Origin: Lenisia limosa
Taxonomy: Eukaryota; Protista; Breviatea
Length of the DNA: 53,423 nucleotides
Assembly (NCBI GenBank): GCA_001655205.1
Contig: LPNZ01010302.1
Span: 1-53,423, forward strand
Direction: 5' to 3'
In this document: piece after piece, positions 1 through 53,423 of the stretch
How the letters are laid out: each line of letters starts with the position of its first letter
Numbering within the stretch: position 1 is the stretch's first letter
Program-made: the position numbers and the translations under genes
Notes under the pieces: generated by a model
Database searches by the model: none
The model's input: the letters and a program-made list of their open reading frames with translations, nothing else
What the model was told of the DNA's origin: nothing

Positions 1-1179
1 ACCCCAAACTCCCCTCAAAACAGAGCCCAGCCGACCAGCGCTCCACACCCTCGTTCTACGCCGGGTACCCCCGGTGCCGGCCGGCTGCCAAGCTTTCCGC
101 CGGCACATTCGGCTTCTCATCGCCACCATGCACACGTGCCAAGAAATCCGCTGACACCGTCGGAGGAAGGTGGGAGGGGGTGGTCAGGTTTCTAGACAAA
201 TGAATTGGTATTAAATCTTGAACCGTATTTCCTTCTCATAGCAGTTCTCACAGTATTCCCCACGCTCAGAAACTATTATCTGTCATATTATTAGCTTCGG
301 CCAGATACAACCTTATTTTTTATTTCTCGTTGCTATAATAGATCGTCTTACTAGCTGTTTGATTCTAGGTTTTTCTCTTATTTCCAACCAAGCATTTGAC
401 CCCCCCCCCCNNNNNNNNNNNNNNNNNNNNNNNNNNNNNNNNNNNNNNNNNNNNNNNNNNNNNNNNNNNNNNNNNNNNNNNNNNNNNNNNNNNNNNNNNN
501 GTGGTTACCCGGGTGTATCGCTCCCCCATTCGACCTAACTTCCCACCGGTCCGGTCAAGGCCGTCAACTCCCCCGGAGAATGATGGTGAGGGAAGCAGTA
601 ACCGCTCTACTGACTGGGGAGATATCAAGCTTTTATACAATTTGTCGTGGAATGGAAAAGAAAAAAAGGGTTTTTCAGGGTATCGTGACCAATTCATATG
701 AGGTTTCATATCCCCCTCCTGTTCAGATAGCTTCTAATTACTGGTCCCATATTTCATTTGGTATATGATATGAGAAATGCTTTTTTTGTACCACACCCTA
801 CATTTGCCCGATATTATGATCCTATCCCTTTCACAGTATGACACTTGCAGGAAACGAAAGTGACCCAAAAGAGGGAGGGCCAGTCGCAATAGACCCGCCT
901 AGCCCAGAACGCTCATCAACGCAATCTAAAGAAGCCTCCCATGACGTGGCGCCTATAGAGCCTTCTCCCTCTGAACTCCCGTGTCCCACTGAAGACCTCC
1001 CGGAATCCTCTCAGGTAATGTTGAACCTTGTTTCTCCGGTCTTTCCTCCAATGCAACCCTTCCTCGTTCTGGCAAAGAATTTATTCCCTTCTCAGAGAGA
1101 GGAAACTTCATGTCCATCGCCTGGCCAAAATGCGGACCATCCCCTCCTAGCAGCTTTGGACCGAATGTCATCGCAATAG
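1..1179 (+). CDS. 3' part of an unidentified spliced gene, Pro/Ser-rich low-complexity C-terminus (partial)
   Basis: Open frame 1-169 (TPNSPQNRAQPTSAPHP...LTPSEE) ends at a gtgggag donor. Further open Pro/Ser-rich segments lie at ~501-587 and 838-1179 (ends TAG). Exact joins not resolved; an N-gap intervenes. Confidence 0.5.
294..337. repeat. Dispersed 44-bp intronic repeat, copy 1
   Basis: gcttcggccagatacaaccttattttttatttctcgttgctata matches 33524-33567 at 41/44 positions. Confidence 0.85.
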
Positions 1180-1563
1180 ATACGATTTCTTTTCCTTATT
1201 TCTTCATACATTAATTTTGAGTGTATTTATGGTTTAGCTTGGGTTGTGCGATTGCGATAGAGGAACCAAGGAACCAAGGATCGCTAACAGGGGCCTCCGC
1301 TCCCAGGAATTAATACATTGGTGGTGTAAGGGGTGTAAGGCAAGGTATCACAAAATGTGCAAAACTTGAAAGAAAACAACACTGTATTGAACAGACAGAC
1401 AGACAGATAACAATTGGATAACAAACAGACAAACAGATGATTTGCAGATGATGGGTGAGAGAAATGGAGAGCAATTGGAGAGGTGGACATGAAAGATGTT
1501 AACCGAAAACCGTGCCGAGTTATTCGGGCCGGGTTCGGTTCGGTCCATTCCGCAGCCGCGATC

Positions 1564-1572
1564 CGCGGGAAA
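1564..1572 (-). promoter_or_regulatory. E2F-like motif (TTTCCCGCG) in a CpG-rich patch upstream of the giant gene
   Basis: Matches the TTTSSCGC consensus within the GC-rich stretch 1510-1575. Motif match only. Confidence 0.25.
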
Positions 1573-1834
1573 CCCACAACCTGCCTGTGTCCTGGTTTGC
1601 TTGCTTGTTTGTTGTTTGTTGATTGCTGTTGTTGTATATCGGTTGTATATTGCAATTTCACAATACAAAACCCTTGAACTAAACCTTCCACCCATCCCTT
1701 CATGTTTTTTTGTAAGGCAATTATATCCTGTGAAACGTACCGTGTTTAAGTTACAAAAGAGAGGCGAGTAGGAACTCAGGAAGCCTACAGAGCAATTTTC
1801 TCCTGACCTGTGGTTACCTGGCTATTTGGGCATT

Positions 1835-1891
1835 ATGGTGCCGGCATTATTGCTAATAAGCTTAATATGCACGTTGTTGGGTGCTGGAGCC
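1835..1891 (+). other. Predicted signal peptide MVPALLLISLICTLLGAGA
   Basis: Hydrophobic core followed by an A-x-A cleavage motif. Confidence 0.8.
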
Positions 1892-4800
1892 GTTTTTGTT
1901 GAGCCACTTCAAGGTTGAGACTCATAATTGTGCTGTTAACCCAATGTAGAGGAGTTTCTCGACTTTAAGCAGTTTCAATCATTCAAAAAGGGGCTTTCAT
2001 TCTCCTTTGACGGCAGTTCAAACTCTTTTCAACATAGCGGAAGAGCCTTGAAGGTAGGTCCTGGTGTTTGCTGTTCCTGTTCACTCACTGTGGTGTCTGA
2101 AAAAGGCCTTTTTTGTTCACTTTATCCGTTGTCCATAATGATGAGCAAGGCCATATGAGGTGGTCATCTTATAGCCATCCAATATTGATCACACCATATG
2201 ACACCATATTTTATCGCGTTTTCTATTTTCCTGTGGTCTCTGTTTTTTAAGTTTTCCAGGTTGCTTACACCTCTGTCTATCTTGAGAATGCTGTTGTCAC
2301 TTTATCGGTTAGGGGGAGGGGTCTCAAAAACTCAATGCTCAGTTTGTTTGCCTCGGTCTTCACCCCGTAGAGTCACATCTTCGAAACCATCACCGACTCT
2401 CATCTCCATTTCAAAAACGTCACTTTCACAAGTGCTGAAAATGGTGAGCCTAACTCAATCAAAAAGCCATTCCATATCCTTTGCATTCTGCTTTTTATAA
2501 GTCTGAGATAAAACCACTCTGAGGGAACTCAGTTCGTTGTGCAGTTAACTTGTTCAGCCGAGGTCTTCAATACGACCCTCCCCTCCGGCCTTCTGGCCCA
2601 AACTGTGTCTAATTCGGTTGGCCAATCGGTTTAATTTTCACCTCGTCGCATCCCAATTAAACTTTATACAATTTATATGTTATATCCAAACTTTATACAA
2701 TTTATATGTTATATCCTAACTTTATACAAGAAAAATGATCTTCATATCACAACAAAAACTGCCTTCAGGGTTAGAGGTTTTTTGTGTTGGTGAAGTTGGC
2801 ATAAGTTTTATTCTCCAGACCATCACCTTTGAGTCATGCCGAGTTGTCTTGGCGTCAGGAGTGGGAGAAGCAAATGTTGCAATGGTTAGTTGGGATTTGA
2901 TTATGACGAGATGTGGAGGGAATGTCAAGCTTATTTTTCTCACCTGTTGTAGTTCCAACATTTCCAAGGAGATTTAATCATTATCTCTTCCATTTTCTCG
3001 CTCTACTCCAATGAAACTTTTTCGGTAAGGGAGGGATGCTATTTCAACTTGAAGGGATTTCCCATCTTTGGCCGTTCGGGTGTCAATACTTGCATAACAC
3101 AACAGGGCTCTAATGATGGAATTGCGTCATCGTTCCGAGAGGGTTCTTCCGTAACTATCGAGAAATCTTTTATGAGGGTAGGCGCTGTGTTGTTTGCGGT
3201 ATCAGCTGCCTATCATAGTGAAACATTATTCATGTAGTATTGTATCCATGCTTATCAGAGCATCTTTCGACTCAACCCATTTAGATGAACGCGCGCGGCG
3301 GATCACGGGCTTATTTAATCGGCCGCAGTCTGAGTGCCACCACAGTTTCTGTCACTTCCGCCTCCCTCCCCCTTTATGGGGCTGATGCCATTCGTCTCGG
3401 TGCTGGGGGGGGGGGGATGACTCTGTTTCAAAGAGGCTAATACCTCGATAAATACCGAATAACTGACATATCTTTGTTGACCATAGATCTAATTGCTAAC
3501 AAAATCTGAACGAAAAGCTGTCTTTTCTTGCACGTGCTAAATATTCATTTCGTTTCAATTTCCCGCGCATTTCCATTGCTTCTCACCCAATAGGTCTCAT
3601 GGGTACTCTTTCGAGTTCGTCTCTTTCAATATCCAGCACATCTTTCAAGGTCAGCTTGGTCGCGCTGTTGGTTTTGGAGATGCATATTTGAAATTCAAAT
3701 ATATATGTCAAGACAGACAGCAATGTTAGATTAGCAAACCGTGGAAAGACTCGAACGTGTGGCTGGTGCAGGAATTACATTGAATGTATCAGTGTATCAT
3801 GTTATTCAGCATTATAATGTAATGCCCACTGACTCTTCAGCACTTTGCCGAGGGACCTATAGGCGGTTTAGTCGAAACGCTCAGTCGCTCTTCAGTCTCT
3901 GTCAAGTCATCAACTGTATTGGGGTTCTGATGTGACTGTGTCTGCTTTGCCTTAAAAAAAGCGCAATTTCTCCAATTCTGTGTACAAATTTCTGCGACCT
4001 CCCTCCCCAGCTATCTACACAAGAGAACTTACCTCCCTCCCCAGTTAACCGGTATTATTTACCTCCCTCCCCAGTTAACCGGTGTTACGAACGCACACGA
4101 GTCCCTTTATCTCATTTCGTCGTCTGTGGAATCGTCAATCGTTTCTCTCAAGGATTCCGCTTTTTCAGTGACAGCGTATGACAGTATTCTGGTGAGCAGG
4201 TGCAAAAAGGATATAATACATGTATATGTTTCTTTTGACATGTTTCCCTTTCGCTTTGTTGACCGATAGGAACGATCTTCTGGCCTGGTTCTGGACCTTG
4301 ATAGCAAGTCCTCCCTGAGTGTTCTGGATTCCACCGTTGAAGTAGGGGGCTACAGATGGTTCACGCATCCGGGTTATTATCTATCTCGTCAACACCTGAC
4401 ATTATCTATCTCGGCAACACCTGACATTATCAGGTCAACGCCCTGCTTAACAGCACCGAAATTGGTGTCATAGCCAACAATGTTGCGGGTTCTGTCAGGT
4501 ATGTGGGCTTGACCCATCGTATCACATTCCAACCCCACTTTACTCAAACTAGTTTGACGAATGTGGATATCAGCGGTCTGATACAACCCGAACTCTCTTG
4601 CGCCAGCGCTATTTTCGCGTCCCTCAACCTCACGCACAACATTGCCATTAACGAGGTTTCCATTGCTGCCGTCTTCGACAGGGAGTCTTCTGATGCCGTT
4701 GTGGCTGGAATCGCATGGTTTGTGGTCTCTTTTATTTTGGTGTATCTCAACAGCTGTGAGGCAAATGATTAATGATTATATTCTATGAAGGGTATTGATA

Positions 4801-7800
4801 AATTATCCTTGTGAAAGTGCTGGGTTTGATAGATTATCCTTGTGAAAGTGCTGGGTTTGATCGATTTTCCTTGTGGAAGTGCTGGGATTTTTTTCACCGC
4901 CCCAGCTCTGCAGTGGAGACCAACGCCAACGCCACCATATCTGGTCAAAACGTAAGCCTAATGTTGTGAAATTCAGATGCCGTCCCAGTTTCCTAGTAAC
5001 TTGTTGATTAATTGGAGCAACTGACGCTCCAGGTCTTTTTGAAGTCCAACAAGGACCTGAAGGGGACTCAGGAGAATTCCTCTGTTCTCATTGTTGAGGG
5101 GCTTGAATTGTGGGTTCCGGGCTAAACTCTCGATATTTAGTTTTTGATTAGAGTGAAGCTCTTTTGGTGAATTTCTTGCTAACCAATATCTTTGAACCTC
5201 AGAGCTACCCTTTAATCTAACCCTTGTAGGTATGCTGGGGAGGCACGCAGAAAGCTGTGTGCACAGAGTTGTAAGGCAAATNNNNNNNNNNNNNNNNNNN
5301 NNNNNNNNNNNNNNNNNNNNNNNNNNNNNNNNNNNNNNNNNNNNNNNNNNNNNNNNNNNNNNNNNNNNNNNNNNTTTTCCTCATGGGGATAATTGTAGAT
5401 TTTTCATTACTTTAGGATCACCAATCTCGACATTGAAATGTCAGTCCTGACGCACTCGGCTATCAATCCCGACGCCAAGTCCCAAGCTACCGTTTTGGTA
5501 GGAGCTTGTGGCTTGATATTGTTCTTCTTTTTGACTTTTACCGGACCAAATGGAGCACCTAATCTTGTAGTTCTCAGACGAGATAACTCAGAAATTCCTT
5601 GATAAAACTGCACCATTCGACTTCGACGCTGAGGTTTGCGGCATTTTGAGTGAAAAAGGCTTTTACGGATCTCTCAATTCCTCACCCTTAAGTCGTGGTT
5701 TGCCTCCTACGATGCTGTGCGCGCCTTTTCTCCAGGTCAGCATTGAGATGTTGCTATTTCCTTCCTCATCAATTCTGACCCTCCTAGGCGCAACTGTTTA
5801 CGCCTCAACCTGTTCTGAGTTGGTGTCAATGGCTCCGAACACCATTGTTGAACTTTCTTCCAACATCGATTGCTGGGGCTATTCTCTCGACTCAACCATC
5901 CTGGTATGTTTTATGGACAGCTGTAGCCAGATCTTCCGTCGCCTTTTACCCCCAGGGAGACTACGCTATTACTGGTATCCTCGGAAACGGGTTTACTGTC
6001 GACGGACTCACTCTCAACGTTTGCAGGTCGTGTCGTCTTTTGCTCTCATTTATTGAATCAGAATTATCTCTGTTCTTTTTGTTTGAAAGATGGTATTGTT
6101 TCCACACCATTTTTTACGCATTTCATATCTCAGGGACCCCTTGTCTCCTTTGTCGGAAGATCTAGCATTGTGCTCGTGCGTTCTGTTACTTTCACCAACC
6201 TCCAAGGTGTGGTTGGTTCGGAGTATATTGTATCTCTTGATGTCTCCTTCTTAATCGTTTCAGTTGAAAGCACTGATATGCCAGCTCTTTTTGTTGGAGA
6301 AGTTTCAGGCGGATCTGTAAGGGGGGGGGGGNNNNNNNNNNNNNNNNNNNNNNNNNNNNNNNNNNNNNNNNNNNNNNNNNNNNNNNNNNNNNNNNNNCAT
6401 GATTTGCAGTTTGTGGACCTGACTTCAGTCACTGTCACGAACCCGATATCTCTGACCACATCTTCGGAAGTGTTCGGAACCTTTGTCGGTTCCGTCGGTA
6501 CCTCATCGGCTGTCATGGCCATCAACGTCAATGCCGATATTGTCGTCACTCAGGCTGCTGGGGTAGGCTGCAATTGAAGTTTACTTTCATGCAAAATAAT
6601 GTTTGCAAGTTTTTTGTTAAAGAGTAGATGACTCAGAGATAATCTGGAGACAAACGGTTCCTCTTTCTGATTCTGTGTGCAGTGAAACAGTCTTTTCTTC
6701 TCACCCATCTCAGTCTTTCAACTCGACTGGTGGTGTCGTTGCCGCTGCCTCAAATTCTCTCGTTATGTGCGTCTCATCCAACATTAAGGTGACAGGGATC
6801 TTATCAACCGTGGCCCTTAATGATATCCCACTTACCGATTCAGTTTGAAACGCTCTCAGCCTCGACCTACAGTGGCGGTGTTGTCGGCCTAGCTGAGTCT
6901 TCAGCTCTCAGGGTGCGCTGGGGAATGTCTCAAATAACACATACTATATGACAAGCAAACACTCGCACGAGACGTAACCTAGCTTGCAACTGACATTGAA
7001 GACTGTCTTTGTGGACGTGGAGTTGACAGTTCCGAATGCAAAGGTTGTTGGAGGACTCGCCGCGTCCCAGGCCACAGCCGTGAGGGGGTGAAACTGTTTA
7101 ATCAATGTCAATATCATAATGATACAATTTTGGGATATTATCTAACATAAAGAGCTGCCTCACAGTCCCAGACTGACGCCTTCATCTCCCCTCCTGCCGA
7201 CATTGCCTCGGCCTATATTTCAGCCTACTACTGCAACGTCATCGTCGTTGCTGATGGCACTAGCCTTGAGGTTGGGTTATCTGCAGTTACAATGGATGAG
7301 TATTTTCGAGAAATATATGTATTACTACATTGATAAATGTAGCGAACCTGACTGTTGCTCACACCTTTAGGCATTCGGCGGATTGACGTCATTCTCAGCT
7401 GGACAAGTGCTGGTTGAGGCTGTGACTATCACTGCGACTATTAACGTGGGGAAGGGTTGCGCTTGGCTTTCCATTTGCATTTTTATCGGATTCCACCACT
7501 TTTAATTGTTAAACTTTTTCTAATACATCGCAATATTTAGTGCCCACTTTTCTATCCATTCACAATGGGTTGCACAATGACCCCCTCAGACGTCCGAAAC
7601 CACCACACACGTTGCCGGTGTAGTAGGCCGCTTGCAAGGCGACAGTGAAGTGTCCGTTGTGTCCTCTGAAGTCAGTCTCACCGTTTCAAGCGGAGCAGTG
7701 GTGGGTGTCCAACTGCGGACCGGGGTTTTTGTGTGCATTAAATATTGTTTTCCTAGGCATTAACATCTCACTCCCCTTCCAGGCCCCTTCACCTTCCATT

Positions 7801-10800
7801 TTTGGAGGTTTGATTGGTGATGCTCTGTCCTCAGAGTCGCAATTCTCGTTAAAGAAGAACCTTATCACTCTCAATGGAGAAATCGTGAGGGGTCATTCTC
7901 ACTGTTTTGTGATATTTCTGTTCTTGAGTAAGGCAGTGTAACGCTTTAGGCATTGGAAAAGTTTGGTGCTGTATTTGGACAGGTGACATTGTCTACATCC
8001 TCCAGTCTCTACAGAACATCCATCTTCGGAACTGTGACGGTGAGCTACTATACCAAGGAACATGACGTAACAGTCCTTTTTGTCGGTGAATACTGACCAC
8101 TCCAGCACACTGCCAGCAGCGGATCCGCAGCAATCTTCTCGCCAACTGTCCTTCTTCACAAGGGGCCCACACGCTATACCATTTATTTTGGATGGAAGCT
8201 ACCTCTTAGCGACGACTCCGTCATGAGTCATGTAGTGTCACAGGTCAGGGCTTTTGGTTCCTTGTTCGTCACGCAATACTTCGTTGTCTGCAAGCTTCTT
8301 GCCAGCATTGATTAAAAATACATAATATTATGTGTATAGAATTGATTTAAACATATTCACGTTCTCAGCTCTCCATCACCTCTTCGGGACCCGTTTCAGT
8401 CTTCGCCGACTCTATTGAGGTGAGTCATGCCATCTCTATTGAGGTAGTCATTAAACAACATAATGCAGAGAATGACAGCATAATTATCTTAATACTCTTC
8501 ACCCCACCCAGCCCCATGCCACTAGCCCCTCTTCGGAGCTGTCAGTCAACTATATGAGTCTCAAGGCCCTAACCGGCCTTGGCACCCCCACGTTTATTAA
8601 CTCAACCTCTATCGCCGTGTCCATTAAACGCGTCTTTGTGTCCGGAGATATGGCATCCTACAACGGAGTCAGTGTTGTATGCTGGGCTATTGACTTGGCA
8701 CAACACACCGTAACCTCTGTAATTACTTGCCTCTATATAATAAGGCTAGTAATTGAGATTACCATAAATGACGTGTAAGCCACATAACTGATTGTAACCT
8801 TTAGGACGCCCGGTCGCCTTTAGAACTGTTCACTTCCGATGCGGCAGTCTTCGCCGATTCTGAATTCGGGGTTTGGTTTAACCAAGGTTGGGGGGGGGGG
8901 GAAGTTCATGTTGTGAACAGCCTTTGAGGCGATCTAACGATCCAGCTGGGCGGGTTGTCCCGATGCTCACTGGACTCGGCTTTTTGACTGTAACGAAATG
9001 TGAGGACTTCGCCACCCCCGCTGCCTACTACGAACTTGCAGTATGCAGGGCGGTGGTGGTTTGATATCTTTGTAGCAGTGGTGTGGACGGACTCTTCCCA
9101 CAAAACCCCGACTACTTCCTATTTCTTGGCGATGTTTTTTATGATACCTTCTCCACATGACCCTTTAGGCTGACATCGACTGTTCAGGCTACATGGGAGA
9201 GTTTGCCAAGGTTTGAGGAGTAACCCACGGATTATTGCTATGAAAATTATAGCTGACGTAAGTTTGATACATTCGTTCTTGAATTTGATTGTTTTCAGGC
9301 ATACGGCTTTTTCTCAATCAATGGAAATGGACATGAGATTTCCAATGTGCTCTTGACTCCAGGAAAGGTTAGGTCTACTCTTTTTTGGAGCCCTTTGCAC
9401 CCTTTGCACCCTTTGCATCCCCCCCATTCTTACTGACTTAGCACTTCATCGATTCCGGTTCCTACAGCGGATCCTTCAAGGAAATGACGTTCTCCAACCT
9501 CACAATCCAATGTGAAAAGGCGTCCGATTGTGGAATGTTCTCCGTTATCGATGGCGATGTGAGTTGAGGGCTGATTTTGATTCATTGAATGATATTCGGA
9601 CAGTTGCAAGGGTCTACTTTGGGGACAGAAGAAACGCTCTCTGACAGGGTATTTTGGCGTCATTTCTTCCAGCGCAACGAGGGGACCTACATCAGGATCA
9701 GTGACCTGACCATTCCAAACGCCCAAGTCATCGGGCTTGACGAAGATGCAAATTGTAGGGAGGGTGGGTGCAGATGATTTCGTTCGTGGCATTTTCCACC
9801 ATTACCTTGTAGTGATGCTTTTCTCCAACGAAGTTACTGCCAACGAGATTTCAGTTAAGAACTCCCTGATAACTGTGGACTACCAGGCGATCCAGGTCAG
9901 CGTTGCCTTGTAAACTCATAATTGACGTTACCCATGATGAACGGTGGATTATTTGGCTCAGATGCCATCATTGATATGTGCAAATAGCCTTTTAACCATT
10001 TAGACTGGAGAAAGCTCTTGTGCTTTTTTCTAACCCATTTAGACTGGAGAAAGCTCTTGTGCTTGTTTCGGCTTCAGTATGGTCGAAATTGTGGACATTG
10101 ACAAAACCATTTTTGACGTAAGCAAGGCTATTCTTGTGATGGCATAGTACAATTTTGGGTGCTATACCTATTGCTGATCTTACATCATGCTAACACCTCA
10201 GTCAACCTTCTCTGGCTGCTACAGTATGGCCTCGACTTTCAACCAAATCAATGCTAATGACTTGGTTGTGTCCAACTCTAGTTTCACTGTAGGCAAGACC
10301 GACAACTTTATCAATTTTGTTCAATCTTGTGATGTTCCCCCCCCCCCCCGCTTACCGTGNNNNNNNNNNNNNNNNNNNNNNNNNNNNNNNNNNNNNNNNN
10401 NNNNNNNNNNNNNNNNNNNNNNNNNNNNNNNNNNNNNNNNNNNNNNNNNNNCCATCGGCGGAGTCGCCAAGAAAATTACCAGGACCAAATGTGCGGAGGG
10501 GGGTTCTTTGTATTTGTGACTTGGGTTTCTCTCCTGGCCCTTTGACTTTGCTTCAATTGTGAGGGAATTTGTTCACGAATCATTGATAGTGTTTCTGTCA
10601 GCCAAGTACCCCATTGCCTTACATTGCAGATGTGACCTTCGAGAGCGTTACGGTTGAAGTGGAAGCCAGTGGTGACATTCTCCAGTTTGGTGAGGGGGTC
10701 TATGGTAGCTCCTCTGCTAAACAAAAACCATTATCTCGATAAACTCCACGTTTGCATTTCTTACTTAGCGCAGGGTCCCTTGCCGATACGGCCGATGTCT

Positions 10801-13800
10801 ATTGCGACGAAGTAGTTGCCCTTCGAGTTGATGTTGGCATTATTGGGGTATTGGTTTCAGACAAAACGGCCATGCTCCTATTTTCTTTGACATTTCTAGT
10901 CCACATCAGAGATCACTTCCACCGCCACACGCCCATCTTTCGGAGGGCTTCTCCGGCTTGACGATAGTGAAGTGTCGCATTTCCTTCAGGTCTCGTCCTA
11001 CCTCAAGGCCAACATCCAAGACAAAGTGGGTACTGTTCTTTTTTTTTTTTGAAACAAGAAATAATCTAACACTTTAACAATCTTGGGAAACAAATAACAA
11101 ATTCCCATACTTCTGTGTCCAATTCTCTTGATTCCATAGACATCTTATAGCCGTTATGACAACAGGGTTTCATCGGAGGCTTGGTTTCCGAGAAGGAATG
11201 GCCTGAGAAGACAGCAGTTTATTTCAAACGCTGTTCTATTGATGTCGACATCACTGCCACTGAACTACTGACTTTTGGAGGAGTAATGAGTTTCTTCTAT
11301 GAGGGCGAATTGGTAAGTTGAGCGCCGTTCTAATAGGTTGTGTTTTGAGCAGTCTTTTTTTGGCTCCGTTCCTGTATTACCATTGTGAATTGAGATGAAG
11401 AGAATTGAGGTTAGTTCAGTTTTTCACGCATTTAGTCAATCCTCGAGTCAACAACCAACGGACAAGTTCAATGCTCCTCTGTTAGTGGCTCAACTATTCA
11501 TACAATTGTACATATAATAAAGCTATAATACATATCAAATATCTCCTGTTGAATATCATACATATGAAATATCACCTGTTGAATACTGTTACGGAATGTG
11601 GTATTATTACCATTTATTGCAGTACATCTTACCTCTTAGGCCGAGGCTATGGGCAACATTGTCGGCCGCACAATGGATTCTGCCCTTCACGTGAGTTTGA
11701 CTTGGTTGTTTACTGTTTGTACTGCCACGTCATCAGAATTAACACCAACCTTAGACTGAGAAATTGCTGGGACTTGTTAACATGGTTGCAACCAGCGGTA
11801 ACGCTGCAGCAATGATCGGGTAAGCGTTTCACCAAAACGTTTGAGTTGCACAATACCACTCACCCTCTACTGCTTTTCTTTGCAACTCCTTGTATTTCTG
11901 ATGCTTCAATTAAGTACTGTTTTGTTTAGGTACTCTCACACATATTACGCGAATGCGCTTTTCCCTTACAAATCTTCCAAGATTGGTTTCACCCTTGTTA
12001 GCGAAATCAACGGTGGTACATCGCAGTTCACTGTTGGCTCTCTGTTCTTGATGCCGGACGTGCCTAATGCGGGATGGGATGCTGCGGTGTATGCTGGGAT
12101 GAGATTGATTTGCTAGGTCATATCGAAATCCAAGGATTTTCGGTAATTGCATGACCATGCAGAGCGCCACCCCAGCCTAGAGAGTCCACTGACCTGCCCG
12201 TTCCTTACTCCATCTGTGTCGGTATTTACAAGAAGGCGTCCGAACTTCACTTCATCCGGAGAAACTGTGGGTCACAACTTTCTTTTGCTTCCTTGCCTCC
12301 ACCGCCCCTTTGATAAACAGAATTCACTCTTCTCATTTGTCTAAAATTATCGTCACACAATTTAGCTGTCAGTGTTGACATTCTTGGATACACCAGATGC
12401 AAAAACAAGTTCAAAACACACGTATGTTGGCTTCACCACCAAATTTTGTGATGGTGTGAGTGATATCCGCCGGGATTCAAGGAATACCTTTCACCTCGTC
12501 ACCCCTCCCCCAGAGTATTCACGACTCGTTAAACACCATCATCAAGAGCGTCAAACTCACAGTTAATGAGGTGCCTTATGTCAAGAAAGAATTGACCTCA
12601 ATGTAAGATTGGCATGAGTTTGATGGTTGAATGCTGGATTGGCATGAGTTTGATGAACATTTCAGCGACGAGGCAGCCACGTTTGACGAGTTCCTCCCTG
12701 GCCTGTTGGAGAGGACTAAGAACGAACACAAGGCGGAGGAGGCAAAAGCCAAGGCAGATGAAGCTGCCATCAACAAGAGAGCGGAGCAGGAGAAGAGCAG
12801 TGGTGCTCTAGTGTACAGAGTATGCAAAGACTAATGTGTTATTTGACTTCACCATCCCAATAAGATGCCATGACCTCTTCAGTCGAGCTCGTCAGTGCTG
12901 AGGGGAAGCAGGGTCACGGTATACGATGCCGGCATGCCTAAAGACATCAAATCGCAAATCATGTCCCAAGGTCTGATTTCAGTAAAAGACATTTGATCAT
13001 TATAATCTGGATTTTGTTGTAAAATGAATATCATATCGATATTGTTTTTTTTTTTAGTTTTTTTGTAGTATTATATGGTACAGTCGATCTTAATAGTGTG
13101 ATGGACACCAGTCGATCTTACTAGTGTGATGGATGCCACTTGATCTTGGCGTTGAAGTGTACTTTTATTTGAGGATGTCGTGTCATCCATTTCAGAAAAG
13201 AGCGACACCTCCTACCCGGATTTTGCTGTCGACGACTGTTCAACTCTCTCACAAAGTGACATTCAAAGGTGAGCTGTCAGATTGACTGAGTACTGCTTTT
13301 AATTTCCATCATTAAGACGTACCAATCACAACGCTTATTTGCCTATTTTTAACACGTGCCTGACTTCGCAGCTACAAGGGTTCGGAGACGCTGATGCTCA
13401 AGGGTGACCTTGACTGTACCGGAGTTGCCCTCCCTCAGTTGACCCTTGTGAGCCCTCTTTCTTTGGCTTGGGTACAAACTTTGATCGACTTATATCTTCT
13501 CATAAAATGTGGCATTACCACATCGACTTAAATTCCATAAACATGATGAACTGACCTGACCCTCCAGTCTTCTATTCGAGGCAACGGTTTCTCAATTATC
13601 GGACTCAAATCCTCGGTATTGAGCGGTAAACCTTTTATGAAATATTATTGTCTGATGAAAACTGCTTTAACGTTTAGCACGCACCCTTCATTTCCGAGCG
13701 CTATTTCAACATGATGGAGACTCACATTGTTGGTGCTGAAGGTGGGTCTCAGCAGATGTCTCTTAGGGTTTTAGTGTATTTTTGGGGGGAACGAGGGTAC

Positions 13801-16800
13801 CGAAGTTGCCCATCTCTTCTTACTGCCTAGTTCCCATGCTCATCGAGTCTGCGTTTGTTTCCATTTCCGACTGTTCAATTGACACGGTCATCACCGGCGA
13901 GGGCAGCGTCATGCAGTTTGCTGAGTCGTCCAGCACCCTCCGCTGGTTCAGCTCCAACGCCACCATCACGTTCAATATTACTGTGAGATCTGTCATCTTC
14001 TGTTTTCATTTACGAGCTTTAATACCACATGTGCTGCTCATCAATGCGACATGTCCCATTGCTGCTCATCAATGCCACATGTCTCATTGCTGCTCATCGA
14101 TGATGCTTGTCTCCTTGACCAGCTTCAGGATTCCTTCAACTCCACCGGGGTGACAACCGTGGATCTTCTTATGTCGAGTCGCAGTCAAATGCTGTCAATG
14201 TACAACAGCAACCTATCCATCAACGTTTTCTCCTCTGTCAATGTCAACCAGGTGTGCTGGGCTACAATATACTGGGGGTTTAGATTCATCAAGGTTGTCC
14301 CTCTCTCCCCTGCTAGTAACAAATTATCACAGCATTTTATGACTGTGATGGTGGTTGTACCTTTACAATCTTCCCCATTATGCCGAAAACCGTTCGATAT
14401 TTTGCTAAGCCTCGCAGACCCTTCCCGACATTGCTGTTCTTGCGGAGTCCTTGCAGGTCACCTCGTTGTATCTGTCCACTCTTACTATTAACGCTGAAAA
14501 CATCAAGGTCAGAGAATGCTCAACTAGCTTTCACCAGAACACTTGCTTGCCGCTTCAATGGTCTGGATACTGACTTACCTTGACAGACGGACACAATTTC
14601 TGCTCTGCGCTATGCGGCCAGCTCGTTGTACCTGTCATCGTCGGAGGTGTCTTTGTCTTTCACCAACATCACTGCCGGTTTTGCCGGGTTCTCGGCCCTC
14701 GCCTCAGGAACTCAAAGTATTACAAATTCAGACGTCAAAATCGATGTGGGTTCGGCAAATAGGGTTTAAATGTTAGGTGACATATTGTTTCAATGTTAGG
14801 TGACATGTTGTTTTTTTAAAAAAACAACAAAAAAAAAAGAGGCTGTACCCCCCCCTCCCTCCTCCCTATAANNNNNNNNNNNNNNNNNNNNNNNNNNNNN
14901 NNNNNNNNNNNNNNNNNNNNNNNNNNNNNNNNNNNNNNNNNNNNNNNNNACCACGGCCATTTACGTCCACTCCTCGACTGTAAACCTTAAATTCCACGAC
15001 GTGGAGCTTGAAGGAACTAAGTAAGCCTTGGTATCCTCATAACCCTTGACTAAGCCTTGGTATCCTTATAAGCCTTGACTAAGCCTTGACTAAGCCTTGA
15101 CTAAGCCTTGACTAAGCCTTGACTAAGCCTTGGGCGTTGGGGGTAAAGGGTTTCGCGTATTATTCTCCCATAACTGCCTGGCATTGAATCACCTCATAGG
15201 GCCGGGAAGAGAACCAACGTTGCCGCTCTGGTCAGTGTGGCATATGGAAGTTTGGACATTGTCGAGTCGTACATCGACCTTATCGTTGAGAACCTGGGAA
15301 GGACGCCGGTGAGTGTGAGAGTTTCAGCAGCTGGACAAAGTAATGCGTCTTATTTATTCCTCACTCAGGCGACCTTGATTGTTGCCGCTCCCATTGCCGC
15401 TGAGATCGGGCACTACCGCTCCTCGGACAGATTCGTTATTGAGAACTCCCATGTACAGTCTTATCTCACTCACATCACTGTGTGAAGGGGAACCTGTATT
15501 TATCGAAGTGTTTAGAACTATTCCTTTTGTGAACTGAACTGAACTGACTTCGTAGTCTGTCGGCGGGGTCGTGTCTGTCGTTCGTGGTCTCAATTCAATG
15601 ACTATCACTGACTCATCTGTTGCCGTCTACCTCAACACAGACTATTAGTATGTGGGGGGTGGGGTATCGGTATCGGCTTCAACTGAACTGTTGTTATTTG
15701 AGCGTTTTGCACCCGTTAACACAGTAGTGATGGTCCTCACTCGGGCATTGTTGGAGGCGTCTTTGGCATCTTCACAGCCAGCAACCTGCAACACCCTCTG
15801 CGTCTGCATAGAGTTGCCATTGTAGTAAGTGGAGCGTTAGTGCCATTGTTGTTGTGGAGCATTCTGGCTATCTTTGTGACTGTGTTTTTGTATTTTTGAC
15901 AGCTCCAGGTTTACGGATTCCAAAACGGACATGACAGCCGCTCGGTGGGCGCGCTTGTTGGGTATGGGGGGTATGCTTGAAACGTTTTTGCTCAACCCAC
16001 AGTCCACCGTGTAATGAAAAATATTATCATATTCACTGCTTATCCCGTAGACGTGTCTCCAAACTCGGTCCTTACCTGGAGGACCTGTTCTTCCTCAAGG
16101 AGGTGATCAGTTACCTTGAGCGCAGCGGAGTGATTTTAGCCAAACCCATTCCCTATGGAGCTGTCAGCAAGGGCCTCTCCCCGCAGGTGGGCTGCTTGAA
16201 GGAGCTGTCTTAGTCGTCAGTTTCACTGAAGCGGAAGTAGAAAGCTCCCATCATCTTTTGACATGTTCAGGTCACGGGTATCCTTTCTGCGGACTCGTTC
16301 CAGAAAACGTCTAAGGGTATGCGGGTCATGCATTTGAACTTTCCTTCTGCACTTGGTGAATTTTGAGAGAGATGTCCTGGTATACCTAGGTTTACGCTGT
16401 AGGTATCAGCCTGCAGCGGTTTGCCTACAACCCCGACACCGTCAATAGAGACATGATCGACGGCAAGTACCCCTTCCTTTGTGGGCTGGAGTGTCGTAGC
16501 AATAAGTCTATGATTTTTGGACAGCAATTTTGAGAGTTTGGGTCCTATTGACGATTGCAGCAAGCACCTGGATGACATCCTTCTGTCTCCCTGCTCACCA
16601 ACCCGCTGTAAGCTCAATGGCAATATCCCATTAAGATACGTTCTTGGTACCAAGCCAAAATCCCATCAGTAGCACTCCTGACACTCTCAGACACTCTACG
16701 GCGGCGACAACCCCTTCAACATTCCCTATGCCAAGGTACCCCGCGCAATGGAACAGTTGTGTCCGTTCGACGAGTCCATTGTCAGAACTGGCCATGCGTG

Positions 16801-19800
16801 TGATGCGGTGAGTGAAGCACAATAATGGCATATTAGGATCATTTATTTGTCACTCTTCAGGCCCCCACAGAACCTGCTAAAGGACGAATGGTGTTCCCAG
16901 TCTCTGAGACATGGCCTGCAACCTCCTCCGATTATGGCATTCTTCTGTGCGACGCCGGCACCACACCCTCGCACCAGACTGTCCGATGCAGGTACTAGGG
17001 CTTCTTGAAATGGGAGCTGGAGAGATAACTCAAATGAAACCTTCCATGCTCCAGTTATTACGATTTAGTGACTTTGACGGATCGTGGCCTGAGATCGAGT
17101 GCATCGGTGAGTGGTTTGGAAATGCTCATTATCGCAATTATGTCACTATTGGATTCTTCATGAATACAAACGGATATGTCACTCACTCACACATTCACGT
17201 CGCAGACCCTCCTATCGCTTGTGACCGCATTACTTTCGACCAAAACCTGCGTTGTCCGTCCCAATCGGTATGATACCATTGCCAGTACAGATTGCCAACA
17301 ATGTTCTTTGAAGGCCCTCATGACCTTCCAGCCTGATTCGAGCGATGTCTGTACGCAGTATTGTCACCTCGGCCGCCTGGAGCTCCAGATTTCCTGCAGT
17401 GCTGCTGACGGCTCTTGGGACCTCACGTGCCCGAGTCTCTACACCGGTAGGCTTGTTGTTCCTTCTTTTCTGCTGCAAGGTATCACATTGGTCGTACTTA
17501 CGCCTTCAGAATGTAACGGCTTACCGCCGCCGGCCCCTGAAAACGCCACCTGGGTGTGCTCGGAGTACCCACCAATCACATCATCATCTTGCTTCCTGCA
17601 GTGTCCCGAGGGCCAAGGTCCCTCCCGCGCCGCAATGATGTGTACAGATGTTGGTCTCACGTTCCCCCAAGATCCGGTCACGTGCTCAGGTGGGTCGTCT
17701 AATAAAGAATTGCCAATATTCATGGCGATATTAATAATTCCGGGTTTTCCTTTGCCAAAACCCTTTCTTTTGACTGATTTACGATATTAGTTGTTTCCTG
17801 CCCGATCCCTCATCCTGATCTTATCCGTGGCACCTTGGACTGCCCGTCAAACTACACCATGGGCGTGGGTCGGGGGTCTGCTGATCAAAATGGTTCTAAT
17901 TAACTTTCTCTCTTCACTAATCAAAATGGTTCTAATTAGTTTTCTCTCTTCACTGATCAAAATGGTTCAATTAGCTTTCTCTCCTTCACTTCCTGTAGCC
18001 TGGGGAGACATGTACCTACACGTGTCCCGACGGCTACAGCAGCGACACGCCGACACCCGTCTGCGGCGCCGTCACCAAGTACCTCGAGTTTAGAGAATGC
18101 GACAGTGCGAGGGCTGTCACGTGCTATCAATGGCTACTACTTCTTGTTCATTACCGTTGACAGCAATCTCATTTACCCCGTGTAGAGGTTTGTGAAGCCA
18201 TCCCAGCTGAGAATGCAAACCGCCGCATTGTTTGCCCAACAGACACTCCGAACAGATACACCAGATGCTCTGTTGAGTGCATTGTAAGCTTCACCCATTT
18301 CTCATATGAGTGCATTTTAAGCTTCACCCTTTTCTCATTTTTGAGTTCAAATTAATCTCCCTTCTATTTCACTGAAGCGCACACACAGGCCTAATTTTCC
18401 AGGAAGCCGGGAAGGTCTTCTTTGGTCCCGTAGGCTGTCTCGAGGACTACACGTGGCCAGACCTGACGTGTGTCACACCAGGTGGGCGGCTTGCTTTGTG
18501 TCATCCTTAATCCTGAATTGGCATGAGTTTGATAGAAGTTAATGCACTTCTCATACCCAAGAAGCAATTCTGGAAGATATTTGGCTTGTTGAACTTTTAT
18601 GAGCGTATTTATGTCTTCATTTTGTAGGTGTTTTTGAAAACAGTTACGCCTACCTTGACCATTCGGGAAATAAAGTACACGGCCTTTTGGGAATCCAAAA
18701 CCTCACAATCACACCGGTATGCAGCTTTCTGTCATAGGGCTACTACAATATTAATGTGGTGTGTGTATGTGGGTGCTTGGTCATATGCAAATTGATATTT
18801 ATAACTTGTTGTACCTTAATGGAAGCTTTTACTCCTCACAGGATGTCTGTCCAAACGGCAACTTTGTGCCCTACGGAACTGTCGTTCAGCTCAGCAACGA
18901 GGGACCGATTGGCCAAGCTGTTTGCCCTAGTGAGCTAGGGGGGGAAGCCGATGGTCAAATATGCAGGTGGAAAATAGCCTGAATTGTGGAGCTTGTTAAT
19001 TGCTGTGATGATGGAGTTGTATGATGTTTGAGGAATACTGTGCAATTTATAGTGCTCGCTTCTCTTCGATCCTTTTACAATTGCCCTCTTTGCACTGTTA
19101 ATAATCTCAGACTTTTCTGTTCAAATGTCGAGCCAGTTTAGCCCCCAAACGGACAACAGCCCTTATCGAAGCAACCAGGTTCAGCACCATCAAGGCGATC
19201 CTGATGAGTACTTTGTTGCTGGCCGCTGCAACCCTGGATTTGCCGACACGCATGCAAAGTGGGCCCCGGGACGATACCTCAATCTCAATGTGTATCAAGA
19301 ACGAGATGGGGGGGGGGGCAAGGGAAGGATAACCAGCATGAAGCCCTTGTTCTCCTTGTATAGAGCACAAAATTGGATTTCTTCAAAAACATCATTACAG
19401 GAATGGTTTCCTAGACCTACCTCATTTGTTCAGCTTTGTTACCTCATTTGTTCGGCTTTTTCACCTCATTTGTTCAGCTTCTTAAACCTGTTACCTAATT
19501 TGTTCAGCTATGTTGCTGCGGTTGATGGAGGCTACAGGGTGACATTCACTGATGAGAAGGCCATGAGATGTGTAGGTATGATGCGGACCTAAACTCAAGA
19601 TCTGCTGCGAAGACTATCATCATTGCAGCCTCTTTTCCGCCTTACTCTTTAGCGAGTCGCATTGTCGAGTGTCAAACCGCCCCCGCATTCTTGAAACCTA
19701 CTGACCTTAATTGTGATAGTGAAGTGTATGTGGGGATAGGTTTTCCTCTCTCTCTCTCTCTCTCTCTCTTTTTGAAGCTTGAGCTTTGGCAGCCCTCTAT

Positions 19801-22800
19801 GATTGAATTGGTAAATTTAACAGTTTAATGTACCTAGTTTCTCATTTCCATCCATCCATTTTGATTATGTTGTAGATTTCACTCGGGCTCCACGTGTTAC
19901 TCCACCTGGGGAGATAACTACCAAACAGGGTACGAGGCTTCTCATCACAAACTTAATCCAGGCTTCTTTTAATTCCTTAGTATCGTAATGTGAAGGTCCC
20001 TTGATTTTTGTTGGGGAGTCTTTGGATGAGAATTTATTGATATTACATCAAATCCCTTAATACATTCTAACTACAAGATTTATGAAGATTGTTTTTCTTT
20101 CTTTCTGTAGCACATTATACATGTATATCATATAGTATATGATATAATATTAGACTTCATTCTCTGTACAATTGCCAACGTTTCAGATCCTACACATGTG
20201 ATAGCAATGGCATTTGGCCAGACAAGCCACCCTTCGTCAGCTACATGTCGTTTGGCACGTGGGCCAACTTCCAACCGTTTAAGGGTAGGCAGCCTCCTTG
20301 GATTAAGAAAACGGTAAAATGCGATACTCTATAACAGAAAGTATTTCATTCCTCTCTTCTTAACCGGTAGGTGTGTGCTCCAATCGAATGGGAGATTTCT
20401 CCTCTACGGGTGTAAGCGGAACCAGGGTCAGTTATCACGTTCCGAGCAGCGAAGGCTGCTCCTACCTCTCCAACTTCGACGCACCAGGCTACATCCCCCT
20501 GCAGAGAGGTGAGCCTTATATTGATGCAGAAAGGTGAGGGATTTTAACACACGCTTGAATGTGTACAATTGGAGATAAGCTCCATAGGCTTGATGTGGGA
20601 CAGATTTGGCTATTTATTGACCTTGTTCTGCAAGGGGGGGGGGGGGCNNNNNNNNNNNNNNNNNNNNNNNNNNNNNNNNNNNNNNNNNNNNNNNNNNNNN
20701 NNNNNNNNNNNNNNNNNNNNNNNNNNNNNNAGCCCTTGCCTGACGAATACTTGGAGGTTGGAATCTCATCCTTAGGGCGCACCCTTCAAAAACCGAATAT
20801 TTATCATATTGACTTTGAGATATTGTCTCCTAGTGTTTGTAGCTGATTGGTGTAGGTTGCTTATCACTATGGTTCCACTACTTACGACACCAACACCTTC
20901 GATGTGCTCACTATTCTCCCTTGTCCGCAATTAAATGCCAACATTTCTGTATGGCAGGATATGTTCATTGTTGTTAAACTCGAGTCAGCACATGGCACAA
21001 GACGGCTTGTACTCTGGCTGGTGTTGATTTGAACAGTGTCAATTGGGGGTAGTTGACTTTTTTTTATCGCACTTCGCCTCCAAAACATGATGGCATCTCA
21101 TCTCTTTCTATACCTATCATTGTTTTAGATCTCATGCCTTGGCGATGGATCGTGGCTTCCTCTGTCCACATACGACATTGTGTACGAATGCCCCGAGGTC
21201 TGTGCTGACAAATCTCTAAACGCTTATCCGCCCACGACTGGAGTTCAACTCTGATGACCTATGTAGACATGGACTGAAATCACGACATGCGCCGAATTGG
21301 TTGCGGCTGCAAGGACTGATGCGCAGTACCTCTCTCTCAACATCACTGCAGACTTGGATTGCTCTAACGCTCTTTACGTCATTGACGTTGCCTCTGTTGG
21401 GGGCTGTGGCCATTGGGGTTGACAGTTGAACAATGTCATCTAATTACCTCAGACCACCTACGAGCGCTGGGTCAACGTGTTCGGTAACAACCACACCATT
21501 ACAGGCTTGGACGTGCAGGCTACCATGTTCGGCAAGGTTCAGTACTTCAGATTGGAGAGTATCCATTTTGCCGACTACGCTGGTATTGGGGATTCATATT
21601 GCTCATGTTTGAAGTTCATATGAATTTGTTGTTCACCCCCCTCAGCCTCAGCCTCGTTGACCGATTCGTGTTGCCAACATTCCACCGTAGGCATAGAGGA
21701 CCAGGAATCCTAATACTTTACTCCTTACTACTTTGCTTGGACTAGTACGTTATCTACCATCCCGCCACTCCCGTCTGCTAACAAAACAGTATAAGACCAT
21801 CGGTTTCGTGAAAGACGTCACTGTGACCCGCCCTTACCTCACCATTACCTCGAGCTACCTTGGATTTTTAACATACGGACTGTATGAAGTCCATGCCGAC
21901 AATGTTCAAATGCTCGATGCGCAAAACTCTGACCATGTTGGTGGAGCAATGTAATAGTATTATTATAATTATTGTGGTCACAAATATAATTGTAATATCA
22001 TATACTAATACAATACATCACATATAATACTCCATTGATATTAAATACATGTATCATATTATACAGCGTGAGTATATTCATTTTGGGTACCCTTTCCCTT
22101 CATAGTTACGCGTCTCTAGATGATGGCGTTGTGTACGTCCGGATACCTTTATGTATCCAACTCCAAGTTTACTGTAGGCATGGCGCTGGTGATATCAGCA
22201 TAGCTGCTAGTATAACCAATTGACCGTCTTGTCTGTTTGTTGAGTGTTTTAGGGCCACTTCACAAGCGGCGGATTGTTCCAATCTTCAAAGGTCACCTAC
22301 CTCTCTAAGTTGGCTTGGTGTTTAACTGGATATGTTTATGTTCTTTTTGCTCCAATGCCTCACGATTTAGTGTCACAATTGATGTTTCGATGGAGGACAC
22401 ATACACCTGTAAAGTTTTTGTTTCCAGTGGCGAATCAATGGAGTTATACGATGTACGCCTTGAGTGTAGTTTTTTTGAGGGTCAGTTTCGTCCAATTAGC
22501 AACTCATTGTAATGCCATGGCTCTCATCTAATTTAGACCACGGTCCAAGTTGAGTTCACGGCCTGCAAGGTTTGGGTTTGATGTGATTGTTGCATGTGTT
22601 ATGTTGAATGGGGTTTACAGTGGGTCTTATTTAAAATATGACACACTACCACTTGCACTATCTTCAAACAAAAAGGTGACCATTTTCAGTACAAGTATCT
22701 CTCAGAACAGACCTCTCTTGTCCTCTCAAATTCCAATTTCACGGTAAGAGGAGTCTTTCTTCTTGGAAGCTTATGTACTGGGGAGGTGCATACATGTGAT

Positions 22801-25800
22801 GTACAGTATATTCGTTCAACACATGAAAACAAGAGCCTCACTTTCAGATGATTGACTCGAGTACTACGAACGTGGCTAACATGCGCTATGCGTTCATGTC
22901 AAGCGCGTACCTCTTGACGATTAAAAAGAACTCTTATGTAGGCCGCAGGTCCCTTTAAGATAGTTGAAACGCTGCCATCATGCTTGCTATCTATATTAAC
23001 ATGTTCCATGAGCAAAATTTATTGTTATTTTGATTTTCCCATGCTCACATTCACCTCCCAGATCTACCATCGCCACACCATCACAGCCCAACGTACGACC
23101 AACTTTGGAGGTGTCACCGCTGGAAGGGCGTATCAAGGTTTGTCTGAGTGTATTAAAAAGAGCCATACTTATACGCCATGGTCTGACGGTTTAGTCTCTG
23201 TTGCTGAGGGTCAACGTCTCTATGTCGACTTTGACATTCAGTACCCTATCCTCGTAAGTGTGGTGTATTTTTGCGAATAAGATTGTTTTTTTTAGTTTCT
23301 TCCCCACTGATGATGCTCTTGAACCTGACCGACTCAGGGCTATTTTGGAGCCTTCACTGGCGACTGTATTTCCAGTGGCAGCTTCAATGTTGGGAGGAGG
23401 GGCCAGCCAATTTGTGGACAATCCTTTGTCTGATTCGTTATTCGTTCAATTGTAACACAACTGTTGCTCTTAACATATTCTAGGTCAGTGGTGTGACGCT
23501 TACAGGCGTCGTTGTCAATACGGTAAGTGATGGCCTCCTGTGCTCTCTTTCCTCTGTGTTCCATTGTTTTGACAGCCTTATTTGATTCTGAGTCTCTAAC
23601 GCCTTAGGCTGATGTCCGCGGCACGACCGTAAACTCCGACAAGTACTTGCCCTATTGGGGTGCTGGGCTTGTTGCCAACTATGAGAACACAGGCCCCATC
23701 ATTTTCAACGACATCGTTTTGGAAGTGGACATCACCTACAAATATGGCAGCTTGTAAGAGAGGCACAAATATGGACTGTTTTGGTAGATACAATTATTTC
23801 AGCGTTTTGGTTTGCAATATTGTTAGCTTCTTGTTCCTGAGTAGCTCTACAACGGCTTTTGTTTTTGATTTTGCTTTTTGTGTTGGAATAACAAATTGCA
23901 AAGACTATTGACCGCTCAGCGTGTGGCTTCTTGGAGGGCTGACCAGCGCCGGCCTCACTGTCGACATTTCCGACATCAATATCCAAGGCCAACTCACCAC
24001 CACTGTGTCTACTAGTTACTACACAATCTTGATGACCGGAACCGTGGGCTTTGGAGGTTCTTCGAATCAATTCAATACATATTGCCGATCTCTTCCATAT
24101 TGCCTATTCATATATCAGACACCAATGCACTCGACCAGCAGCTACAGATTCCATAACATCCATTTGGAACACGCCTACAACTATAACAGCGAACTGTACT
24201 CAACCGGCTTCTTCGGCTTCTTCACCCAGGTAGTCCCCTTGCCCGACAATGAGGCGACAATCATCTTTTTTACCTCTGCAGCCTGACGCTGCTGATTTGG
24301 GACCCTACCCTGCTATCCGCTACAAGTCAACTTGCAACGACTGTACAGCCAACACCAGTGCCGACAAGCGAGTATACCTCGGTCTTGAACAGTACGCTGC
24401 GCTGGCAAGAAATATGGGCTACTGTACTGTTTTACAACTGGGGAGTAGTGATAAAAAGTACATACAAAGCCCTCCTCTGTACAGTCACACCATGTGTGTA
24501 GTAGCCGTGTATAGTAGCCAGCAGTATGAGCAGTTCAACCGACATTATTTCCATTGAATCAAAAGAGTTAACTATTTAGTCATACAACGAACTTCCTTTC
24601 GCCGCACAAAATTCAGTTCATTGGTGACATGCAGAACACATGCAACGAGCACTTAATGGATTATCGAATCAGAGATTTTGCTGACAATGTGTTCACATCC
24701 CGTCAGGTTTGTAAACTCCCTCCCTCCCCTATTATTTGAAAATTATCTACCTTCCGCTTGTTGTCCTCTAGCATCCCCTCACTACCTCAGAGGAACTACC
24801 ATGACCCGAGCGCTGTGGCTGTCAACCCCTACGATGTTGGTCTCTCCAAGGTTATTGAAGTATGTCGGTGGTCTACTTTGCGAAGACATGGCTTCAGACA
24901 TTCTGACTCGTTAGGTGGCCACTTGCGACGAATTCCGTCTTGGATTCACCGGATGGTTCGCTGAACGAGTCATGGTCGTCACTGCCGACCTCGATTGCTC
25001 CGCCGTCACCTTCACCGCGTCAGAAACTATGGTTGGCCAAGATATTATAATATTGCATAATATACTAAATCATATTAAAGCTTTCATGGACTCCTATAAT
25101 GAGTAGCCGCCATTAATGTGCTTGACAGCCGCATCATTTACTTTTAGCCCAAGGATAGCCTCATCATTTACGGAAACGGCCACACTGTCTCCGATATGAC
25201 ACTCACTGTATTGGGGGGAAAGATGTGTGGTGATATGTTTGAGATATTTAGTATAGAATCAGACTGTTCTCTCGAAGCTGTCATAGTACGTGTTATTTAT
25301 TACAAATGAGTAAAACGTTATTCTCACATCATTTGATCAACTCGACCTACCATTTAGCTCCCTCTCCAAGCCCTCATCTCAGACCACTCAACGTTCTACA
25401 TCTTTGACCTCAACTTCCTCCGATTAAAACGTGAGTATGGCCACTAGGCTTAACCCTTTATGTCGAGCTGCGAGTCACATCCTAGGTACCCTCAGTTCCG
25501 GCGCAGCGTCACCCGCCATCTTCACGTCCGCTCTGTCCAAATCGGTACGTTGAGACTTGATAAGAAAATCTATGATGATATATCCTCTGGGGTGACTTAG
25601 ACATGACCATCTGCACCATCCTTCTTGCTGACCATCAGCACCATCCCTCTTGCTAACATCCCAGACCCTTCTTCTTCAGAACGTTGATTTCACGGACATG
25701 TCAATTACTGGCGACTCCGGCTCCTCTGTGGGTGGCTTTTTTTTTATGTCGCCAGCTGTGAAATACTTTTTGGAATTGGAAACTCTTTCTAGCGGTATTC

Positions 25801-28800
25801 TGACACTGCTAGACCAAATTCGGCTTCTTTGGGCAGAAAATTGACGGCTATGTGGAACTCACTAATGTCAACATCGACACCACTTTCGACTCAACCACGG
25901 TATGTAAGGGGTTAACAGAACGATTCTCAAGCCCATCTGTTTTTTAGTAACTGCGAGAAACCTCTTCCTTCTCTGCGCTCACCCTGATAGATGGACTTCT
26001 CCCTCTTTGGAACCGGTAACCTTTATGACGTGACCTCGCACAACCTCACCAACGTCAACGTCACGGGAACCTTTACCGTCGGCACTTCGTTTGCCGGCCT
26101 TTTCCACGAGCAGAGCAGCCCACGTGCCATCTTCATTGACGGCTTTAATATGGATGTGTGTCAGGGTGGATAGCTTTTTGTTCCGTCTGTGTTTTTTTAG
26201 TAGTTTTCGCGTTTTTGAAATCGAGCCAACCTCTCAGGTGTCTGTGGTGGTCGCTGACAACACGGGTGCTTGCGGAGTTTACGGCCTGATTGCTGCGAGT
26301 AGCGATACGACTCAATACTCATTTATTGAGGTACAAGGGTTGCGCTGTCGTTTGTATTGTAATATAAACTATTATAGCTCAGTATTTGTGGGGATAATAT
26401 CATGATACTTTTGGTGAATGAGGAACCTTGTGCATATCCCTCCTTGCGCCTGAAACAGCACCATTTCGCTCACTCCCTGCAGATGACAAACAGTAACATT
26501 AGGATCCAAACGGACGCTTCTGTCCTACCTTGTGAGACAGCCGGTCTTGGCGGGTCCTATCCCGGCAGTGTGGTGTGTAGGGCTGATGGGTCTCATGTAG
26601 GGTAATATCTCAAGGATGTCCAGTGACACACTTGTTGACATTCTTAACTGTTTAGACTCTGACAAATGTCGGTGTAAACCTTGATCACTCCACCAACGCT
26701 GCAAGCTTTGCTGGCCTCTTTATTTCCCCAGGCTCTCTGCCTCTCAAGGTACGTCTTCTTCTTTTTCTTCTTCTTCTTCTTGTTTTTGTTCTTCTTCTTG
26801 TTCTAACAATCAGATCTCCGACTCTACGTTCAATATCCACGCTTCTCTCGGTGTTGACACAGTTAGTCTCTCTTATTCTCTATGGCTTTTCCATTAAACA
26901 AAGTTTTTTTGTGCGAATTCAACGGTGTAGCTCCTTGCGGGTGGTTTGGTGGCCACGCTCAACGAGCCGATGGGAGCCTCTCTCCAGGACTTCTCCTACG
27001 TCGTCAACTCCAATGTTGATATTCAGCTCACCACTCTCGCAGTTGGCGTTTACAATGAAGCATTGATATAAATGGCATGGCGGTAATAAACATTGATATA
27101 AATGGCATGGCGATAATACTTCCCTGTGTTGTATATCGTTTAACGCAATGCAGCCTGTCGCGAAGATTGGAGGCCTCTTTGGCCAGTTAGTGATGGCCGT
27201 TAGTGCCGATGATGAAAGTAACTCCGGGCCGTACGTCAGGTAGGCTGCCGGATGAACTGAACTTCCAGTTGTTTATATTTTCTTTGAGTCATGCCAACCT
27301 GGATGATAGTTGGTGTCTCAGTGTTAATTCTCAAAATTTATTTTTTCAGAAACATCAATGGTGTTATTTTTGTTGAAGGAGCCTCGGATCAGGTATGATT
27401 TCAGGATTCATAAGCCGCTCCACTCCCTCGATCCATTCGATAATCTGACACGGAACATTTCTGTGACCCCTTAGATTGCCGGATTCATTGCGGAGTGTTC
27501 AGGCAACACGCGGTTCACTTTCGGTGTTCTCGACTCTACCCTCAACTTAACCGTTTCCACTACAGCGGCTGATCACTCAAAGAGTGCTCTAATGATTGGG
27601 TAAAAGGGGCGCTTCTTGCGAGTAAATGAATGGAATTTTCCCCGTCGCACTCAGAAATCCCCTCACTCACTCCAGGTCTTCGCCCACCTCAACCAACGCC
27701 TTGTTTGGTCTCAGCAGAACCCGCATGCATCTTACATCTACCACCAATGGTGGGAGCAAGAGGAAATAAAATCTCAAGTAGTTTCAATGTTGCATATCAA
27801 TATTGTTTATTAATAGTATATCATAAATTGAGGCGTACGTACGTATCATACTATCTGTTATAATATTATAATATAACATATCATAAGAATAATTTGAGTG
27901 CAATAGCCGGTCCCGAACTCACCTTGAAGGGCTGAACCCATTTGCTGCCACGCCCAGTATGACCGTCTTTGGTGAACTGATGAAAAGCGACAGTGGCATC
28001 AACACAACTTTGGCTATTAATCCCTTCTTCAACACCTACTCTTATGACCATGAGTTCTCAGTAAGCCATCTTGAACCTGTATCTTTTCCTTTCTGTTTGA
28101 TAAAGTGTTTTGCTGATGCCATTTTCTGCCTTCAACGAGCCTTGTATTTCACCTTTCCCCCAGGAACTTGTAGACGATGAACCCGTCGGCACTTCAGCGC
28201 AGAAGGACATTGCACAGACGTCCTCCACCAAGAGGTTCTTTGCCTCGGAAAGTGACAAGCGCTCAGGCGATTTCTTGCTTTTCGATGTGAGCATCATTTG
28301 ACTATTGAAAATAAACCTGAGGTCGATTTTCAACTGATCAAACGAAATGGGTCTTTGCTTTAAAATTGTTTCTGAACATCTGAAGCATCTTGTTATCTTG
28401 TTAGAACACCGCTTACGGCACTTTTGCCATTCCTGGAACCACTGCCAGCCCTATGCCTCCTGTGATTGAAACTTACGCACAGAAGGTGTTTAAAGAATGT
28501 ATGTTAGGTTCATGATCGTATTAGAGGTCTGAACTTGGTGTAATTTTCCTTACAACATCTGACTTAGCGGCTCTTCCTTACAACATTTAGACTTAGCAAC
28601 CCTTCCTTACAAGGTCGACTTGCATTCCACCATTGCCTACAATGGAGTCTTCAACAAATTGGCTCTGGAAAATATTGGGCTTTTGAGAAATGTGAGTGTA
28701 ATTTAACTGTATGTTCACTTCAGGCTTATAAATTACCCAATATCCTCAATTTGCCCTCGATCAGTATTGACATTCCTCACCCCTCAGAAAAACCAGCAAG

Positions 28801-31800
28801 GACTGAAGCGAGGCACATTGTTTACCCAGGGCACGACTCCCGTTGATGAGCTCCTTCACCCTGAGAATCTCTCCATTGTCAGTATGCTTGGATTACAGTG
28901 AATAGACCTTGCTATTTGACGACCCGTCTCCAAATGAAACCCTGCTGGAGTTCATTGTTACTGTTTTTCTCCTCCAACCGCACACCCCCTTAACCACGCA
29001 GAAACATGCCGCACACCCTTCCCCAAGAATGCTAAGGGCTTTTACGACGTCGAGCGCGATGAGGACTACGCCTCCAACACAAACTACGACTTAGTCACAT
29101 TCATCGACAATGAGATCATCGTAGGTGGTGATTTCTTTGCTTCTATCCTATGCTCTTTCATCTACACTCCATGTCTGTTTAATGAAAAAAATTACCATGA
29201 AGGTGACTGCGTGTTTCATTGGAGAGCCCCTTATCACCGGGCCCATCACCTGTGACGCTGAGACTGGAGAGTGGCCTATCGCTTGTGAAGGTTCGTCCTA
29301 TTTCGTTGTTATCATGTTATACCATATTAGCCCATATAAACCTCTAATGTTGAACTCTCGACTTCTTTTATATCTTCCAGGAGTGCCTTGCAACTACATT
29401 CCCGAAATTGAGCACGGTTCTATCCTCTGCCCTTCCGGTATCTCCAACGGACAGGTTCGTACCTTCGTGCATCCAATTTTGCCTCTTGCAAGCAATGTTC
29501 AGTGTGTTAGGCCCATAAAGCAAAGGATTATACCGCAGCAGTCATGGGTGCTCCTTTTTGAACATCGTATTTTCGATGAAGCAAAGCGTGAAGGTGTCGG
29601 TTTCTGACAATTTAGTATTGTGATGTGGTGTGTGATGCTGGTATTCAACATCAGTTCTCGTACTATCTCACTTGCGGCGATGATGGAGAATGGAATGACG
29701 ACTTCGAACCTTGTTACCGTGAGGGGGTGAATCCTTGGTGAATACTTGAAACTCTTTACATCACACTTGACTTATTTAGGACGCTGCATTGAACCGCCTG
29801 CTGAATTTAACTGTGACCTCACCCGAATCCATGACGCCGATGCTTGCAGAGCCCCGGAATGTGTTGGAGGGTGAATTGCATTTACTCCTCCTCCCTCATA
29901 AGTTTTAGCTCTTAAACAAAAATACTTCCGTAAAAACTCAGATTTCCCTTCATCGAAATTTCCTTCGTTTACCCCCCCCCCNNNNNNNNNNNNNNNNNNN
30001 NNNNNNNNNNNNNNNNNNNNNNNNNNNNNNNNNNNNNNNNNNNNNNNNNNNNNNNNNNNNNNNNNNNNNNNNNNNNNACGGAACTTGGGAAATGCCAGCC
30101 TGCATTGGTGGGTGCCGTCTTTAGCATTTCGTTACATAATACCTGGGCACATCGTATCAATAGTTTGTTTTCCACACCCTGACCGTACAGAGCCCTGCCA
30201 TCTCGCTGCCGATACGTTCTATCTTGAGAACGGCTTCTACAAGTGCCCCCTTCACCAGGTTAGTAATCAGTTCTTAGAACATTTGCAATTGCACCATAGC
30301 ATTCTTTTTGAAGGAGCAACAAGCTCACCAGTGTAGAACGCCTCAGACATTGTCATGGGTGAGGAGTGCTACGTGGTCTGTGACGCCGGCTATGAGGCAG
30401 TTGACACGTCCGTCATGTGCGGCGAGTTCGGCTTCCAAGGCGAATGCAAATGTGGGTTGCGGTAGTGCTTATCGGTAACCGACATGACTAAGGCTTGGTT
30501 TCGGTTCGAACAATACCAGTAAAATGCCTTTTTTTTATAGAACTTGAACCTCTTACACCCAGTGCCTTGCGAATTCACCCTTGCTGAGGGGATGGAAGTG
30601 GTCTCACCGTTGACTAAGCACTACAGTGACACCGCGGTGGAGGTTTGGGGGGTGGAAGGAGGGCCCATTTCTTGGTGTGTAATATTGTATTGAGTATAAT
30701 ATGGTGGACAAGCCCAGGAGTTCTTTTTGCTGGTGAACACTTTTAAGCCCACGTGCCTTCATAGTTTTCTTTATTCAAAATTGCTGAGGTTTCATGCCTG
30801 CAGGTGACATGCGTTGCTGAAGGGTCCGTCCCGTCTACACCCTTCCTTGAACTTTCCGAGTTCTGCGGCTATGAACAGCTCTTCTGTATTAGTAAGCGTC
30901 AAACATTTATATATCCTTGGGATCATGGGATCATGTTTGAAGACATCACATCACTGCATGCTTTTATATTTGTCATGAAACTCTTATTTACCGTCAGCCC
31001 CCTGTCAAATCCCCGACATTGCCAACGGTACTATCACTTGTGACTCAGGTGAGTACGTCAAGATTCTGCACTCTGTTCTATACCTTTTCCAACCTTGGAT
31101 GGCTTACCTTGTTTCGTTTCTAACCCCTCAGAAACTGTATCATCAGACTCGGCTTGCCAGCTCTCCTGCAAGCCAGGATACAAGAAAAGCCAGGAATACG
31201 TATGACGGTCTTTCTGTCACCTCCTCATCCATTTCCCTTTCCAACTGGTTCAGGTATCATGTGATGCGTACGGAGTTTGGCCTGACGTTGAGTGTGTCAG
31301 TATGAAGGAAATTAGTTATTGTGTCTCTTTTCCGTGTTTTTATTCGTGTTTTTACCAGTTACTAACGTTCCGTCGTCCTGTTTTTAGGCTGATTTGACCC
31401 CTCGCAGAGTCATGTGAAGTGTTCTCAGAGTCGGCATACTCGCTTCAGGGATACAACACATCCGTGACGCTCTACGTCGGAGATGAGGTCAACGTCATCT
31501 GTGACTCTGGTGCGTTGGGACTCTGCTGCCATCTTGTGCCTAAGTATCTTCAACGTGAAAATACTCAAACGGGCTCTGTGAAATTGAAGGAATCCTCAAA
31601 AATACTGAATGATATGAATTGAAAATCCTCAAAAAACTGAATGTAGTCTTCTTATTCCCAGGCACCATCGCATCACAAGCGGCTGTCACTTGTCTTGATG
31701 ACGGTACATGGCCAACAGATATCTCCTGCCTTGGTGAGGAATTAGCCTTTTCTTTTGGCAAAGTGAACATCTTGAGAGCGCAAGATGTGGGGGATTTTGG

Positions 31801-34800
31801 CAAAGTTAACATCTTGAGAGCGCAAGATGTGGGGGGATTTTGTAGACATTACTGATCTCCTTAGTCCAATGTCAGACCATCCCCTCTTCGAACCCCTACA
31901 CCATCTTATGCGATGGCGGTATTATGGGTCCTGATGACTCCGTCTGCAACGTCACCTGCAATTCCGAGACGGCTGTGGGGGGGGGGGGGGGNNNNNNNNN
32001 NNNNNNNNNNNNNNNNNNNNNNNNNNNNNNNNNNNNNNNNNNNNNNNNNNNNNNNNNNNNNNNNNNNNNNNNNNAGGGTTGGTAACAACAGAACAAACAA
32101 AGCCCAGGCCAGGCCTGTCGCTTCTGTCATATTCTAAAATATATTTAAATAATTAATGTCATTTTTTCGTATTTGCAGAAATCTAATCCTTTATTAATTT
32201 GATTGATAGAACTCTTTAGGCCAGATACCGATTCTTGTCAACTTGACTAGTGTTTTTACTTGGGCTTGGTTCACCTCACTAGATCCCGAAATCGACCTCA
32301 ATCACGTGTAACTCAGACGGCACCTGGGATGCTGAGTACTGTATAGGTGGGAGCTCTTTCGAAATTATTCTTTTTTTTTTCTTTTTTTTTATTATTTACC
32401 TTATGTAATTTTAAACTGTCAGCTGAGGATTTCTACGAATACGAGTTCCGCATAACCCAACAGATTATAATTCTTTTTCAATTTATGCGTTCATCCCCCT
32501 CCCAGAAATGGTACCTTGTGAGTCTGAACCAGTCTTCGAATTCGGATCGGTCTCCTGTGATTCAGGCTTCCCCGCTAATTACTTCTCCAACTGCTCCCTC
32601 TCTGTGGGTGGTTTCTTCATGACTTGGCTGGAAATGACCTGAACAGTATTCATGAGATTATGATGGCATGTTAACTCTGACCCTTCAGTGCGACGCTGGC
32701 TACGCAGCCGTTGTCGATGAAACTGTCCAGTGCTCGGTGTACGGTAGATGGACACTTCTGCCAGAGTCCTGCATCAGTGGGCTGGTGGTCTTGACCAACC
32801 GTCTTGTCTGAAGCCTCTTCTTTCAGCACATCAAGTCCAACACTAACCCCTGTGTAGAGATCTGCGATGCGATACCCGCCCCAATTGAACCGATGGTCAC
32901 GATGCCCCCTGGGCTAATCACGCCCGATTCGCTCCTTGCCCTGGATTGCGGGGACAGTGAGGATCGGTTCGTACAGTGCAACGCCGATGGATCCTGGCCC
33001 CTTGACAATTGCCCAGACATGGCAGGCACGTGTCCATCCCTGGTGGCTCCATCAGAAATGTCTATTTCATGCACTGCTGATGTCCCTACCTTCTCAGACT
33101 CATGCACGGTATGATAACTCAAAGCTTTGAGCTGCGAGAGTTATTTGAAATGCTTCGCGTTCAACAAATACCAAACGATATGAAAATATGCATATCATAT
33201 CATATCATATACTAATATATTGTATATACTAGTATGTAAAGTGACCGGGGTAAGTCTTGACCTATTTTCTATGGGAAATCACATAGCAAATCGGCCAAAA
33301 CTTATCCTGGTCGCTGTATATATAACAAGAACAGTACACTCAGAGCCTACCTCATCTGTTTATGTATTCTGTAGGTAGCGTTAATATGGTGTAATCATAC
33401 CTACCATTGAAGTATACGATGATTAGTTTTTATTATTATTATTATTATATGTAGGGCAAACGATTGGGTGAATTAATATTATGCTACAATTTAATATCTC
33501 TTAAAAGCGCGATGGTGTGGACGGCTTCGGCCAGATACACCTTTATTTTTTATTTCTCATTGCTATATTTTATTATTNNNNNNNNNNNNNNNNNNNNNNN
33601 NNNNNNNNNNNNNNNNNNNNNNNGATTTCATTCATCACCTCCAGTCCACGTGTACATCTGGTGTTTCTTCACACTCGATTTTCACCTGTCAATCTGGCGC
33701 ATGGCCTACATTGAAATGTCTCAACGAGTGCGGCGACATGCCTGCTCCCTTGGTTGCGGACTGTTCCTTGCCTTTGACTGAAGGACAAACTTGTCCTGTC
33801 TCCTGCCCCGTTGACCAAAGTACTGTATGTTGGGTAGTATGGCCTCTGTACAAGCATATGATATACTAACAGCCTTGTTGAGGTTATTCTTAAAGCAAAC
33901 TCCATTTGTCAAGAGAGATTCCTTCAACTCACCCCATCAGTCGTCCGACTCAGACGCTGTGTGCGGCCCTTCAGGATGGACCAACCTCCCTACTTGCACC
34001 GGTTGGCTGACAATCCTTTTCACCGCCAACTCATTGTTGCATAGTATATTATATAACTCATTTCATGTTCCAGCTGTTTGTGACACCGTGACTGCCGGTA
34101 TTGCCAAGGTCACTGATCTCGAAGTCTCAAGCGTCGCCCTCATGGGCTCCGATTATACGGTAAATGGACACTCATGAGAAGCAAAGAGCAGAATCGCAGG
34201 TGTAACGCATCAGGTCGTATGCCCCACTGGTCAAGCCGCCACACAGAGCACCGTGTCATGCGAGGCTGACGGGTCTTGGTTCAATGACATTTACTGTAGT
34301 ATGCGGGTTGGATACATGATGGTCGAGTGAATCCTTCATTGTTTATCCTCTAATTCATGGATGATCGAACGTTACTCCGGTCTGATACCCTAGTTGACTA
34401 CACGGCTTGCACAACCCCCCAGTACGGGCTGGACCTGACATGTGCCAACGCCACGTCTTTAGAACCCGGCCAAATGTGCACTTTCGACTGTGTCAACGGC
34501 ACCCGGTTCCGAGGCGATAACTCCGTAAGCTTTCTTCAAAGATTGTTATGATATTGTACTCTCTTCTTCCAATACTTTTCATGCTCTCTTCTTCCAATAC
34601 TTTTCATGCTCTCTTCTTCCAATACTTTTCATTCTCTCTTCTTCCAATACTTTTCATGCTCTCTTCTTCCAATACTTTTCATGCTCTCTTCTTCCAATAC
34701 ACGGATGGGTGAAATGACTGGTTGGATTGCACTCAGCTTGACACCAATAACCAGACTTACTCTTGCAGGTCAACGCAACTTGTGAAGTTGATGGCACGTG

Positions 34801-37800
34801 GCCGACTATCTGTGTCAGTATGCGTTGGGAGCCTTTTTTGTCTTTTGCACTCTCATGTGCTACGAAACCGGCAAATAATCTCCTCTCTCCTCATGTAAAG
34901 TTTTCCGTTATATTTGAATGGTACTCACGCATATACATCCAAGATTAACGTATCTGATATATTCGACAGTATTTCGTCAGATAACCTCTTTAATCAACAG
35001 ATCCCTGCGCCGCTCCCAACATGACCCTTGTTACTTTCGATTGTCCGGAATATGCCCTAGCTGTCGGAGATGTCTGTAATGCCACGTGCCCTGACGAGAT
35101 GTACCCTTCAGTTGTATGATTGCTGACTACAAACAGAAATCTTCCGTTTATTGTGCAAACCTAACCGCCACAGGAGCAATCCACATGTTCTGAAGAGTCT
35201 GTGTGGACCGCAGTTGTCTGTGACTACCACTACTGTTCGGCCAGCCTCCCCGCCAATACTGTGATCTCTGATCCGACGTCGCTGATTGTCAACAGAAACC
35301 AGTCCTTCACTTGCGAGCCGACTTACGACTCTGAACTCACTCAGGTTGGCAACATTGTCTCATTCAACTTGATACAGTATTTCATTGTGGCTTGGTAGCA
35401 TTACTCATTCGGATCTCCATTTACTTACACTTATTGTCTTGTTTTCTGTTAACATCCAGATTACCTGTGATGACCTCGGCAACTGGCCTGACGAAGTGTG
35501 TATCAAGACCTGTGCGCCTCCCACTGACGCCATTATGACCTTCAACTGCTCGGATAAGATCTACAAGGGCGACACATGCATCACGGCCTGTCCCTACAGC
35601 CACTACACTAACACAACCGAGGTGACCTGTCTTGATGACGGCACATGGTCTGTTTCCGAGTGTATTGCCAAGCCCTTCTGTAACGGCACCGAAACCGAAG
35701 AAATGACCTTCGCTTCCAACACCACGATCGTGTTTGACTACGACACCGTGACTTGCAAGCCTGGCTACAAGGCTCGGTCCCATTCCGAGCTCAGCCTCAT
35801 GTGTTCTTCTGACACAACCTGGCCGGAAACTCCGTGCAGACGTGGGTTGCTGCCTTCTCTTCTTTGTATTTGTCTATGCCTTGAGACTATTTAACTTTTC
35901 CAGCTTATTGTGAGACTCCGACTCAGACTGACACGTTCTTCCAATGCCCCTCACTTCCGCACCTTGAGAACGACAGATGCAATGTCACCTGTGGTGCCAA
36001 TCAGTACCCCGACTCGGTAGCTGGGATGTTGCCCTAAACATTGCTTCTTTTCTTCAGGCATATGATAAACGCTACTCCCAGTGTTACTCTTTATCATCCC
36101 CCCCCCCCCCNNNNNNNNNNNNNNNNNNNNNNNNNNNNNNNNNNNNNNNNNNNNNNNNNNNNNNNNNNNNNNNNNNNNNNNNNNNNNNNNNNNNNNNNNN
36201 NNNNNNNNNNNNNNNNNNNNNNNNNNNNNNNCTATCAACGTCACCGTTTCTGTTGACTTCACCTGTAGCGGCCAAAACGAGCCCAATGTCGACCAAGTTG
36301 GCTGTGGTTCCATTGGTAAATAGCTTTTACACTCGTTTTCATATTGTGTTGCTTCTCTTATGGATATTATATTTAATTTACCTAATTAGGTTGCCTGTAA
36401 TCTTGCTGGGGTTTGGGATACTCAGCCTTGCCAACCCGTCTGTCTCCCTCCAGCTGTCAGCAACATGACGTTTGTATGCCCTGAAGGAAACCTCTTTGAA
36501 GGCTCCATCTGTGTCTCCTCATGTCCCTACACGCATTACGCCAAGTTTGCCAACGTGACCTGCTTGGGTACCATGCTCTGGTCTGTGAATGAGTGTGTTG
36601 CAAAAGAAGTCTGTACAACTGAGCAGATCGATTCAACAACCTACGACGACGCGCCTGTTCTGGCCGGTGACGCTACCAATGTAACGTGCCGCACCGGCTT
36701 CGACTCATTCGAGGAAGATGGCCAAGTCGTGTGCTTGGTCAACGGAGAGTTCGACCTTTCTCCTTGCAAGTGTGAGTGGGGTACTTGGTCAATAATTTTA
36801 TCCTCTCTTCTTCTGAAGTTGGAATTTGGACTTTTCTACTCTGAGAAAAGGGCTTAACATTACTGCTCTGTTTTATGATTATTTTCTTCCATCACCACAC
36901 AGCTATCTGCGCTGCACCCGTATCTGAAGCCGACTTCCAATGTAACTCCACGGCCTCCCACTTTGACCACACCGTCTGTGTTCCGTCTTGCCATGCCGGC
37001 CATTATCCATCTGAGGTTTGCTTTGAGTCACTTGATATGAACCTCAGTGATCTTTAAATATTTTGAGAATCTTGCTCGATTTGAACTCCATTTTGATTTC
37101 TATGCAATAATTAATCTCCACGCGGTCGGTATTGTTGTGAAAGGCTTCTGTTGGGCTTCGTTTGACTCTTCCTTTTTAGGTTGAAATCCGCTGTGCCACT
37201 CACCTCTGGTCAGCTGACGTTACCTGTATAGGTTGGTCTTGGTAATGGTTAATTTTATTCAACCCTAATATCCTGTTCATATGATTAACGCACTCAGAGA
37301 TTGAGTCAGTGCCAAGAAACGTAACCTACAGTCTCGATACCCTGAGTGTTTCCTGGGAGGCTTCAACCCAAACTTCTCTCTACCACGTAAGCTCCAGTTT
37401 CCTGCTCTAGGCAGATTATCAACTATTTTTTCTTCCCCCTTCTATCCTTGAGACGAATAGGATGAAAACTATTGTTATTTCTCGAAAGAATGTTGCCCCG
37501 AATCATCTCAACAGGTCCTCATTGCTGCCACTGAGTCCTCCTTGGTCCTCTACAACAACACCATCTCTGACACCTTTGTCAGCATCACGATGGTCCATCG
37601 GTTTGCGAGACAAAGTGCCTATTCTTTCCCACTCACGAATAAACTCTTTCAATATTGTCCTCACCATCTTACCCACTTTTTAGTGCAACTTTGGTCATCA
37701 CCGTCACCCCTATTGTGGTGTTCAGAGGCGAAGACGTTTACGCCACCAACATGCCCAACACGACAGTGTACAGCCCTGCTCTGCACCCTGTTGTGGACAT

Positions 37801-40800
37801 CCTGGTTGGCAATGGAGTGGTCATTGGTAATATTGGAGTTTTGTATTTATTTTTTCTTCTTGATTTTTCCTCCTTGTGGATACTTTCTTCACCTTAACAC
37901 CCTCAGGCCAGCAACACGACTCATGAGTCATTTGACTTGTCATGGGCTCTCCCGGACGCCTACTACACCGTTGATGAACTGGACTTTGTCGTGTCAGTGG
38001 TCGTTGATGGGGTTGAAAGAGAAGACGTTGATGTTGAAGAACTGTCCATCCACGTTTCTGGCCTGACAGGCCTTTCTAACGTCACTGTGTTCGTCTCTTC
38101 TTGCTTCCTCACTTTGTGTACCGAGAAGCAAAACATCACCTGGACCACCTTACCCACACTTCCCTTTAAACCTGAAAACGTTACTGCACAAGCTACGAGT
38201 ACTCTGATTTCCCTGACCTGGGATTATGACGTCATTTATGCCACAGGTGAACGTTTGTTGTCTTTACCAAAACACCAGCCCACCAATGGAGCCCTATTGT
38301 CTATTTATATCGCATAACAAGTTAAAAACCAGTTAGGGAATGTGGAGGGAGGTGCTCTAAAAGTGAATGTAGAAGTATAAATCAAAACAGGGTGACTTGG
38401 ATAGTCCGTGAATTGATTTTTTTTTTTTTCTTTCGAAATAAGGGTAAACCTTATTTCTTATTGTTTTGTTTCTACGCAACCTTTGTCTGTTTTGTTATTT
38501 CTGAAATAAAACTGTTGTTAAACACACTTCTGCATTTAAAACTTTTTTTGTTCCCATTCGAGATTTCACCTTGATTTTACTCACCCTTCTTAGGACCGTG
38601 TCACTTCGAGTACTACACAACTCTCGATTCCAGCTGGGTACAAGTCCTCTCAGCTTCGGTCAACATTTCCCCTGGTGACCTTTCACAAATGAAATTCGCT
38701 GTGCGTACCACGTGTCAAGCGGGATCCTCTGATGACGTGTCCGTGACGGTAGTGGTCCCCCCGCCTCCTCCCAGCGCTCCTGTTGTCATATCGGTCGTGG
38801 TAAGCCCGGGTGACAAGACTGTTAATTGCAGCGATAGAGATAGTATCATTGAGCGTCACCCTTTCTTTTCAGGCATCTGGAGAGCCCGAGGACCCCGTTG
38901 CCTACTCGGTCGGGGACAAGGTCGTCTTCACTTTTAACAAGAACACCAACATGCCCACTCATAACACAGCTGGTGGGTACCTCAAGTTCATACTTCAATC
39001 AGATAAACGCCGGAAACACTCTTTTTGCGTTATTTTCTCCTCACCCCTGCGGCAGATGTCATCGGAGAGTTCTCCTCGGATTGGACAGTTGAATGGAACG
39101 ATGCGAAGACTTTGGTCTTTATAGTAAACTCTACCATTGACCCGACACCTGTTATTGGAACCAAGACTTTCACCATTTCTTCGGCTGCTGGCATCAAGGT
39201 AATGGATAAAATCCCGTTCTGAACCAACTTGAGGGTCTTTCTCATTTCGCAGGATGAGACTGAGGAATCTGAGGTGACTTCTGGAGTGACACCAACGCTG
39301 ACCGGCAGCTGGGGAACTCTTGCAGAGGCACCTATCACTGTCTCCCTTGCTGTCAACGTCACTACTGTAAGCAGAGAATTCATGCTATTAAGTTTGTGAT
39401 TGTGATGAAGTTTGAATTTTACTATTTCGCAATACCCATGCTCCAGATTGCTTTGACTGAAGATCAATCTCGCAATGGCCTTCCTCTCACAATCGAAACC
39501 AACACCCCGGGTTTGCTGGGTTTATACTTCAAGATGATATTTCTGCGGGGTTTTTTTTTTAACCTGTTTCAGATGCCGAGATCCAAATTGAGCTAAACAG
39601 CGACCACTCCACTATCATAACTCCAACGGCAAGAAGAAGTGACATTATCACTGCCGGTGATGCTACCGAGTGGTTTGGAAGAGTAGGCGTGGGTACTTGA
39701 CACTTTCTTCTCAGCAATACGCTGCTTCATTGATGGATTCTAATGTTGTAAGGTTGAAGTTATCCCCGACTTGGACTACTCAGGACCCGACACCTTGTCT
39801 TGTCGCATTACCGACGTGCTCAACGATGTGGTGAGGGGAAGGGATGCCCAACGATGTTGTGAGGGGAAGGGATGCCCAACGATGTTGTGAGGGGAAGGGA
39901 TAAATAAAACAACATCATGGACATCTTTGATTTTGTTTTATTAAGGTTAAATATTGAGTGATTTGTTCTTTTTTTGCGCTACCTTGTTTTATGAAATAGC
40001 ATCAGCCTTAATACAAGACACTCCTTTCACCTATTCAGGTGGTCTTCGAGAGCTCCTTCCCCATTTACGTTGAGAGAATCATTGATCCGGTTATCTTCTC
40101 TGCTACCACTTTGAGCGTTGTCCCGACTGGTGGTTCCGTCTTTAATGTTTTCTCCCTTAGCAGCCCCGATGCGGTTAACTCTGATGTGGTAAGATCTGAA
40201 TCTTTGATTTGTTGGATAAAGGACGAAGGGGTTAAAAAAAATAACGTTTCTCATATTACTCACTCATATATTCCACTTGGAAATAGTTCTGTGGAGGGGG
40301 AACTGATATTTCAGCTTGAGCCAGATACTTCCTTTTCAGTGTATAAATCGATAGAATATGATCATAAAAAAAACAACCTGCTCTTATAATATTCCTAGAT
40401 TACCCTGGAACTGAAATCGACTGATGGTGAACTGAGTGTTAACTCTTCTCTCGTTGCAGTCTCTGAAGTATGCTTGAGGGGGGGGGGGTCATAAATATCG
40501 ATATTTTATGGTTTTTGTTTTTGAACACAATTTAATTATTGCTCTCTAGATTTCTCGAGGATTCTCTCTCTATGGAACCTTGGCAAATATCAAACTTGCG
40601 GCGATCTCCACCAAATGTATGAAAATAGTGACGAATTACTCTGTGCTGGAGTTTACTTGTTTTTCCTCACATTCTAGTTGTGCCTTCTGAGGACAGTATC
40701 ATCTCCGGTACTGCAACCATCTCCGGGCTGACTATCTTCAGTGAAGTCACTGCGACAACTATAGTGAGGAGGCATATCGGGGATTTGCTTTCTATTGTGT

Positions 40801-43800
40801 TCTCTTTAGTCCAGGGAGAAAGACCAAGGTTGTAGCTTACACCCCCACTCCCACAGGTATCAGTCAACATTACCTGCCCTGGAACAACCCCTGACTTAAC
40901 CTCGGCAACTCTGATGGGTTCTGCTCTTCTTGTACTGGAGTTCTCCGGGCCTGTTTACCTTCCAACCGCCCCGACCGTAGCAGACGTCTTGAAGGACTCT
41001 TCCGTTATAGGTGTAGCTCCGGTATGTTACCAATCGTCGTATCTGACAAGCTGTTTCTCTTCACACGATGATTATGATTATATACCCAGCAATTGTTATT
41101 GATTGTTGGCCAGGTTAACATATAATACTCCATTTACTCCTCCAGACTACTGCCCTCACGACCACCACCGCCACTACTATTACGATGGCCCTCAGCAGCT
41201 CAGCCACCATTCGTGTTGGGGACAGCGTTGAGACCAAGGCAGACTCATTGGCTGTGTGCCTTGGTGCCTCGCCTTCTCTTCCCACACTCGTAAGCGACAG
41301 ACAGTTCAGCACATAATACCCATATCTGTTGTTTTTTTTCTTGGCATTCTTTAGTTTTCTAACCCGACAGACTGCGTCACTGACATCTACTTCCACTTCC
41401 ACTGTTTCCATTGAAGGATCGTCCACTGTGCCAAGATGCTCGAACTCCAGCTTGACGTTCTCGGCCTTAGCTACCAACCTTGGTGCAGTGTCCCCTCTGA
41501 ACGTTGTTTGGGCCGTTGACAATGTCGACCAAAGCAGCCTGGTCATTGATGGACTAACTATGACAATCAGCGCGGCCGCTGTGCCATCAGAAAGTTTCAA
41601 CGTTTCCGTTGTGGTGGATACCATTTACGGTTCCTCCGCCGAGGCCGCTTTTGAAGTTACTCTTGAGGTTGGTGCCTTTTTTATTATTATATGAAGTTCC
41701 ACCTATTCACCTGTTCTCACATTTTAGGAAATTGCATTCTCAGTGGGAGTACAGTCCGCTCTCTCCACTTCGCAAAAGTCCTTCGAGGCTTCCATGCTTA
41801 TCACCGATGCCTGTAATGATACTACTATCTCGACCTATGAGTGGGCTTCTTCTCCAGCTGTTGATCAGAGTTGCAATTTGGCGTCATGTGTTTTCGATTT
41901 CTCCGCTCTCTCGGCGGGAACGGTTGTGACTATTTCTGTAAAGGCTATTAGCGATCTTGGTACGGCTACAAGTTCACAATCAATTACCTACACACCTCTT
42001 CCTCCCGTCATGTCATTCACAACTTCTCGTGTTTTCTTGGTTACTGCCAAGACAGCCCTTACTACCGCTGTCTCTTCTGGCGTTTCAGGCAATAACTTGA
42101 CTATTGTTTACACTTGCACAGCCTTTGATAACTCGGACTGTGGTTTCCCTATCGGTTCTACTGGTGTGGACTTCTCTTCTGCCTTCCCTGGGGTGTACAC
42201 TGTCTTTGCCTCTTCTACAGACCCTATTACTGGACTTTCTTCTCAAGTTCAGCAATTTGTGGAGGTGACCAGAGCCTCCTTCGCGGTTGACGTCACCACC
42301 ATGCTTCAAGGAACCCAGCTTACTAACACTAACACTGGGCGTCTTATTGCCTCCATCATCGGTACCCCCAGTTTGCCTCTGACCTACAAGTGGACTCTTG
42401 AAGACTCTTCCTTGACTTCTTCTTCCTCTATCTTGGTTTTGCCTTTTGACTTCACCGTCGGCACTCACAGCGCAACACTCTCTGTTACTGACAACTTCGG
42501 ATCAGTCGCATCCAGTTCAGTTCAGTTCATTTCCGCCCAGCCTCCCCTCGTGACTTATCTGTCCGTTAGTCAGTCTGAGGACACTGTCATGGTTACTGCT
42601 CAGGGTGGGACGAGCTTTATTGCTGAAGATCCAGCCCTGTTCTACGCTGTGTACCTTGACGACACAATTGTCACCCCCTTCCAACCCAACCCGGTGCTCT
42701 ACTTCACTCTTGACTCATTTATGACCGGACAGCTCTCTGTCATGGTCAGAGACTCCCTCGGCGGTCAAACATCGACTGACTTCTCTGCCACTGTACCCGA
42801 GACCACTGTGGCTCTCAAGTCGGCCCTCACGTCCTTCAAACAAACAGGCAACACCCTCAGTTTGGTCAACTCCGTAAGTGGTGTCCTCTCGGCCCAGAAC
42901 ATCACTGATGCTGATGTCTCCACTGCCGTTGTCATTCTGAAGAAACTCAGCAGCCAAGCACCACGGCCTGCTTTGAGTATGGCTGCTGCTAAGGTATCGG
43001 ATTACGACATCGAGGAAAGCAGACTTATCTTACAACAAGCTCAAATCGAGATATCTGGTCTTTCAGAAAAGGAAACTGAGAAGGCCATTGAGGCCACCCT
43101 TGTTACTTACAGCTCCCTTTCGCAAACGTTCTCTTCACCCTTCCCTCTGAGTAACCTCCCTGGAGGCTTCAACAACGAGACCAGTGATCTTTGTGACGTC
43201 ATGGACTCAGTCAGGCTCCTTGCTATCAAAATGATCAACACCTTGACGTTCACCAGCGGCGATCTGCACTCTGAGCTTTCCGACCACTTCACCGTGGTAA
43301 CTAGCCGAATGACACGCAATGGAGTCGTCGATATTCAAGGCTCCCAATTTGTTGCCCATTCAGCCGAATCTGTGGTCATAATCGCAGTTGACAGTTCTCT
43401 CTATCCCACTTCGCTCGGTATCTACCTTCCGGAATTCGTGTTCGAGATCATTTCCGATGCTAAGACCACATTCCTTTCTGAGTCTTCCAAGCGTGAAGCC
43501 GCCCCTTGCCCCACCTGCGAAATGGCCTGTCTTTCAGTTGTTGATGGCGAGTGGACGGTCAGTGAAGCCGATTTATCCGGCTCCAGGCCCGCATGTGTGG
43601 TCCCCAAGAGTGGCGTTGTCGCCTACGGATGGGCGGAATGTGGCAACGCAACACTCGAGTGCCATTGCGGAAACGGTGTGGTTGACGCCTCTGAAGACTG
43701 CGATAACGATTCCGAAGACTGTGTCAACTGTATGGCAACTCCCGGCCATGCCTGTCTCGACAACGAGTGCTCCAGCGTTCCCTCCAAGAAATGCTTCGAA

Positions 43801-45819
43801 ACTGAGTCACGCTGCTCATCATGCCACGGCTCTCAGACCTCCATCTGCGCTGTCTGCTCTGCACCTTATGTCGCCGTCAACGGTGAATGCGTCATTTCAG
43901 GTTAGTGGAGGATTTATTTCTGTGTGTGTGTTTTTTCTGATCTAATATTCGCAGTTGATACACGGAACATTACTGCTGTATCCAAGGCAACTTCTGTGGC
44001 TTTTGGTGACGTTGAAGTAACCGCTAATGCTTCCGAGGCTAACCTGGGGTCTGATGCTACCTTCCTTTCAATTTCCGCTCCCTCTAGGTTTGGAGACATG
44101 TTCATACATCCTGCTGTGTTCCATTTGACCGTTTTTTTTTGTTGTTGTTTTTGCTGTTGTTGTCTACTTATCTTTACCGTACTGCATATCGTACTTCTCT
44201 ATGTCCTCATGGTTTTACGATTTCAGACCAGACCAGACCGCAGACCCCGAGTCTCTTGAGTCTTTCCATGGCATCTGGTTCGACGTCGAGGTTCTTGACG
44301 AAAATGGGCTAGCTGATACTGAGTCAACTGGGCCCTTCACTGTCTCCATTCCCGCTTCTTCGGTCAAGGTATGCAAGGGCAAGTCTTGTGGTGCTTTGTG
44401 TTTCGCTCTACTGACCGCCTAGTCTGGCTACACCCCCCAGCTTCTGATTTCCACCGACTCGGAGTGGTCCGCTAACTGCGCGTCTGACCCCAAGGAAGTC
44501 GATGACATGGTAGGTTCCCGCAAGAGCTGTTCTGTACCAAAAATATTTTCTTATTTGTTTCCTGTTGTACTCTACGTTTTACCTCACAACTTCAGATTGT
44601 CTTCACGGTGTGTGACCAAGGGACTTTCGCTGTGGTCCAAGATCGCATTGTCGCACCTATTGTTGACTCCACTGTCGACTCTTCCGCACCCATCATTTCT
44701 GAAGAAGATGATGATGACGGCTTCAATTGGCTCTGGATTATTCTGCTCATCGTGCTAGTCATCCTTATCCTTGTGGTGGCCTTTATCATCCTTGGGAAGA
44801 AAAAGAATGACGAAAAGGTATGCTGGGCTTGACCTTTTGGAATACACGTGATACCCTCCCACAATGTGAAAAAAACCAATATCGTATTTCTTTATCCTGT
44901 ATTATGTCATCTTCTCCAGGAGCAACCTCCGCAACTGAAACCAGTTGGTAGCGAGCTTCAAACTGTCGACAATGTGGGGAGGAGATTGGTCTCTTTCAAT
45001 ATCATTTCGATACTGTCTTGCTTGCAAAACGTCATTGGAACATAGCCCATTTTACTACTTTCTCAAAGTGGTGAACTGAATATTTATTGTATTAACCTTG
45101 TAGACCTCAACCATTGACAATGAGACGACTCACGGTACCATTGAAACAGTTGCCATTGATGATGTCGATGACGTCACTCCCACTTCCGAGGTTGCCACTC
45201 CCACTTCCGAGGTTGTCACTCCCACTTCCGAGGTTGCCCTTCCCACAACAGATGTTGCCCCTGCCACTACAGAGGCGGAGGCTTCTGCTGAATCTGTTGA
45301 GGTATTTATATGGGTAAACACTAGGGCAAATGTACTTTCAATACTTATTTGATATCCCCTTCCTCTAATTACTTATAGGCTAAATCCACTCCGCCTTCTC
45401 CCGAATCTGAAGGCCCCAGAGCTGATGGTGAGGGGTGCATGGGGGATTACGATTATTGCTCTTGTTCACTTTTCCTCAGGGGTGAGATGGAACCAGAGCC
45501 GTTGTGCTTTTATTTCTTTTCCATTTGCATCTCTTCATGAGCTGTTTTTATACCCTTAATTATCGATAATTCTTGTCTTCCGAACTGAAGCTTTCTTCAG
45601 CAGCAACAGAGCTCACCATCACAGAAGCGGCCAAGAAGACAGTACCCGCTGACAAGGTCGACACCCCCTCTTTAGAGGCCTCACTGGACCTAGTTGATGA
45701 CAACAGCGTATGTCGGGTGGCGGCGATTTGATTTTGATCCGCTTGTTTATTGGTTTGTGAAAATGGGTTTGTTGCATTGTCTCCTTTTTTCACAACAGCA
45801 GATCGAAGTAGTGGTGTAA
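1835..45819 (+). CDS. Giant multi-exon type-I membrane/adhesion protein: GLUG-like beta-helix modules + sushi/CCP arrays + FN3 + REJ/PKD-like + Cys-rich + TM + tail
   Basis: ATG 1835 gives MVPALLLISLICTLLGAGA-VF (signal peptide). Phase-consistent GT-AG exon chains were traced over 1835-4500, 15.7-21.2 kb and 37-45.8 kb, with no new signal peptide or unavoidable stop found. It has a 2173-nt exon (41728-43900), a single TM at 44728-44793, and a last exon (Q)IEVVV with TAA 45817-45819. Continuity cannot be verified across nine N-gaps or at 12.1-13.2 kb. Confidence 0.8.
3344..3664 (-). CDS. Candidate nested antisense gene (three core exons) inside the 1817-nt intron 2617-4433
   Basis: Exons 3664-3587, 3536-3456 and 3402-~3344 are joined by 50- and 53-nt GT-AG introns, phase-consistent and stop-free: ATKLTLKDVLDIERDELERVPMRPIG|TCKKRQLFVQILLAIRSMVNKDMSVIR|TETNGISP. 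A poly-C tract precedes one acceptor. Confidence 0.45.
12181..12996 (+). CDS. Candidate nested gene or alternative 3'-terminal exons within the ~1-kb intron of the giant gene
   Basis: Exons 12181-12266, 12366-12421, 12514-12602 and 12666-~12810 are joined in phase by 99-, 92- and 63-nt GT-AG introns. The product is K/E-rich (..DEAATFDEFLPGLLERTKNEHKAEEAKAKADEAAINKRAEQEKSS..). A possible last exon ends at TGA 12994-12996. Confidence 0.5.
14027..14101. repeat. Intronic tandem repeat, ~28-nt unit (cacatgtctcattgctgctcatcaatgc) x~3
   Basis: Directly visible degenerate copies. Confidence 0.8.
15021..15132. repeat. Intronic minisatellite, 11-nt unit taagccttgac, derived from the donor gtaagccttgg
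   Basis: Five perfect copies plus one partial at 15069-15132, and three degenerate copies from 15022. Confidence 0.9.
16730..18481 (+). other. First sushi/CCP cluster (about 4-5 domains)
   Basis: For example CNGLPPPAPENATWVCSEYPPITSSSCFLQCPEGQGPSRAAMMC, VRCSDFDGSWPEIEC, GCLEDYTWPDLTC. Confidence 0.75.
17881..17988. repeat. Intronic tandem repeat, 36-nt unit x3 (branch-like motif plus polypyrimidine)
   Basis: ctgatcaaaatggttctaattaactttctctcttca and two variants, just upstream of the acceptor at 17998. Confidence 0.9.
21250..28900 (+). other. Second block of GLUG-like beta-helix modules (two modules)
   Basis: ADLDC (21348)..GNNHTITGL (21483) and ADLDC (24984)..GNGHTVSDM (25172). Rungs include NFGGVTAG, LLGGLT, FAGLF, LAGGLVA, KIGGLFG, IAGFIA. 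Confidence 0.65.
31753..31842. repeat. Intronic 42-nt direct duplication
   Basis: ttttggcaaagt(g/t)aacatcttgagagcgcaagatgtggggga x2. Confidence 0.9.
33524..33567. repeat. Dispersed 44-bp intronic repeat, copy 2
   Basis: 41/44 identical to 294-337; lies 10 nt before an assembly gap. Confidence 0.85.
34559..34700. repeat. Intronic minisatellite, 25-nt unit ctctcttcttccaatacttttcatg x5.7
   Basis: Near-perfect tandem copies with no spacers. Confidence 0.95.
37300..38760 (+). other. Fibronectin type III domains (about 3)
   Basis: VPRNVTYSLDTLSVSW; ASNTTHESFDLSWALP..IHVSGLTGLSNVTVFV; PFKPENVTAQATSTLISLTWDY. Confidence 0.75.
38870..43520 (+). other. Ig/cadherin-like linker and REJ/PKD-like region
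   Basis: VEVIPDLDYSGPDTL; PDLTSATL..VLEFSGPV; SSSATIRVGDSV; VSIEGSSTVPRC; TYEWASSP; LTIVYTC; LTYKWTL; HSATLSVTDNFGSVASSSV; PPLVTYLSV; LSVMVRDSLGG. Ser/Thr-rich Ig-like strands with Y-x-W motifs typical of REJ-type modules. Confidence 0.65.
43666..43900 (+). other. Myxococcus-type Cys-rich repeat (DUF4215-like) plus furin-like Cys segment
   Basis: CGNGVVDASEDCDNDSEDCVNC..GHAC, then CSSCHGSQTSICAVCSAPYVAVNGEC. Confidence 0.7.
44728..44793 (+). other. Single transmembrane helix
   Basis: WLWIILLIVLVILILVVAFIIL, preceded by an acidic stretch (EEDDDD) and followed by GKKK. Confidence 0.9.
45173..45277 (+). repeat. Coding 21-nt tandem repeat in the cytoplasmic tail
   Basis: VTPTSEV-ATPTSEV-VTPTSEV-ALPTTDV-APATTEA. 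Confidence 0.9.
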
Positions 45820-46265
45820 TTCATGGCTGTTTATTGTAGTATTTCTTTTTTCTTAGTCTTGTTTGTTGTTGAATTGAATGCATGTAGTTTCTCAAAACAA
45901 AGTGTTAGTTACAGAATTGCATAAGCGTTGAGGTGTTGAGGGAGGTGAGACAATATCAATGTTGCAATCACCCAACTACCAGCCAATTACTCTTTGAAAC
46001 TGAGAAAACACAAGGGGTATAGCTATAATACATATGATATCATAATATAAATTCAGTGGAGGGTGTAAGCATTTGAATGAAGAGTTTTATCTGTCTTTCT
46101 AGGAGGGTTATTTCGTAAGTCTGGGAGGGTGCTAGGAGGTCATGTAAGAATAGTGGGAAAACACGAAACAGGATAGGAGTGAATCTGCATTTACACCCCT
46201 CCCTGTCCGTGCCGGGATCCGGTGCAACTTTGAATTTTCCGCGGAAATTTTGTTCCTATTTTTAT

Positions 46266-46861
46266 CTAAAAGTAGTGAAGGTAGGAAGAAATAAGTGGTA
46301 TTGCACACGCACTACAGGACCTAGCTATGAAAGCGTAAGACCCCCCCTCCCTGCTGAAAGTAAATGATATCATTCCTTCATACCCTTCATACCTCCATTC
46401 TATTTCCGCTTTAAGTTTGGAGAGAAGCATTGCTTTCTTAACTCTATTATTTCGCATTTTCTCACAATTTTCGCATAGATAATTCTCATTGCAAAAGGAA
46501 CGGTCTGTGCCAAGGAGGTATGGTTCTTGAGCGTTCTGCAGACTCCCACTTCCTGCAGTGGAAGGACCATGATGTCCCTCTGCAGCTTTCCTATGCGGAC
46601 TTCATTGCGACCTCAGATCGTATTGCAAGATGTGTTCGAAGTTGTCAGATGGTAGGCTTGCCCTGTTTTTGACATTCAAAGGCAAAGGCTGTGAGCGTGG
46701 TGGCGGTTGTTGCTCAGACGTCTCCCGAACTGTATTTGTCTTGGTCAGCGTATGCTGGGAATGGATGATATTCTGGGTTTCAGCATCTACCTTGCCCTGA
46801 AAGTAATCATTTCCTCTCAATGAGTATTGAAAACTCTAAACAACAAAAGGACTTTTAACAT
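46266..46861 (-). CDS. Small unidentified spliced gene with a C-x5-C-x2-C motif and a basic helix
   Basis: ATG TTA AA(A) at 46861 and a 56-nt intron lead into a long frame GKVDAETQ.. with one TGA (46602-46604) removable by an intron. It continues ..SFCNENYLCENCEKMRNNRVKKAMLLSKLKAEIEW, then a 39-nt gtatga..cag intron. The 3' end is uncertain. Confidence 0.45.
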
Positions 46862-46932
46862 TGAATGTGTCTCATTCTCTATTATGGCATGAAATAAAAA
46901 TATAATTTAAGGAGTCTAGTTTCTTGTGTTCT

Positions 46933-49900
46933 ATGAGAATATCTCCTCAACAAGGGTGATCCACAAGGGTGACACATTGTCTTCAAAACATAGTACACGA
47001 TATTTATAGGTCTTTTGGAGTATTGATATCATTTTCACGCAACAGATTATACAGTCAAAAGGTGCCTTTTTACACTGTGGTCCCAACATCAACAGCCCTA
47101 CTCGCAAGCATACCGCCTCAGATGGCTGTGGTCTGTGGAGATCTTCAGGTTGCAACTTTGTTGGGCCGCTGTGTTCGCGTCAAATATTGCGCCAAATCGT
47201 ATGTTGGGCGTACATTTGAGAGTCAAATCGTGCCAATCCTTGAAGTAATTCTGTAGGGATTCCTTTGATGTTACAGTGCAAAAATGCGACATAAATATGG
47301 GTCAGATTAGTACAGATTTAGAACATGTGAGTGCTTTTTTTATGAATGGCAAGTCATACTTTAGATACTATCGAGTTGGAATGATGTGGCGTATGTCATC
47401 TCAACCTCGGGTTCTAACGGAACACCAAAAATTGTGGTTGTACCCCGAACAAGTAAGCTTATCTTGATTAACATCACTACACTCATTGTTTGCGTACCAT
47501 GTGTGATGGTAAATCCTACTCTCATATTTCGATTGCGCGAGAGGAACGCTATCCTTCCAATAGTGATCAGTGAAGCTTGTAATTTATGATTATCGCTCTT
47601 CTAACAAGTCAGCTTTTGAAGTGAATATTACGGCCTTGTCCGACGAGCTGAAAAGACTCCCATCAAGCATGCGGAAGCGAATGACTCTGTCCACAAGCCC
47701 CACGCACGACCCAAGCCTGGCTGAGTTCTTTGTCGGTATGAAGCTCAAATGTAGGTTGGATGGGATAAGGCCTCATTGATGTAGCGAGCTTTTTCGTCTG
47801 TCAACACAGCACACACTCCTTAGTGCACCGAATTGCCCAGACCGAGGGCGATATTCTGATGACAACACCGTCCATGGCCCGGAGCCTCTTTAGCCTTGAC
47901 CCGAAATCCCTATCCTCCCTTCGGCTTCTTCTTCTTGGAGGCGAGCCTGTTCCTCATGCCAAAGAGCTTTCAAAATGGAGACTCTCAAAAAAGCTAAAAA
48001 TCATGTCTCTATACGGTAATTATCACGATTCCACCAACATTTTAGGGAGTACTGAACAGTCTATCTGGTCAATGATATGTCATAACCCCCAATTCTCTCA
48101 AAACTCTGCACTTGGTAAACCTCTTAGCGGCGTGTCTTTTGCTGTTATATCTGAACAAAGTAAGTCCTAAGTCTTTTGTCTATTAATTATTTCAGGCCCT
48201 GACACAAGGGTGATACTTGGCAGAGGGGAACTGATTGTCATGTCTCAAGAAACATGGGTAGCTGGCGAGCCGAAGCCTCTGGCATGTCGCCATACTGGGG
48301 ACATTGTCAGCATCTCAAATGGTTTGTTAGCCTCCTTGTCACAACACCAGACCAATCGCTCTCATTTGTCGGACGAAAAGACGGGCTGTGTAAGGTTGCT
48401 GGTCTTCGAGTATCAACTACCGCCATAATCAAGTAAGATGGAGAGATAATTGTGACGTTATAGTTCACTATTAGCAACCCCCGGTATAGAAAACGCCTAT
48501 GTTTTTCCTGGCCAAGATTCTCTGACGTTAGTTCTTCAAACCCATATGACGGAAGGTTTGGAGAAGTTTTGAGAACGCAGGTCACAACATAGGGTGGGTG
48601 CACTGGTCCAAACTGTCGCACTTGGCTCCCCTATTCGCTCAATACAACACACTCAACCCGTACTTCTACTCTTGGAAGCGGTTTCCCCTGACACAAAACT
48701 CAAAAGTTAGAGATAACATGACAGTGTTCGCTCACCTTGCAGATTGACATGGTCAGAATTCAAGAACGGCTTACAGAGCCGGCCCCTCAGACAGAGTCTC
48801 CCTTGAAGATCTTTCAAGACCACCTCACCCTGTCACGTGATATCATTGAGAGTGATATGTGGGTTGGACTAGGAGGCAAATCTCTGCAGGCAATGGCGGC
48901 GGCGGAGCAGGTTTCCCGACAGTTTTCTGTTGATCGCGGTGTTGTTTTGAGTCTTCTCTACACTGTTCCTCTAGTTCAAGCGGCACACCAACTTCTGGCG
49001 TCTTCAAAGTCGACACAGCATATCTATTTGGAGCCTAAGGTATCGTGGTCTCTTGAGAGCAGTAGTGCCAAAGCCGAGCCGGGTCCTTGGTCCTCCCCTT
49101 GTGACATGCAGGAGGTGATGACAATGGTGGCCTCTGATCTGGAGGATGAATTTCCGCGAAAACGCCAAAAGAAGTCCCCAAGTATCGAAGTGAATCAAAC
49201 AGTCCCACCTGTCCCTGGAGCTATAACGGATATTCTCAGCCCCAATGCCACCTTGGTTCCTATTTGGACTGTTAACATGCTGAAGTGCGTTGACGCGCGA
49301 ATTGCTACGTGCGCGCAACAGGTAGCAATGGCATGTCACGGAGGCGCAGTCTGCTCTGTCGCTGACAACCGGCTAGTCTTGAGTGAAGTTCTAAAGGACC
49401 GGGTTGAGGGAGGCGTGGCGTATGGTCCTGGTTGCATGGCTTGTGGCACATCATCAGGATTCCTCCATCTCTTTGGAGGCAACAACTTGGCTGGTCATTT
49501 GCATTCGGTATGGAGCTTATTCTTAATTTTGATATTCATAGAGCTAGCATATGGGCTGTGTATAATCCTTTTTCGTTTATAAGCCATCTAGGAGTACTGT
49601 GGCGGTTCTATCAAAGGGACGCCTTGTTTTCTCCCTTCAGGTATGACGTGTTCGTAATGGAAGCTCGTAAAAAAAGGCATTAAAGTTTGTCATGTTTCTC
49701 ACACTTTCAGGCGATATCCTTGTCCCAACCTACGGCAACGGAGTAGTATTGGTCCGGCCCGGGTCTGATGGGTGGGCTGCCGTTTGGAGGTCCGGCCAAG
49801 AGTCGTGTAAAGCTAGTCCTCTTGTCACCAACGAGGCTTTTGTAGAGGTCTCTCTTGACGGACTAATTGCATGTTTCGATGTTGTTTCTAAGTCGCTTCC

Positions 49901-50589
49901 TTCTCTTCGCTGGAGGTCCACTGTCTCTGTCCCCATTTTTGCAGAGCCAGTTCTTCATAAGGACTTTGTTATTGTCATGACCGTTACTGGTGTTTTAGTA
50001 ACGCTTGAAGTCAAGTCAGGCCGAACTTCTCAGATTCTTGGTTGGTGATAAGCTCTTTGACCGAGGTAGATTTGAATGATGATGTGTTCCACTCGGTCGT
50101 TATTCTGGGTGAAGGTTGGTCATGACATTGGGACCTTTTATGTGTTGTGTATAATTTCAATCAGCTAATTTCCTTGTAGAAATGATAGTTTTCTCCCAAG
50201 CTGGTTCTGTTTTCATTCTCTCTCTTCCAAGTCATGAAGAAGAGGTTGAACTCAAAAGTGTGGTGCAAATGGAGGTATGGAGCCATTGAGATTCCTTATC
50301 CCATCAGAGCTTCGGAGGCTGTGCTGTTGTGGATGGGAGTAATGTTTTGGTACTTTCAACCACTGGGTTCGTTCGCATCCTCAATGTTAAAACAACTGAA
50401 ATTCAAAATGTGGGGGGAGATCAATGAAGAAAGGTATTCATCCCAAACCGAATTTACATTACGCTTGTAACCTAACAGGTTTTATGCCCGGTACTGGGTC
50501 CCACGTTTACGGACCCGGTGTGGTCTGGCTCGGAGTGGGTGATAGGCTCACGTGCAGATAAGGTCTTCGGTTTGGTAGCGATCTCTTGA
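46933..50589 (+). CDS. AASDH: AASDH/ACSF4-like NRPS-type protein (adenylation domain + carrier domain + PQQ-like beta-propeller)
   Basis: A-domain motifs AYVISTSGSNGTPK, SPTHDPSLAEFF, LLLGGEP, YGSTE, HTGD, FVGRKDGLCKVAGLRV, FPLTQNSKID. Carrier motif LGGKSL. Propeller WTVNMLKCVDA, PIFAEP, TFTDPV..IGSRADKVFGL, TGA 50587-50589. The start exon is uncertain. Confidence 0.9.
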
Positions 50590-50858
50590 TCAATGTAACA
50601 TGAACTTTCCAAACGCTGGTGACCTGATTTCCTTTCGTTTCACTGACTGCTGGAGAGAATAGAAGACAAGGGACCGTCTGACATGGAGGAAACGGGTATC
50701 TTCACGGACTTTACGAAGGATCGACTCCTTAATAATCAACACAAAACAAATAATCACTAAATGATATTATGAAATCTCAGGAAACAAAAAAAAAATCCCA
50801 TCCATACAAGAGGGATAGCAGCATGTCTTGGTATAGTCCTTGCTAAGCTCTCCATTGC

Positions 50859-52282
50859 CTATTGTAGTGACAATAACTGAAGAGAAGCACCACCAAAAGC
50901 AAACCGATTGGATCGCTTCATTAATCTGGCTTTGATTTGACAGAACACGGTACTTTGAAATTTCTTTGCTAAAGTGTATCTTTAGCAAGAGAACTTGCAA
51001 AAAAAGATCATGACTCCACCAAGCCCACCAGAAGTATATGAGTCCATCATTGGTGAGTTTGTTGACTGCTGACTGGACAGTGTCTTCATAGCATTTCTGA
51101 GGAAACAATGTCACGTGCTAATCTCCCATTGCATGATATGACAACCGAAATTCCCTCAAACTTGGTCACAATTAGCTCTAGCCTGAATTCGACTATTCTT
51201 GAATATCTCGTCAATGCTGATACCACTTTCAGCCGCGTAGTTTATCACTGTAAACACTTCGGACTCCAAAAGACTCGCCTATCTGTTAGACAACTAAGGT
51301 ACAAACCGCGGATGTATTAGAAATGAGAAGATTGTTCCTCCCATTTTGCTTCTGGAGGAGAGCTTCCATCCACATCGTCAACTCATCTGTGGGGGAACAT
51401 TTGCCTGAAAGAGTCAAACAACCTTGAGAACTTTAAGAATCACCATAAGACTCAATTTGAACGACTACACCATGGAAGTGGATTGGTAGTCCTTTGACCC
51501 ACACTACTGTTCCTGCAACTGTCAGAGCTCAATGGGCTTCCCATTGGTCCATATACTATAGCAATGATACAGCAATGAGAAATAAAAAAAACAGTTGTAT
51601 CCGCCTATTGCGGATTTTCCAAGATTGTCATCAACCCACCAAGTTTTGGAGGTTTTGGCTGGTCGACGTTGACAGAAACACCAGGTGGATGCCAGACAAT
51701 ACATGGCAAAAGACTGGACCCATCATCAACTGCCAACTGTCAGGACTGGTTTAATATGGAAACAACAAAAACAATCAACACTGACTTGTGAAACTCGTAT
51801 TGTTTGTTTTGATGTCTGACATCACAACTACTCCGGATACCTGAGAGCTGGGTAAGCAATTGTATTATACCACTTGCTGATAGCAAGTTAAATCAGATAC
51901 TGACATCTATGATGGAAATACTGTGTTCAATGTGAAAGGATATGCTCAACTATTGTACCGATATTTTCATTGCATCTGTCAGATTAGACCGCTAATAGAG
52001 ACTAAATTGGTTATATTTGAATATTCAGTAATTATTATGCTATGACAAAAGCAGATTCCTCAACACCAGTCCATTCATACCAACAATCTTGGAACTTTTT
52101 TGCCTTGAAATAACACCTGACGGCCTATATCTGTTAACACTCATGTTGCGCAACCTTTTGGATGAATCTGCCGCATTTGGACCGCTTCAGAACAGAAGAG
52201 TCTCAAACACTCCGGTTCTCCTGATCACGAGTTACCAAATTCCCAACTATGACCAACCTAATTTCAAAGGGTAGACCGACAT
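50859..52282 (-). CDS. STN1: CST complex subunit STN1 (OB fold plus winged-helix)
   Basis: Spliced product MSVYPLKLGEPECLRLFCSEAVQM..VLFQGKKVPRLLVSGVVV..FTIDDGSSLLPCIVW..LGTVVWVKG..PTDELTMWMEAL..AVNKLTNDGLIYF resembles the STN1 OB-fold (VDDxTGxIxCxxW) and winged-helix signatures. Introns are mostly 28-65 nt. The last exon is uncertain. Confidence 0.8.
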
Positions 52283-52283
52283 T

Positions 52284-52700
52284 TTATTCTTTCAACAACA
52301 AGAGTTTCCTCTGGACAGTTAGGAATACTTAAGATGAAGGTCATGTCTTAGTAGTTGAGCCCCCCCCCCTCCCACCTTCTTCTCATCTCTTGCGTACTTG
52401 TATGATCCCCACGCCAGAATGCCAACAAAGCCAACAAACAGCGTTGTTCCGAAGACGGCGATGGGCTTGATACGTCCGGCTGCGTCCAAGGGCGAAACCT
52501 ACCCCGTCATGAATTGACTCAACTCAAGCTTCTCGAGAGTGCAGGCTAAAGAATCATCCCCTTACAAAAAGCTCAAAATTGATGAGTTTGAATAAACTGG
52601 TTGCTTCAGGAGACTGCGGTCCGACCAGCTTTCTAAAGAGGTGGTTGGTTAGTGACAATGACAATCCCGACAACAAACACAGATTAACTAACTTGAGCAT
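52284..52700 (-). CDS. SMIM8: SMIM8-like small single-TM protein (74 aa)
   Basis: Exons 52700-52693, 52632-52566, 52498-52376 and 52310-52284 give MLKKLVGPQSPEATSLFKLINFELFVSPLDAAGRIKPIAVFGTTLFVGFVGILAWGSYKYARDEKKRKLLLLKE*. SLFKLINFELFVSP..KPIAVFG resembles the SMIM8/DUF4500 motif LFRAVNPELFIKP.KPVMAFG (recalled, not searched). Confidence 0.75.
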
Positions 52701-52836
52701 TGGTCAACAACAGTTGGGGGGGGGGGNNNNNNNNNNAAACTTTAATACATCAATAATGTGGATGGAGTATACAACCGAAAGAAAGGAAAACAACAGAAAA
52801 ACAAACTGCTGAAAGCGAGGACATTTGATCGATTAT

Positions 52837-52841
52837 AAAAA
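52837..52841 (-). terminator. Pol III terminator (T5) downstream of the tRNA
   Basis: TTATTTTT begins immediately after the tRNA 3' end on the minus strand. Confidence 0.7.
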
Positions 52842-52844
52842 TAA

Positions 52845-52956
52845 TGCCCAGAGTGGGGCTCGAACCCACGGCTTTTCGCTGGCTTATCAGAATCCATTGA
52901 AGGATTTCTTTCTCAAGAATATGAGACGAACACTCTACCGACTGAGTTATCCAGGC
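52845..52956 (-). tRNA. tRNA-Met (CAT), elongator type, with a 39-nt intron (52881-52919)
   Basis: GCCTGGA/TCTGGGC acceptor stem, D-arm ACTCAGTCGGTAGAGT, anticodon stem TTCGT/GCGAA with CT-CAT-A|intron|A, T-arm GTGGG-TTCGAGC-CCCAC. Mature length 73 nt. G1:C72 and TTCG exclude the initiator. Confidence 0.95.
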
Positions 52957-53009
52957 GTATAAATATAATACTTTGAATTTATTTCCGATACTAGTTTTTT
53001 GTTTTGTTT

Positions 53010-53026
53010 TTTGGCGCGCGCGCAAA
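53010..53026. promoter_or_regulatory. E2F-like motif TTTGGCGC within tttggcgcgcgcgcaaa upstream of the tRNA-SMIM8-STN1 cluster
   Basis: Consensus match only. Confidence 0.3.
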
Positions 53027-53423
53027 TTTTTCGTGTAATCAGTCCAAATGGCTTTTTTCCAGAGTATCAAAAAAGCTAATAATGCCCACTCTCTTTCTCT
53101 TATTATTTGTCTCTCACTCCTACTCCTATAATGGCTCGCGCGGGTTGAAGCACGCTGAGGTGTATGGGTGCTGTTACAAGGGTCAAATAGATGCTGTTAT
53201 GGTTACAACCATGGTTGGTATTGAGGTTATGGGTTGGTATGGGTAGGTGTCTGTCTTGATGGGTGTTTTCCCCGTGTTCCTTGGATGTTTGTTCTTTGTC
53301 CCCCCCCCCACCCACCCAAAAAAAAAATTAATATATGGATTGATTGATGCCCACCTTAAAAATACAAGGTTGTATATATTCAGATACTATTGGCATAGCT
53401 AGGGGTAATTAATTATCGGCACT

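Follow-up and report, generated by a model that had tools for sequence, protein, structure and literature searches.

In the sea-urchin sperm receptor for egg jelly (suREJ1), polycystin-1 and PKDREJ, the REJ region lies in a large glycosylated ectodomain with a GPS-type motif near the membrane, and in suREJ1 it is followed by a single transmembrane helix and a short tail. The GPS/GAIN autoproteolysis motif is Cys-framed and ends C-x-H-L-(T/S)-x-F-A-V shortly before the first transmembrane helix. Fibrocystin/PKHD1 is of giant size and resembles a type I receptor; it combines Ig-like arrays with a parallel beta-helix region, a single transmembrane helix and a short tail, and lacks sushi modules, a REJ region and a Cys-rich repeat.

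Here we examined a window of 53,423 nucleotides from the breviate Lenisia limosa, in which a single hand-traced reading frame had been proposed to encode a giant chimeric surface receptor or adhesin. We consider it reasonably probable that the window holds one plus-strand gene, running from an ATG at 1835 to a stop at 45819 through about 200 exons, whose product would be a glycoprotein with type I membrane topology, 7,100 residues or more in length, and a lineage-specific REJ receptor. If this is one gene, few predicted protist surface proteins would rival its product in size. As in suREJ1, polycystin-1 and PKDREJ, a REJ region in a large ectodomain is followed by a GPS-like motif near the membrane, and as in suREJ1 there is one transmembrane helix with a short tail. 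The gene differs from these receptors in having no 11-TM or channel-like part and no PLAT, C-type lectin or LRR head, in a REJ region too divergent for a direct Pfam match, in a DUF4215 Cys-rich repeat placed between REJ and membrane, and in a DQG sequence where the HL-S/T triad would stand. Its likeness to fibrocystin is one of overall layout only (giant type I protein, Ig-like arrays, a putative beta-helix region, one transmembrane helix, short tail), with none seen in sequence.

Gene model, assembly gaps and alternative readings

The features of the gene, all on the plus strand, are as follows.

1835..2053, plus strand: start codon and signal peptide (MVPALLLISLICTLLGAGA...), from a manual chain in frame with the exon at 2260
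2260..5633, plus strand: N0, S/T/V-rich repeat region, model residues 62-486 (blastp against M1, 6e-4; against M5, 7e-5)
5693..8886, plus strand: module M1, 484 aa (cap C-x20-DIDC, GNGFT, six GG[LV]xG motifs)
8946..12088, plus strand: module M2, about 470 aa, not counting any residues lost in the gap at 10360-10451 (module alignment)
12163..12970, plus strand: doubtful K/E-rich linker exons between M2 and M3, in frame in the model with modest scores
13196..16607, plus strand: module M3, 506 aa (module alignment, motif count)
16691..21197, plus strand: sushi/CCP-like block A, about 7-8 units and some unassigned inserts, with the gap 20648-20730 inside (Cys/Trp pattern, phase-1 introns)
21267..24859, plus strand: module M4, 518 aa (cap ...DLDCS..., FGNNHTITGL)
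24915..28060, plus strand: module M5, 506 aa (cap ...DLDCS..., YGNGHTV)
29002..37231, plus strand: sushi/CCP block B, about 23 units alternating between six-Cys and four-Cys forms (Pfam, AF2/Foldseek, Cys/Trp pattern, intron phase)
37298..41667, plus strand: FN3-like and Ig/PKD-like beta-sandwich region (sequence patterns)
41728..43900, plus strand: single exon of 2,173 nt, 725 aa (paralogue alignment)
41791-42876, plus strand: REJ-equivalent beta-rich part of that exon, where the REJ stretches of the paralogues map
about 42799-43236, plus strand: helical part of the same exon, followed by a beta part
about 43615-43893, plus strand: Cys-rich DUF4215-like repeat of the same exon
43955..44727, plus strand: juxtamembrane beta-rich region, then an acidic stretch (GPS-like motif comparison)
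44728..44793, plus strand: single transmembrane helix WLWIILLIVLVILILVVAFIIL, then GKKK (hydrophobicity of the model)
44794..45819, plus strand: cytoplasmic tail, about 145 aa, acidic and T/S/P-rich, with TPTSEV repeats

An independent exon-chaining model produced a frame-consistent chain from the ATG at 1835 to a stop at 45817-45819, thus arriving at both ends of the hand-traced frame. About 200 exons (median 86 nt) are chained without a stop through some 21 kb of coding sequence, giving 7,093 residues in the model. The joined protein was analysed by itself for hydrophobic segments, internal repeats and motif counts. The 196 GT-AG introns have a median of 91 nt and a maximum of 536 nt, and canonical GT-AG introns can be read directly in the sequence. 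The GC content is 51% in exons versus 40% in introns, and codon usage correlates with that of paralogue ORFs of the same genome at r = 0.7-0.87. The procedure is self-training, and the chain is frame-consistent by construction; a reverse-strand control under the same procedure scored 578 versus 1437 (40% of the plus-strand score) and split into three chains, so part of the chain score comes from the method. Several properties are not imposed by it: a lone signal peptide at the N-terminus and a lone transmembrane helix near the C-terminus, sushi Cys/Trp patterns preserved over exon junctions, phase 1 in all 15 introns between sushi units (49 of 196 gene-wide), and five modules of about 500 aa that are mutually colinear.

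Exon 1 (1835-1913) is separated by a 36-nt intron from exon 2 (1950-2053), and between 1.5 and 46 kb the ATG at 1835 is the sole good signal-peptide-like start that fits the gene structure. A start at 838 given by the exon finder was dropped in its favour. Tiny GT-TG introns were permitted in a re-run of the model and none was chosen. The predicted last exon has 18 nt and ends ...IEVVV before the stop; an alternative read-through stop lies at 45729-45731.

Nine assembly gaps fall within 1835-45819, three of which (31992-32074, 33578-33623 and 36111-36231) were missing from the program-made list, and the left flank of most is a homopolymer of 9-13 C or G bases. Three of them (10360-10451, 29982-30077 and 36111-36231) interrupt coding sequence, the last two cutting units of sushi block B. 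The same type of module is found on both sides of each, but length and frame across these three gaps cannot be verified. Gaps 5282-5374, 14872-14949 and 20648-20730 adjoin low-score exons of 27, 14 and 7 nt, respectively, that the model needs for frame; since these are tiny fix-up exons, exon sequence may be missing there. The remaining gaps, 6332-6397 and, within block B, 31992-32074 and 33578-33623, are intronic, with both splice sites visible and phase-compatible flanking exons.

A single gene is favoured because the signal peptide and the transmembrane helix at 44.7 kb are the only two hydrophobic segments in the 7,093-aa model and there is no other credible signal-peptide start. The ends, intron phase and colinearity of the modules also speak for the single giant gene of the original prediction, which stands as the best reading; against it are the three coding gaps and an odd linker at 12.1-13.2 kb, whose composition is unlike the remainder of the gene. 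It is possible, although we think it unlikely, that two or more adjacent genes on the same strand were merged by the tracing, with a break for example at this K/E-rich linker or at a coding gap, across which the frame is not readable. The exon finder does over-merge, since it also fused the unrelated downstream AASDH-like gene when allowed to (a fusion that we dropped, as the tail frame stops at 45819, or at 45731 by read-through). However, all parts are of extracellular type and would depend on a single shared signal peptide and anchor; no second signal peptide or transmembrane helix occurs anywhere. Moreover, the same module types carry on past each gap, and the internal non-coding intervals are all at most 536 nt, versus 1.3 kb to the next gene.

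The number of gaps, nine in 44 kb and most with the homopolymer flank, together with the many paralogous REJ and sushi genes in the genome, raises a slight chance that the scaffold is a chimera, in which several paralogous giant genes contributed pieces that were put together at runs of N and the architecture is partly an artefact. However, no paralogue of the module exons is detectable anywhere else in the 49-Mb assembly, sushi units and modules cut by a gap pick up again in register beyond it, and the 725-aa exon is also present on a 41-kb contig of another public assembly. That the gene is decaying or silent, its open frame being a relic, seems to us highly improbable: the protein libraries match the 725-aa exon only as a genomic ORF call and the GPS-like triad is degenerate, but the long chain of exons has no stop and about 30 sushi units keep their Cys and Trp frameworks. 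A single transcript would be expected if the one-gene reading is right. Genes of this sort will be missed by standard gene callers and by exon-wise family scans.

The membrane-proximal cassette and its paralogues

The C-terminal cassette, consisting of REJ, the helical/beta region, the Cys-rich repeat, the GPS-like motif, an acidic stretch and the transmembrane helix, is found again in no fewer than eight further genes of the genome (contigs C8721, C3687, C7126, C10474, C5678, C2313, C8677 and C9984), although identity to this gene is only 19-28%. Because so many genes share the cassette, we place the gene in a family of single-pass REJ receptors specific to the lineage, in which it has a head of its own. 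Judged by its sequence it is an unusual member, and the lineage appears to build very different ectodomains on one common base of REJ, Cys-rich repeat, GPS-like motif and single transmembrane helix. Exon structure differs as well, with about 200 exons here versus exons of 1,000-2,000 aa in the paralogues.

The REJ region claimed in the original prediction can be recognized by homology to these paralogues but not by a direct family match. The 725-aa exon matches the C7126 ORF at 3e-28 over residues 11-724. A profile built from this pair finds C8721 at 2e-22, and with C8721 added it covers C3687 end to end. These paralogues pass Pfam REJ (PF02010) at 46, 83 and 110 bits (C7126, C8721 and C3687, respectively), while the 725-aa exon and its parts gave no match at E up to 1, and a six-frame search of the genome for REJ found 12 places, none on this contig. 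The myxobacterial-type Cys-rich repeat fared similarly. Positions 43525-43902 have no direct Pfam or NCBIfam match to the DUF4215 or myxo-type repeat (PF13948, TIGR02232), but the C-terminal 45-85 residues of the 725-aa exon match six units of the C10474 ORF, which passes DUF4215 at 2e-11, and the CGNGVVDASEDCD motif (repeat pattern CGNG..D..E.CD...) can be read directly. Ahead of the exon, FN3 domains are suggested by sequence patterns and by the clear fn3 that precedes REJ in C8721; the direct Pfam match (PF00041, positions 37907-38251) is weak and partial, at E = 0.089 and 13.5 bits, with the domains split by introns.

Structure prediction for the 725-aa exon was poor (AF2, pLDDT 59), and Foldseek with this low-confidence model found nothing beyond generic arrays of Ig-like domains in tandem, at TM-scores below 0.2. 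HMMER against 1.84 billion representatives gave 33 matches, comprising the query itself, three paralogues that are 100% identical to ORFs of the same genome, and bacterial PKD-repeat proteins; outside Lenisia limosa the exon thus resembles only generic bacterial PKD repeats. A word search of protein libraries returned only its own genomic ORF call. The suggestion that this domain combination is unknown from described proteins was not refuted, as assessed through the largest exon alone.

About 40 aa before the transmembrane helix, paralogues C8721, C3687 and C8677 carry VCHLSTFAV. The corresponding motif here, VCDQGTFAVV (44608-44637), is degenerate and split between two exons. Self-cleavage is unlikely in this gene because the His-Leu-Ser/Thr triad is replaced by Asp-Gln-Gly, and a family with both intact HL-S members and one degenerate member provides a natural contrast on whether cleavage matters. 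Neither this gene nor the paralogues match Pfam GPS (PF01825), and a PDB search with a profile of the paralogue juxtamembrane region found no chain. No multi-pass part, of either 11-TM or 7-TM type, follows the motif; the one membrane helix that had been predicted is the sole internal hydrophobic segment of the model. The tail had also been described as signalling-like. This description was not supported: its roughly 145 acidic, T/S/P-rich residues match no family, and any signalling by the receptor would be conjectural.

Repeat modules, sushi stalk and a possible role

The modules M1-M5 are homologous and colinear (M1 versus M5, 1.5e-10; M1 versus M4, 7e-9), and within the assembly they are found in this gene alone. 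The module start takes the form C..(20)..D[IL]DC ... GN[GN][HF]T[IV].GL, after which GG[LV]xG turns recur. The five modules contain 19 motifs of this type against about 2 expected, with 1 in the other 3,309 aa, and N0 has none; N0 is probably a solenoid, distantly similar to the modules. The original prediction had called the modules GLUG-like. Their cap form and turns are like those of bacterial GLUG-motif (PF07581) beta-helix surface proteins, a likeness of motifs alone. A 1,959-aa protein from a Clostridia MAG has VNVFGNNHTI[ST]GL in common with the cap, as well as 14 GGLVG turns. Against the assignment, the 28-position Pfam GLUG profile matched none of ten module exons (E up to 1), and when the entire assembly was searched in six frames with E up to 10 it had no match on this contig. 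The test is a weak one, since the exons average 35 aa and the bacterial GGLVG-repeat protein, which itself belongs to no Pfam family, also escapes Pfam. A rung profile of the bacterial protein reached at most 9.7 bits on the window, which is not significant, and tblastn gave E = 0.059. Pfam on the exons placed the modules in no curated family, a module exon had no usable match in the ESM Atlas, and tblastn of a cap exon found no match among plasmids. The modules may adopt a solenoid fold.

The sushi arrays, six-Cys units included, proved real. An AF2 model of 35460-35840 reached pLDDT 87, and the best 50 listed Foldseek matches of this model in the PDB were all CCP-bearing proteins; together with the Cys/Trp framework, this model-based evidence confirms the sushi fold of the arrays. 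The Pfam Sushi profile (PF00084) scored 21.5 bits for 35373-35891, just above its cut-off of 20.7, and 20.5 bits, just below it, for the exact exon, and a word search of protein libraries with the 127-aa sushi exon found nothing. Selectins, factor H and CSMD/SVEP1 resemble this gene in having tandem CCP folds with every module flanked by phase-1 introns, and selectins also have six-Cys variants. The present gene differs from these animal proteins in belonging to a protist, in its roughly 30 units arranged in two blocks, in their combination with REJ and large repeat modules, and in a similarity that is borderline for Pfam. Sushi modules in tandem whose flanking introns are all in phase 1, an exon-shuffling signature, occur outside animals.

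From these parts, the order from the N-terminus would be a signal peptide, an S/T/V-rich head, three modules of about 500 aa, about 8 sushi units, two further modules and about 23 sushi units, continuing with FN3/Ig-like domains, REJ, the helical-plus-beta region, the DUF4215-type repeat, the degenerate GPS-like motif, one transmembrane helix and a disordered acidic tail. A long stalk could be formed by the sushi and Ig-like arrays, keeping the repeat modules at a great distance from the membrane; there the modules might bind a surface, prey or epibiotic bacteria. The REJ/GPS-like base may be the connection to the membrane, one sensitive to force or proteolysis. The protein may serve in adhesion, prey capture or mechanosensing, as originally proposed. 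Epibionts have been reported for breviates. A bolder reading, to which we give little likelihood, is that a REJ receptor recruited five bacterial-type GLUG-like beta-helix adhesin modules onto an animal-like exon-shuffled sushi stalk, making a 200-nm-class tether that captures or holds bacteria. If so, the gene would encode an adhesin on the host side of a partnership between protist and bacteria, and phase-1 sushi exon shuffling would predate animals or have arisen outside them.

The stalk also varies in position within the family: sushi units of the same double type, with 28-41% identity to those of this gene, are present in C9984, where they stand after REJ rather than ahead of it.

Gene model and its control

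Contig LPNZ01010302.1 is one of 11,727 in the 49-Mb assembly, and the DNA of the window is eukaryotic, since long prokaryote-style open reading frames are nearly absent and the stretch at 35.1-38.4 kb, when read directly, consists of exons separated by introns that are about 60-160 nt long and have canonical GT...AG ends. The contig does not look human. From its sequence, the best reading is that a single gene would encode a giant surface glycoprotein of type I, a member of a lineage-specific family of REJ single-pass receptors. The gene was modelled with an exon-chaining program, self-trained on the window, that uses codon log-odds, splice-site matrices, phase bookkeeping and optional jumps at N gaps. 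On the plus strand the program converged on one chain, which, once separated from a neighbouring gene, reached the same 3' end (45819) as the original prediction. The start proposed by the program was poor and was replaced by a hand-picked ATG at 1835, the start first proposed. This ATG opens a signal peptide, and the frame continues through exons 1 and 2 into the exon at 2260.

Features of the giant gene model
1835, plus: ATG opening the N-terminal signal peptide MVPALLLISLICTLLGAGA, textbook type, read by hand
1835-1913, plus: exon 1, followed by a 36-nt intron
1950-2053, plus: exon 2, in frame with the exon at 2260
2.26-5.6 kb, plus: N0, S/T/V-rich repeat region
5.7-8.9 kb, plus: module M1
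8.9-12.1 kb, plus: module M2
12163-12970, plus: doubtful K/E-rich linker, five exons, coiled-coil-like stretch ERTKNEHKAEEAKAKADEAAINKRAEQEK
13.2-16.6 kb, plus: module M3
16.7-21.2 kb, plus: sushi block A, about 7-8 units
21.27-24.86 kb, plus: module M4
24.9-28.06 kb, plus: module M5
between M5 and sushi block B, plus: spacer
29.0-37.2 kb, plus: sushi block B, about 23 units, six-Cys and four-Cys types in alternation
37.3-41.7 kb, plus: FN3/Ig-like region
41728-43900, plus: big exon, 2,173 nt
between the big exon and the TM helix, plus: juxtamembrane region
44728-44793, plus: TM helix by hydrophobicity, then GKKK
after the TM helix to 45819, plus: acidic, low-complexity tail, about 145 aa

About 200 exons (median length 86 nt, 51% GC) make up the model and encode 7,093 residues with 80 N-x-S/T sequons; its 196 introns have a median length of 91 nt, reach at most 536 nt and are 40% GC. 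All modelled introns are GT-AG; when tiny (<35 nt) or TG-ending introns were allowed between 1835 and 45819, none was picked. Codon usage agrees with that of paralogues in the same genome. The exons at 12163-12970 can be read in frame between M2 and M3 but are unlike the rest of the protein; they could represent a linker, a set of alternative exons or a gene nested in this one.

Several genes may have been merged by the tracing, the scaffold may be a chimera, or the gene may be a silent relic; there is evidence against each of these. The chain lacks stops by construction, and the reverse strand, given the same self-training, also scored 578 (versus 1437) in three chains, so the score alone proves little. 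The weight of the single-gene model rests instead on four regularities that were not built into the program. Strongly hydrophobic segments number only two in the 7,093 residues, the signal peptide and the helix at 44728-44793, in agreement with the single TM originally predicted, and no other credible signal-peptide ATG lies in a usable position in 1.5-46 kb. About 30 sushi-like units retain their Cys/Trp framework, most of them built from two or three exons. The introns between sushi units are in phase 1 in 15 of 15 cases, versus 49 of 196 for all introns. Finally, M1-M5 each consist of 15-18 exons and roughly 500 aa and are mutually colinear in alignment (M1-M5, 1.5e-10 over 389 aa; M1-M4, 7e-9; M1-M3, 5e-5; M4-M5, 1e-4).

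The model contains local errors, for example at 31.73-31.87 kb, where the sushi pattern indicates a better donor and acceptor than those chosen. At 31730-31875 a short stretch is duplicated in tandem (GKVNILRAQD appears twice in the translation). The model reads through it where the sushi pattern points to an intron, for which a GTGAGG donor following ...DISCL and an acceptor before VQCQTIPSS make better junctions. The program also fused the giant gene with its downstream neighbour, which we judged wrong. This neighbour (about 46900-50600, plus strand) has an AASDH/ACSF4-type look, with an adenylation remnant, the carrier-protein motif LGGKSLQAM and a beta-propeller-like part.

Nine N gaps lie inside 1835-45819, and the supplied gap list lacks 31992-32074, 33578-33623 and 36111-36231. 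To the left of most N gaps stand 9-13 consecutive C or G, a pattern suggestive of a systematic artefact of assembly or scaffolding, and bases adjacent to gaps are not to be trusted.

Assembly gaps
411-500, 6332-6397, 10360-10451, 20648-20730, 29982-30077, 31992-32074, 36111-36231, 52727-52736: C/G-run pattern in most of these
10360-10451: inside coding sequence, M2 present on either side; length and frame unverifiable
29982-30077: inside coding sequence, sushi unit begins left and finishes right; length and frame unverifiable
36111-36231: inside coding sequence, splits an exon of the expected type; length and frame unverifiable
5282-5374, 14872-14949, 20648-20730: adjoin 27-, 14- and 7-nt exons that score near zero
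6332-6397, 31992-32074, 33578-33623: in introns, both splice sites visible, flanking exons phase-compatible

Real exon sequence is probably missing at 5282-5374, 14872-14949 and 20648-20730, because the model needs the 27-, 14- and 7-nt exons there to keep the frame.

Domains of the proposed stalk and the membrane region

Family searches were run exon by exon, and such searches test domains split by introns only weakly. The Pfam Sushi scores of 21.5 and 20.5 bits lie on either side of the cut-off (20.7) and are borderline. An AlphaFold2 model of the exon at 35460-35840, built from an alignment with the neighbouring exon and paralogous units of contig C9984, reached a pLDDT of 87, and its best 50 listed PDB matches are all CCP-bearing, including PAPP-A, CD55, beta2-glycoprotein I, factor H and C1r/C1s, confirming the predicted sushi arrays. 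For FN3 there was only a partial, non-significant Pfam match.

Pfam REJ has no match in the window, and support for the predicted REJ region is indirect, through homology to REJ-bearing paralogues in the same genome. Residues 11-724 of the big exon (725 aa) match an ORF of contig C7126 at 3e-28, and this ORF carries Pfam REJ at 46 bits. A profile of these two sequences finds contig C8721 at 2e-22, and a three-sequence profile spans contig C3687 end to end; in a six-frame genome search the latter two score 83 and 110 bits for REJ. The REJ stretches of the paralogues correspond to 41791-42876, the beta-rich part of the big-exon structure model, which is itself poor (pLDDT 59) and gives only generic tandem Ig-like arrays in Foldseek. 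Similarly, the predicted myxobacterial-type Cys-rich repeat has no direct Pfam or NCBIfam match, but the motif CGNGVVDASEDCD is readable in the big exon, and the end of this exon aligns with six repeat units in an ORF of C10474 that is recognised by DUF4215. The tail had been called signalling-like; it has no family match, and this description is not upheld.

The sequence VCHLSTFAV represents the core GPS self-cleavage motif. The paralogues on contigs C8721, C3687 and C8677 have ...C-x(15)-VCHLSTFAV followed by an acidic stretch and a TM helix. Their juxtamembrane domains (L013 7933-8619, L010 2246-2860 and L018 449-1123, respectively) have a mean column identity of 61% and end in THVCHLSTFAV, and are candidate self-cleaving GPS domains. 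Since neither Pfam GPS nor a PDB profile search recognises the region, even in the paralogues, the GPS reading stays at the level of the motif. At the equivalent place (44608-44637) the giant gene has VCDQGTFAV, in which the His-Leu-Ser triad is replaced.

Repeat modules and GLUG-type proteins

M1-M5 all begin with C-x(about 20)-D[IL]DC, followed in three of the five by GN[GN][HF]T[IV]. Motifs of the GG[LV]xG type number 19 in the modules, where shuffling predicts about 2, and a single one lies in the other 3,309 residues. Pfam GLUG has no match on exons or in six frames, and no paralogues of the module exons were found elsewhere in the assembly. A cap-exon pattern scan of 185,579 prokaryotic genomes gave one confirmed locus, chosen by the pattern itself: a 1,959-aa protein of an uncultured Clostridia MAG (L019; CANREZ010000002.1, 59652-65786) with VNVFGNNHTISGL and 14 GGLVG turns. 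By eye it is a textbook GLUG-style repeat protein. At E up to 0.01 it matches no Pfam family, so proteins of this kind escape the Pfam GLUG model, and the absence of a GLUG match in the window carries little weight. Scores between this protein and the window are non-significant (tblastn, E = 0.059; profile of its turns, at most 9.7 bits). For the GLUG-like modules first proposed, the likeness to bacterial beta-helices of the GLUG type offers a reasonable lead and not a demonstrated relationship, and a claim of horizontal transfer is not warranted. With a long sushi/Ig stalk the protein would display its repeat modules at a great distance from the membrane, and its role is probably adhesive or recognition-related.

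Relatives in the same genome

Searches of protein libraries with the big exon and a sushi exon found no full-length or transcript-derived protein of the giant gene. Against 1.84 billion representative proteins the big exon gave 33 matches, namely the exon itself, three proteins from an ENA assembly with 100% identity to ORFs in this genome, and bacterial PKD-repeat proteins covering one Ig-like domain. The C-terminal cassette is present on at least eight contigs of the genome. The paralogue on C9984 has in common with the giant gene a double-sushi unit and the Cys-rich part, but differs in its head and carries its sushi stalk after REJ. The 2.17 kb of the big exon are intron-free, whereas the other 19 kb of coding sequence lie in about 200 exons averaging about 100 nt, a striking difference in intron density for a single gene; the REJ/Cys-rich cassette is also intron-free in the paralogues, in exons of 1,000-2,000 aa.

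Follow-up and report, generated by a model that had tools for sequence, protein, structure and literature searches.

In the intron-dense breviate Lenisia limosa, two open reading frames (ORFs) meet inside one short internal exon, where the stop codon of a small SMIM8-like protein and the start codon of an STN1-like protein are separated by a single nucleotide. An assembled contig of spliced, polyadenylated RNA carries both ORFs, which meet in this internal exon as UAA-A-AUG. On balance we lean towards the view that the pair is a true bicistronic mRNA, from which STN1 would be made by leaky scanning, by reinitiation, or by both. The window referred to below is the whole stretch of 53,423 nucleotides that was analysed (contig LPNZ01010302.1, forward strand), and the gene pair lies on its minus strand.

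The junction was read directly from the sequence. On the minus strand it runs ..AAA GAA TAA A ATG TCG GTC.., where the TAA occupies 52286-52284, the ATG 52282-52280, and one A, at 52283, separates them (junction 52280..52286, with the frames taken from the spliced model), exactly the layout that the initial annotation had described. The shared exon (52258..52310, 53 nt) is spliced at either end in the RNA contig (joints 52310/52376 and 52219/52257, cut +1). Within it, the SMIM8-like ORF ends with its final 8 codons and stop, and after one A the STN1-like ORF opens with the ATG and its first 8 codons. On the upstream side, the last base of SMIM8-like exon 3 is 52376 (phase 0), and the 65-nt GT..AG intron after it (52375-52311) is spliced out; the STN1-like ATG comes 28 nt after the acceptor. 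On the downstream side, a 37-nt GT..AG intron seen in the RNA contig (52221..52257, minus strand) interrupts an STN1-like codon after its first base (phase 1). An in-frame TGA sits at 52294-52292, 10-12 nt upstream of the STN1-like ATG, as had been claimed. The junctions of the RNA contig likewise agree with the phases proposed earlier, which were 0 for the end of SMIM8 exon 3 and 1 as needed by STN1 exon 2. In the spliced model the STN1-like ORF lies in the +1 frame relative to the SMIM8-like ORF and thus there is no simple in-frame fusion, again as first proposed. This two-ORF layout is not a product of chance, because each ORF remains open across RNA-confirmed junctions (3 in the SMIM8-like ORF and 11 in the STN1-like ORF).

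The offset between the frames raises the question of a fusion protein made in another way, by programmed +1 frameshifting or by readthrough at GAA-UAA-A. We considered this and rejected it as highly improbable. The second ORF does lie in the appropriate frame and the stop codon is followed by A, as at the AAA-UAA-A sites of the Euplotes type, but the codon before the stop is GAA rather than the slippery AAA, and its tRNA would be unable to re-pair on AAU. Plain readthrough would meet a TGA after 21 codons, short of STN1, and a membrane-anchored STN1 makes little biological sense.

Two public runs, and only two, matched this DNA. The first is a polyA RNA library from 2016, labelled metatranscriptomic; the second covers the whole stretch, introns included, and may be the source of the DNA. 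The contigs of these runs were compared with positions 50000-52715 of the window, leaving out a run of N (52727-52736) and an upstream tRNA gene. The polyA run gave a single minus-strand contig of 1743 nt that spans both ORFs, has 14 GT..AG introns spliced out, and is colinear with the DNA from 72 nt 5' of the SMIM8-like ATG through the STN1-like stop. In order, these introns measure 60, 67, 65, 37, 30, 240, 56, 127, 39, 28, 65, 60, 46 and 80 nt, and all 14 end in AG. Even very short GT..AG introns are excised exactly in the contig (51279-51306, 28 nt; 52125-52154, 30 nt; 52221-52257, 37 nt; 51405-51443, 39 nt). By coordinate arithmetic, the 5' end of the contig lies 80 nt before the first donor, and hence 72 nt upstream of the SMIM8-like ATG. 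The fraction of sampled genomic 31-mers found in the RNA run was 0.24, where 0.253 is expected if fully spliced exons alone are present (327 of 1291 31-mers being wholly exonic). No intron-retaining or unspliced form of the locus was found among the assembled polyA RNA contigs.

Just upstream, at 52716-52736, an assembly gap of 10 N is flanked by an 11-base run of C. The gap falls within the presumed 5' leader of the SMIM8-like transcript, and the true leader and start site are unreadable from the window. Further upstream, on the same strand and about 70-150 nt from the 5' end of the contig, lies a tRNA gene (52845-52956) whose anticodon is CAU and whose intron position carries a 41-nt insertion; it was recognized by Rfam (52.3 bits) and missed by ARAGORN.

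A contig that spans two genes is in itself no proof of one transcript. This one was assembled from 31-mers, and no such word covers both junctions of the shared exon; as the exon (53 nt) is longer than the word (31 nt), the contig gives no proof of one molecule with both junctions. The same contig runs on into the plus-strand-spliced 3' exons of a convergent neighbour, and is thus able to merge distinct transcripts. One alternative offered at the outset, a single mRNA for both proteins, is therefore borne out to the extent that, at the level of a 31-mer assembly, one spliced polyA contig carries both ORFs.

The convergent gene occupies about 48737-50589 on the plus strand. By eye, a phosphopantetheine-attachment-like motif precedes beta-propeller-like repeats in its product, which suggests an AASDH-like protein, and the contig confirms its introns of 33, 65 and 69 nt. 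Its stop codon (50587..50589, plus strand; frame and stop read from the sequence, with plus-strand GT..AG joints in the contig) abuts the STN1-like stop (50592-50590, minus strand) as TGA/TCA, so that the two form the palindrome TGATCA. As 0 nt separate the convergent coding sequences, each 3' UTR must be antisense to coding exons of the other gene. The RNA contig runs through both stops, and the locus is extremely compact.

Could the contig have merged the SMIM8-like and STN1-like genes as well? In that case separate, overlapping mRNAs would share 31-mers or longer stretches: the SMIM8 message would be polyadenylated soon after an AATAAA at the junction, and the STN1 message would have a 5' end of its own, either from a start site in or just 5' of the shared exon, or from a leader or alternative exon joined to the acceptor at 52310. 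We regard this as possible but on the unlikely side. In its favour, linkage is known at the contig level alone, and the contig has also taken in the convergent neighbour. The SMIM8-like stop lies within this hexamer (52283..52288, minus strand), a candidate poly(A) signal by its sequence, and the STN1-like ATG follows it directly; no other AATAAA, and no ATTAAA, occurs in the modelled mRNA of 1237 nt, and the intron that follows is 68% G+T. Because assemblers usually clip short tips, the contig would show neither a spliced leader joined at 52310 nor a poly(A) tail that follows AATAAA, even if they existed. Against separate messages, the assembled RNA shows the donor of SMIM8 exon 3 spliced in cis to the acceptor at 52311, and no contig contains intron 3 or an unspliced border at 52258. 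A promoter would need to fit within the 65-nt intron or within a coding exon. The other introns of the gene are as rich in G+T, which weakens the argument for a downstream element, and a spliced leader is neither known nor shown for Lenisia limosa. Across the window, the minus strand has 41 copies of AATAAA and the plus strand 12, with about 13 expected per strand; the minus-strand excess probably reflects the T-rich introns of mostly plus-strand genes.

The arrangement can also be set beside the spliced-leader operons of nematodes, tunicates and kinetoplastids. As in those operons, genes on the same strand have almost no spacer between them, and an acceptor lies shortly 5' of the downstream start. 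In the operons, however, the trans-splice acceptor lies beyond the end and the polyadenylation site of the upstream gene, whereas here the SMIM8-like stop (52286-52284) lies past the only acceptor, 24 nt downstream of it, and this acceptor (52311) is used in cis. Our literature search listed no paper on a spliced leader or on polycistrons in Lenisia limosa.

The upstream ORF encodes 74 residues (52284..52700, minus strand). Its coding sequence is divided among four exons (52700-52693, 52632-52566, 52498-52376 and 52310-52284, with the TAA in the fourth); the spliced model follows the GT..AG junctions of the RNA contig. With exon 2 alone as query, the Pfam family DUF4500 (PF14937) was matched over 19 residues with an E-value of 0.0063. 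At 16.9 bits, where the cut-off is 27, this query fell short of the curated SMIM8/DUF4500 threshold. The protein has a single hydrophobic helix at residues 38-56, the best 19-residue window, with a mean hydropathy of 1.96. This helix directly follows the DUF4500-matched motif, as expected for the small, single-helix SMIM8 protein. A word-based homologue search with the SMIM8-like exon gave no match, and an Atlas search with the transmembrane exon returned generic small membrane proteins only. Taken from its sequence, the product would be a small membrane protein with one helix that weakly resembles SMIM8/DUF4500. The name SMIM8, as first given, is thus weaker than was implied, the Pfam match being sub-threshold, though the size and the single helix fit. 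The protein collection searched contains the 294-aa ORF of this locus and lacks the 74-aa ORF; annotation pipelines that keep the longest ORF per transcript overlooked the upstream protein.

The downstream ORF encodes 294 residues in 12 coding exons (50590..52282, minus strand; stop TGA at 50592-50590), again following the RNA contig. Its introns are of 37, 30, 240, 56, 127, 39, 28, 65, 60, 46 and 80 nt. A 45-residue query from the last exon matched exactly one protein among 1.84 billion (P0001, 294 aa). P0001 is identical to the spliced model, including the start, and derives from EukProt, where it is a 'complete' ORF from Trinity/TransDecoder. As it comes from an independent Trinity assembly, it provides a second line of support for the start codon and the exon chain. 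An internal ATG near 52116 was also considered as the start, and was ruled out by the 30-nt intron (52154-52125) in the RNA contig.

STN1 has an N-terminal OB fold and two tandem C-terminal winged helices, whereas RPA32 has one winged helix. In P0001, residues 48-108 matched the OB fold of the Pfam tRNA_anti-codon family (E 8e-4, 19.7 bits, below the cut-off of 27), and residues 146-209 gave a sub-threshold, RPA_C-like match (E 0.02). About 85 further residues follow the RPA_C-like region, and are mostly helical in an AF2 model of low confidence; this single-sequence model of P0001 had a pLDDT of 38.8 and was unusable. The Pfam models Stn1 and STN1_2 did not match P0001. Among the feature clusters of the Atlas language model, the best two were STN1 (0.95, with 209 shared features, and 0.92), followed by RPA C-terminal clusters (0.92). 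No sequence homologues of P0001 were found in the protein databases searched or in the PDB, the word-based search returning P0001 itself only, and queries of the PDB with separate exons or halves of the proteins produced no relevant match. From these matches, the 294-aa protein looks like an OB-fold and winged-helix protein of the RPA32/STN1 type. We consider it likely to be STN1-like, with RPA32 as the alternative. Here too the original name was stronger than the data: the nearest feature clusters are those of STN1, yet by sequence the protein could be either STN1 or RPA32.

How might the second ORF be translated? The SMIM8-like start has the context ccaAUGc (C at -3 and at +4) and the STN1-like start the context aaaAUGu (A at -3), as judged by a yardstick other than the host's own consensus. 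Two AUGs only precede the STN1-like AUG: the SMIM8-like start, and an AUG at 52386-52384 (gagAUGa). The latter opens a 9-codon upstream ORF (uORF; 52292..52386, minus strand, in the spliced model), which after splicing is in the STN1 frame and ends at the TGA at 52294-52292, its stop lying 9 nt before the STN1-like ATG. Both AUG-bearing upstream frames thus terminate no more than 12 nt from the STN1-like AUG. Per 100 nt, the first cistron has 0.44 AUGs and the second 2.37, a depletion in the first cistron that is not significant (P 0.08 by mononucleotide shuffles and 0.46 by synonymous resampling). RNA at the junction was no more structured than shuffled sequences (z from -0.2 to +0.7), and with no excess structure scanning is not hindered there.

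The mechanism that we propose for the bicistronic mRNA would run as follows. One spliced, polyadenylated RNA, starting at least 72 nt 5' of the SMIM8-like ATG, would carry both ORFs. Scanning ribosomes would reach the SMIM8-like AUG first and, its context being apparently weak, some would initiate there and others would pass. Those that pass would meet one more AUG within the next 226 nt, that of the 9-codon uORF, and then the STN1 AUG. As the upstream frames stop by the STN1 AUG, every ribosome that initiates upstream would terminate within 12 nt of it. Leaky scanning, short-range reinitiation at UAA-A-AUG, or the two together would then yield a small amount of STN1, although reinitiation after an ORF of 74 codons is usually inefficient. 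How much STN1 is made would depend on SMIM8 expression and be held down by it, and this would fit the known need for STN1 to be scarce.

The SMIM8-like stop is followed by 11 exon junctions, and this bears on the fate of such an RNA. Stop codons followed by exon junctions are the classic trigger for nonsense-mediated decay (NMD), and the bicistronic RNA might be real but unproductive, either a read-through substrate of NMD or a by-product of competition between splicing and polyadenylation, with functional STN1 made from a rare monocistronic form. Read-through polycistronic RNAs of Arabidopsis are reported to be NMD targets (PMC9768141). We think this improbable, since the bicistronic form is the only one assembled, both here and probably in the Trinity assembly behind P0001, and because the termination of all upstream-initiated ribosomes so close to the STN1 AUG looks selected for. 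Under the productive, bicistronic reading, reinitiation beside the SMIM8 stop could spare the mRNA from NMD despite the 11 downstream junctions.

Green algae, fungi, Cryptosporidium and Drosophila are all known to have nuclear bicistronic genes; to our knowledge, no polycistronic nuclear genes have been reported in breviates. The closest parallels that we weighed are in green algae, where hundreds of nuclear bicistronic loci are known, in some of which the stop and start codons overlap (PMC7896298, PMC11291117). Their upstream ORFs are small (TOM22, OST4 and REX1S-REX1B are examples), their spacers shrink to 14 nt or give way to overlap, and leaky scanning has been demonstrated by mutation (PMC7896298, PMC11291117). 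The locus described here resembles them in pairing a small upstream ORF, often one for a membrane protein, with a larger downstream ORF (in the algae on one capped, polyadenylated mRNA), and in having a very short spacer, an apparently weak context at the first AUG, few intervening AUGs and no IRES-like structure. It differs in its breviate host, in the gene pair, and in a junction placed within a 53-nt internal exon between introns. The algal loci are also backed by long reads, proteomics and mutational tests, whereas the Lenisia limosa locus is known from sequence and assembled contigs. None of the papers listed in our literature search mentioned SMIM8. The initial annotation had called such coupling rare and this pair unreported; the second part agrees with our search for SMIM8, but the kind is well represented by the hundreds of green-algal loci (PMC7896298, PMC11291117). 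What would be new here is the lineage, the gene pair and the unusually tight 1-nt junction inside an internal exon, messages with two ORFs being already known from other nuclear genomes.

A second parallel concerns STN1 itself. In both yeast and human, translation of STN1 is repressed by upstream overlapping ORFs, and NMD and reinitiation factors are involved (PMC6089452). In those systems, as would be the case here, translation upstream precedes and damps that of STN1, and a theme of scarce STN1 would be common to all three. The upstream ORFs of yeast and human are, however, short and non-conserved and overlap the STN1 start, whereas in Lenisia limosa a protein-like ORF of 74 codons stops 1 nt before a start codon whose product is only probably STN1.

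Termination-reinitiation in viruses gives a third point of reference. In calicivirus VP1/VP2 and influenza B M1/BM2 it needs a long first ORF and a TURBS element, in which UGGGA pairs with 18S rRNA. Here too the start is only a few nucleotides from the stop (UAA-A-AUG), and the frame changes between the first ORF and the second. In contrast to the viral systems, the first cistron contains no exact UGGGA, a motif taken from known TURBS and not from the host 18S rRNA, and has only UGGGGA, 64 nt upstream; nor is there any signal of structure, as judged by the z-scores given above.

With AATAAA placed exactly at the stop codon, SMIM8 mRNAs may mostly end there, which counts against a bicistronic message. 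In a joint reading, speculative and in our judgement doubtful as a whole, the 53-nt exon would be a decision point between use of the AAUAAA and splicing of the 37-nt intron. Polyadenylation would give an mRNA for SMIM8 only, and splicing an obligate bicistronic mRNA. On the latter, termination-reinitiation at UAA-A-AUG would both yield STN1 and shield the message from NMD. As part of the same doubtful reading, this might be a genome-wide mode in breviates, with DNA-maintenance genes as the downstream cistrons.

If the shared transcript is a working mRNA, a breviate would be added to those eukaryotes in which a single nuclear mRNA is translated into two conserved but unrelated proteins. Lenisia limosa is a relative of animals and fungi. 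If true, the arrangement would also be a third, independent case of upstream damping of STN1 translation, after the overlapping ORFs of yeast and human, and it would support strong selection on STN1 dosage.
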